Assembly (NCBI GenBank): GCA_030390025.1
Contig: CM059432.1
Location: forward strand, 94,552,001 to 94,616,000
Length of the DNA stretch: 64,000 bases
Reading direction: 5' to 3'
From: Squalus acanthias
Lineage: Eukaryota
The notes under the pieces were generated by a model. It saw only the letters and a list, made by a program, of their open reading frames with translations, did not search any database and was not told where the DNA came from. The translations under genes and the position numbers were made by a program. Every line of letters starts with the position of its first letter. Positions within the stretch are counted from its first letter, which is position 1. Shown here one piece after another: positions 1 to 64,000 of this stretch.

Positions 1-3000
1 AGACAGAGGAAAGGGAAGCAAGGATAGAAGCAAAAGACAGGAAGGAGATAAGCAAAAGTGGCAGTCAGAGAAATCAAGGGTGTAAATCAAACATGGCCAC
101 AGTAAATAATAATTCTAAAAGGTCTAAGAGTGTTAAAAAAACAAGCCTGAGGCTTTGTGTCTTAATGCGAGGAGCATTCGTAATAAGGTGGATGATTTAG
201 CTGCACAAATAGATGTAAACGGATATGATATCATTGGGATTACGGAGACATGGCTCCAGGGTGACCAAGGCTGGGAATTCAACATTCAGGAAAGACAGGC
301 AAAAAGGAAAAGGAGGTGGGGTAGCATTGCTGGTTAAAGAGGAGATTAACACAATAGTAAGGAAGGATATTAGCTCTGATGATTTGGAACCTGTATGGGT
401 AGAGCTGAGAAATACCAAGGGGCAGAAAACGTTAGTGGGAGTTGTAAACAGACCCCCAAACAGTAATGCTGAGGTTGGGGATGGCATTAAACGGGAAATT
501 AGAGACACGTGCAATAAGGGAACAGCAGTTATCATGGGTGACTTTAATCTACATATAGATTGGGCTAACCAAATTAGTAACAATACTGTGGAGGAGGAAT
601 TCCTAGAGTGTATACGAGATGGTTTCCTGGACCAATATGTCGAGAAAACAGCTAGAGATCAGGCCATCTTAGACTGGGTATTATGTAATGAGAAAGGATT
701 AATTAGCAATCTTGTTGTGCGAGGCCCCTTGGGGAGGAGCGATCATAATATGATAGAATTCTTCATTAAGATGGAGAGTGAAGTAGTTGACTCAGAGACT
801 AGGGTCCTGAATTTAAATAAAGGAAACTACGATGGTATGAGGCGCAAGTTGGCTAGGATGGATTGGGGAACTTTACTTAAAGGGTTGACGGTGGATAGGC
901 AATGGCAAACATTTAAAGATCGCATGGATGAACGACAGAATTTGTTCATCCCTGTCTGGCATAAAAATAAAACAAAAAAGGTGGCGCAACCGTGGCTAAC
1001 AAGGGAAATTAGGGATAGCATAAGATCCAAGGAGAGGACATATAAATTGGCCAGAAAAAGCAGCAAACCTGAGGATTGGGAGCAGTTTAGGATTCAGCAA
1101 AGGAGGTCAAAGGGATTAATTAAGAGGGGGAAAATAGAGTATGAGAGTAAGCTTTCAGGGAACATAAAAACTGACTGTAAAAGCTTCTAGAGATATGTGA
1201 AGAGAAAAAGATTGGTGAAGTCAAGCGTAGGTCCCTTGCAGTCAGAATCAGGGGAATTTATAATGGGGAACAAAGAAATGGCTGACCAATTAAATACATA
1301 CTTTGGTTCTGTCTTCACAAAGGAGGACACAAATAACCTCCCAGAGATGTCGGGGAACATAGGGTCTAATGAGAGGGAGGAATTGAATGAAATCAGTATT
1401 TGTAGGGAAATGGTGTTAGGGAAATTGACGGGATTGAAGGCCGATAAATCCCCATGGCCTGATAATCTACAGCCTAGGGTACTTAAGGAAGTGGCCCTAG
1501 AAATAGTAGATGCATTGCTGGTCATCTTCCAAAATTCTATAGACTCTGGCACAGTTCCCATGGATTGGAGGGTAGCTAATGTAACCCCACTATTTAAAAA
1601 AGGTGGTAGAGAGAAAACGGGGAATTATAGACCGGTAAGCCTGACATCGGTGGTGGGGAAAATGCTAGAGTCCATTATAAAAGATGTAATAGCAGAGCAC
1701 TTGGAAAACAGTGACAGGATCGGACAAAGTCAACATGGATTTACAAAAGGTAAATCGTGCTTGACTAATCTACTGGAATTTTTTGAGGATGTAACTGGTA
1801 GAATAGATAAGGGAGAACCAGTGGATGTGGTGTATTTGGACTTTCAGAAGGCTTTCGATAAGGTCCCGCATAAGAGATTAGCGTGCAAAGTTAAAGCACA
1901 TGGGATTGGGGGTAAGGTGCTGACTTGGATAGAGAACTGGTTGGCAGACAGGAAGCAAAGAGTTGGAATAAACGGGTCTTTTTCCGAGTGGCAGGCAGTG
2001 ACTAGTGGGGTACCGCAGGGATCGGTGCTCGGACCCCAGTTATTCACAATATATATTAATGATCTGGATGAGGGAACTAGATGTAATATCTCCAAGTTTG
2101 CAGACGACACAAAGCTGGGTGGGCGTGTGTGCTGTGAGGAGGATGCAGAGAAACTCCAGTATGATTTGGACAGGTTGGGTGATTGGGCAGATGCATGGCA
2201 GATGCAGTATAATGTGGATAAATGCGAGGTTATCCACTTTGGTGGCAAAAACAGGAAGGCAGATTATTATCTGAACGGCAATAGATTGGGAAAAGGGGAA
2301 GTGCAACGAGACCTGGGTGTCCTTGTGCACCAGTCGCTGAAGGTAAGCATGCAGGTGCAGCAGGCGGTTAAGAAGGCAAATGGTATGTTGGCCTTCATAG
2401 CGAGAGGATGCGAGTACAGGAGCAAGGATGTCTTGCTGCAGTTGTACAGGGCCTTGGTGAGACCACACCTTGAGTATTGTGTGCAGTTTTGGTTGCCTTG
2501 TCTGAGGAAGGATGTTCTTGACATGGAGGGAGTGCAGCGAAGATTCACCAGACTGATACCTGGGATGGCAGGAATGACGTATGAAGAGAGATTGGGTCGA
2601 TTAGGCTTATATTTGCTAGAGTTTAGAAGAATGAGAGGGGATCTCATTGAAACTTATAAAATTCTAACAGGACTAGATAGACTAGATGCAGGAAGGATGT
2701 TCCCGATGGTGGGGGAGTCCAGAACCAGGGGTCACAGTCTAAGGATAAGGGGTAAGCCATTTAGGACTCAGATGAGGAGGAATTTCCTCATCCAGAGAGT
2801 GGTGAACCTGTGGAATTCTCTACCACAGAAGGCAGTTGAGGCCAAATCATTAAATATATTCAAGAAGGAGTTAGATATATTTCTTAAGGCTAAAGGGATC
2901 AAGGGATATGGGGAGAAAGCAGGGACAGGGTACTGAATTTGGATGATCAGCCATGATCTCATTAAGTGGCGGAGCAAGCTCGAGGGGCTGAATGGCCTAC

Positions 3001-3030
3001 TCCTGTTCCTATCTTCTATGTTTCTATGTT
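1..3030 (+). mobile_element. CR1 LINE, near-complete ORF2 plus 3' UTR and (TTCTATGT)-type tail; 5' part extends outside the window
   Basis: APE endonuclease motifs (NARS, ITETW, MGDFN, SDH) and RT motifs (GVPQGSVLGP, FADD), then a CR1-type 3' UTR and short tandem tail at ~3014-3030. Confidence 0.93.
155..2936 (+). pseudogene. CR1 ORF2 (endonuclease + reverse transcriptase), disrupted
   Basis: ORFs 155-337, 225-1190 and 1197-2936 form one ORF2; frameshift near 285 and an in-frame TAG at 1188-1190. Confidence 0.9.
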
Positions 3031-4503
3031 ACAAGTCTTCAGCATGACAGCCGGGATATTTTCGGGGCCCATAGCCTTTGCTGTATCCATTGCGTTCAGC
3101 TGTTTCTTGATGTCACGTGGAGTGAATCGAATTGGCTGCAGACTGGCTTCTGTGATGGTGGGAACCTCAGGAGGAGGCCGATATGGATCATCTACTCGGC
3201 ACTTCTGGCTGATGATGGTTGCAAACACTTCACCCTTGTCTTTTGCACTCACCTGCTGGGCTCCGCCATCACTGAGGATGGGGATATTGATGGAGCCTCC
3301 TCCCATCAGTTGTTTAATGGCCCACCACCATTCCCGACTGGATGTGGCAGGACTGCAGAGCTTTGGTCTGATCCGTTGATTGTGGGATTGCTTAGATTCG
3401 TCTATAGCATGCTGCTTCTATTGTTTAGCATGCATGTAGTCCTGTGTTGCAGCTTCCCCAGATTGGCACCTCATATTTAGGTACGCCTGGTGCTGCTCCT
3501 GGCATGCACTCTACACTCCTCGCTCGAACCAGGGTTGGTTGCCTGGCTTGATGTTAATGGTAGAGTGAGGGATATGCTAGGCCATCAGGCTACAGATTGT
3601 GGTGGAATACAATTCTGCTGCTGCTGATGGCCCACAGTGCCTCATAGATGCCCAGTTTTGAGCTGCTAGATCTGTTCTGAATCTATCCCATTTAGTACGG
3701 TGGTAGTGCCACAGAACACGATGGAGGGCGTCCTCAGTGTGAAGATGGGACTTCAACTCCACAAGGACTGTGCGGTGATCACTGCTACCAATACTATCAT
3801 GGACAGATGCATTGGCGACAAGTAGATTGGTGAGGACGAGGTCAAATAGGTTTTTCCCTTGTGTTGGTTCTCTCAACCCCTGCTACAGGCCCAGTCTGGC
3901 AGCTATGTTCTTCAGGACTCAGCCAGCTCGGTCAGTAGTGGTGCTACCGAGCCACTCTTAGTGATGGACATTGAAGTCCTCCACCCAGAGTACATTCTGT
4001 GCCCTTGGTACCCTCAGTGCTTCTTCCAAGTGGTGTTCAACATGGAGGAGTACTGATTCATCAGCTGAGGGAGGGCGGTAGGTGGTAATCAGCAGGAGGT
4101 TTCCTTGCTCATGTTTGACCTGATGCCTTGAATCTTCCTGGAGTCCAGAGTCAATGTTGAGGACTCCCAGGACCACTCCCTCCCGACTGTATACCACTGT
4201 GCCGCCACCTCTGCTGGGTCTGTTATGCCTATGGGACAGGACATACCCAGGGATGGTGCTGGAGGGGACTGGGACATTGGCTGAAAGGTATGATTCTGTG
4301 AGTGTGACTATGTCAGGCTGTTGCTCGACTAGTCTGTGGGACAGCTCTCCCAATCTTGGCACAAGTCCACTTTGCAGAGCCTACTGGGCTGGGTGCGCCT
4401 TTGTCATGTCCGAATGTCGATGTCGGGTGGTCCGTCTGTTTTTATTCTTATTATGCTGTTTCGTAGTGGTTTGATACAACTGAGTGACTTGCTAGGCCAT
4501 TTT
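3028..4503 (-). mobile_element. Second LINE family (CR1/L2 group, here called LINE-T): 5' region, endonuclease and start of RT, degraded
   Basis: Minus-strand fragments PDIVTLTESYL, GGGTVVY, TYRPPS, DFNVHH, DLVLTN, SDH, KAMGPENIP; 4432-4502 is homologous to the end of the tRNA-headed segment at 5556-5625. Confidence 0.8.
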
Positions 4504-4529
4504 GGAAGCCGGTGCCGAGGTCGATGCTG

Positions 4530-5910
4530 GGTGTTTTTTTTATTCGTTTCTGGGATGTGGGCGTCGCTGGCAAGGCCAGCATTTATTGCCCATCCCTAAC
4601 TGCCTTTGAGAAGGGGCTGGTGAGCAGTCTTCTTGAATTGCAGCAGTCCTTGCGGTGAAGGTACTCCCACAGTGCGGTTACGGAGGGAATTCCAGAATTT
4701 TGACCCAGCGACGATGAAGGAATAGCGACATGTTTTCAAGTTAGGATGGTGTGTGACTTGGAGAGGAAATTGGAGGTAATGATGTTCCCATGCGCCTGCT
4801 GCCTTTGGCCTTCTAGGTGGTAGAGGTGCTGTCGAAGAAGCCTTGGCGAGTTGCTGCAGTGCATCTTGTGGATGGCACACACTGCAGTCACAGTGCGCCG
4901 GTGGTGGAGTGAGTGAATGTTTAAGGTGGTGGATGGGGTGCCAATCAAGCAGGCTGCTTTGTCCTGGATGGTGTCGAGCTGCTTGAGTGTTGTTGGAGCT
5001 GCACTCATCCAGTCAAGTGGAGAGTATTCCATCACACTCCTGACTTGTGCCTTGTACATGGTGGAAAGGTTTTGGGGAGTTAGGAGGTGAGACACTCACT
5101 GCAGAATACCCTGCCTCTGACCTGCTCTTGCAGCCACATTATTTATGTGGCTAGTCCAGTTAAGTTTTTGGTCAATGGTGATCCCCAGAATGTTAATAGT
5201 GGGGGATTCGGCGATGGTAATGCCGTTGAATGTCAAGGGGCGGTAGTTAGACTCTCACTTGTTGGAGTTAGTCATTGCCTGGCACTTGGGTGGCACAAAT
5301 GTTACTTGCTACTTATCAGCCCAAGCCTGAATGTCGTCCAGGTCTTGCTGCATGCGGGCATGGACTGCTTCATTATCTGAGGAGTTGCGAATGGCACTGA
5401 ACACTGCGCAATCATCAACGAACATCCCCATTTCTGACGTTATGATGGCGGGAAGGTCATTGATGAGGCAGCTGAAGTTGGTTGGGCCTAGGATACTGCC
5501 CTGGGGAACTCCTGCAGTGATGTCCTGGGGCTGAGATGTTTGACCTCCAACAAGCCATCTGGTTTTATTCTTATTATTGTTTCTTGTCACGGTTTGTTAC
5601 AACTGAGTGGCTTTCTTGGCCATTTAAGAGGGCAGTTAAGAGTCAACCACATTGCTGTGGGTCTGGAGTCACATATAGGATGGCAGATTTCCTTCCCTAA
5701 AGGACATTAGTGAAACAGATGGGTTTTTACGCCAAGCCGGTAGTTTCACAGACACCATGACTGATACTAGCTTTTTATTCCAGATTTATTTAATTAACTG
5801 AATTTAAACTTCACGGCAACCGTGGTAGGATTTAAACTCACGTCTCCGGATTATTAGTCCAGGCCTCTGGATTACTAGTCCAGTAATATAAGCACTATGC
5901 TACCATTCCC
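4530..5910 (-). mobile_element. Internally deleted LINE-T copy: tRNA-derived head (5910-5556) joined to ~1 kb of RT C-terminus, 3' UTR and A-tail
   Basis: A-box/B-box head; GVPQGSILGP, FVDD, YKAQVRSVMEY; 3' UTR GGGATGGGCAATAAATGCTGG on the minus strand; T-run at ~4534-4541. Confidence 0.8.
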
Positions 5911-6120
5911 TTTGGAACTCTCTTCCGCAAATGGCAATTGATGCTCGATCAACTGTTAATTTTAAATCTGAGGTTGATAGATTTTTGTTGACCAAAGGTA
6001 TTAAGGAAATGGAGCAAGGGCGGGTATATGGAGTTTGGTCACAGATCAGCCATGATCTCATTGAATGGCGGAACAGGCTCGAGGGGCTCAATGACCTACT
6101 CCTGTTCCTATGTTCCTATA
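5911..6120 (+). mobile_element. CR1 3' end fragment
   Basis: FKSEVDRFLLTKGIK C-terminus, 3' UTR and (TTCCTATG) tail. Confidence 0.8.
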
Positions 6121-6385
6121 TATACATAGGCTACGCATAGGTCGGAGTGAGTTACAAAGCAAGTGACATATGAGATGATCTCAAAAACAAAAGTAAGAAT
6201 TGATTTGTCTTAATAGGGACAATTTTTCAGTCAATGTTGTTAGCAAAATTAGCTATTTTTAGTTTGCAATTATTACTTTATGATTATTTAAAATCACTAG
6301 CATTACTTCATACAGACAATATAACTTGCTATTCACGACTATCCGACAAAATCTAGTGCGATCAGTTGGAGGAACAATGACGTAC

Positions 6386-6471
6386 CACTTTGAAAGCACG
6401 GGCTGGAGCAGAGGTAGCACCCATCTCATCTAAATATTTCTTCCAGGAGAAATTTTCCGGATCAGAATACC
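6386..6471 (-). CDS. L3MBTL4: L3MBTL-family coding exon, start of third MBT repeat: (G)YSDPENFSWKKYLDEMGATSAPARAFKV
   Basis: ttttag acceptor and gtacgt donor; 86 bp; phase 1 matches the 36702 donor; MBT FSWxxYL...APARAFK motif. Paralog assignment tentative. Confidence 0.9.
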
Positions 6472-7716
6472 CTAAAACAAAAAAAGTTAATAAAATTTTA
6501 TTATTTTATGATAGATTGGAATACTATTTTTCTGGGTATAACACCATCATATACAGGTAATGTAACATTTAGGGGTAAAAATTCAGGGGTTTAGCGCCGG
6601 CCGTTGCCACCCGATTCGTGGAACAAAATGGCGGTCGCTGCACTTCAACCCGCTGCCAGCGGGTCCTGCAGTGGGCACCATTTTCAGCTGGGCGGCAGAA
6701 GGAGGCAGGCAGTAAATCCCCCTTCGGCACGGGCTGTCTGTGAACGCCTCATCAGACTCCAATCCCAGTAAATGAAGCCCCAGATCCCCATTGCTCACCA
6801 CATCCCCATCAATCACATCCCCCATACCATCCCTCTGTCACGGAATATCACAGTGTCCTCCTGGGCACAAAGCTGTAATGAGAGCCAGCACAAAACAAAG
6901 ATTCCAAACAAAATTATTACTTTTATCAAGAATCAATTCACACATACTATAATCAACTAATCACCCTTGTGCAATCCCTTAGTGCCTGTCGTTCGGCTGC
7001 CCTTCGCTGATCTAGTGTTCCTACGAAGTGCTCCGCCAGTGAATGCAGCATGGCTGGTGGAAGGCTGCTGAGTTTCCATGTGGGAGACTTCAGATGGCCT
7101 TGCAAGAGGACCTCGAGCAGCTCTGGACCTAGAAAGCCCGGGTGTGGACTGTAGGATCTCGGCATGGGCGGCAGCAGTCTGGGCTGGCTGGCTAACAATG
7201 CAATGGCAATGGCAGAGTGGCAGTGGTGGAAACAGGAATGCTGTCATCCTGAGAGGGAGCAGGGTCCTGCTCCACTTACCCACTGCCACTCCCCCGGGCG
7301 GCACCTCAGCATTCCTATCTGTTGGAGGACAGATTGCTGGGCTGCTGCGACACCCTGCAATCCTCTTTTGACACTCATGAACCCAGCCACGATGTCAGTA
7401 GTCTGAGCTTGCGTGGCAGCAAGCTGGGACTGCAGGACAGCAGTCTGCGCTTCCACTACAGCACTACGACATTGGGTCGCTTCCGCCTGTGCTGCAATGG
7501 AAGCCGCGACATCGCCCATCACACGCAGCATCATGTCTGGGTCGACATGGCCTATCCGGGAGTTTCCCATCATTTTCAGCCTGGAAATCATGGGCTCCAA
7601 GCTCTGCGCAAAGCCCCGGCCAATGTTGGAGCCAGACGCCTTCATGCTCCTTGACATTGCCAAGAGGCTCTCTGCCAGGCTTGCCATTGCACCTAGCAAT
7701 TTGGTGTGCATGCCCA

Positions 7717-8419
7717 TCAGAGGGACCTTGGTGTGCATGTACATAGATCCCTGAAGACAGCAGGACAGGTAGATAAGGTGGTTAAAAAGGCATATGGGAT
7801 ACTTGCCTTCATTAGCCGAGGCATAGAATATAAGAGCAGGGAGGTTATGATGGAGCTGTACAAAATGCTAATTAGGCCACAGCTGGAATACTGTGTGCAG
7901 TTCTGGTCACCACACTATAGGAGGGATGTAATTGCATTGGAGAGGGTGCAGAGGAGATTCACCAGGATGTTACCTGGGCTGGAGCGCTTCAGCTATGAAG
8001 AGAGACTGGACAGGCTGGGGTTGTTTTCCTTAGAGCAGAGAAGGCTGAGGGGGGACCTGATTGAGGTGTACAAAATTATGAGGGGCATAGATAGGGTAGA
8101 TAGAAAGGAACTTTTCCCCTTAGTAGAGGGGTCAATAACCAGGGGGCATAGTTTCAAGGTAAGGGGCAGGAGGTTTAGAGGGGATTTGAGGAAAACTTTT
8201 TCACCCAGAGGGTGGTTGGAATCTGGAACTCACTGCCTGAAAGGGTGGAAGAGGCAGGAACCCTCAACATTCAAGAAGCATTTAGATGAGCACTTGAAAT
8301 GCCATAGCATACAAGGCTATGGACCAAGTGCTGGAAAATGGGATTAGAATAGACAGGGCTTGATGGCCGGCGCGGACACGATGGGCCGAAGGGCCTCTTT
8401 CTGTGCTGTTTGACTCTAT
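7717..8419 (+). mobile_element. CR1 (family with GACTCTAT tail), 5'-truncated 3' fragment; tail resumes at 12815-12826
   Basis: QRDLGVHVHRSLK...LEYCVQFWSP...GYGPSAGKWD; 3' UTR hairpin GGGCCGAAGGGCCT; near-identical to 28127-28817. Confidence 0.9.
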
Positions 8420-8780
8420 GGGGGAGAAATTCACTATCGCCCCATTTGGGGCGCAACTATCAGCCGGGCGCCAAGATTGGCGCCTGGCGCTAATTATCAC
8501 CTCCAACTGCAAACTTGACTTTTATTGCCCCTGGAGGTGATTGGAGCGCTAAATCAGGCACTACACACCTGTCTTAAGGCGCAAAGGCCGAGGAGCGAGG
8601 CGCTAACTCAGAGCGCGGGCGCAGCGCAGGTGCTGTCAGTTAGCGATGGAACACAGACACACTGGCGCCGGACAGTTCTTAAAGGGGAGGGTCGATCTTG
8701 CACTCCAGCCACACCCTGCTCATTAGAGCCTTGAATCTCGGCCTGGAGAGACCTGTGCCTAAATCTTCCAGCCAAGGACT

Positions 8781-10861
8781 ATGGAGAGGGTGAGAGAACG
8801 AGCTCAGCGCTTCAGCGAGTGGGCTTTGGATGCTCTGGTTGGCGCGGTGGAGCGCAGAAGATCTATACTCTTCCCTGAGAGTGGCAGGAGGCCTTTGCCG
8901 CGCGAGTACAGAAGAGTGTGGAGGGAGGTGGCTCAGAGCGTCTCCTCCAGGAGCATGGTGCCCAGGACCCATATACAATGTCGAAATAGTTCAACGACCT
9001 CACTCGGATCGTCAGGGTGAATGGCTTTTTTTCAAAACCTCTCCATCCCTCCATCACAACCTCACTCTATGGCCAGAGGGTCTTAAAACCCCAATGCACA
9101 ACACTCATCCAACACCTATGGCCCTCTCATGAAACACACACGCACATTCCACACTTTGCATACAGTAAGGGCTATTCACCTATGGGAGGCACATCAGGCA
9201 AGACCATGGCTGCATACAGTAAGGGCTATTCACCTATGAGAGGCACATCAGGCAAGACCATGGCTGCATACAGAAAGGGCTATTCACCTATGGGAGGCAC
9301 ATCAGGCAAGACCATGGCTGTATACAGTAAGGGCTATTCATCTATGGGAGGCACATCAGGCAAGACCATGGCTGCATACAGTAAGGGCTATTCACCTATG
9401 GGAGGCACATCAGGCAAGACCATGGCTGCATACAGTAAGGGCTATTCAGCTATGGGAGGCACATCAGGCAAGACCATGGCTGCATACAGTAAGGGCTATT
9501 CACCTACGGGAGGCACATCAGGCAAGACCATGGCTGTATATTTACTCAGACGCCGTCCTTTTTCTTGCAGGCCAAGCTATCTCATAATAGGAGACAGCAG
9601 CAACGGACGGGTGGAGGGCAGCCTCAGCTGCAACCCCTCAGCGATCTTGAGGCGCGCGTCCACAGGATTGTGGCAAGCCGGGTGATCGGTCCCGTCGCCA
9701 CTGGAGACGCCGACCCCGTTCTGGACAGCAATGGTAAGGTCATCACCTTTTTGTCCTCTCTCCTTCCACTTGTCCCTCACAACACCAGACACTTTCAATC
9801 CAACTTACTAAATCGCTGCACTCATTCCTCCCTTACTGCCCCCCTGTTCTCACGCTAAAGCCACTCTTGTACCTCCCTGCTTTCAGGTGGTGATTCACCA
9901 GCTGAGGAGACGGGCCCTCAAGCTGCCAGTGGGAGTGAAGCTGCAGCCGAGGAGGAAGATGAAGGCGGAGCATCAGCGCCACCCTCTCCCGAGGAAGTCC
10001 ATGCCCACACTGGGAACACGCCTTCCCTGGAGGGGAGCAGGGGGGAAGGGTCTGATGAGGGTGAAGCTCCAGGACCCAGCGGGCTTCAGCAACGCCATGG
10101 GGGTAGGGAAGCTCGGGGGCCTTCTCCCCGGAGGGAGAGTATGCCAGCGAGTCCTACTGCACTGGACGCAGAGGAGAGCGGCTCATCGCTGAAATGAACA
10201 CCCAGGCAGGTGGACATGCACACTGAGCTCATGGGTGCAGTGGAAGGGTGCCCGAATGCATTGAATCACTGGCAAGGAGTGTGGATCACTCGCTGTAGCA
10301 CAGGCGGATGCCACGCAAATGTTTAGTGCTGCAATTCAGTCAATGGCTGCCATGAACCCATCTCTGACTGCTCTCCTGCAGTCTCAGATTGAGCCCACGC
10401 GAGCACTGACTGCTGCCATCCTCGATGGTTCGTACACATTTCCCCGGGGCTCTCACCGCGCCGCAGCAGGCCAGCAATCTGTGCTCCAGCAGATTGCTCC
10501 GGATGCTGAAGTGCTGCCCCGTGGGAGTGCCAGTGTGTCGGTCGAGCAGGGAGTTGCTGTCCTCTCTCAAGATGACAGCATTCCTGCTGCCACCACTGTC
10601 ACTTCTCCACTGCACTTGCCACCGCCTGTAGGACAGACTGCTGCCGCCCATGCAGAGTTGGTGCAGTCTGCTGCCGGGCCCTCCAGGCCCAGTGCTGGTC
10701 GAGGCCGTCCTTCAAGGGCATCTGCAGTCTCAGGTTCTGACAATCAGCAGCCTTCCACCAGCCTTGCTGCAGCCACTGAGGTCCCATTACGGAGGAACAG
10801 TAGGGTGGGAAGGGGGCAAGTGCGCAAGGGAAGGAGATCACCCTCGAAGGGCAAAAAGTAG
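8781..10861 (+). pseudogene. Harbinger B Myb/SANT DNA-binding gene; exons 8781-9016, 9571-9733, 9887-10861
   Basis: RFSEWALDALV...VWREVAQ...HIQCR motif; GT-AG junctions; 1-bp frameshift near 8985; in-frame TGA near 10195. Confidence 0.82.
9157..9540 (+). repeat. 54-bp tandem repeat, 7 full copies, in intron 1 of the Harbinger B Myb gene
   Basis: Unit TGCATACAGTAAGGGCTATTCACCTATGGGAGGCACATCAGGCAAGACCATGGC starts at 9157, 9211, 9265, 9319, 9373, 9427, 9481. Confidence 0.97.
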
Positions 10862-11160
10862 GAGGTGTGACAAAATGTTGGTCATTTTTTTATTAAAGAC
10901 CGAGGTTCGTGGTCAAACTTTTGAACATTATCTCCAGGTTATGAGAACCAGTTATGTTAATGACTGTGTTTTTGTGTTTCTTTCTATTAGTTTGTCATGA
11001 GGAAATGACACACACAGAGTTTGTGAAATAAATAAGTTTTTGTATTCAAAATGTACATGTTTGGTCTTTGGAATCATTGCTGCCTTGGCCGGCTTAGGGG
11101 TTGCGGGTTGGTTTCATTCATGTTGTTCTCAATGGCAGAAGCCATTTCCTCAGCAGGGGC

Positions 11161-12297
11161 CTAGAAGTGGCTTGCTATCAGCCGTTGACGGACGGCCCTT
11201 CCAGTTTCTACATTGTGGGCCTCCCTCCCGCCTTGGTGCTGCTGATGATCATCCTCCTCCTCCTCTGGTGGTGCTCCAAGGCCTGGTGGCATTGGCTGGG
11301 TCCTGAGGATTGCCAGGTTATGCAGCATGCAGCACACAACTATGAAGTGGGAAACTCGCTCAGGCGAGTACTGCAGGGCTCCTCCAGAATGGTCCAGACA
11401 GCGGAACCGTTGCTTGAGCACGCCGATTGTGTGCTCAACGATGTTCCTGGTAGCTTGATGGCTCGCGTTGTACCGCAGCTCAGCAGGGGTGTTGGGCGTA
11501 CGGAGCGGTGTCATCAGCCAGGTGCTCAGTGGATATCCCTTGTCCCCGAGAAGCCAACCAACTGGCTGATCCGGTGCCTGGAAAAGTTCTGCCACAGTAG
11601 TCTGGCACAGGATGAATGCATCGTGGCAGCTGCCAGGATAGTGGGCATTGACAGCGAGTATCAGCTGTCTGTGGTCACAGACCAACTGAACGTTTAAGGA
11701 ATGGAACCCCTTTCTGTTGCGGAAATCCTCGGCATTCTCATGCGGAGCACGGAAAGCCACATGCGTGCAGTCAATGGCGCCCTGCACCATGGGGAAGCCC
11801 GCTATCCTAGCAAAGCCCATTGCGCGTTCTTGCTGCTTGTCTTGGGTCATGGGGAAAGAGATGTACTCTCGTCTCCTTTTAAAGAGGGCATTTGTGACCT
11901 GACGGATGCAGCAATGCACCGCGAACTGGGAGATATTGGCGATGTCCCCAGTAGCTGATTGAAATGAGCCAGTGGCATAAAAGTTTAGAGCCACTGTGAT
12001 CTTCACTGCCACCGACAGAGACGTCCTGGACCTCAGTTGAGGCTGCAGATCTGGCTGCAGCAGGTGGCAGAGCTCAGTGACTACCTCCTTGCTGAAGCGC
12101 AGCCTTCGCAAACACTGCTCCTCAGACATATTAATATATGTGAATTGTTGGCGATATACCCTGGGAGGGTAAGGTCTCCTGTACAGAGGCCTGTTGGCCC
12201 TCCTCCGTCTGGCCATGATTGCCACTCTCTCTCTGCGTCTCTGTGTCCTCCGATTCTGGCGGCGCAGGACGACGCCCCCAATCAGTGCAGCCCCCAT
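11161..12297 (-). CDS. PIF/Harbinger DDE transposase (HARBI1-like), 378 aa, open frame
   Basis: ATG at 12297; motifs GAIDCTH, NRKGFHSLNVQ, PGSCHD, LLGDKGY, RNIVEHTIGVLKQRF, CCMLHN; DDE triad intact. Confidence 0.93.
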   Translation of the reverse strand: MGAALIGGVVLRRQNRRTQRRRERVAIMARRRRANRPLYRRPYPPRVYRQQFTYINMSEEQCLRRLRFSKEVVTELCHLLQPDLQPQLRSRTSLSVAVKITVALNFYATGSFQSATGDIANISQFAVHCCIRQVTNALFKRRREYISFPMTQDKQQERAMGFARIAGFPMVQGAIDCTHVAFRAPHENAEDFRNRKGFHSLNVQLVCDHRQLILAVNAHYPGSCHDAFILCQTTVAELFQAPDQPVGWLLGDKGYPLSTWLMTPLRTPNTPAELRYNASHQATRNIVEHTIGVLKQRFRCLDHSGGALQYSPERVSHFIVVCCMLHNLAILRTQPMPPGLGAPPEEEEDDHQQHQGGREAHNVETGRAVRQRLIASHF

Positions 12298-15079
12298 AGT
12301 CTCTTGGCAATCAAAGTTATGAAGGTCAAAAACCAAAGTACCTGCAAAGTTATGATCAGTAGCCAAAACTACCTCACACAATGTTGACTCAATGCAGAAG
12401 TCTTTCTTTCTCTCTCTCCGAATCTCTCGCTCTCTCTCTCAGAACGAGTGGTGCAAAAATGTCAACCACAGAGAAAGACAGGAAGTGGCCCCCTTTAAAT
12501 AGCGCCCCCCCCCCAGCCCCACAGCGACTGGGGAGCATTCCAGTCTTCCGGTCGTTGGTTGCGCCAGGCGGAAAGGATGGGGGCGCCACTCAATTTCCAC
12601 TCCAGGGCGCCACAAGGGCGTTGCACCCTCGTATGACATCAAGATCTGCGTGCGCAGGAGATCGCGGCGGTAAAGTTTAGCGCCGCCTGCAAAATGTCTA
12701 GTTAATTTTGCGAGCGGCGCAAACATCGCCGTGCCCGGGCGCTAGTTGCTTTGCGCCCCATTAGCGCCCTCTTAAGGCACTAACGGGAGGCGCAACGAAC
12801 TGAATTTTTCCCCCGATGACTCTATGACACCCTTCTTCTGAAGGCCGCCCCATCGAGGTCCTCATCTGAGTCGTGTGCAGCAGAACTCGCGCACGAACTT
12901 TGCCTCTGGGGTGCTAGCCCCTGAGCTACCCTATCCCCCTGGCCTTGCTGCAGCCCACTCCTGCCCAGTGCCTCACCCTGTGCAGATCCCGCATCTACAC
13001 TACCCTCTAAATTACGCGCAGTGCCAGTTTCTGAGCTAGTGTCTGCGAGTGTCAAATGCAGTGACATTGTGTCTTCTTCTCCACCCCCCTCGCTCTTCTC
13101 CATTGCCTCGGGGACATGCTGGACTGCTGCTTGTTCTTGGTTATCTGAAAGCAGAGAGGCACGAGTCGGGTTATGGTGAGGGGAAATCAAGATATGCATG
13201 CATACATCATCAGCAGCTTGTAAGTGAAAGAGATTGTGGGATGAGGGGGAAGTGGGATATGAGAAGAAGGATTAGGAATGTGTTTACCATTGTTGTCACC
13301 AAAGGCTTCAACTTCGTCCGTTGCCACAGCCTCAATGACTTCCCGTCCAATGATGTCGAGCACTCGCTCCTCCAGTTGGCTCAGGGCCTGTATGGCAACT
13401 TGCCCCCACCTGTCTGCCACTGCTCCTCACGATTGTGTGCGACCTTGGCTTGCAAGAGAAAGAGGAGTGTGTGATTGAGTGTGGTGCAATGTGTTTGGGT
13501 GATGTGCCTGCCATAGTTGAATAGCTGTCAGTGTGTGCAAGGTGTGAGATATGGGTGTGAGTGCTGCAGCAGTGGTACGGTTGTGAGTGTGAAGTGAAGC
13601 TATGTTTGTGAGGTCTGAGTGGTGATAGCTACAGATTGTTGTGAGTGCTGGAGGTGTGGTGCATTGAGCAGTGTGTGAGGCTTGTGGTGCAGATGGTGGG
13701 ATATGGCATTTGCTGAAGCCTTCACTCACCTTGACCTGCCATGTGAGGTCATTAAATTTCTTGCGGTATTGGATGGATGACCTGGGGACCACACTAGTGG
13801 CTGTCACATAATCAGATATCTCCCACCACAGCCTTCTGAGCGTATGAGCCGATGGCTTCCTGCCGGCTTGCGGGAAGACCCGCCTCCTCTCCACAGCCAT
13901 CACCAGTGCCTCGAGAGCCACGTTTGAGAAGTGTCTTGCTCTCCCCCTGTGCTGAGTCTCAGCCATCTCTTTGTAGTTGGTTGTGGTTCCGAGTGGAGTT
14001 CTCAGTGGAATGACAATGATGTGCTGTTGCATCAATGCGCCTCCCCTTTAAGTACTGGAGAAAGACTAGGCCAAACATGACTTGGAATTAGACTGCACCC
14101 GATATTAGCCCACCTGTTGAGCGGTAAGCCAATGAGCAGCAGTTTTAGCGCAGAGATCAGCACTATAATCATGTTAATGACCACCGAGCACGAATTTTGC
14201 GTGCTACCTAAACTAGTTTGACCTGGCGCAGCTTAATAGCGCTGGGCCCTGACACCGCCCATTTTCATGCCATATCCAATTTCTAGGTCTTAATGTTCTA
14301 TTAAAAGTATATCAAGTAAAACAATGGCACTGAGCTTGCCAGCAAAAGCTGACAGAAATCAGCATTGGGCCAGAAGTGGGCCAGGAAAGTCGTATTGTTT
14401 ACATTTTGTTAAGACTCCTTGTGGTCCAGGAGGAGCAGAAGGGCTCCTCCTGGCCCAACAGGGAAACCTTGGGCCTCTTCTCTCCAGGCTTTTCCTCCCT
14501 GCGATTAGCCTGGACCCCTTCCTTACTTACCTTGTCAGGGGCCGTGCCCTTGGGTTCCCGGTATGGTCGGCGTCCCGCCCAATTTATCACTTCTGCCTGC
14601 AAGGTCTTACATTATTCAGTGCCAGCTTCAGGTGGGAAACATTGTAGAGAAGTGTAAATGAGGCTTTGGAATTAAAATGACCCAGGCCTCATGCCGAGGA
14701 ATCTGTGGGGGTTTCCGTCTCGCCCGCAACCCACCCTCACGAACACTCTCCGAGTTAAAATCGGGGCTTATATTTCAGCCTTCTTTTAAATCACTTAAAC
14801 ATTTCACCTGAGGAAGACCACTGTGGTTTTATTTTTAAGTAATTAAAGTGGAAGAACAGATAATGGTGATCTGCAACTACTGTAAAATATAACATGAAAC
14901 AGATTGTATAAACAGGCACTATGAAATGGAAACAAACTGTATGTGGGGTGAATGCATGAGAGATTGCCGAGGGCAGGTCTTCTGGAGATGACTTTTTTCT
15001 CTCAAATATTATGATTTGTGTTGGGAGCCAACAGTATTACACAATGCAGGGCGAACAATATCCAAAGTGGCAAACTTAA

Positions 15080-15235
15080 TAGAGTATTTACACCCAGTAA
15101 CAATATTCTTACAGTAGTTACACTAGTGACAAGGTTCATACAGTATTTATACGCAGTGACAAAGTTCATACGTATTCACATCCACAGAGAAAACATTCAT
15201 ACAGTGTTCACACCCACAGTGACAAAGTTTATATA
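15080..15235. repeat. Degenerate ~30-bp minisatellite (CAGTGACAAAGTTCATAC core)
   Basis: Core recurs about 4-5 times with substitutions. Confidence 0.5.
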
Positions 15236-15464
15236 AAAAATACTCACATTTATATGGCATCTTTCACAAACTCAGAACATCCCAGTGTTCCATAGCCAAT
15301 TAAGTACTTTTGAATGTAGTCATTGTTGTAAAGTAGGGAAACATGGCAGCCAATTGCGTAAAGAAAAATCCCACAATCAGCAATGAGATTGAAGATGAGG
15401 TAATGGGGTAGATTTTGACTTTGTAAAACAGGTGATAGCAATCGGCAGCCCGTTTTACATCTCT

Positions 15465-15702
15465 TGTTGTGGCTGCCGCGAAGCACGAATTGAGGCCGAG
15501 TCAATATGTGGAACACATGGCTTTTAATTACATCTCTTCTGGTCAAAATGGCTGCTACAACATTTCTCTGCAAAACCCTGAGGCCACGCCCACTCCTTTT
15601 TTCATGCCTTAAAGGCAGCATGCGCCTGAAAGGCAAGGTGCCCGATTTATTGTCCACGGTCGGAAAAGTGGATTGCGCCCGTTTAGGTGGCGATCCGCCA
15701 CA
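15465..15702 (-). repeat. 3' LTR of the Gypsy element
   Basis: 238 bp; 4 mismatches seen versus 17871-18108. Confidence 0.95.
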
Positions 15703-15720
15703 CAGCTCCCCCCAGAATCC
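15703..15720 (-). promoter_or_regulatory. Polypurine tract
   Basis: GGATTCTGGGGGGAGCTG on the minus strand, directly before the 3' LTR. Confidence 0.75.
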
Positions 15721-15722
15721 GC

Positions 15723-17399
15723 TTAGGAGGTGTGGACGAGACGGTGCGGCGGTCTGATGGGCCGGCCGGAGCGGCTCTTGTAGGACACCGGTGGACGTGG
15801 AACGGCCGGGCGTGGAGCAGCCGGGTGAACTGGCTTGAGGGCAGGTCGGCCGCATGGCGGTGGACGAGCTACAGGGACCTGCTCACCGGGCTCCGAGTGT
15901 GCTGGCTTGAGTCGGTCAAGCGACACTTTTTCGGTCCTGTCGCCCACTTGCAGGGTGAAAAATTTGTCCCCAGCCTGTAGCACCTTGTAGGGCCCGTCGT
16001 ACGGGGGTTGAAGGGGTCCGCGGTGGGCGTCGTGCCAGACGAAAACGAACCGTGCCTGGTGCAGGCTTAGTGGGATGTGTGAGGTAGATTCGCCGTGTCG
16101 GGCAATGGGCACCGGGGCGAACTGTAGCGCCAGTGGGGCGAACTGTAGCGCCGGTGAGGCGAAGTCGTGGCGTTGCTGGTCGGCTGACCAGGGTGTCGTG
16201 GCAGTGGGCAGGAACTCGCCGGGTACGCGCAGCGGCTGACCGTACACGAGCTCTGCTGCCGATGCGTGGAGGTCTTCTTTACCCGCGGTGCGCAGGCCGA
16301 GGAGGACCCACGGGAGTCGGTCGGTCCAGGCGCCGTCCTGGAGGCTGGCTCGAAGAGATGCCTTCAAGGATCTGTGGAACCGCTCACACAGTCCGTTGGC
16401 TTGGGGGTGGTACGCTGTGGTGCGGTGAATGGTCACCCCGAGATTGCGTGCGACGGCGGTCCAGAGTTCAGAGGTAAATTGCGGACCTCTGTCCGACGTC
16501 ATGTCGGAGGGGACGCCGAACCGTGCGACCCAGGTGCTGACGAAGGCTCTGGCGATGTCGGCGGTGGTGGTAGAGGTCAGTGGAATTGCCTCGGGCCAGC
16601 GCGTGGTGCGGTCAACGATCGTCAGCAAGTGCGTGTGGCCTTGCGACGGCGGCAGGGGCCCGACGATGTCCACGTGGATGTGGTCGAATCTACGCGAAGG
16701 GACGGTAAACTCCTTGAGGGGTTCTTTCGTGTGTTGCTGCACCTTGGCCCGTTGGCAGGCTAGGCAGGAGTTGGCCCAAGTACGCACATCCTTGCGAAGG
16801 CCGCTCCAGACAAAGTGGTTGGCTACCAATTTGATGGATGCGCGGGCGCCGGGGTGGGAGAAGTTGTGGAGAATCTCGAATACCCGGCGGAGCCCGGACG
16901 CTGGGACGACGGGCTGAGGTTGACATAGGGATACGTCGCACTTGACCGTGACTGCGGTCGGGCCACAGGCGACGTCGGCCAGGCGTAGCCCTGGTAGGTT
17001 GGTAGGTGCGGAGAGCAGATCAGGGTCGGTAATCTGGTCTGCTGCGAGTTGAGCGTAGTCGACTGCCAGGTGTGCAGCGTGGATGGCGGGGCGGGAGAGG
17101 CAGTCGGCTACCACATTGTCTCGGCCGGAGACGTGTTGGATGTCCGTGGTGAACTCGGACACTGCCGCGAGCTGGCGCTGCTGCCTGGCGGACCAGGGGT
17201 CGGTTGTCTTTGTCATTGCGAATGTCAGGGGTTTGTGGTCGACAAACGCAGCGAAGGGGTGGCCCTCCAGCAAAAACCGAAAATGGCGGACCGCCAGGAA
17301 CAGCGCGAGGAGCTCGTGGTCGAAGGTGCTGTACTTGATCTCCGGGGGCGTAGTTGCCGGCTGAAGAAGGCAAGTGGTTGCCAGGCGCCGTCGACCCAC
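15723..17399 (-). CDS. Gypsy pol C-terminal ORF: RNase H C-half plus integrase
   Basis: YSTFDHELLA, VDHKPL, NVVADCLSR; HHCC (H.FSHPG...CLACQ); DDE (HVDIVGP, SDRGPQF, NGLCERFHR); GPY motif. Confidence 0.85.
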   Translation of the reverse strand: MGRRRLATTCLLQPATTPPEIKYSTFDHELLALFLAVRHFRFLLEGHPFAAFVDHKPLTFAMTKTTDPWSARQQRQLAAVSEFTTDIQHVSGRDNVVADCLSRPAIHAAHLAVDYAQLAADQITDPDLLSAPTNLPGLRLADVACGPTAVTVKCDVSLCQPQPVVPASGLRRVFEILHNFSHPGARASIKLVANHFVWSGLRKDVRTWANSCLACQRAKVQQHTKEPLKEFTVPSRRFDHIHVDIVGPLPPSQGHTHLLTIVDRTTRWPEAIPLTSTTTADIARAFVSTWVARFGVPSDMTSDRGPQFTSELWTAVARNLGVTIHRTTAYHPQANGLCERFHRSLKASLRASLQDGAWTDRLPWVLLGLRTAGKEDLHASAAELVYGQPLRVPGEFLPTATTPWSADQQRHDFASPALQFAPLALQFAPVPIARHGESTSHIPLSLHQARFVFVWHDAHRGPLQPPYDGPYKVLQAGDKFFTLQVGDRTEKVSLDRLKPAHSEPGEQVPVARPPPCGRPALKPVHPAAPRPAVPRPPVSYKSRSGRPIRPPHRLVHTS

Positions 17400-17830
17400 T
17401 GCTCATACACGGTGCCAACCGCGTGGTTGGAGCCGTCCGTGGTGAGCGCTACCCTAGCATTGGGCCATGGGTGCGCGAGCAGGGTGGCGTTGGCGAGCGC
17501 GGTCTTGGTGGAGTCGAAGGCGGCTGACGCGTCTGCCGTCCATTTGACCGCCATCTTGCCGCTCCTGCCCCGGAGGGCTTCATACAGGGGCCTCATGAGG
17601 GACGCCGCTTTGGGGATGAAGCGGTTGTAGAAATTCACCATCCCGAGGAACTCCTGGAGGCCTTTGATGGTGGTGGAGCTACCGAGTGATGTGACGAGGT
17701 AGTCGTACTTCGTCCCATCTGTGGTGATGAGTTGCAGCCGGAATCGTGACTCGGCTTGGAGGAACCAGGCTTCGGGTTGGTTTTCCCAAAACTCCAGCAG
17801 TTTCACGGAAACTGCGTTCGTGTCCGCCAT
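17225..17830 (-). pseudogene. Gag N-terminus fused in frame to the RT connection/RNase H N-half
   Basis: FWENQPEAWFLQAESRF (gag N-term) runs directly into LQEFLGMVNFYNRFIP...TTDGS...PLAFFSRQL; frameshift near 17350. Confidence 0.8.
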
Positions 17831-17855
17831 TGCAGTGCTCGGAATACGTTCTGAG

Positions 17856-17869
17856 CGTCGGGGTCACCA
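17856..17869 (-). promoter_or_regulatory. Primer-binding site, tRNA-Trp type
   Basis: TGGTGACCCCGACG next to the 5' LTR, complementary to the recalled vertebrate tRNA-Trp 3' end. Confidence 0.8.
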
Positions 17870-17870
17870 A

Positions 17871-18108
17871 TGTTGTGGCTGCCGCGAAGCACGAATTGAG
17901 GCCGAGTCAATATGTGGAACACATGGCTTTTAATTATATCTCTTCTGGTCAAAATGGCTGCTACAACATTTCTCTGCAAAACCCTGAGGCCACGCCCACT
18001 CCTTTTTTCATGCCTTAAAGGCAGCATGCGCCTTAAAGGCAAGGTGCCCGATTTATTGTCCACGGACGGAAAAGTGGATTGCGCCCGTTTAGGTGGTGAT
18101 CCGCCACA
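17871..18108 (-). repeat. 5' LTR of the Gypsy element
   Basis: 238 bp direct repeat of 15465-15702, followed by the PBS on the minus strand. Confidence 0.95.
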
Positions 18109-18519
18109 CTCTCCTGATTTTTATTGCTATTGAAGATGTAAAACGGGCTGCCGATTCACGATCACCCCTTTACATTATTCCACAAAGTCAAAATCTACTC
18201 CAATCTGTTTTAGTGATGTTGGTTTAGAGATATTTGTTGGCCAGGAGAGTAGGAGAACTCCCCTGCTCTTCTTCAAATAGTGCCATGGGATTTTTTATGT
18301 CCACATGAGAGGGCAGACAGGGCCTCAGTTTAACAATGCTTCTGAAAGACAGCACCTTTGGCAGTCCAGAACTCCCTCAGCACTACCCAGAGTTTCAGCC
18401 TGGGTTATGTGCTCAAGTCCCTGGAGTAGGGCTCGGAGGCGAGAGTGCTACTCTGAGCCAAGGCTGATACCAAGGCTCTACCCAGGAACCTGAGTGTATG
18501 AATCACTAGCGTTTATAAT

Positions 18520-19317
18520 GGCCTAGAATTTGCGGTGGGTAATGACGGCAAACTACCAGCATTTGCCGTCATTACCCCTCTGAAACTGACCGCAAATTCA
18601 GGATTTATCGTATGCGCATCGAAAGGCAGAAATCCTGAAGTTGCGGTCAGTCATTCACTGCTCCGACAGTGGCTGCGCTATGGACAGCCAGTGGCTCAGT
18701 TGGTAGCACTCTCGCCTCTGAGTCAGAAGGTTGTGGGTTCATAGTCCTGCTCCAGAGACTTGAGCACAAAAATCTAGGCTGACACTCCAGTGCAGTACTG
18801 AGGGAGTGCTTCCCTGTCAGAGGTGCCGTCTTCGGTTGAGACTTTAAACCGAGGCCCCATCTACTCACTCAAGTGGACGTAAAAGATCCCATGGCATTAT
18901 TTTAAAGAAGAGCAGGGGAGTTATCCTCGGTGTCCTGGTCAATATTTATCCCTCAATTGTTTAAAATATTTAATTTAATGTAATTTTAACTCATTTTAAA
19001 AACGTGATTTAAAAAAAAATTTATTTAATGTTTTGATGACTTTTTTCAGTGATCCCCATTCATACTTTTGACAGGTCTATCTGTCAAAAGTATGAAGGAG
19101 GATTCCCTTCTCCCATTGGCTCGCCTGGCCTACGTGATCCCAGGGACGCTTGAGAACCGCATGCGCCCCTGGGATACGTGGGCCCTGCGCATTTCGACTG
19201 TGGAGAGGCCCAGGAGCGGAAGTGTCCAGACCTCGGGAGCCCTCAGGTAAGGGCGTAGATTTTTTCCCGATAGGAGGCATCCGTACGCAGGAAGCCTCCT
19301 ATCGGAAATTACGGGCC
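18520..19317. mobile_element. Composite of two Harbinger-type MITE halves around a DeuSINE fragment
   Basis: Left part resembles 53080-53240; right part resembles 35640-35976; ends GGCCTAGAATTTGCG / GGAAATTACGGGCC. Confidence 0.6.
18687..18956 (+). mobile_element. tRNA-derived DeuSINE-like SINE, 3'-truncated
   Basis: A-box GTGGCTCAGTTGG, B-box GGGTTCA, Deu-like GGTGCCGTCTTCGGTTGAGACTTTAAACCGAGG...GATCCCATGGCA. Confidence 0.75.
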
Positions 19318-19842
19318 ATTATATTTATTTACAATTCAATAGTGATATAAAGAACAAAACATTTTTCAAATACTAGAATATATTATAATTGATACACCAG
19401 ATGAGAGAGTCTGTCATCAGTCAATTACCCTTTATAATGTCTGCAGATTGAATGTAAAGCTCTCTTTATTTTCAATCAACAAAGTCTGTTCTCTCCACAG
19501 ATGCTGCCTAACCAGTTGAATGCTTCCAGCATTTTCTGGTTTTGTTTCATATTTCCAGCATCTGCAGTATTTTATTTTTTGTCCATTTAATCTCGTGATT
19601 ATTACATAAGTTAAACAAGGAATTCATACTATGCAAGCTGTACCTTCACTGTTTTAGCAGAATTTCATGACATTTTAATCACTCCATTTAATGCCTTAAC
19701 TGTGTTGGTGCACAGTAACTGGATGTTAGGATCGATGGTTTGCTCAATAGCCTAATACACGGAACATAGGAAATATATTCTGGTCATATCACTATTAAAT
19801 TGCGTGTTGATCTTTCCTACAATGGTCATATTTTAAGAAATA

Positions 19843-22255
19843 CAAGAAACTCTCGTTTAAACGGCAACTAAATATCCGGAATTCTCTATTAACCGGCAAA
19901 ATTCATACTCCGGAAACAACTCAATAACCGGCAATGTTGCCGAGTCCGAGTCTCCCACGAACGCCGAGTTAGTCAGTGGGGGTAGTTCTCCAAAGTGCCA
20001 CTACTCGGCTTCCTGGCGCTGTTGGAAGTCCGAACACCGCAGTAACAGGAGTCTGATTCTCCCGCGCTGCCGGGAGTCTCTTCTGATTCGCCATTTTACT
20101 GTGTGTCTCCCGCGCTGCCGGTACTCTCTTCTGATTCGCCATTTTACTGTGTGTCTCTCCATCTTTATCGTGAATTATCTCCCCCATCTTGCATTATGGA
20201 ATTCCCAAAAGTTGGTCCAAGCAAAAGGAAGAGAGTGGTGTTAACTTTAAAACAGAAAATCGAGATATGCCAACGACTAGAAAGGGAAGAGAAGCGTATC
20301 AACATTATGAATGAATTCAAAATCGGTTTGTCAACAATCTACGACATCAAATGGCAGAAGGATAAGCTGCTCAAGTTTTATTCAAGCTCGGAGACATCTA
20401 AGAGTGTAGAGAAACGGCGTACGCTTCGTAAGCCTAAGCTTGAAGAGCTGGATGCCGTGCTTTATGAGTGGTTTTCTCTTAAGCGTTCAGAGGGTGTTCC
20501 ACTTTCCGGACCCATGCTAATCGAGAAAGCGAAGGATTTCTACGTAAGGATGGAGCTCACTGACAAGTGTGCTTTCTCCGAGGGAAGGCTAATGTGCTTC
20601 AAATTATGGCACGGGATACGACGACTCGATATTTCCGGGGAGAAGAAATCAGCTGATCATGACGCCGCAGAAGAATACTGCAATTATTTCAATCGGATTA
20701 TGCAGCAACATGATTTGTCGCCAGCACAGATATATAATGCCGATGAAACTGGCTTATTTTGGAGGTTTTAGCCAGAATCAACGCTTGCTGGGGCTAGTGA
20801 GGCTAATACTTCAGGTTACAAGAAAAATAAAGATCGTGTAACCGTGCTAACATGTGCAAACACTGCTGGATCACACCGGGTTAAAGTTCTTGTTATTGGG
20901 AAGTATAAAAATCCCCGTGCATTTAAAAATGTGAGGCACTTACCTGTTGAGTACAAAGCTCAAAAAAATGCTTGGATGGATAAGGAAATCTTTTCGTATT
21001 GGTTCCATCATATTTTTGTTCCATCTGTGAGGGAACATTTCCGTAAAATAGGGAAACCTGAAGATAGCAAATGCATTTTATTGCTTGATAATTGTTGAGC
21101 CCATCCGCATGAATCCGAGTTGGTTTCGGGAAATATTTTCACCATTTATTTGCCACCAAATGTAACTTCTCTCATACAACCCATGGACCAGGGCGTTATC
21201 CAAAATCTGAAGTGTCATTACAAGAAAGACTTCCTACGTAAACTGATAAACCAAGATGACAATATTCATGCATTTCAGAAGGAATACAATCTTAAAGATG
21301 CCATCTATAATGTTGCATGTTCCTGGAACTTGGTGAAAGGTCACACTCAGAGGCAAGCCTGGTGCAAATTGTGGCCTTCTGTAATGTTTGCTGAAGGTTC
21401 TTCTTCAGGAGGAGGAATTTCATGGGTTCAATGTTCGGCCCAAGAAGAGTACAATAATGGAAATGGCCGGCATGGTGAAAAATGTAGGCCCAGCAAACCC
21501 TCTACGTCACCTCAGTGAAAGGGATATCAAGCAGTGGGTTGATGCAGATAGAGAAGTTGGTGTTGTGCATATGCTAAGTGATGATGAAATAATTGAGAAT
21601 GTTTTGAATCCAAAGAAAGAAAAGGAAAGTGAGATGGAAAGTGAAGAGGATGAGATTTCTGAAGAGAAGAAGATTTCTTGGGCTAAAGCTGCAGAAGGAT
21701 TTGCTTCAATCCTCCAATTTGCTGAAAGGCAGCCTTGCTACTCTGCCCAAGAAGTAATGCACCTCCATATTCTGCATTCCACCTTTCTACAGAAAAGGCA
21801 AGAGTCCACTAAGCAAGCAGACATCCGGGACATGTTTAAGAAAGCTTCCAAAAGAGTTGAAGCAGTGGAAGTGCCTGAAGAATCTGTTGAAGTGCATGAT
21901 CCTGATGACCCAGCTGGCATGGATATTCCTGATGAACCAGCTGACTTGGAATAAGTATAGTCAACTACAGTACTGTATACAGTCGTTTATAAGTTTTGTT
22001 TTACTGTTAAGTAATTAAAGAGTTATGGATTACCCTCAACAGGCAGTACTGTACTTAATCAAGCATCTTCCACCATCCATTTAACACAACATTCTGTAGG
22101 TGAGTACCCAATTACTGTATACTGCACATTTCTTGATTTTTTTATTTTTGTTTGTTAAAAATAGCCTCGGTAGATAACCCTCTCTGTCATCCGGAATTTT
22201 TATTCAACCGGCACCACCCCGGTCCTGTCGGTGCCGGATACCACAGAGTTTCCTG
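19843..22255 (+). mobile_element. Tigger/pogo DNA transposon (2.41 kb)
   Basis: TA TSD (19841-19842, 22256-22257); imperfect TIRs CAAGAAACTCTC... / ...CAGAGTTTCCTG. Confidence 0.9.
20196..21954 (+). pseudogene. Tigger/Jerky-like transposase (CENP-B HTH + DDD domain), disrupted
   Basis: [29 protein letters not shown]; stops at 20769 and 21096; frameshift near 21410. Confidence 0.9.
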
Positions 22256-23759
22256 TATTACTTTATATGTTCAAAATCAAAGAAAATAGTTATATTCCAC
22301 ATCGTTGGTAAATATTGTAAAACTTTCTTTTTACTGTTTGGCAAAGCACGCAAGTACATAATGAGCACTCTGTAATTGCTTCAATCACTTCTGTTCGCCT
22401 CTATTCCTGAGCTATTCTTTGCTTACAGTGTAGATTGATCCAAACTGCGGATGCCTCTAAAAATGCCACTGAAGCTGCTACTTAGGTGATCCTGCTTAGA
22501 CATGTGCTTTCCCCAGTCAGCGAGGGTAATTTTGACTTTGGGCGATAGTGTAAAACGAATGATATTGAATCAGCCGCCTGTTACACATCTCTCCTGATTT
22601 TCATTTCCATTGAGGGCTCATTTCCATTGGGTCTCACCATTCAGGTGCGGAGATTGTACCCTGCGTCCCCTCCTGCTCCCAGGTTTTACACGTCATGCAG
22701 GCAGCGTACCCCTCTTTTCAACAAACTTAAATTTCAGTCAGGTGCAAATCTGGCATAAATGGCAGTATTTCTAGAACAGGTTTTGCCTCATAATCCTGTC
22801 ATTTGCAGACATACACCACTTTACGGGCAGAAGTATCTTCTGCCAGCACCCAGTTCCACTGGAATTTATTGTGTATTTTAAAATGGGTGTAACTGTGGTG
22901 TATCTGACTTACACTCCAAATTCCAGCTCCTCTGCAGGAACTACACACATTTGCCTTCAGGTAGGTCCTGGGCTGGGGGCAATTGAGATGGAGGGGGGTG
23001 GGCGGTACGATCGGAAGGGAGGCAACTGAGCGGAAATGGGCAACAGTCTTTGGCCCTGCAGTGGAGCTGGGAGGAGCAGCAGTATTGGATGATTAAGCAC
23101 ACGATTTGCACCTGAAAAATGGGCATGCGCCAATTAATTTTGAGGCCTATCACGTTTAAGTTTAAAATGTACACGTTAAATGTTTTACATATGCTTTTTA
23201 AATAACTAAACTATCAGGATTTGAACCACAGCAACAGTAGTGGAAATTCTAACTGAATATTATGATATATCAATAAATCAAGTCAATTTTTTTCTGCACT
23301 ACACATTAATAGGTTCCTGTCAAACAAGCAATGTTCTCATCAGATACAGTACAACAGAAAGAACAAAGAGTGAGATAGCATAGTTATATAGCAGGGCTAT
23401 AATGCTCTTTTCTAAGAGGCACTCATGATTAAATGTGTAACATGTCAATGGTGTTATCAAAATCTTTGTATAAAGGAATCACTTATGAGCTGCAAGAACA
23501 CTTTTTGTTGACCTACATGGGCTTACTTAAAATCCAGTCAAACACTGAAATCTGTGATTACTGCATTAAGTCAAGAGACTGATAAATGCTGCACTTCATT
23601 GTCACGTTATTTAGAATCCAAGAAATTGGTGGCAGGACCATGTAGAACACCAGGAACATGAAGTATCATCTATTTTTTGCCAATTATTAAAATGCAGGCG
23701 GCACAGACCCATAGGCAGAAATACAAAAGCAATTATCATTAAGGTTTTAAGAACACTAA

Positions 23760-24788
23760 ATGCATCCCAATAATGGATAATCAAGGGGCTATTGGGGTGG
23801 GGGGTAACTTAAAACTATCACTAGAGAGAAAGTACTAGGCAAACTAATGGGACTAAAGGTGGACAAGTCCCCTGGACTCGATGGCCTGCATCCTAGGGTC
23901 TTAAAAGAGGTGGCTGCAGAGATAGTGGATGCATTGGTTGTAATCTACCAAAATTCCCTGGATTCTGGAAAGGTCCCAGTGGACTGGAAAACTGCAAATG
24001 TAACGCCCCTATTTAAGAAAGGAGGGAGACAGAAAGCAGGCAACTATAGACCAGTTAGCCTCCAAGGCAAGTATATCCTTCCTCAGATAAGGAGACCAAA
24101 ACTGTGCACAGTACTCCAAGTGTGGTCTCACGAAAGCCCTGTACAATTGTAGTAAGACTTCCTTACTCTTGTACTCCAACCCCCTTGCAATAAAGGCCAA
24201 CATGCGATTTGCCTTCCTAATTGCTTGCTGTGCCTGCATGCTAACTCTCTGAGTTTTGTGTACGAGGACACCTAAATCTCTTGCCTTGGAGGCGGTGCAA
24301 CGAAGGTTCACTAGATTGATTCCTGGGATGAGAGGGCTGTCCTATGATGAGAGATTGTGTAGAATGGGCCTATACTCTCTGGAATTTAGTAGAATGAGAG
24401 GTGATCTCATTAAAACATACAAGATTCTGAAGGGGATTGACAGGGTAGATGCTGAGAGGTTGTTTCCCCTGGCTGGAGTGTCTAGAATTAGGGGGCATAG
24501 TCTCTGGATAAGGGGTCGGCCATTTAAGACTGAGATGAGGAGGAATTTCTTCACTCAGAGGGTTGTGAATCTTTGGAATTCTCTGCCCCAGAGGGCTGTG
24601 AATGCTGAGTCTTTGAGTATATTCAAGGCTGAGATAGATAGATTTTTGGACTCTCGGGGAATCAAGGGATACGGAGATGGGGCGGGAAAGTGGAGTTGAG
24701 GTTGATGATCAGCCATGATCTTATTGAATGGCGGAGCAGGCTCAAGGGGCCGTATGGCCTACTCCTGCTCTTATTTCTTTCTTATGTT
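23760..24788 (+). mobile_element. CR1 fragments: sense 23760-24060, antisense 24060-24280, sense 3' end with tail 24281-24788
   Basis: KSPGLDGLHPRVLKE...NYRPVSL; inverted DLGVLVH...DILALEA; ALEAVQRRF...GYGDGAGKW plus 3' UTR. Confidence 0.85.
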
Positions 24789-26928
24789 CTCTGAACACCG
24801 ACACTTAATAGTTTCTCACCATTTAAAAAATATTTTGTTTTTCTATTCTTCCTACCAAAGTGAATAACCTCAAATTTCCCTACATTATACTCCACCTGCC
24901 ACCTTATTGTCCACTCACTTAAACCTGTCTATATCCCTTTGCAGCCTCTTTGTGTCCTCCTCACAGCTTACTTTCCACCTAGCTTTGTATCGTCAGCAAA
25001 CTTGGATACATTGCACTTGGTTCCTTCATCTAGGTTATTGATAGAGATTGTAAATAGCTGAGGCCCAAGCACTGATCCTTGCGCCACCCCACTAGTTACA
25101 GCCTGCCAACCGGAAAATGACCCGGTTTATACCTACTCTTGGTTTTCTGTTTGTTAACCAATTCTCTATCCATGTTAATATATTACCCCCAACCCCAACC
25201 TTTTATGTGGCACCTTATCAAATGCCTTTTGGAAATCAAAATATACTACATCCACTGGTTCCCCTTTATCTACCCTGCTAGTTACATACTCAAAAAATTT
25301 GTTAAACATGATTTCCCTTTCATAAAACCATGTTGACTCTGCCTAATCATATTATGATTTTCTAAATGCCCTGTTACCACTTCCTTAATAGTGGATTCCA
25401 GCATTTTCCCAATGCCTGATGTCAGGCTGACTGGCCTGTAGTTCCCTGTTTTCTCTCTCCCTCCTTTCTTGAATAGCGGGGCTACATTTGCTACCTTTCA
25501 GTCCGCTGGGACCGTTCTAGAATCTCGGGAATTTTGGAAGATCACAACCAATGCATCCACTATCTCTGCATCCACCTCTTTTAGAATCCTAGGATGTAGG
25601 CCATCAGGTCCGGGGGATTTGTCGGCTTTTCGTCCCATTAGTTTCTCAAGTACTTTTTCTCTACTGATATTAATTACTTTAAGTTCCTCACTCTTAATAG
25701 CCCCTTGGTTCCCCGTTACTTTTGGTATGCTTCTTGTGTCTTCTACTGTGTTTTTGTGTCTTCTACTGTGAAGAGAGATATAAAATATTTGTTTAAAGTC
25801 TCTGCCATTTCCTTATTCCCCATTATAATTTCACCTGTCTCAGCCTCTAAGGGTCCAACGCTTACTTTTGCTACTCTTTTCCTTTTTTCATACTTGTAGA
25901 AGCTCTTACAATCTGTTTTTATATTTCTTGCTAGTTTACTCTCATTCTATTTTCTCCCTTTTTATCAATTTTTTGGTCATCCTTTGCTGGTTTCTAAACC
26001 TCTCCCAATCCTCAGGCTTACTACTATTTTTCACAATATTATAAGCCTCTTCTTTTAATCTAATACTATCCTTAACTTCTTTAGTTAGTGATGGATGGAT
26101 CACTTTTCCCGTAGAGTTTTTATTTCTTAATGGAATGTATATGCATTGAGAATTTTGGAGTATTTCTTTAAATGTTAGCCACTGCTTATCTACCATCATA
26201 CCTTTTAATCTAATTTCCCAATCTACCTTAGTTAACTCACCCCCATACCTATAACAGGCTTTATTCACGTTTAAGACTCTTGTTTCCGACTGAAGTATTT
26301 CACTCTCAAACTCAATGTGAAATTTTATCATATTATGATCACTCTTCCCCAGAGGATCCTTTACTATGGGATTACTAATTAACCCTGTCTCATTACACAA
26401 TACAAGATCTAAAATAGCCTGTTCTCTGGTTGGTTCCATGATGTATTGTTCTAGGAAACTGTCTTGAATGCATTCCATGAATTCGTCCTCCAGACTACCT
26501 TTGCCAATTTGATCTGCCCAGTCAATATGAAGATTAAAGTCCCCCATGATTATTGTAATAGCTTTGTTGCAAGCTCCTATTATTTGTTGATTAACACTCT
26601 GTGCAATGGTATAGCTACTGTTAGGGGGCCTATAAACTACTGTCACCAGTGTTTTCTCCCCCTTGTTATTTCTTATCTCCACCCATACTGATTCTACTTC
26701 CTGATCTTCCGAGCCAAGATCCTTTCTCACTACTGTCCTATGTCATCCTTTATTATCAGGGCTACCCCCCCGCCACCTTTTCCATTCAGCCTTTCTTTTT
26801 GAAATGTCAAGTACCCTGGAATATTTAGTTCCCAGCCGTGGTCACCTTGCAACCACGTCTCTGTAATGGCTATGAGATCAAAGCCATTTATCTCTATTTG
26901 TGCCACTAATTCATCTATCTTGTTACTT

Positions 26929-27376
26929 GGGAACAGTAGCATGGTGGTTAAGTTACTGGACTTGTAATCCAAAGCCCTGGACTAATAATCTGAAGACATG
27001 AATTCAAATCCCACCATGACAGCTGGGGAATTTAAATTCAGTTAATTAAATAAATTTGGAATATAAAAGCTAGCATCCGTAATGGTGACCATGAAACCTA
27101 CCGGATTGTTGTAAAAACCCATCTGGTTGACTAGTGTCCTTTAGGGAAGGAAATCTGCCACCCTTACCTGGTCTGGCCTACATGTGACTCCCGACCTACT
27201 GCAACTTGACTCTTAACTACCCTCTGAAATGGCCTAGCAAGCCACTCAGTTATACCACTATGACAAAGTCACTGTGGGAGTACCTTTGCCACACGGACTG
27301 CAGCGGTTCAAGAAGGCAGCTCACCACCACCTTCTCAATGGCAATTAGGGATGGACAATGAATGAATAAAAAAAAA
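26929..27376 (+). mobile_element. SINE-like element: tRNA head plus ~95 bp LINE-T 3' end and A-tail
   Basis: Head homologous to 5910-5556; tail CACACGGACTGCAGCGGTTCAAGAAGGCAGCTCACC matches the LINE-T 3' end. Confidence 0.8.
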
Positions 27377-27900
27377 TGCTTTGTGCATTCAGATGAAGAG
27401 CCTTTAATTTGAACTTTTTACCATTATTCCCTGCTTTCAGCTTATTCGCTGATGCACTTTTACCATTAAACTCTCTGTCCCTTCCTGTCACACTCTGCTT
27501 GTCTTTACCCAAATCGCTACACTGCTCCATTGCCTTGACTTTTCTCTTTAGATTTCTAAATTTCCCCTCACCTGACCCCTCCCCCCACCCACCACTTTTT
27601 AGTTTAAAGCCCTATCTACAGCCCATGTTATTCGATTCACCAGGGTACTGGTCCCAGCCCGGTTTAAGTGGAGACCGTCCCAACGGAACAGCTCCCTCTT
27701 TCCCCAGTGCCCCATGAATCGAAACCCCTTTCTCCCACATCACTCTTTTAGCTCTCTAATCTGTTTGCCCCATGCCAATTTGCGCGTTGCTCAGGTAACA
27801 CTCCAGAGATTATTACTTTTGAGGTTCCGCTTTTTAATTTGGACCCTAGCTCCTCAAACTCTCTCAGCAGAATCTCATTCCTAATTCTATCCACGTCATT

Positions 27901-28817
27901 GGTAGGAGGTATGATCAGTGAGTTCGCAGATGACACGAAAATTGGTGGAGTGGTAAATAGCGAGGAGGGAAGCCTCAGGCTACAGGACGATATAGACAGG
28001 ATGGTTAGATGGGCAGAAAAGTGGCAAATGGAATTTAACCCTGAAAAGTGTGAGGTGATGCATTTTGGGAGGACGAACAAGGCAAGGGGTTACACAATGA
28101 ATGGTAGGACCCTAGGAAGGACAGAGGATCAGAGGGACCTTGGTGTGCATGTACATAGATCCCTGAAGGCAGCAGGACAGGTAGATAAGGTGGTAAAAAA
28201 GGCATATGGGATACTTGCCTTCATTAGCCGAGGCATAGAACATAAGAGCAGGGAGGTTATGATGGAGCTGTACAAAACGCTAGTTAGGCCACAGGTGGAA
28301 TACTGTGTGCAGTTCTGATCGCCACACTATAGGAAGGATGTGATTGCATTGGAGAGGGTGCAGAGGAGATTCACCAGGATGTTACCTGGGCTGGAGCGCT
28401 TCAGCTATGAAGAGAGACTGGACAGGCTGGGGTTGTTTTCCTTAGAGCAGACAAGGCTGAGGGGGGACCTGATTGAGGGGCATAGATAGGGTAGATAGAA
28501 AGGAACTTTTCCCCTTAGTAGAGGGGTCAATAACCAGGGGACATAGTTTCAAGGTAAGAGGCAGGAGGTTTAGAGGGGATTTGAGGAAAAACTTTTTCAC
28601 CCAGAGGGTGGTTGGAATCTGGAACTCACTGCCTGAAAGGGTGGTAGAGACAGGAATCTTCACAACATTCAAGAAGCATTTAGATGAGCACTTGAAACGC
28701 CATAGCATATAAGGCTACGGACCAAGTGCTGGAAAATGGGATTAGAATAGACAGGGCTTGATGGCCAGCGCAGACACGATGGGCCGAAGGGCCTCTTTCT
28801 GTGCTGTATAACTCTAT
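27901..28817 (+). mobile_element. CR1 (GACTCTAT-tail family) 3' fragment
   Basis: FADDTKIGG...RDLGVHVHRSLK; 3' UTR matches 8341-8419; tail interrupted by two MITEs. Confidence 0.9.
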
Positions 28818-29701
28818 GGGGGGAAAATTCAGTTGGTTGCGCCTCCCGTTAGCGCCTTAAGAGGGCGCTAATGGGGCGCAAAGCATCTAGCGCCCGGGCG
28901 CGGCGATGTTTGCGCCGCTCGCGAAATTAACTAGACATTTTGCGGCGGCGCTAAACACTACCGCCACGATCTCCTGCGCCGGCAGATCGTGACGTCAGTT
29001 GAGTGCGCAACGCCCCAGAGCGGATATTGAGTGGCGCCCCCTGCCTTACCGCCTGCCACTAGCAACGACAGGTTGAGGGGAGCGTTTTGCAGTCAGGAAG
29101 GGACTGGGGGAGCGCTATTTAAAGGCGACTGCTTCCTGCCTTTTATTGTTGGTGACATTTTTGAACCACGCATTCTGAGAGAGAGAGAGAGAGAGAGACT
29201 TCTGGAGATTCAACGCTGTGTGAAGGAGTTTTGGGTACTGAGCAGCACTTTGCAGGTTCATTTTGATTTGCCCTTCCTTGTATCGATTTAGTAGAGACTG
29301 TGGGGGCTGCACTCTGAGCTCTTTCCCTGGTACTCTCCATTGTTCTTTCCCGCAGATTTGATGTACAGGTCTCTCCAGGCCGAGATTCAAGGCTGCAATG
29401 AGCAGGATGTGGATGGAAAGCAAGATCAACCCTCCCCTTTAAGAACTGGCCCACGCCATTGTGTGTGTGTTCCATTGCTGACTGACATCACATGAGCTTC
29501 GCCAGCGCTCTGAGGTAGCGCCTCGCTCCTCGGCCTTTGCGCCTTAAGACAGGTGTGAAGCGCCTGATTTAGCGCTCCAATCACCTCCAGGGGCGATAAA
29601 AGTCAAGTTTGCAGTCGGAGGCGATAATTAGCGCCAGGCGCTAATCTTTGCGCCCAGCCGATAATTGCGCCCCAAATGGGGAGATACTGAATTTCTCCCC
29701 C
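28818..29701. mobile_element. Non-autonomous Harbinger B-family deletion derivative, copy 1 (884 bp)
   Basis: TIRs GGGGGGAAAATTCAG / CTGAATTTCTCCCCC; TAT TSD; both arms homologous to the ends of 8420-12814 in reverse orientation. Confidence 0.92.
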
Positions 29702-29724
29702 TATGACTCTATCTTTGACTCTAT

Positions 29725-30094
29725 GGGGGAAAAATTCAGTTGGTTGCGCCTCCCGTTAGCGCCTTAAGAGGGCGCTAATGGGGCGCAAAGCAACTAGCGC
29801 CCGGGCGTGGCGATGTTTGCGCCGCTCGCGAAATTAACTAGACATTTTGCGGCGGCACTAAACACTACCGCCACGATCTCCTGCGCTGGCAGATTGTGAC
29901 GTCAGTCGAGTGCGCAACGCCCCGGTAGCGCCCTGGAGCGGATATTGAGTGGCGCCCCCTGCCTTACCGCCTGCCGCTAGCAACGACAGGTTGAGGGGAG
30001 CGTTTTACAGTCAGGAAGGGACTGGGGGAGCGCTATTTAAAGGCGACCGCTTCCTGCCTTTTTTTGTTGGTGACATTTTTGAACCACGCATTCT

Positions 30095-30125
<31 letters not shown>

Positions 30126-30627
30126 CTGGAGAGATCCAACGCTGTGTGAAGGAGTTTTGGGTACTGAGCAGCACTTTGCAGGTACATTTTGATTTGCCCT
30201 TCCTTGTATCGATTTAGAAGAGATTGTGGGGGTTGCACTCTGAGCTCTTTCCCTGGTTCTCTCCATTGTTCTTTCCAGCAGATTTGATGTACAGGTCTCT
30301 CCAGGCCGAGATTCAAGGCTGCAATGAGCAGGATGTGGATGGAAAGCAAGATCAACCCTCCCCTTTAAGAACTGGCCGGCGCCATTGTGTCTGTGTTCCA
30401 TTGCTGACTGACATCACATGATCTTCGCCAGCGCTCTGAGTTAGCGCCTCGCTCCTCGGCCTTTGCGCCTTAAGACAGATGTGTAGCGCCTGATTTAGCG
30501 CTCCAATCACCTCCAGGGGCGATAAAAGTCAAGTTTGCAGTCGGAGGCGATAATTAGCGCCAGGCACTAATCTTTGCGCCCGGCCGAAAATTGCGCCCCA
30601 AATGGGGCGATACTGAATTTTTCCCCC
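29725..30627. mobile_element. Non-autonomous Harbinger B-family deletion derivative, copy 2 (903 bp)
   Basis: TIRs GGGGGAAAAATTCAG / CTGAATTTTTCCCCC; TAT TSD (29722-29724, 30628-30630). Confidence 0.92.
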
Positions 30628-32359
30628 TATGGTTCCTATGTGGACCACGACAACTAGATCCTCCCCCTCCGACTCCAAATTCTTCTCCAGCTGCGAGGGG
30701 ATATCCTTAACCCTGGCACTGGGCAGGCGACACAGCCTTCGGAACTCCCAGTATCTATCCCCCCTGACTATACAGTCCCCTACCACTACAGCATTCCTTT
30801 TCACTCGCCCTACTTGAATGGCCTCCTGTACCACGGTGCCGTGGTCAGTTTGCTCATCCACTCTGCAGATTTTGCCCTCATCCACACAGGTAGCAAGAAC
30901 CTCATACCTGTTGGATAAGGGCAAAGGCCGAGGCTCCTCCAGCACTGCACCTGGGGTCCCCTTACCTGCCTGAGTTGTCGTCACACCCTCCTGTCCCTGA
31001 CCACTAACCTGAACTGTACCACTACCTAACCTAAGGGGTGTGTCTGCCTCCTGGATCAAGATGTCCAGATAACTCTCCCCCCCCCCCCCCCCCGCCCCCA
31101 ATGCCCCACAATGTCTGCACCTCGGACTCCAGCTCAACAACTCTGACTTACTGCAGACGTGGTCGTCCAGGATCGCGATGCTCGCCACAAACTCCCACAT
31201 GCTGCAGTTGCGGCTCACCACCTGCACTGCCATCCGTATATAAACTTTATTTATTTATTTAATTAATTACAATTTATGTAGTTAATTAACTAGCTTATAA
31301 TTTAGTTTTTAACTAATTACTAGGTCTAGTTTAGGTTCTAGATAGATGAAATTAGCTATTTACCTGTAACACAAAGCACTACAAGTATTGGAGGCAAAAA
31401 ACAACAGTTCTTTCCCCCACTGCTCCAAAATCCCAACTTTAACACTGTTTAGAAGTACTCCGTTTGAGACTACGCTGTGCGTCAACAGATAGTGTTTACT
31501 TTTATACCCTTGGAGCCACACCCAAGTTACAAGTGCTGTCTCAGCTTTTCTCCAAGTCTGTTACTCTTCATGACATGGTGTGTCTCGTCCTTGTTATTTT
31601 CAGTCTTTTTATTTCATTCTAGTTCTTGCTTCTCTCCAAGTCTCTCACGGTCAAGGTGCCTGTCTCATCCTGTGTCCTGATTATGTTCTCATTTCTGGAG
31701 CTACCCAATGGCAACAGCAAGCAGCGTAAACACCAATTCATGCCCAATATTTAACTGATCTCCTATTTATTATCATCACAAACCTTATTGCTCTGCCAAC
31801 AATTATATCTGAGTAAAGCAACAGAAAACACATTGAGGTGAAATGAGTCTTCAACGATAGCTCTAAACGGGCAACATTGAATCAGGAACCCGTTTTACAA
31901 CCGGCACAATTTTCTTTTTCATTAACTTCAATGGAAAAGAATTTTCATTTAAATTTAAATTGAAGAGCCTTTATGTGTAGTATAAATAGAATATATTAGC
32001 TGATCCCATGGAGTTGCTGATGAATTGGGAGTTATACTGTTTTATAATTGGGATGTTTTTGCCACGCAATGCATAACATCAGGTTCACTGATTATTACAT
32101 GGTATTCTGTAATTGTTACCAGAATTTTAGGGATCAAATTCTGAAAATCTGTTCATTATTCTGAGAAGCATGAATGAGTGCTCATGTATCTAAAATAAAT
32201 TCCTGTACTATTTTTAAAGTTGAAGATACACGGCAAGATGGTATGTCAGATATAACAGTTGGAGGTAGTTATTTGCTACTGAACATTACTGTGGATTGGA
32301 GAATGGGATTTTGTTGCACTGGGCGGGTAGGCAAGAACAGTCCTCAGCAGAACTGGAGT

Positions 32360-33152
32360 CCGCGATAACCTGGTCCACTCCACAATCACCCTCCCCTTCC
32401 CACGGCACCTTCCCGTGAAAGCGCAGGAGATGTAACACCTGCCCTTTTACTTCCTCCCTTCCCACTGTCCAGGGCACCAAACACTCCTTCCAGGTGAAAC
32501 AGAGATTTACTTGTACTTCTTTCAATTTAGTATACTGTATTCGCTGCTCACGATGCAGTCTCCTCTATATTGGGGAGACCAAACGCAGATTGGGTGACCG
32601 CTTTGCAGAACACCTCCGTTCAGTCCGCAAGCTTCCGGTCGTCTGTCACTTTAATTTTCCACTCCACTCCCACTCTGACCGTTCTGTCTTCGGCCTCCTA
32701 CACTGTTCCAATGAAGCTCAACGTAAGATCAAAAAGCACCTCATCTTTTGATTAGGCACGTTACAGCCTTCCGGACTCAACATTGAGTTCAACAATTTCA
32801 GATCATAACTTCTGCCCCCATTTTTTCGGATGGCAGCTGTTGATGATTCTGCCATTCCCATTTACACCTCCTCTAGAGCCATCTTTTGTTCTTTGACTTG
32901 TCCCATTACCATCTCATTTTGCCTCGCACCATCGTGCCTTTAGTTTTTTAATCTCTTCTGCCTTCCACCGTATCACAGACCTTCCCTTTTGTTCTTTCCT
33001 TCTGTCCCCCCTTTCCCTGCCTCTGCATTTCTTAAAACCTGTTATAGCTCTAACTTTTTTCAGTTCTGACAAAAGGTCATCGACCTGAAACTGTTTCTCT
33101 CTTCACAGATGCTGCCTGACCTGCTGAGTATTTCCAGCATTTTTGGTTTTAT
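32360..33152 (+). mobile_element. Penelope-like element 3' fragment (GIY-YIG endonuclease plus terminal repeat)
   Basis: NLVYCIRCSRCSLLYIGETKRRLGDRFAEH; terminal repeat with a degenerate hammerhead at ~33062-33091. Confidence 0.85.
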
Positions 33153-33249
33153 TCCATACTTGCAAAATATTGTTAATTTAATTTCTTGTCAAACCTTTAC
33201 TAGCAAGTCTTGAAAGCACAAGATTTTGTGAAATTGTTCTTATTTATTT

Positions 33250-33565
33250 TTTTGTTCATTCACAGGTTATCCCTAATTGCCCTTGAGAAGGTGGTGGTTA
33301 GCATTTCAGAAGGCAGTTAAGAGTCAACCACATTTCTGTGTCTGGAGTCACATATAGGCCAGACCAGATAAGGACAGCAGATTTCCTTGCCTGAAGGACA
33401 TTCTGGTAGTTTCATGGTCACCATTACTGATACTAACTTTATTTTAATTTTTTAATTCCAGCTTTATTTAAATAACTGCCATGGTGGGATTTTGAACTTG
33501 TGTATATCAGATCATTAGCCCAGACCTCTGGATTACTAGTCCAGTAACATAACCACTATGCTATC
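33250..33565 (-). mobile_element. SINE-like element: tRNA head plus ~45 bp LINE-T 3' end
   Basis: Head TAGCATAGTGGTTATGTTACTGGACTAGTAATCCAG on the minus strand; tail CCACCACCTTCTCAAGGGCAATTAGGGAT. Confidence 0.72.
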
Positions 33566-35213
33566 ACACGCCATTATTTGATTGCAGTTAAGCATAGTAC
33601 TGTCTATCAGTGTTCCAAGTTCAACAGGGTATAGTACAAATGCAGTCTGTAGTCCTGTTACTTGTGTATAACAAGTAAGTCTTCCTTAAGGGACAATATC
33701 AACTAATGTATTATTTCAATCATCCTGACAAATATAAGGTAGTAATGAGATATTATATATATATGTGCCTTGAGGAATTGAGAATTTTCCACTATGATGA
33801 TAAATTAATGTTCCAAAAATGAGTCCTTTTATTGTCTTAATGGCATTTCATAGATATGCTCTGATTGTGGGCTGTTTGAACTTTTTTAAAACAATGTTGA
33901 AAAGGAAAGCATTGAGAGTGCAGGTAAGCTACAAGATAACGATGACCAATTTTTTTATACTTCTTTTCCCAGAAGTTTAAAAAAAAAAATTCTTAAAATA
34001 TTGGGTGAGTTTTGTGCTCATCGGGTAAAGAATAATCATGTAGAATGACTTCCTTCTTACATCGTGCTTGTACACAGTGATAGCGCTGAGAACTTTCAGT
34101 TTAAGTACAGCATGGGTTAGGCAGAGTTCAAAACTCCCTCTATTCCAGAGCTGTCAACAACGAGGAAACATTAGCAGTGACATTTATGATCAAAGAGCAA
34201 CATGGACTGTAAGCCATTTATATATGAAATGCTATTCATTTTTCAGAGTGACATACATCAAAATAGGTTACATTTTTTAAACTAAAGAAAATCAGTTACA
34301 CCCCAAATGATTGTTCTGTACTTTCCCAATAATTGTGCCTGAACCCCAATCTCAGAGCACCCCCAACTACACTAGTCTGGGTTTTCCATTTCTAACACCA
34401 GCCATCTTTTTAATGGTTGAGGATAATTAGTGACAAATACTGATGAATCGGCAGCAGTTTTTGACATATATTAATGTCCATTGGAAACAGTGGTAACACT
34501 GCCAAGGCTCGTTATATATTAAAGCACATTAAATATGGAAGTTTATTAACCAATAATTATAATAAAACGATCACTGCAATATCCAATCTTATGGCCATGC
34601 AATTTTAATGACAAGGATAAGTTTCTCTTTATTACGTTTCTGGATGAGTAAGATACGGACTTTGTGAATGGTAGCTTAACTATTGAAAGCATCAAAATAG
34701 CTGGTTGGCATCAAAATAAAAGAATGATCTTAAATAGTATTTATAGGAGTAATCTGGTGTATAGTTATATCATCAAATGAACTAAAAATCTAAGCAATAA
34801 TCATTGAAACATTTCCTATGAAAAGCACTGATACATAGCTTATGTAAATTACCGAAGCATTTAGAATGTAACAAGAAGTACTCTGACATGCAAACAAAAG
34901 TATCCAGTTTTCAAAAATCAGAATATTTTTCCTGTGCTTCAGTGCTAGCACATTTTAAATGCACATTTTGATGTATTTCCACAATGAACATGAAATGTTG
35001 ACAGCTAATCATACACATACAAATAGAAGAGATAAAACACATCAATCTTAAAAAAAGAATGAGAGTGTTCAGTCAGAAGTGCCAACTTGTAAATTTGGTT
35101 AAAACTTCATTAAATCTAAGTTACATAGGTTGGAAGATACTTCATAGATATAAAAGGAAGGGGGGGCGCGGCGGGGTGCACTGCTTCAGGAAGTGACCAA
35201 ATGGAGGCTTGTT

Positions 35214-35976
35214 GGCCCTGAAATTCCGTTCCCTACGGGTGTGTACGCGCTGTGTACTCACCCGTAGGGCCAACGGAAGTGCCGGTTTCGCACTTGCACT
35301 GCGCATGCGCTGGAAACCGGAACTTCCGTTCTCTTGAAGGAAGGGGTTCACAGGTTAACCGCGTGCGCCGGAGAGGCAGCGCGTACGCATCGAACTTCCG
35401 TTTTTTTCTCAGTTGATGCAGTGCGGGTAAGTCCCTAGCAGCTGCGCGTGGAAAAAGCAGGCACAAGGCCTGCTTTTAACAAGGTAAGAGGTGAAGAAAG
35501 TAAAAGTAAAACATTTTTTCCACAGGTTTATCATTTTAAAATACTTTAAAGAAAGGTAAGTTTATTTTTAGCCCCGTTAAAAACTTTAATTATTTTTTTC
35601 AAAAATTTAAATTTTTGTTTAAAGTCGTTAATTTATGTAATTTATAGTTATTTTAAAAATGTGATGGTTTTTTAAAAAATGTATTTGAAGTTTTACTTAG
35701 GTTTTGGGGCCGATCTCTATTCATAGATTTGACAGGTCTTCCTGTCAAATCTATGAATGGAGATTCCCTGCTCCGATTGGCTCCCCATGGCCCACGTGAT
35801 CCCAGGGACGCTGCGAACTAGCTTCGCCCCTGGGATACGCGAGCACTGCACACCGGCAGCTGGAGCAGGCACTGGAACGGAATTCTGCGCGGGCCCAGAG
35901 CATAACGGTAGGCGCACTTCTTAAGTGCAGGTCGTGGGCTTGCACCCGCGGGAAGCCTCCGACCGGAATTTCTGGT
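35214..35976. mobile_element. Harbinger-type MITE with internal hairpins and AT-rich core
   Basis: Ends GGCCCTGAAATTCCG / CGGAATTTCTGGTT; related pieces at 18960-19317 and ~58487-58575. Confidence 0.7.
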
Positions 35977-36701
35977 TTGGCACGCCAGGCCACCCTCCGA
36001 ATGGGTGTAGAGCGCTTGAGGGGAGGTGGTAGAAAGACTGAACACTTCTCAACAGCCGGAGCACCCCAAAAAAAGGCACCTCAAAAGGAGAGAATCCTTC
36101 TGAGGAGGCATCGTCACGCGCTCCATCACTCCCAAGCACCAGAACAGAGATTGACACCCTGGCTGGGTTAAAGAGTGAGGTAGAGGGATCTACATGTGGT
36201 GAAACCCCCAGCACTAGTGAGCAGCAGCAAGTACTGGTAGCAAGGACAGCCCAGGAGACAGCTTGCTGGAGTCCTCTCCCAGCTATGATGAGGAGGACAG
36301 AGATGCGGACATCAGGGGCACAGCACAGCAAAACTACTTGATTCACACAAGCCGTTGTATCAGATATTACCATAGCCTGGAAAACGGGCGCAATGAGGTC
36401 TAATTTCACCCCCTATTGATCTATGAGGGTTTTTTTGTTCTATTTTAACTGTAATCATTCATAGTGTAGAACATCTCTCTTCTCAATGAATGATAGCTAT
36501 CTTCTACACAATTGCTGTCATTGCACTCATTTTTGCTAGATAACTAAGCTTGTACATATTCTAGGAATTAACTAAATTAAATAAACAATGACAAAGTACA
36601 GACAGTTTGAATGACTGGTATGCTTACACAGTTCTTATAGCCCAGAATTAACCTGATTCCAGGGAGCTGCACTGATCTATGAAGCATACTGACTCACCCA
36701 C

Positions 36702-36778
36702 CTTGAGGAGGAGTAAGTGGTTTGCCTTGTTCCTGACACCAGCCCACTGGGTGGATGTATGGGCTACTCGCATCACAC
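36702..36778 (-). CDS. L3MBTL4: L3MBTL-family coding exon: (W)CDASSPYIHPVGWCQEQGKPLTPPQ(G)
   Basis: tag acceptor, gtgggt donor; 77 bp; phases 2/1 fit both neighbours; MBT motif IHPVGWC. Confidence 0.92.
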
Positions 36779-38519
36779 CTATCAAACAGGTAATTGTCAC
36801 ATTAATAAATGAAAACATTAAACGATATGTTAAATACAGCTAGTCTACATAAATGGCATAGAGGACCAGAATTTGGGATGTAGGTCAGATCTGCCAGAGT
36901 TATATCTATTCTAAAATAAACATTAAATTTTGGTAGCACTGGATTGTGGTAGATGATGTGCCCACTCCCAAAGGTGATGCTTGTATGCAAATCACAGGTT
37001 AATGAGGGCCAAAGCTGCTGTCATTTATGCCAGGATTGCACCTGACTTAAGTTAAGCTTGTAGAAAAGAGCAGTAAGTTACCTGCATGACATATGAAACC
37101 GGGAAATGGGTGAGCTCACAGGCTTTGAATGATCACAAACATTGGCTGAAACATCAGCCCCGATTTTAACCTAGGGGAAGTTCAGGGCGAGCGGGATGCA
37201 GGGTGGATAGGAGTCCTCAATGGGCTTTTTGGCTCAAGACCTGGGTCATTTTATGTCCCAGACCAGATTTAAATGTATCTGCATTGTCTCCCACCTGAAG
37301 CTAGCAGGAATCATGTTACAGCAGACGGGCGGGAGGCTGCCGCGGACGCAAGCCTTGTATGGGTGCAAGGGAACGGTCTCCAGAATAAGGTTAGTGGTGG
37401 GGGGGCGACAGGAACACAGTGGCTTCCACCCAACAGCCATTTTCACCCCCCGTCCGCATCGTTCCCGCCGGACGAGCTGTATTAAAGCTGGGACTATCAA
37501 CTTTGACTGATAACAAAAATCTTTTCTTGGCTGTGCTGTTAAGAAAAGATCCTACAAGCTGCATTACAACAGTTTCTGGTAAAGAAATCACTTTTCTTCT
37601 CATCTTTATTAGCATGCCTACCCCTGGTATCTCTGTGTGCTGTTCTTGGTGATGTGCTGATGTAATACCTGAAGGCCAGGTGCTTGGTTGGGCCCCTTGG
37701 GACAAATGTGGCCCTTGTCTCAGGGCTTCTGAATCCCAGGAGGACTCTTTGGCAGGTTGCATCGCCACTGTAGGTATGTGGGCAGCCAGGTTCTGTACCC
37801 TGCCATCAAAATGAGCAAGCATCTGAGGGGGCTGGCTAGAAAGATCAAAGGAGCTGTAACCAGGAGAGAGGACAGCATCATGAGGGCGGACTCCAGCCAC
37901 ACCATTTGTGATGGGCCATGGATCTGAGTGCCCACTGATCAGCAGGAGGGCTGATATGATTGTAACAGTTAGTTCCTGCAGACCCTGAGAAATATCTCTC
38001 CGAAGCTCTGGGGAAGCCTCTCTTCATTATTCTCTCCAAACAGTTCCACAGGATCTGAAGGCCAGTAGTCAAAGCATGAACTGACTGATCTGGAGGCCTC
38101 TCTGTCAAGGGGATTGGATGCAGATATTCCTGGTGCCACCATTGGTTTTAGGTAGTTTTGCATTGTTTAGAAACCTTCTCCGATATTGGCACTGATGATG
38201 GCATTGGATTGTTCCATGACCCTGCCATCTATCTCAGGTCCTCCAAAATCGTCCTCAGTGCCCTTAAGGGAGTGTGATGCTCATCCGCATCCATCTTTTT
38301 AGAGCAGGACCCAGAGAACAGAGTCTGCAGACCTGGGAGTCAGGGGCTGACTTCAGCAAATCATCCACTCCCTACTGTTGGATTCCACTTTCACCTCTGA
38401 CTCCTTTGGCACAATGGGGCAATGAATTAAGGAGTTACACATATAAAGATACTGCAAGGAATGGCCAAGGGAAGCTGGGGCTGCTCAGGTGATGTCAGTA
38501 ACCTTCTTGTACTGCAAAA

Positions 38520-39005
38520 GATACCTGGGATTCAACTAGATTGATTCTTAGGATGAGAGGATTGTCCTATGAGGAGAGATTGAGTAGATTGGGCCTATAA
38601 TCTCTGGAGTTTAGAAGAATGAGAGGTGATCACATTGAAACATATAAGATTTTGAGGGGGATTGACAGGGTAGATGCTGAGAGGTTGTTTCCCTTGGCTG
38701 GAGTGTCTAAAACTAGGGGGCATAGTCTCAGGATAAGGGGTCAGCCATTTAAGACTCAGATGAGGAGGAATTTCTTCACTCAGAGGGCTGTAAATCTTTG
38801 GAATTCTCTGCCCCAAAGGGCTGTGGATCGTTGAGTATATTCAAGGCTGGGATAGATAGATTTTTGGACTCTAGGGGAATCAAGGGATATGGGGATCGGG
38901 TGGGAAAATGGAGTTGAGGTCGATGATCAGCCATGATCTTACTGAATGGAGGAGCAGGCTCGAAGGGCCGTATGGCCTACTCCTGCTCCTAATTCTTATG
39001 ATCTT
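38520..39005 (+). mobile_element. CR1 3' fragment
   Basis: RGDHIETYKILRG...FFTQRAVNLWNSLP; 3' UTR and tail. Confidence 0.85.
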
Positions 39006-39632
39006 ATAAGGTGGCACCTCCCTCCACAAAATGCATACTACATTCTTGGTGATCTCTCACTCCTGACCCCAAACAAACCGTTCCTCCTGCTCTTTATGTC
39101 CATTACAAAGACGTGCAGTTCTGGCTTTGTGTATTCTGGCACTCATTTCTTTGATTTGACTGCCATCCTGGTCACCCTCTGTAAGCAGCAGCAGGTTTTA
39201 TATCCTACTGCTGCATCAGGTCTCTCCCTCTCCTCCAAGTAGTTACCTACCCGCCAACTAACCCTCCCAAAACCTCCTCCCCATCTCACTCCCTCCTTCC
39301 CCTACTCCCCCCTCAACGTAATTACTGCCCCCCCACTCTCTTCATAGTCCATTTGGGGCCTAACCGGCACTATTTTCTGTGCCCCCCCTCCTCCCCCCGT
39401 GTAGCTGAAGCATTGCAAGCTGTATTTACATACCCTGCATGCCCCTCTCCATTTAAATTGACTGACCCTGTAACTTATAGTGGGGTCAGCGCTGACACCT
39501 GTAAGCAGGTGGAAGTCCCACCTCATCCGAGTTCCAAGACCTCTGTTACCACGTCAGTATTTCTAGACCAATGTATCAAAATTCCACACGGTAATACAGT
39601 ACTGAGAATGATTATAGAGAATAACTTCTCAC

Positions 39633-39784
39633 CAGTAATCGTATGTGTCATCCCAGTTATCAAAATGCACCAAAAAGCGATTGTCTATTATATCTGTCAC
39701 TGATGCAACACAGATTAGGGAGGGATTCTTTCTGTCAACCGCCTCCAGCTTCATACCTACTCGAAATCCTGAAGGAGTAACAGT
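39633..39784 (-). CDS. L3MBTL4: L3MBTL-family coding exon: TVTPSGFRVGMKLEAVDRKNPSLICVASVTDIIDNRFLVHFDNWDDTYDY(W)
   Basis: cag acceptor, gtgaga donor; 152 bp; core of MBT repeat 2. Confidence 0.95.
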
Positions 39785-41771
39785 CTGTGAGAGACAGATA
39801 TTGGTGTATGTTAAAAGCAATTGAAAATGGCAAAGTTTGATGTACTAAAGTAATTACATATCTTGCCAAAAGCAAGTCTGTGGATGTGAATACTTAGCCC
39901 TCTCAAGACCAATTAGGGATTGGCAATAAATGTTGGCCTTGCCAGCGACGCCCACATCCCATTGGCAATATTGGCATCATCTCACTTTCTGAAATCATTG
40001 CTGATCACATCAACAGTAGTTGCTCCACTACCACTGGCACAGTATTATGTGACACAAAACTAGAGAATTTACCCTACATTTTTAGATATTTTAGAAAACA
40101 TCTAAATCCCTTTCCCAAAATAAATCATGATGCCCCAAATTTCTTAGGGACTGCCAGTCTACTGGGAGTACTGTTAAAATTGGGGTGGGACGTGGGTTCA
40201 TTGGGTCTCCTCTCCATTAGTCCTGTGCTGGGGGTTTCCTAAGACAAAGGCAGTGGGTACTTTTTGCTACCATCCCCTTTCCAGGTGACGTCAAAAAAAG
40301 AGGCGGTTCTGGCAGAGCAACGTCACTCACCAGAATTCCCGCCAACCTCTCCTCTGTTGTCCCCAAATGTACTGTTCAGGTGACGCAAGACTACAGTACC
40401 CTTAGCCTTTAGAAGTAGGACCCACCAAAGTGAGAAAGGCCCTGGTTTCTTTATAGCGTCTAAGCACAAAGCAACTGGTTTCTCTAAGGAAACCAGCCTC
40501 ACAAGCAAAGGGGTCAATTGTGATACAGAATGTCGTCTTCTGTTGGACTTGCTAGCAATTATTCAGCAGCTGACTGGCCTCATTATTTACATCACCGCTG
40601 CCACCCCACCCCACTCCAATGCAGCTGTATCACTACGCATATGGGCACCCACCCTCATTAAGTAGCCCGATCATGGGAATTCTGACAGCCATGCAAGTCC
40701 CTCTCCGCCAATGTTATGGCAGCAGATCAGGATCATGGGTTTTAAGGCCCTAGGCCTCAAGTTTCAAATGCTTTTACCAGATTTGTTTTTAATGCATTTC
40801 TTTAACATGCAAACTGCGTACCACTATGCTTACATATATACACACAAAGGTGACTTAGAAGAGATTCTTTTGGGACTGCATTAAAGGCACCAAAAATCGA
40901 GAATATTTTCAGTATATTACCATCACTGTGCAGGAAGACAGATCTGTCATATTACAACTTCAAGACTGTAAGCTACTTTATTTCTGTTGGATTGCTGACA
41001 TTTACTGTGCTAGTATGCTCTCACATCCAAGTGCAGCAACCATTCAGAAATAATGAAAATCTAGATTTACTTTTTGTACAATGACTTTTAAAAAAATCAA
41101 CTGATAGTAATCCAATCCTTTATAATCTCACATGCATATATATATCTTGTAATTTGCTGCAAAATCCTGGTTGAATTACAACAAACTAAGTCAAAATGTG
41201 CTTTTTGTAAATATTGCTCTGTTCACAGTATCACATACTCAAGTTAATTTATATCATGCCAGCAAAAAAAAAAAACCAACTCTATTTCTGAGGTTCATTA
41301 AAAGTAATAATAAAGCTGGGTCATGAGAAAGTTATGCTCAAACTGTATAGTGCTCTAGCCAGATCATGACTTGAGTACCGTACCCAGTTCTGATCACCAA
41401 GGCACAAGGAAAGCAGTTCAAGGAGCCGTGAGACTGATTCCGGGTGTCATAGCACTGAGTTGTGAAGAAAAACTACAGAAACTTGGGCTTTCCCCCTCTT
41501 TAAAGGAGACAACTAAGAGGTAATCTTCTGGAAGTATATAAAATTTTAAACAGTACAGGAAAGGTAAATCTGGAATATGACTTCAAACTAAAGCATAAGA
41601 GTGGGAGATCAGTTGGAGGTGTTCAAAAAAGAATTTAACATGATACAGAACCAATTTATACCCCTAAGGGGCTAGAGCTCTACTTGCCAAAAAAGACGTA
41701 AGGGACAACATAAAACTAAAAGAAAAAGCATACAAAAATAGCATAGATCCCGGCAACGAGAGAGATACAAA

Positions 41772-44700
41772 GGGTTCGATTTTGCCAGGCCCGAGGAGGC
41801 GGGACTGGAGGCGTGTGAGTTGATAAAATCGCCAAAAATGGCAGGCGGGCCCGATCCCACCTCCGAGCAATTTTCCCAAAAGCGTGTTTCCTGACCCCCT
41901 TTCCATCCCGCCTCCAAGAGGCGGGATAGGCCCTTAAGGCCCTTAACAACCACTTAATAGCCTCCATAATCCCATTTTGAGAGGCCTTTCCGATTTTTAG
42001 TCATTCCCCCCATCCTTCACGCCTCCTCTGGAACACGCCAGGTAATGCTGGCGGCCTCACAAGTGGATTGCTTACGAACAGCTGCAGCTCCACCATTACA
42101 AAGGAGTTTTCACCAATGATCATTTACAGGTGGCAGAACTTTGTTGTTTCAGGTCTGGGGGAACTTTTAGCAGGCATACTCAGAGTTGTGGAAGTTTGGA
42201 GCCTGACACCCATCTCCAGTGTGACCTCCTGGGAAACCCCTCTCCCCATCTTGACTAAGCGCTTCCTCAACTGAGGCATATACCAGAAGCATGGCAACCA
42301 TTTAATTCCTTTCCTCCTGGACATCAGATTCGGATGAAGACCAGCCGCGGCAGCAGCAGAACCATGAGCAACAGCAGCACCAACAGCAGGAGCATCAACA
42401 GGAGCGCCAAGCTGCTAGTCACCCACCTGAAGATGCACAGGCCAGAAGTCACCAGAGCGCGACCATATTGCTGCCCGGGATGCAAGGGACGCACTCATGT
42501 TGGTCACATTTGCTTAGCCTGTACAATCAAACACTTTTGCCTCGCACCTTCTTACCAGAGCATCGACAATGGACAAGAACCTGCGGATTCCTATCACTCT
42601 GACCACCATACTGACAATTGCAAGTCGCTCTAAGCCCTCAATGTGGAAGTCCCATTTGCGAAATGACACAGGCCACAACTTCAACAGTTTGCCATCAGAA
42701 TTTTTTATCACAACAATCAACTGGTGGCATTTCAAAAATAAACACAACATAACACCCAAGTGACTACCCTTGTGACTACTTGTGCATTATCTTCCTCTTA
42801 CGCATGCTCCTACGTGGTGCTTCCCCTGTGGCTTCAGCAGATGTGGAGGCCCCTTGCTCACCTTTGGCAGCTGTCCTCTGGGGTTGCGAACCTGTGAGGG
42901 CTCGGCAACAGTCTGCTGCTCCTGCGGCTGTGCAGGGGATGAGACGCCCATCTCAGTTGGGTGAGGACTCTGGTGGAGCTCTGACCGAGGGCTTTGCAGT
43001 GGCATGGTCGATTGAGCGCTTGGAGAGGAGCCCCCACTTCCTTGTTGTCTGCCACCAACATCCCTCTCATGGGTCAGCCCCACTTCAGAGCTAGCAAGTG
43101 GCTTGACAGCACCTTGCTGCACTTCAAGGGGGCCATGAGGACCCGTTTCTGCACTGGAAGTCCTACTCCAGAGGACTTCCATGAAGGTCTGGTTTCTATG
43201 CTCAGTAGCTGACCATCGCTCCTCAAGAGATGCCAGTCTATTCTGAACAATGACTATGTTTTCTACACTCTGGCGACTTAGCTCCTCCATGGCCGTAGCC
43301 ATCCTCTCCTCGACTGTAGCCATCCTTTCCATGGAGGTTGCCATCCTTTCCGTGGTGATGCGTTCATGCGCCAATGCCTCCACAAAGGCTCTGCTCATGT
43401 TCGCGATGGACTCCTCCATTCGCTCGACACTCGCAGCGACCCTGGAGACAAAACCTGCCAGACTCCTGCACCTGTTCCTGGAGTTCCAGCACTGCTCTCC
43501 TTCCGGATGGACCCGGAGGCACAGGGTCGACATGCAGCTGAGCCGAGCTGGCAGAGTCCTGCGCCCTCCGACGAGGACTCTCCACTGCTGTCCCTGTCTC
43601 CACCATCTGCTGATGCTCACTTGTGAGCTGTGATACACCAGGTGCCAACACTACTCTATCTCGCGAAGGTCCCACCGAGGTGTGAGTGTCTGTGCTGGTG
43701 CTGGGTGCGATGAATTCTGCTGAGGCTGCGCCCTCAGAGGTTGCAGCTTCCTCTGAGGAGTCTGGAAGCTCAGGCTCTTCCTCCTGGACAGTGGGGACGG
43801 GGGCTTTCGATGGTCCTGTGGGGGAGTAAAGGAAAGAGTTAGAGATGTGAGGTCAAGGTTACATGAACATTGAATAGTGCAGATGATCATAAGTCAATCT
43901 GTTAGAGCATCAGATTCATTATCAGTGACTCATGCAATGTCAATGAGAGAGATGACAAACTATTCTGTCACCAGCTTGCTGCGATGCGCCCATCTGTCCG
44001 TCCCCCACTTGGGAATCCTCCTCGATCCCGGCGATTTCCAGGGCCGCCTCCTCCCAGGCGGTGAGCTGGGCTACTGAGGGTGGCCCTCCTCCTGTCATGG
44101 CTCTTTCCCTCTTATTGTGGGCTCTCTTTTCCTGCAATGAGGAACACAAGTGGAGTTTGAGTGAGAATGAAGGAATGAGTGTAGATAATCCATAGCATAG
44201 ATGCTTAGAAGGATACAAAGGACCATCCCTGTGTGTTGAAAGTTGTTGTTGTCATGGCATCACAGTGATAGGGAGTGTGAGGGCTGCATGGTCGAATAGT
44301 TAAGTGAATGTGACCTTCGAGAGGGAGGGAATGGGTAAGGGTGCAGGCATGTAAGTGTCAAGCGGCATGTGGAGGAAGAGGTTGGCAAAGCAGAGTGCTG
44401 GTGAGGAGAGGCGATGGGGATCAGATTGAGGGTGATGGGAAAGTCATACTCACTTTTCCTGTGCGGAGAAGATCATGAAACCTCTTCCTGCATTGCAGCC
44501 AGGTTCTGCGGCTCAGAGAAATGGAGTTGACCTCCTGGGCCACTTGCAGCCACACAGCTTTTGTCTGCTGGGGTGGCTTTTTTCTCCCTGAGGAAGGGAA
44601 CAGCACCTCCTTATTACATCTGGCTCCGTGCACCAGAGCTTGGAGGGAGGGCGCATCAAACCAAGGTGCACACTTTTGCTTGATCGTGGACATTGTCAGG

Positions 44701-44973
44701 AAATCAACTCCTTCATACAATTTGCAGAGCCTTTGCAGTCTCCAGAGGAAGCAAGGCTGCTTGCAGGTCTTAAATCCAGCAGCATTGATGACGTCATCGG
44801 AGGCGACTTTCTGTATGAAAAGACTCATTGGGCCAGATGTTCCCACACGCAGGAAATTAATTGCCCAATTAGGGGAAAATCCCACTTTTTCAGCACTTCA
44901 CTTAGGAGTCGGGGTCCTGACACGATTTCCACCTGACATGCCCCAGCCCGCCCACACTGACAAAATCCAGCCC
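41772..44973 (-). mobile_element. Harbinger element C (Myb gene retained, transposase absent or reduced to a remnant), inserted in a degraded CR1
   Basis: TIRs GGGTTCGATTTTG / CAAAATCCAGCCC; AAA TSD (41769-41771, 44974-44976). Confidence 0.82.
42787..44693 (-). pseudogene. Harbinger C Myb/SANT gene; exons 44693-44454, 44131-43972, 43815-42787, with a coiled-coil C-terminal region
   Basis: WFDAPSLQALV...WLQVAQEV...WLQCRKRFHDL; GT-AG junctions in phases 0/1; a frameshift in exon 3; ERMA heptad repeats. Confidence 0.82.
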
Positions 44974-44976
44974 AAA

Positions 44977-45515
44977 GAACAACAAAAGGTGACAAAACAG
45001 ACAGTAAGAGCTACAAAAAGGAGTATGAAAAGAAACTTGTAAGGGATATCAAAATCAGCACAAATTTTTTTACAATTATATTATGAAAAAGAAGGTGGTC
45101 AGGGGCAATGTGGACCCCTTGAAAACAATAATGGTGATCTTGTAAATTAAAATAAGGAAACGGCAGACATGTTGAATAATTACTCTGCGTCAGTATTTAC
45201 AGTAGAGGAAGAGGATAGCATGCCAGACATCCCAAGGAAACGAATATTAATCAGGGACGGGGAAATCACCAAAATTAACATAAGCAAAATAACAGTAATG
45301 AAGAAAATAATGGCATTAAAGACTGACAAATCCCCAAGACCAGATGGTTTCCATCCCAGGGTTTTAAAAGAAGTAGGTGAGAACACTGCAGATGCCCTAA
45401 CTATAATCTTCCAAAGTTCTATCGATTCAGGAACCATTCCTTTAGATTGGAAAATTGCATGTCACTCCACTATTTAAGAATACTGAGAGAGGGAAACCAG
45501 GGAATTCTAGACCAA
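44977..45515 (+). mobile_element. Degraded CR1 ORF2 fragment (continues left of element C)
   Basis: KSPRPDGFHPRVLKE...PLDWKIA. Confidence 0.75.
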
Positions 45516-45572
45516 TATCTTCCTTCAGTATGGTGGAAGGAACTACACAGGACAGATTAAGAACATAAGAAT

Positions 45573-46572
45573 TTTTTTTTAAATTCATTCCTGGGATGTG
45601 GGCGTCGCTGGCAAGGCCAGCATTTATTGCCCATCCCTAATTGCCCTTGAGAAGGTAGTGGTGAGCCACCTTCTTGAACCGCTACAGTCCATGTGGTGAA
45701 GGTACTCCCATAGTGCTGTTCGGGAGGGAGTTCCAGGATTTTGACCCAGTGACAATAGAGAAATGCCGATATATTTCCAAGTCAGGATGGTGTGTGACTT
45801 GGAGGGGAACTTGGAGGTGGTGGTGTTCCCATGCGCCTGCTGCCCTTGTCCTTCTAGGTGGAAGAGGTCGCGGGTTTGGGAGGTGCTGCTGAAGAAGCCT
45901 TGGCGAGTTGCTGCGGTGCATTTTGTAGATCGTATACACTGCAGCCATGGTACGCCGGTGGTGGAGGGAGTGAATGTTTAATGTGGTGGATGGGGCGCCA
46001 ATCAAGCGGGCTGCTTTGTCCTGGATGGTGTCGAGCTTCTTGAGTGTTGTTGGAGCTGCACTCATCCAGGCAAGTGGAGAGTATTCCATCACACTTGTGC
46101 CTTGTAGATGGTGGAAAGGCTTTGGGGAGTCAGGAGGTGAGACACTCGCCGCAGAATACCCAGCCTCTGACCTGCTCTTGTTGCCACAGTATTTATGTGG
46201 CTGGTCCAGTTAAGTTTGTGATCAATGGTGACCCCCAGGAAGTTGATGATGGGGGATTCGGCGATGGTTATGCTGTTGAATGTCAAGGGGCAGTGGTTAG
46301 ACTCTCGCTTGTTGGAGATAGTCATTGCCTGGCACTTGTGTGGCGTGAATGTTACTTGCCACCTATCAGTCCAAGAATGTTGTCCAGGTCTTGTTGCATG
46401 CGGGCATGGACTGCTTCATTATCTGAGGAGTTGCGAATGGAACTGAACACTGTGCAGTCATCAGCGAACATCCACACGTCTGACCTTATGATGGAGGGAA
46501 GGTCATTGATGCAGCAGCTGAAGATGGTTGGGCCTAGGACACTGCCCTGAGGAACTCCTGCAGCAATGTCCA
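45573..46572 (-). mobile_element. LINE-T 3' ~1 kb (RT C-terminus, 3' UTR, A-tail)
   Basis: GVPQGSVLGP, FADD, LGVTID, YKAQV; homologous to 4540-5530. Confidence 0.88.
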
Positions 46573-46780
46573 TGTAGGAGCAGGAGTAGGCCATACGGCC
46601 CCTCGAGCCTGCTACTCCAGTCATTAAGATCATGGCTGATCTTCAAACTCAACCCCACTTTCCCGCCCGATCTCCATATCCCTTGATTTCCCCTAGAGTC
46701 CAAAAATCTATCTATCTCAGCCTTGAATATACTCAACGATTCCGCATCCACAGCCCATTGGGTAGAAATTTCCAAAGATT
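46573..46780 (-). mobile_element. CR1 3' end fragment whose tail (at ~45558-45572) is split by the LINE-T copy
   Basis: FKAEIDRFLDSRG and CR1 3' UTR on the minus strand. Confidence 0.75.
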
Positions 46781-48350
46781 GTGACATGCCAACCACATTG
46801 ATGTTCGAGACATCCAAGTCCATTGCATTAAGTTCACTCATCACCAACTGCTTAGTCCAGGTCTCTTGCAGGGTACTGGCAAAAATGGCACACTCTCCAT
46901 AAGGCTAACTCTACCTTCATGGTGCTCAGTGACAGGTCAGTCTGGATAAAGCCTCCCTTCCTGCACCAACCATTCTATTTTAAAAGGATTTTCTGAATTT
47001 ATGATGGACAAGAAAATGAGAGAGAACAGTGCTGAATACTGGCTTCGTCAACCTCCACAGCTGGGCAACTATGATTAAAAATCCAGAGGCACATGAAACA
47101 ACAAATCTGACAAAGGCCATAGGGGAAGGTCACATTACAGCCCAAATTTTCCTACCTGTAGCAGAATGACAGCAGCTAAAAGGGTTAAATTATAAGGCTT
47201 GTCTTCCCTTGAGCCTTGAAAAACTAATCTTTATATTTGTAGAATGTCAAATTTCTCCATTCTGATAAAAATTAAAATTTTAAAAGTTTGTTCATGATAT
47301 TTCAGCTTCTACCTTATCCCCAAGTGAAAGTCCCAATCTTGAATTCACTCTCTGTAACATTTTTTGTAAAAGTGAGGGTGAAAGCTGCTTTTAATTCCTG
47401 GTTTGCTGTCTGAATGAATTCTTTAATGTGATTGACTGCTTTGACAGCTTGATGATGTCACTGCTGCGTTGCACTATGAATCCCCTATTCACAGCACTAC
47501 AATCAATTCCACGTCAAGAAACCTCAAGTTTTCGCCACAGAGATCGGCATCGCATCGCCGCTGACCACAAATTACAGGAAAAATGTCAGAGCAAGATTAG
47601 ACAGATGGAGTAGGATTTTTTGTGCTGGTTCTGCCACTTTAGCGGCAGTAGCAGGGGAGGGGTGTAAAATTGGGCAGGGATCTATTATACCGGATCCCTG
47701 CCCATTTTGGCCCAGATGTATCTTCTGGCATTATTTCTGTTGAAATATAGGCAGATGTATTTAAGTGAAGTGATAATGACGGAGTAACATACATCACAGT
47801 TTCCAAACTAGATGCTAAGAAAACTGGAAGAGAATGGGCACTGACATTTGCTGAGAGAGGCGCAATGCCTTCAACCATTTAATGGTGGTGGGGGCCACTG
47901 TTATATTCATCCACTGCAGCAGATTTGTTCATGCAAATGGTGAGAATCTTTTCTTTTCAGTAAGGCTGCCTCCTACTTTAAGCTGCCACAGGCATTCGAC
48001 TGCTGTTGCAGCAGCCAGTAGCAACAGCGAGCTCCCCAGCGCAGGCATGTATGCCACCAGATGCCCACCAAAAAAATTTAAAACAAAGTTGACCCCAGAA
48101 ACGTTTTCAGGGTCAGTGCTGGGTCATTTGGGCAGCAGCTGACAAACAGCAATCTCTGAGTCCTGGAAGGCCTGAGAAGGATGTTCTCTCTGCTTGGAAC
48201 TCCTATGCACTAGTCTAGCTTTGTATTCACAGGTAGACCTTCTGAAACTGAAGGCTCAATTTATTTAAATGCTTATCTCTAAAATCAATATTACAAAATG
48301 AAGAATAAACTACTTAAATAATTGGTGTGGTATCATAAAAAAATACTTAC

Positions 48351-48442
48351 TGTATTCTGAATTTTAAATAGAGTCTTTGGGGCTGTTTGGGCCTTACAGG
48401 CCTTCAGGTAGTTTGCCCAGTTAAACTCCTCTTCTTTACAGC
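48351..48442 (-). CDS. L3MBTL4: L3MBTL-family coding exon: (G)CKEEEFNWANYLKACKAQTAPKTLFKIQNT
   Basis: tttcag acceptor, gtaagt donor; 92 bp; phases 1/0. Confidence 0.94.
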
Positions 48443-48878
48443 CTGAAAAGGAAGTCAGAATCCTGTCAATAATAGGAAAGTTGATAGGGCAATTGAATTA
48501 CTAGTTTCATACATCATTAGAATTTATTTCATAACATCACAAATCAAAATACTGTACAGTTTAATTTTCTCTATAAATGTCACAAATGTAAATAGGATAA
48601 TACCATTGTTTCATGGCAGCCAGTTTAGGATCTGTAATTGCCTGACCAAACTAATCTTTATTCTTGCATGGCATAGCACATTAGGCTGAATTTGACTTTC
48701 CAGATTAATTCAGAATTACATGAGTACTTCTCACACTTTAGCACTTGCAGAGGCAGTTGTCAGTAAGATCAATGTAGTACGGTTTTCAAATGTGATGTAT
48801 ATATTATATATTCTGCATTGTCTTTTTGACTTTCTAATAACAAATATTTATATTTCTCTTTCATTGAGACGTTCAGAC

Positions 48879-49014
48879 CTTTGGGAGGATGCAATTTATG
48901 GCTGGTCTTCTCGCACCATCCCACAGGATGGATATCAGATGAGTCAATGTTAATCCAGAAATCAAAACACTCAGAATATCCGTCAAAGTGGAGCCTCAGG
49001 CGAACGCCACACAC
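48879..49014 (-). CDS. L3MBTL4: L3MBTL-family coding exon: VCGVRLRLHFDGYSECFDFWINIDSSDIHPVGWCEKTSHKLHPPK(G)
   Basis: cag acceptor, gtctga donor; 136 bp; phases 0/1; MBT repeat 1 core. Confidence 0.94.
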
Positions 49015-49815
49015 CTGATGGGAGGAAACAGTCAAGCTAAAGTTGTTTATATTAATAATGCAACAACATTAGGAGTTAGGGTTGGGAGTCACTGATGTTT
49101 ATCACGTTTTATATTATGTATTATTAAATATTTCAGCAGAAGAAACCATTTTGTGGTCTATGACCGTGGACTGGAGGCTGTTAGGAGCTCACAGTGGGTA
49201 CAGATTAATAAGGTGCTATTTTAAATATTATATCTAATTTGGGTAAGAATAACTGGGCCAGATTTTCTACTTTTGCACCTGGGAGTTAAATAATAGCCTT
49301 AGCAGAGTGCATGGAAGAAATTTGGGTGGGGAGGAACTCACGTCGGAAAATCAGGAGGGCTCCGTTACAGGCATGCATTCCTGCCCACCTGATTTTCCTC
49401 CATGCGCTCTGCCCAGCTGATTATTTAATGCCTTGTATAAAAGAGGAAATTAGTAACATACTAATGCTTTGGGCAGGAGAAGGCCATTTATCCATCTGGC
49501 CTATCATTCGGAAAATCTCACTAGTTTCTTTACTGTGACCCTGAAACTTATGGAGCTGTATCACATGGAGCAGCTGGTCTTTTTCTGTCTTTTGCTTTGG
49601 TATGTACATGGCAAGCCTAGACCACTCAATCGCACGGGCATGATTTGGTCTCTGGCAATTATGTTACGCAGATGGTGTGAAGATGTCAGCAACAAGCTTA
49701 GGCACAAACTTGGCCCCGGTAATAAATATCCATGTTAAAAAATCAAAACACAAGGCAATTGCTGCATAGTTCTAACATATTCAACAACAAATTATTCATG
49801 CACATAAAATCTTAC

Positions 49816-49920
49816 CTCTGCCACTGACAGCACACAGAACATTGAGGGATGCCGAGGGTCGATGCCTTCCAATCTCATGCCTATTTTAAATCCATTTTTA
49901 TTCTGGGGAACTAATTGAAA
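49816..49920 (-). CDS. L3MBTL4: L3MBTL-family coding exon: FQLVPQNKNGFKIGMRLEGIDPRHPSMFCVLSVAE
   Basis: ttacag acceptor, gtaaga donor; 105 bp; GMRLEGIDPRHPS matches recalled L3MBTL4. Confidence 0.94.
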
Positions 49921-51799
49921 CTGTAAGAAAAAAAGTGGAATGTAAGTGTTTCCTCTCTATAACGGTCTCCGAACCTGGACAATGATTCATCGATACTCCA
50001 AGCTGGCTATCTGCTGCCTACATGTCAACTTCATCCCACCGTTGGACATCTGACTTTAACTTTGCACTCAGGTATTTTGCACCCAATCACTACCCAAACC
50101 ATCACTACTCCTTTGCCTTCCTACTCTTCTGTTGACATCCCAGGCTTGAATTACCGCTTGGATAACCCGACAGCTACCCTCTGTGCCTCTCTCAGCATTC
50201 TCCAAAGGGCCCATCTAAGCACCTGTTGCTTTATCCATATAAGCATCAATCCCAACTGCCCAATCCTCCTCTCTCGATTATCTTCCCATCCAATGTGTCT
50301 ACTGGGAGCTAATCTCCTTCTCATCCCGCTCACTTCAGCAACCAATGCCTCCTTGGACTCTGCCAGCAGTTCAGCAATCATTGCATTTCCCTCCAGAATG
50401 TTCGTTCATTCGCGAACAAAGCGCTTGAGATTCGCAACCTTATTGTGAACCACGGCCTGAAATCATGGCTTTGACTGAAACTTGGCTCACGGGTGCCGAC
50501 ATATTGCCACCCCATCTGGTTATACTTTCCACCACCTGCCCAGCCCAAACCACCGCGATGCAGCGGTCCTTATTACCAAATTATTGCATTATTTATAGCA
50601 AATTTTGAATTGCTTTCAATCCCTTTTACCACTTTGCAGTACTTTGTGTATGTTTTCACAGCAGTTTTGCAGTGAGTAGGTGAAAGTATAATAAAACCTG
50701 TTATTACATTTTACCTGAAGACACAGCATCACATTAACAGTTATGCAGACTTACAAGGTGTTTTCCATTTGGAGATTACCAATAAGTAATTTAGGTCACA
50801 TCATGTTATCTCAAATACGTGAAACAAAGATCAGGAATGCATAGCGGCAAATCATGTAGGAAGCGAGATTTTCCAATCTGCACTCTCAGCAGTCGAGGTG
50901 CCATCGCAGAACAGAAAACTTATCCTCATATCCACATGTGATAGGTAGCAGAAGAATATCCCAATGTTTTAATGGTCACATCTGATATATATTGTATTTT
51001 ATTCAGTGGGCTTGCGTGATAATTTCATGATTTAAACTGTGTGGATAAAATTGCATTTTGTCCATTATACATGCATCAACTAATAGCAAAATGGAATACA
51101 AGACATCCATTCAAATATGCAAAGCATGACACTCGAGTTAAAACTGATTAAAATATTCACCAGATTTAATTCCCTCACATGTATTATCCTGCATAGAATC
51201 CAGTTACTATCAAGGAACTGAAAAATATTACCATGTCGGATCCAGATGATGTGTTCACATTATATTTAATTAAAAATGCTTTGGTGTATATGTTTGTTTA
51301 TTAAAAAATCTTATGTATACGCACTCTTCCTGTCCAACTTCCTGTTACACTTATGCCAACATTTAATATTGAAACTGCCTATGTAAATTAAAATTTAGAA
51401 TGCATATCCTGTACATAAACAATTGCCAGTAAGGATGTAGTTTCAGGCTCTGGTGAGGAGGTGGCACTGTGGAGTGACTTTCTGAAGTCTCCCACTCTGT
51501 CGGCATCTTGTATATACAAAAACATATAGTCATCAACCAATCATCAGCACACCATGGGCAATTTGCTAGTGTAATATTACGAGTTGATCTCCCATGGGGT
51601 CATTCTTAGGGAATCAAGACCAAGTATTGTGATTTTTCGATACGAAAGTGGAGGTTGGCGAGAGTGTTGCAGTCCCAGCTCTGTAGCCACACTAGATAAA
51701 AAGAGCAGTGGGATGATTGAAACTAATACGGCAGGGGATAGAGAAAGTCTAGGTTTGAGAGGGAGAGCAGGATTAATAAATCTATTGGAATAGGAGAAG

Positions 51800-52530
51800 G
51801 TTTAGCTGAAATAGTAAGAAAAGACAATCGGAGGAGAAAGGGAAAGAAACAATCTATGAGTAGTGAGATATAAAAACACTGTTGTAGAAGGGGCAAGGGA
51901 TAGCAAAAATATTGGAGTCATAATTGAATGCACAAAGTGTTCAAAACAAAATAGGAGAGTTAGAAGCATTAATAACTATCAAGTGATGTGATACCTTAGC
52001 TATTGTGGAGACAGGACTGGGAATTTTATATTCCTGGTTATAACATTTTCAGGAGAGATCGGGAGGGAAAAAGGGGCTGGGGTGGCAATGTTGGTGAAGG
52101 ATTCTATCACTGTGCCATGACATAAGGATGTTATGGGGATTGAATTAATACAAAATCCATCTGGATTGAGTTAAGAAAAATTAAGGACAATGGTATAATT
52201 CTTGGTGTGTATTATAAGCCAACGAACTGTGGCTGTAAGACAGAGGCGTAGATCTTCAGACAGTTCAGAGAAATATACATGAACAACAGGTAATAACATT
52301 GGGTGATTTTTTAACTATCCTAAAATAGGCTGGAATAAAGTTAATTCCAGTAGGCAAAATGGGGAAAACTATTTAGAATGCATCCAGGACTGCTTCCTAG
52401 ATCGGTATATTTCTAGTCCAGAAAGGAAAGCAACATAGCTTGATTTAGACCTAGGAAATTAAGTGAGGCAAATAACTGATCTGAGAATGAGAGAACATAA
52501 TAGCACCAGCGACAACAATATAGCCTCAGG
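51800..52530 (+). mobile_element. Old degraded CR1 endonuclease region
   Basis: Remnants of LNAQSV, IPGY.IFRRDR, WIELR, IQDCFLD with many stops. Confidence 0.6.
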
Positions 52531-53079
52531 TTATGCTGATGAGGCCCGAACCTGAAAATAGTTCGAGCCCCCCGATGCTGGATTCAGGCCTGTTTTGGGC
52601 AAAAGTTAAAAATTACCTTAATGAGCCAAATGGCCTCCATCTGTGCTGTAAACTTTTCCAGGTTCAGAGTCAGACTACAATAGGTATTACAGTAAGCTCC
52701 AGGCATGTAATTCATCAGTGTTTAGGTGCTCGCCGTTTTGAGGACAGGCTATCCGACACTGCCGCAAGCACTTAAAGGCTTGTAGCAACTGCTTAATGCA
52801 GAGTGCATTGTTGGTAGAAAAAACTTTTCCAACACTGGGTCAGTGCTACACAGTAGGGAGACACAGCATGTCATGGCACCAAGGTTTCCTGACTCAGGAG
52901 TGGCAATGCTTCTGGAACAAGGCAAAGCACAGAAGTGGTTCCCTGTTCGGCCCTCCAGGAAGCCCTCCCACAGAAACACAATCTAGAGTGCTTGAGAGGA
53001 GATAGCACTCTGTGGCACTGCTGTATGTCATCATTCAGAGGAAAGAATTCAAATTCAGAAAAAAGAGACCTGAGACGAA

Positions 53080-53826
53080 GGCCCTGATTTTGCGGTGGTA
53101 ATGATGGCAAAATGGTCAGTGTTCGCCATCATTATCCTTGTAAAACTGACTGTAACTTCAGGATTTAGCACATGTGCAGATAAACATGAAAATCCTGAAG
53201 TTGCGGTCAGGCATTCCCTGTTCCACCATAGGCTGCACTGTGGAACTCCCCATAGCCGGCCATCAGTGAAATTAGTTGAACTGATGAAAACTTATGCTTT
53301 TCCTATCTAATATCGCTGTTAAATACCCCATAAAAAGTTAAGCCTTGTTGGAATAGGTGTAACTGGGGTTTTAACAGTGTATTGACTGCTGAACAACCGT
53401 TCTGGTCCTGAAAACTAATTTTATATTTGTGGAATGTCTCCATTATGATAAAAATGACTAGATTAAAATAATAAAAATGTTTTTTTTTAAAGTTTGTTTA
53501 TGATATTTCGGCTTCTACCTTAACCCCACGTGTATGTCCCAATCTTTAGTTCGCTCTCTGTCAAAAAATTTAAAAGTGAAATGAATATCAGTGCTTTTTA
53601 TTTCCTGGTTTGCTGTCTGTGAGAATTCTTCAATATGATTGGCTGCTAGACAGCTTGATGACATCACTGCTGCTGTACGCTAGGGATCCCCTTTTGGCAG
53701 TGCTACAATCAAATTAAGGTCGACAAAGCTAAAGTTTTCGCAACAGAGATCGCAAGATCTTTGTGGGCAGCTTCCAAGATCAGCGGCGATCGTCGTCGCT
53801 CTGCTGCTGACTGCAAATTCCATATC
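53080..53826. mobile_element. Harbinger-type MITE (related partial copies at ~47200-47590 and 18520-18680)
   Basis: Left end GGCCCTGATTTTGCGGT, right end ACTGCAAATTCC; shared internal sequence among copies. Confidence 0.65.
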
Positions 53827-55394
53827 AATCAGTCAAGCAAGATAAGGCTATTCATCATGACCTGACACCAAGTAGACTGGGAATGTATGCATCCCACAAA
53901 ATGCTTCCTCCTACTCAGACTACCTTACTGCCCTTTAAATGCTTACCATGCTTCCACATTTTGCAGCAGGGCACACCTTGTAGCTGCAACTTTACTATAT
54001 TGACATTTTTAAAGGGCTTCATGTAAAAAAATCCTGCTAACAAAATTTGGTTGCATGATAGAGAAGTTACGTTAAACTTATATAGAACCTTGGTTAGACC
54101 ACACTTGGAGTACTGTGCACGGTTCTGGTCTCCATATTATAAAAAGGATATAGAGGCATTGCAACTCTTATAATATTGCAGTGCTACAATCCTTGATTTC
54201 AACTGGCTTATTGTTTCTACCAACTGAATTATCCGCAAAGCAGATGGTAAATTATCTTCTTACTTATTTCCAAAGATAGAAAATAAAGAACCATTCCCCT
54301 TTTCATCATCTTCGCTCCTCTTGAGCTGCACATTAATTCTCAACTAAAAAAGGTAAACATCTATTGTCAATCTCTGTTTTTGCTACTTTTGAGCATGCTA
54401 CTAACACATATGAATGCTATGACGTGCCCACCAATTTCTCTTCCTTGTTGTGAGGAAGCACCATGCATCCTGCATCCTGCTGTTTGCTTGACTGAAATTA
54501 GGATTTTACTATTTGGGGAAATAATCTATCATAGTTACACACCAGATACTACTTTAAGTAAAGTATATTAACAGTGTCAAGCACTTCAAATAACATTTCT
54601 TACAGATTGTCTTTCAATTAAGCTCGTGTTGATAGATTTAATAAGAGGTCAAAGGATTTCAATCCCTCTATGGGATTTTTCTATCTGTTTCTGGACTGAA
54701 TACATAAAGGAGTTTTCTGCCCTTAAAAAAACTTAATGCATTTTGTGTCATGCAACAAACTGGCTTCTTATCAAACAGACTAAATGTTGTGTTACTGCAT
54801 TTGATTTGGCAAATGTTATTTTAGTCAATCTCTTTTCTAACGTGAATATACATGGAAAATGCAGAACATTTTACAGTGGCTGGAATAATATTAGATTTCC
54901 ATTTTCTGCACTCTTGTGCAAACAGGAAAATCGTATTTATGTATGTGAAAGCTCAAGTGGCAAACATAGATAGCATTACCTATACAGAAACAATTCTTGT
55001 TACCTCCCTGCACTTGAATTTCAATGAATGTAGCAATGTTCACCCAGACTTTATTTGCTACATGACTGCTGGTTGCTATGGAAACTGTGAGAATGATTAA
55101 CTGAAAATCATCTGGGAATGCAAAACGGCAGAGAAGTTTTCAAGCTGTGGTTTTAGGTCACAATAATGTGAAATGACAAATGATGATTGTCCTTTTTATG
55201 TTAAAATAAAACCATGTTTACATGGCGTTACTAAGGGAACACGCCTTTGGACAGCTAGCTAAAACAAAAAAAGTTAGAGCTATAATAATATTTAAAATGC
55301 AATTACATTCTTTAAAATATACAGTAATGATTTTTTTGGGTCGCAATGTGTTAAGAGATACTGCGAATAAAATTGGTCTATGCCAGTAGCGCAA

Positions 55395-55607
55395 AACAGG
55401 CTCGTGGGAAACTGCAGCCTCTTTCCCCCCCCATGCCCTAGCCCTGAACTCGCAGCTTTCTCTAGTTTCTCTCCTATCTCCCTCATGCCCTCTCCGAACT
55501 CATCTTGTCCATGAGACCCACTTCCTGCTCCCTCAACCCTATTCCCACTAAACTGCTGACCATCCAATTTCCTATTCTGGCCCCCATGTTAGGTAATATT
55601 GTTAACA
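55395..55607 (+). mobile_element. L2-like LINE ORF2 fragment
   Basis: Translates to SMRPTSCSLNPIPTKLL, the PTxCxLDPIPTxLL motif typical of L2. Confidence 0.6.
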
Positions 55608-55611
55608 ACAC

Positions 55612-56290
55612 GGGAACGGTAGCATAGTGGTTATGTTACGAAACTAGTAATCCAGAGGCCTGGACAATAATTTGGCAGACGTGAGTTCAAATCCCACCAC
55701 AGCAGTTGTGGAATTTAAATTCAGTTAATTAAAAATAAAAAATCTGGAATGCTAGTGTCAGTTATGGTGACCATGAAACTACTGGATTGTCGTAACCAAC
55801 CCCTCTGGTTCACTAAAGTCCAACAGCACTCAAGAAGCTCGACACCATCCAGGACAAAGCAGCCCGCTTGGTTGGCACCCCATCTGCCACCTTAAACATT
55901 CACTCCCTCCACCATTGCTGCACTGTGGCTGCAGTGTGTACCATCTACAAGATGCAACTTGCCAAGGCTTCTTTGACAGCACCTCTCAAACCCGCGACCG
56001 CTACCAACTAGAAGGACTAGGGCAGCAGGCACATGAGAACATCATCACCTGCAAGTTCCCCTCCAAGTTACACACCATCCTGACGTGGAAATATATCGCC
56101 GTTCCTTCATCTTCGCAGGGTCAAAATCCTGGAACTCCCTCCCTAACAGCACTGTGGGAGTACCTTCACCACACGGACTGCAGCGGTTCAAGAAGGTGGC
56201 TCACCATCACCTTCTCAAGGGCAGTTAGGGATGGGCAATAAATGCTGACTTTGCCAGCGACACCCACATCCCAGGAACAAATTTAAAAAA
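55612..56290 (+). mobile_element. tRNA head joined to ~460 bp of LINE-T 3' end
   Basis: A-box TAGCATAGTGG, B-box GTTCAAATCC; junction ~55821 into LKKLDTIQDKAARL; LINE-T 3' UTR. Confidence 0.82.
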
Positions 56291-56949
56291 TTGTCATATA
56301 ACAAAATCTGAACCCAGGACTCAGCAAGGATGGAGTAGTGGTAGCTGAGGCTATTCTTTAACCATCCACTCACAGACTGTACTTGCACAGAGGCCCTGAA
56401 GAGAGGGGCACAAAACGTACGCATGACAAAGCCCAGAAAATATCAAGTTGGATAGTCCAGGAAAAGTGTTGATGTTACGGGAAGGGAGCAGAACTAAAGC
56501 CCCAGGTCCCCGAGAAAAGGTAGTCTACTGAGACAAAACTTACTGGATGAATTTTCAACAGAAAATGGAAAATTTATAGGTCAATTGAAAGACGATGCAT
56601 TTATTATTTGTATTTTTGTTGTTATAAATTGAATTTATTACTGCATGAATGTTTCTCTGAGCCTGTTGCGCACTGCTGGGGGTAAGCAAGCTAAATTTTG
56701 TGATAGGAGTCCCTTCCCCCTAATTTAAATTTGCTACTGGCACAGGAAGAGGCTGCTTATAATCTTTAGCACACTTGGCTGGGCCACGCAAAAACTGATG
56801 AGGCAGCTCTTAAAGACAGTGCATTATTGACATAAAAGGGGAAATTGCGTTGGGAAAATGCATCAATTGCTCACACTGGCCCAGCTGAGACATGTGGCCA
56901 GCGCTGCTTCCTTTGATTCTGTAGAGTCACAGACTGAGGCAATACAATC

Positions 56950-57500
56950 ACTCAGCTTGGTTGCAAATTAGGAAGACATTTGTTAGAAGCAAAGCAAAGT
57001 GTGCTCCTCACCGTTGCACATACTTCTTGTGGGGCCATCAACCATTGCACAAGCCTAAGCTGAGAGCAGCCACACTATCTGGAAGGTAGCATTTGAAGCA
57101 TTGTTACTCTTTTGCCTAAGCTGTATGCACTTTCATTAAAGAGGAGGTGGCAACTGAGAAACACCAAACAGGTGCTGAGGTGTCTAGGCCGAGGTGCTCT
57201 CTGCTGTTGGGGGGGCGGGGCGGTCTCAGCCATTGATGTAGAGGATAGACCTGTTCTCCTAAGAGCCATCCTTGCAGTGTGTCTTCTTCTTCTTCAAATA
57301 ATGTGGGCGCCATTGACTGTTGCACAAAGCATTGTGGCTGCTTCCTGGAGAACGGCCACTGGCTTGCAGCATAATGTTTCTTTGGTCAGATACACCTAAA
57401 CAGTAACTGAGTGCAAACTTCACATTTATAAAGGCCATGGGATAGATATGAAGAGTTGCAATTCCCACGAGGGAACCATGTGCAATGGGAACCCTGCCAC
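56950..57500 (-). pseudogene. Highly degraded Harbinger transposase relic
   Basis: INV...SDQRNIMLQASGRSPGSSHNA and GWLLGEQVYPLHQWL resemble motifs of the 11161-12297 transposase. Confidence 0.6.
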
Positions 57501-58344
57501 TCAATGCTCTATCCAACGGATGCCTCCTTTCCACAGAAAAAAAGTGATGAAGGTATTACCCCCTGCAAACATAGAAGTTTCAAAAGCAAAATACTGCGGA
57601 TGCTGGAAATCTGAAATAAAAACAGAAAATGCTGGAAATAATCAGCAGGTCAGGCAGCATCTGTGGAGAGAGAAACAGAGTTAACGTTTCAGGTCAATGA
57701 CCCTTCGTTGACCTGTAATAGAAGTTTCACTTGCTTGATACATTTATTCACTGCAGTCTGCTTGAAGTGGCAGATGTCTCTTGGAATGCCTTGAAAGAAT
57801 CCTATAGCATAAAAGTTTCATGCTGTAGTAACCTTTCCTTGTAAAAGAAAAGTGTCCCTAATCCAGACAGTATGTCGTAAGAATGAGCCTTACGCGTGGT
57901 GAACTTAAAGTAAGCTTTAATCAACTAAAAAGGTGCTACATACAAAAGAGGTCTTACTCTATGCCTCTCCAGGATCCAACTGATCAGCCCAGTATTTATC
58001 CTGGACTAATCACAGGAAGTGATGTAATAAAGTTCGAGTCACAGGAAGCTGTATTGTGTTACCACACAGTATGTGCAGCAGATAGCACTCTGTGGCAGCA
58101 TGCCTTGGAAAGCAGAAGCGATGAAAACAGGTCTCTTCTGACATGTCCCAGGTCCCAGGTATGTGTGTAGGGGTCTATTATCGCAGGTCCTGGGGTAGTG
58201 ACAGCTGTGGCCAAATCACTTCAGGCAAAATGCACCTGCATTTTTTGGTCCTTCACAAACTTGTCTTCCTCATCTCAATAATGCACTGTATTCCCCAAAA
58301 GAATGCCAATCATCACCTCTTTATATGACCCGACTTAAATGTGT

Positions 58345-58635
58345 CAGCCGTGGCTCAGTGGCAACAGTCTCGCCTCTGAATCAGAAAGTTGTGGGTTCAA
58401 GTTCCACTCCAGAGACTTGAGAACAAAATCTAGGCTGACACTCCAGTGCAGTACTGTCGGTGATGTTTCCTTTTGGATGAGACAATGGTGCAGAAATTCT
58501 GATCCCTACGGGTGTGTACGCGCTGTGTACTCACCCGTAGGGACATCGGAAATGCCGGCTTCAGGCATGCACTGCATAGCTGTAAAGCGCTTTGGGACAT
58601 TCTAAGGTTGTGAAAGGCACTATATAAATGCAAGT
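58345..58635 (+). mobile_element. DeuSINE-like SINE with a MITE end inserted at ~58487
   Basis: GTGGCTCAGTGG...GGGTTCAAGT head, body homologous to 18687-18850, tail GGCACTATATAAATGCAAGTC. Confidence 0.7.
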
Positions 58636-59184
58636 CTCAAGTCTTTAAATGCCAGCAAGAATCAAGAATAATAAAGAAAAGTATTGGAAAAGAACAAAAA
58701 ATAAATAAACCCAGCAAAATCAACTAATGCATGGAACAAACTGCAACATACAGTTCATGAAAATGCAAAAAAAAAATCAAAAACCTTTCTCTTTAAAGGA
58801 GCCTGCTTCAGCTGATCAGGTCCTGGGACTCCCATGTACCCAGTTTTTATGAGCAATGCTTGTGCTGTGGGCAAAGCCTCACCCAAAGACATAAAATTTG
58901 CCTTCAAAGGCTTTATCATTACATTTAAATAATAAAATGAAGCCTGATTATTTAACCCCCAAATTCCCCATTGGAAAATCGAGCACTCTGCAAACCGGTC
59001 ACGCACCCGACAGGGTCTCAAAAATCTACTGATGGTGGTTAATTGGATCAATCACAATGTTTTGGTCAGTGGATGTATGACATCTCTTGAGGTGTGACAC
59101 ATTTCAGAACTGTGATTCGACAGTTACAAGTCTTTTAATTATATCAGTAGATAGATGAATAAATAGGTAGATTAAAAAATAGGA

Positions 59185-59987
59185 AATAACAACAGAAAAC
59201 GCTGGAAAAACTCAGCAGGCCAGGCAGCATCCGTGGAGAGAGAAAGAGAGTTAACGTTTCAGGTCGATGACCTTTCATCAGAACTGGGAAGAGCCGGAAA
59301 TCAAATAGATTTAAGGCCAGGGTAAAGCTGGGAAAAGGGGGAGGGGATAAAGGAACAAAGGTGGAGATGAAGAGACATTAAGAGACATTAAGAGATATGC
59401 AAGGCTAGAGGTGGTGTTAATGTGACAGATTAAGGCTGAATGAAGTGTGAAATCCACTGGCAGAATGAAGGACAGCTGCCAGCTTCTAGGAGGAAAAAAA
59501 AGGTGGGGGGGGAGGGACAAATAAAAGGGTGGATAAAATAAAATATAAATGTGATTGGAGCTGAGGTTATGATCTAAAATTGTTGAACTCGATATTGAGT
59601 CCAGAGGGCTGTAGCGTGCCTAAACGAAAGATGAGGTGCTGTTCCTCGAGCTTACGCTGAGCTTCCGTGGAACAGTGTAATAGGCCGAGGACGGTGAGGT
59701 CAGAGTGGGAGTGAAGCGGTGAATTAAAGTGACAGGCCACCGGGAGCTCGGGGTCCCCCTTACGGACTGAACGGAGGTGTTCCGCAAAGCGGTCACCCAA
59801 TCTGCGTTTGGTCTCCCCAATGTAGAGGAGTCCACATCGTGAGCAGCGAATACAGTATACTAAATTGCAGGAAGTACAAGTAAATCGCTGTTTCACCTGG
59901 AAGGGGTGTTTGGGGCCCTGGACAGTGGGAAGAGGGGAGGTATAAGGGCATGTGTTGCATCTCCTGCGCGTGCACGGGAAGGTGCAA
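59185..59987 (-). mobile_element. Penelope-like element 3' fragment (GIY-YIG plus terminal repeat)
   Basis: ORF 59567-59896 NLVYCIRCSRCGLLYIGETKRRLGDRFAEH...VACHFN...LEEQHLI...GLN. Confidence 0.88.
59249..59285 (-). ncRNA. Minimal type I hammerhead ribozyme motif
   Basis: AGTT-CTGATGA-A-AGGTC atc GACCT-GAAAC-GTT-AACT on the minus strand. Confidence 0.65.
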
Positions 59988-60068
59988 ATAGGAAGTTAGA
60001 CAGACAGAAGTGAACAGTTAGTACACTAGGAATTTATTAAGCATTCTGAAATCCATATATATATGTAC

Positions 60069-60163
60069 CTCTTTAAACAGTTTGGGGGGTGCTGCTATTG
60101 CCTTCTCTTCTTCGAGATACTGTACCCACGACCAAGCCTTTTTCTTTCCGGTAAGTAACATGG
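60069..60163 (-). CDS. L3MBTL4: L3MBTL-family coding exon: (A)MLLTGKKKAWSWVQYLEEEKAIAAPPKLFKE
   Basis: Polypyrimidine plus ttag acceptor, gtacat donor; 95 bp; start of MBT repeat 1. Confidence 0.92.
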
Positions 60164-61129
60164 CTAACGAGAAAAAGAATACATTTTGTTACAGCAAAGT
60201 GTGAAGAAAAATTCAGGATTAGTATATACACAAGTCAATCTCCCGTGATGTTAGAGGAATTCAATTTCATCAGTTTATCTCAAATGGACTCAATTCACTA
60301 GATAACTGATAAATCAACATCATGCCTTACATACTATTACATTTTCTTGTTTGTCTTTGAAAATCTTGGCAAAATTTTCAGCTCTTCCTCTGTTGATTTT
60401 TCAATGGGATTGGGGTGGGTGGGGCCAGGAAATGGGTTGAGGACTCATTCTGTCGTGTCTCTGTTAATTTTTACAGTCCTCCATTTTCTGCCGAAAGTGG
60501 TGGGGTATATGCAATATATCCGCCCATACATTGGCAAGCATATTCTAATGATATTCATACAATTAAAGTTAGCCATCCAATGTAATTTCTGTCATTTGCA
60601 CCATATCAACACTGGACACGAGGGACACCTGTTTGGCCATGGCATCCAGCACTGCTATGGTGGTGGGAGGGCGTATTGAATTTTAAAGACTGGAAAGCCT
60701 GTGCAATCGATCACAAGGCCAACTTGTAAAAAAACTGTTTTAATTTTAACCGGCAGCACAAAAGCCATCAGCCACAGTTCACTCCAACCCATCCACACAG
60801 ACTCCCCATCGGAGGCCAGGAAACTTGCCAAAATTATTTAAGTCGGATTGAGGCCAGAAATGAGCCAGGGTCATTGATACACCTTTGTAGTTGCCGGAAG
60901 TCCAACCATGCCAATGAGGCACCCAGACTCCACAATAGCGGAAAATATAGACACTTGCTTTTTGTTTCTCACAACAATCTCACAGGTCCAGTGTGGTGAA
61001 TTAATGAATGATCAGCAACTGTTTTGTAATTATAATTAAAGTATGTTTTAGGCAGAAGAAGCAATTGGGTGAATCAGCTATCCTTCCAAACCTCCCCATC
61101 AGTTTCCTACCCGTGCTTTTAGAACTAAT

Positions 61130-62000
61130 AGTCCTGAATCCTACTTGGCTAATAGGAATTTGTCTAATCCTTTCTTAGAACCTGCCATGCTTTTCTGTTC
61201 CACTAACCCCACTGATAATCTATCATAATTCTTTCATATTTTACTAAACAAATGCTGGCCAACTTTCTTATTTTCCTTTGAGACCCTTAACTTTAAATTG
61301 AGTCTCCAAGTCCTCAAACCCTATGCCGAATAGAAAAACTGTGCTGGATGCAAATTCCCATTCAAATGAAAATCTTAAAGATCTGTCAAGTTCCTTACCC
61401 TCCTTCTTTCCAACAAGTAAAGTCCAGGTCAACAACTATTCCTTATAAATCACCCATCTAAGTTCAGGAATTTGCCTAATAACACTGGAGTCCCTCCAAT
61501 AATTTTAATTTTTTTTCTGTAATAGGGAGACCAGAGCTAAACACAGTACTCTAGATGTAATCTCACCAAGGTCAGATAAACTTCAACATCCTCTTCTTTG
61601 ACTTAAAGGTCACACCCCAAGTTATACAGCCCGATATTATTTGCTTTCTGGAGCACCAGCAAACCACAGACAGCGTTAATGACCTATCCATCAAAACCCT
61701 CAGATCCCTCTCCTGCTTTGTTAGCTAATACATGTTACTATTTAACATGCACTTCATACTCTTGCTTCTTCAACCTAATTTCACAAATTTACACTTATCT
61801 GTGGTGAATTTTATCTGCCACCTTCTGAACCTATGCTGGCTCCCTTTAATCAAACTCTCAAAGCCTCGAACACTTTCCTCACAATCACAGGTCTGTAATT
61901 CAAGGGTTCATCATCCCTTGATCCTTTTTTCAAGATGGGGTCACATTTGCTACTTTCCAATCCATTGCAGTGTAATCCCATTCACGGAGACACACAATGT
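61130..62000 (-). mobile_element. Old degraded CR1 RT/3' region
   Basis: Reverse complement shows LVRLHLEYCV-like and DLRVL-like remnants. Confidence 0.5.
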
Positions 62001-62451
62001 AGATTCTTTCCTTCATCACTTGGGCCATAATCTGGCAGAGAGGATCGCCCGCTGTTTACAGAACCTGTCTGAATTTTCATTCCATTTATTTCAATGATTT
62101 CAGGCGGGTTTTATAAAGGCAAGCCAATTAATTTAGGTTATAACCAAAAGTGGATTGATCCTTAATATTACAAACCATTTCAAGTAAAAAAAGATTAAAT
62201 TTCCGATTACTAGGCCTTGCCTGATGGTTGCAGAATGTTCTGTCAGCTAAGTACTTAGCACACCAAAAAAAAACAGCAGTTACAACCATCAGCTACAGAG
62301 TTTGTACCTACGACCAGCACTTTTAATATTTATGTCTAGATGTGTCATAAAGATGCCAAAAGTTAAGTAACAAACCAGAATGAACTGTATGTAACATACT
62401 ACTAGCAGGAAAATAACAATGCAATATGTTCAAATAAAAAATATTGAATAC

Positions 62452-62566
62452 CCTGTTTAGAGAGCTTGGAATCTGGGTCAGACAGTCGACTGTTTTTGAA
62501 GCTACTGTGGTTAGTCAGCACTGCAGACATTTTTATCTTCATTTTTCCATCACCTTGCACTTCCTC
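62452..62566 (-). CDS. Candidate upstream L3MBTL exon: EEVQGDGKMKIKMSAVLTNHSSFKNSRLSDPDSKLSKQ(A)
   Basis: ctgcag acceptor, gtattc donor; 115 bp; phase 1 matches the 60163 acceptor; no MBT motif to confirm it. Confidence 0.5.
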
Positions 62567-64000
62567 CTGCAGCACAATCAAGTTAATAATGTTCCAGTCG
62601 TGAAATGCAGCTCAAAAGCAAGTGTCAGAGTCTGTCTTTTTAAAAGTTGCATTTTGCACCTTGTCTGAAAACATCACATGACATGCCTTCAGTTTCTGCG
62701 GCTGCATAAAGTAAGCCCTTCTACACTAGATCAAAAATTATTAACACCCTGGGTACGCCAGATGTATTTACAATTTGCACCACATTAATGTGTTTTTGTT
62801 ACCGCATAATAACTTATTTTGTTCCAAATTAAAATGACCCACTAGGGCTTTTGATTTTAATAATACTGTTCTGCCAATCATTTTAATATGCCAAGATTAC
62901 ATTTTCCTACCAACTGCTAATGTTGCATTAAATAAATTGATTATGTGCAGAAATATCTCATGCAACATTAAGCATGAAGATTTTCAAAGCAATAAAGCTC
63001 AAATAAATGAGAAAAATGTGGTCAGTCTGAAGCCTGTTAATTCTTTACCAAAGCTCTCAGGAATCTGAGCTGCATAATTCTCGCTGTAGTTCAGAGTAAT
63101 CATTTCCCATCACTGAGGATTAGGTTTAACCTAAAATTGATCACTGCAAGCACCTGTACAGTTCTCACATTTGACTGACATTAAACCTGATTTTTTAAAA
63201 CCCTTTCTGTTGATATTGTATATATATTACCAGTGTAGATCTACTTTTCTTCACTGAAGTATTTCTTTTTTCTGGGTTCTTTGTTTCGATTAAATTGTAT
63301 ACCACAAATAACATTCCATTCTTCAAGTTTATATTGCTGCAATTATTTATCTCTTAAGCATCATAAACATTTAATACAGTACTCCACTACAGTATTTTTG
63401 CTTCTCGCATGCATAGATAACATAAATTCAGTAATTTTGGAGGATAACAGGTCTGAGCATCTCTGTATCTCTTTTAGTTACTCCAGGTTTGCTGATTTCT
63501 CATCATTTTTGGTGCAGTATTTGATACAGCAGCCAGGGCTCTCATCCTGCCTTTCCCTGTGCTCAGCGCACCCACTGCATCATTGCTCTCCTCTTCTACC
63601 AGGCACCAACGCAATGCCACCCACCCGCAAAGGATGGCTTAGTGTTAGTGAGGGCAGAGCATAAGTTGGGGTACATAGCACAAGTGGTGAAGAGAGTGAT
63701 AAGGTTGCTGATGAGCAGTCAGGTATAGCTGTCCTGTGGGACAGAAGATGCCTGCCTTTGGTTGAGGAGCCATGCAACCTGGATCTCAGAGGTCCAGCTT
63801 TTAAAAGAGTGCTGACAAAACAGCTAAACAACGTTCAGGCTTTCAATGAGGAGTCCAGGCGTGTATGGCAGATGGTGGCTCAGATGGCGGAGTCCACTAC
63901 CTGCATCTGCATGTCTGCACAGGTCTGCAGCCCAGCATGGTGTGCGTGGCAGCTTCAGTATGAAGTGCACCAGAGGAATCTTGTCACCATGTCGCTGGGA

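Follow-up and report, generated by a model that had tools for sequence, protein, structure and literature searches.

A PIF/Harbinger transposon of the spiny dogfish, its palindromic target preference and its insertions in CR1 tails

Insertions of a PIF/Harbinger element in the genome of Squalus acanthias accumulate in the tails of certain CR1 retrotransposons, and the element probably fills these tails because they match its own target, not by seeking out one CR1 family. The preference exists away from tails, puts the tail types in order and makes a site within a CR1 ORF2 a hotspot. The element inserts at the centre of a preferred palindrome of 15-17 bp, with a 3-bp duplication, and the 8-bp repeat of certain CR1 tails would place a good half-site on either side of every central triplet, which likely accounts for the pile-up. 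The target may be read directly by a symmetric complex of transposase and Myb protein, and a young CR1 family (family A), spreading around the same time, may have kept supplying near-ideal fresh sites. Any 'safe harbour' benefit of the kind proposed in the preliminary description would be a by-product.

The element and its copies in the window

Judged by its sequence, the element is a PIF/Harbinger transposon with a 4.4-kb two-gene form and an 893-bp MITE. It has the features by which this superfamily is recognized: a Harbinger DDE/IS5-like transposase, a second gene of Myb/SANT type, terminal inverted repeats, an extended palindromic target and a 3-bp target site duplication, the latter being perfect in 65 of the 87 copies having both ends (13 of 100 copies without a second end at 800-950 nt were set aside). 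The window, the whole stretch of 64,000 nucleotides analysed here, contains three copies. Copy 1 (8420..12814, 4,395 bp) is full-length, with terminal inverted repeats and two convergent genes. Its transposase ORF (11161..12297, minus strand, 378 aa) is open and matches PF13359 DDE_Tnp_4 (E=2e-39) as well as PF04827 (E=1.4e-09); the nearest Atlas clusters are HARBI1-like (score 0.98). At least 39 further full-length copies share 96-98% identity with copy 1, and the transposase ORF is open in 19 of 39 of them. The Myb/SANT gene is represented by a putative exon 1 (8781..9016, plus strand, PF13873, E=4.3e-06) whose boundary was placed by eye. In copy 1 this gene is frameshifted near 8984, where a base present in 32 of 32 other copies is missing; the first exon, examined alone, is open in 18 of 33 full-length copies. 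A tandem array of seven 54-bp units (9157..9540), likely intronic, varies between 1 and 7 units across 33 full-length copies.

All three copies reside in tails of family-A CR1 elements. The host of copy 1 is a 5'-truncated CR1 3' end with the start of its octamer tail (7722..8419, plus strand, 5' boundary approximate); the target duplication and the rest of the tail follow at 12815..12827 (plus strand). A second family-A 3' end with its first tail unit (27890..28817, plus strand, 5' boundary approximate), which has a match to PF00078 RVT_1 below the curated cut-off (E=2e-05), hosts two MITEs: copy 2 (28818..29701, minus strand, 884 bp) at the first tail site, and copy 3 (29725..30627, minus strand, 903 bp), an independent insertion into the same tail. 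Tail units at 29702..29724 (plus strand) separate the two. The occupied CR1 3' ends are 95-97% identical. As read from the inverted repeats, copy 1 is inverted relative to both MITEs; its 3-bp duplication matches at 2 of 3 bases, those of copies 2 and 3 at 3 of 3. These coordinates and flanks agree with the preliminary description, and so does the independence of the insertions: copies 2 and 3 are 3.0% apart at non-CpG sites, and each has nearer relatives at other loci, for which reason a tandem duplication was rejected.

Target preference and distribution of insertions

The target matrix was trained on 71 non-tail sites only (134 half-sites) and is symmetrised by construction, so that the symmetry of the target rests on reading both flanks. 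The non-tail target is a 15-17-bp palindrome close to that of zebrafish Harbinger3_DR, which bears out the extended pseudo-palindromic target supposed earlier. The strongest half-site positions are +4 (80% one base), +6 (64%), +2 (57%) and +1 (53%), and no signal was found in the half-site matrix beyond about +9. The central triplet is mostly A/T-only, and the target preference is loose. A generic triplet preference was rejected; the bare TWA/TAT preference that the preliminary description had named as speaking against it did not emerge. Leave-one-out calibration follows the matrix up to 10 bits. Among held-out non-tail full-length sites, 18 of 26 score at least 6 bits, compared to 507 of ~164,000 background positions.

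The matrix also ranks the tails. Four tail types score 10.8, 9.2, 6.1 and 2.8 bits, and their left-end junctions follow the same order (592, ~118, ~22 and ~1-2, the lower three being scaled from 81, 15 and 1 among the first 100 of 146 rows). The low-scoring tail group is about tenfold more frequent (27-42 versus 3 ends in 301 kb). For the 9.2-bit type a rough per-site rate of ~890-fold is near the 594-fold predicted, hence CR1-tail status alone confers no bonus. The CR1 tails inspected in the window near 3030, 6120, 24788 and 39005 (3014..3030, belonging to another CR1 group, 6103..6119, 24769..24790 and 38990..39009; all plus strand) carry no insertion, and their best sites score low (5.7, 0.9, -0.3 and 4.6 bits, respectively). 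For the 5-bp half-site of the tail type no extra boost was seen: 4 of 126 non-tail halves have it, in line with the matrix but with a wide interval.

Genome-wide, the element has 8,907 exact left ends (~9,000 copies). The family-A octamer lies directly outside such an end 592 times in one orientation and 709 times in the other, a share of at most 14.6% of these ends, and reversed-pattern controls gave 0. The strong enrichment in the family-A tail that the three window copies had suggested therefore holds for the genome. In a non-random sample, made up of the first 100 contig-1 copies and with tail anchors chosen after the flanks had been seen, 11 copies are anchored in a family-A tail (12 with the second hit on one of these tails). 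Of the others, 10 lie in different CR1 tails, 8 in probable tails and 71 outside tails. CR1 tails overall thus take 21 to 29 of 100 insertions; the family-A tail, at ~0.01% of the genome, takes 11-12. Cross-matching the listings for the first 100 exact family-A tails gives a first-site occupancy of at least 6 of 100. Only 1 of 32 full-length copies is anchored in a family-A tail, and together with the 11-12 of 100 for MITE ends this differs from elements of the Dada/Pokey type, which have most copies in one target.

A control site away from tails, in ORF2 of a different CR1 family (11.5 bits), was picked on the strength of two hits in the 100-copy sample. Harbinger-type elements occupy it in 8 of 30 copies (2 by the studied family), and 5 of the 8 occupants show both ends and the 3-bp duplication; genome-wide there are 64 junctions versus 2,165 sites. 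In 17 of 30 copies this control CR1 family terminates in the tail type that goes un-hit. The ORF2 site is hit at an order of magnitude similar to the family-A tail: first-site occupancy is 2 of 100 compared to 6 of 100 (p=0.28), and for Harbinger-type elements overall the counts are 8 of 30 versus 3 of 30 in family-A tails (p=0.18). The exclusivity to one CR1 family put forward in the preliminary description is thus contradicted, both by this comparably hot site and by the sampled copies in other tails and outside tails, whereas its idea of a retrotransposon providing many near-ideal landing sites is supported. Once a retrotransposon has made about ten thousand copies of a sequence that fits it, an ordinary Harbinger preference comes close to site-specificity in practice: one site is occupied in at least 6% of family-A tails, and more than a quarter of the ORF2 copies examined hold a Harbinger-type element. 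Such hotspots yield parallel insertions, at the same position in different repeat copies, that can mislead repeat annotation and presence/absence markers.

Excess in the family-A tail and alternative explanations

The absolute hit rate in the family-A tail is above that of the simple matrix, and the excess is without explanation. The matrix predicts 0.16-0.30% of insertions in family-A tails, 40-70 times fewer than observed; the control ORF2 site exceeds its prediction ~4-13-fold. A model-free estimate from non-tail half-sites gives ~3,200-fold (upper bound ~21,000) versus 10,000-24,000 observed, which places the family-A tail at the edge of sampling error. It is doubtful that this Harbinger lineage gains a true bonus, beyond the inherited palindrome, from the tail periodicity of CR1 subfamilies spreading alongside it. 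If it did, new landing pads made by a retrotransposon wave would have directed a DNA-transposon wave, and several Harbinger families would stack in shared tails.

Dedicated targeting, in which the complex would read the tail periodicity or the neighbouring CR1 3' UTR in addition to the local palindrome and the element would be tuned to a landing pad spread by a retrotransposon, is in our view unlikely. The larger excess in family-A tails than at the control would fit it, as would the share of left ends adjoining a single octamer and the presence of a second Harbinger at most 32 nt away at 8 of 29 tail sites (two of the 8 being one locus) compared to 0 of 71 others. Yet 71 of 100 copies lie outside tails, the 9.2-bit tail type fits the matrix without any bonus, if roughly, and the control site holds more Harbinger-type elements than the family-A tails. 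Furthermore, the non-tail optimum departs from the family-A tail at three positions (+2 on both arms, +6 on one) and resembles the zebrafish target, and this speaks against a tuning of the element to the tail.

The excess might instead come from family-A CR1 and Harbinger spreading in the same period through a shared set of regions accessible in the germline, with sequence as no more than a permissive filter. Pairwise divergences are comparable (3.9% for 26 CR1-A ends, 4.9% for 40 MITEs), a CR1 of another group is inserted in one MITE (L341), so that the waves overlapped, and multi-hit tails often contain different Harbinger families. However, insertions are exact to the tail triplet, few good matrix sites exist in family-A bodies, and informal inspection of the 100 copies brought no body insertions to notice. 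Shared time and place, quite improbable as the source of the excess, may add to the match between tail and palindrome as an explanation and cannot replace it.

Multiplication of a few CR1-MITE composites, whether through segmental duplication or CR1 read-through, is very improbable, and as the main cause it is largely refuted. A mild orientation skew (592 versus 709, p=0.001, the two patterns sampling different tail sites) is in its favour, and so is one of 30 loci (L154/L340) that has no CR1-proximal end and no family-A CR1 within 9.9 kb. Against it, the first site holds insertions in either orientation (11 versus 19 of 30), distal flanks are unrelated, and 66 of 142 MITEs have a nearest neighbour of their own class compared to 71.4 +/- 6.3 when shuffled (p=0.83). 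Six reverse-set loci without a near second end include two of full-length type, two that are interrupted and then resume up to a CR1 tail, and one that is rearranged. With insertions in both orientations and no grouping of tail copies on the tree, the pattern is not explained by duplication or read-through. The clonal, single-orientation and often 5'-truncated passengers of CR1 3' transduction were not found; 5'-truncated MITE-plus-tail units amount to at most 1 of 30 loci. The occasional carriage by read-through suggested earlier thereby has almost no support, and neither do the tail copies descend from one or two events. The absence of tree clustering also led us to reject a tail-specialist MITE subfamily. 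MITE columns 6 and 24, the only tail-associated ones, are sampling artefacts, as they lie inside the pattern selecting the non-tail set.

Relation to known systems

The mechanism class is already known, the pattern is a variant of a known Harbinger trait, and the surprise is accordingly moderate. With Harbinger3_DR of zebrafish the dogfish element has in common two genes (DDE transposase and Myb-like), a 3-bp duplication and a palindromic target of ~15 bp. The published half-site letters agree with the top letters of our matrix at +1 to +4 and +6, five of six positions, and at the sixth with its near-tied second letter (PMC3016246). Unlike Harbinger3_DR, the dogfish element has a mostly A/T-only central triplet, a loose preference, MITEs in the thousands, and between a fifth and more than a quarter of its sampled copies in CR1 tails.

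MITE amplification is a trait of the PIF/Harbinger superfamily, as is an extended target, which measures 9 bp in plants and 15 bp in vertebrates (PMC2836001), and both are common to the dogfish element and PIF/Pong with its Tourist MITEs (mPing); the dogfish element differs in being from a vertebrate and in its longer target and 893-bp MITE. Which Harbinger protein reads the target is described as an open question (PMC2836001). With thousands of natural insertions, sites used in common by several related families and open ORFs in many copies, this material makes it easier to test.

CR1 3' UTRs terminate in a conserved hairpin and an octamer repeat (PMC4316615). A literature search confined to openly accessible papers, with Repbase and Dfam entries outside its scope, found no account of Harbinger insertion in CR1 tails or of this octamer repeat serving as a hotspot for DNA transposons. 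Dada, Pokey and the microsatellite-targeting CryptonV are DNA transposons concentrated in multicopy sequences, Dada through recognition of primary sequence (PMC8869645). These are described as target-specific, whereas the dogfish element has a Harbinger-type transposase and the majority of its sampled copies outside tails.

Anatomy of the element and its three insertions

The host genome (3.71 Gb) is rich in CR1 elements, and the window lies on its contig 8. The three insertions of one PIF/Harbinger family reported in the preliminary description are all found in the window sequence, together with their flanks: copy 1 (8420-12814, 4,395 bp) is full-length, copies 2 (28818-29701) and 3 (29725-30627) are MITEs. 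The opposite orientation of copy 1 relative to the MITEs also holds, and the four other CR1 tails named there (near 3030, 6120, 24788 and 39005) are indeed empty. Copy 1 contains an open transposase ORF of 378 aa (PF13359, E=2e-39) and, convergent with it, a Myb/SANT gene (PF13873, E=4.3e-06) that lacks one base near 8984 in comparison with 32 of 32 other copies. On every feature tested, the element belongs to PIF/Harbinger. The family consensus of the MITEs (copies 2 and 3) matches copy 1 at 87% over its first 388 bases and at 78% over the last ~530 bases; the source of the MITEs is therefore a close relative rather than the exact lineage of copy 1. A 54-bp array in the full-length element (9157-9540) comprises 1 to 7 units across the loci L302-L339.

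Older Harbinger-type fragments (~6570-14050) flank the CR1 fragment that hosts copy 1, resulting in a three-level nest. The older sequence retains a Myb ORF (13427-14047, PF13873), and another Myb ORF is located at 44421-44897. At locus L229 (contig 1, 143.6 Mb) a CR1 of family A, the family whose 3' ends stop at 8419 and 28817, is situated in the same older Harbinger, at most a few bases from the position corresponding to 12825 onwards, which suggests either a hotspot for CR1 insertion or common ancestry. Two pairs of family-A CR1 copies (L184/L186 and L194/L195) have a common downstream flank, reflecting either local duplication or repeated insertion into a repeat. The long ORFs at 15723-17863 resemble a Gypsy-type RNase H/integrase.

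Genome-wide distribution and target preference

The 31-base pattern of the left end (the terminus at 8420) has 8,907 exact matches genome-wide, and scoring of the best candidates gives at least 40 transposase genes with 96-100% similarity. The family-A 3' end has 8,191 exact occurrences; its first tail site is joined to an element end in 652 junctions, counted with a shorter anchor. Immediately outside exact left ends, the octamer at 8412-8419 is found 592 times in one orientation; the opposite orientation gives 709 matches.

Flanks were read for the first 100 left-end matches on contig 1, where 65 of the 87 copies with both ends show a perfect 3-bp duplication. Fuzzy anchors assign 21 insertions to CR1 tails. 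Family A accounts for 11 of them (7 forward, 4 reverse), two related tail types together for 9, and a further group for one. Another 8 are in probable tails, including one second insertion in a family-A tail. Family-A tails occupy about 0.01% of the genome, which puts the enrichment at roughly a thousand-fold. The proposed targeting of one CR1 family's tail is thus real as an enrichment and fails as an exclusive choice, with 71 of the 100 insertions outside tails and 10 in other CR1 tails. Both ends are present in 32 of 39 full-length copies; five are anchored in tails, one of them family A.

The 71 non-tail sites supplied 134 half-sites for a target-site matrix, whose signal spans the central triplet plus about seven bases per side. 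In leave-one-out scoring of 63 complete sites the matrix tracks the observed enrichment up to 10 bits (690 expected, 822 observed at 9-10 bits); above 10 bits, 1,582 is expected and 744 observed. The median of 26 held-out full-length sites is 7.15 bits; L310, located next to a sister element in a tail, was excluded from the 27 unanchored sites. The extended preference hence exists independently of tails. Such a preference is a known trait of the PIF/Harbinger superfamily (PMC2836001), and the likeness to zebrafish Harbinger3_DR suggested earlier is supported: the half-site agrees with the target quoted in PMC3016246 at 5 of 6 positions, whereas the central triplet differs.

Tail types, the ORF2 control site and the excess over the matrix

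Octamer tails of CR1 have already been described (PMC4316615). The 8-bp period sets a good half-site on either side of each triplet. Four tail types score 10.8, 9.2, 6.1 and 2.8 bits. The first has 592 junctions; the others have 81, 15 and 1 among the first 100 of 146 matches, which also include 3 junctions in a further variant. Junction counts and scores have the same rank order. The low-scoring group is much commoner (27-42 ends versus 3 in 301 kb), yet has the fewest junctions. In the window, the occupied sites score 10.4, 10.4 and 7.5 bits, the un-hit tails -0.3 to 5.7 bits.

A control site (11.5 bits), located within ORF2 of a different CR1 family, was picked because two sampled insertions fell there. 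Its sequence occurs 2,165 times exactly, and 64 junctions with the copy 1 family end were counted using an anchor of different length. Eight of its first 30 copies carry Harbinger-type elements of several families (two of the copy 1 family); in five of these eight, the two termini and a clean 3-bp duplication are visible inside the locus. This non-tail hotspot is as real as the tail one. The un-hit tail type terminates 17 of the 30 CR1 copies; this group is thus hit in the body, whose sequence fits, and seldom in the tail, whose sequence does not.

For family-A tails, the matrix predicts 0.16-0.30% of insertions, and 11-12 of 100 are seen. The control site also exceeds its prediction, about 4-13 times, and the 9.2-bit type fits roughly (about 890 versus 594 predicted, based on a count of 6 tails over 301 kb). 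The product obtained from non-tail sites without a model is about 3,200-fold (upper bound, roughly 21,000); the value observed in family-A tails is 10,000-24,000. Among 29 tail sites, 8 have a second Harbinger at a distance of 32 nt or less, as against 0 of 71 others. Family A and the MITE look coeval (pairwise divergence 3.9% and 4.9%), and a supply of new sites and the use of common genomic regions may therefore raise the rate; a true tail bonus beyond the matrix, though unlikely, may add to it.

Independence of insertions and relation to CR1

Independent insertion is supported: the nearest neighbour is of the same class for 66 of 142 MITEs (71.4 +/- 6.3 when shuffled), tail and non-tail copies are mixed, and both orientations occur at the first tail site (11 versus 19 of 30). 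Carriage by CR1 read-through, also proposed earlier, would be expected to yield copies truncated at their CR1-proximal end. Six of the 30 reverse-set loci have no near second end: two are of full-length type, two are interrupted and then resume up to a CR1 tail, and one is rearranged. At most the sixth, L340, fits read-through, and it is compatible with truncation or deletion.

We infer that a transposase/Myb complex would read the target directly and symmetrically, that the MITE would be mobilised in trans, and that a coeval CR1 wave would renew the supply of targets. Dada, Pokey and the microsatellite-targeting CryptonV (PMC8869645) work in a partly similar mode, but have a defining target strictness that the dogfish element lacks. 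Our literature search, which did not extend to repeat databases and subscription papers, found no report of Harbingers crowding into CR1 tails.

Several further MITE families with other terminal repeats share the ORF2 site and the tails as targets (L236, L243, L247, L252, L256, L259; L036, L043, L054, L141, L156, L169); they measure 640-840 bp where both ends are seen and have 3-bp duplications. Sister-family MITEs are present in 3 of 30 unselected family-A tails. Other repeat-borne sites have apparently been hit repeatedly at one position (L065/L084, L003/L092, L095/L312, L317/L337). Locus L344 (L142/L063) is a 325-bp deleted copy flanked by tail sequence at one end and by the ORF2 control site at the opposite end, and is likely a recombinant of two insertions.
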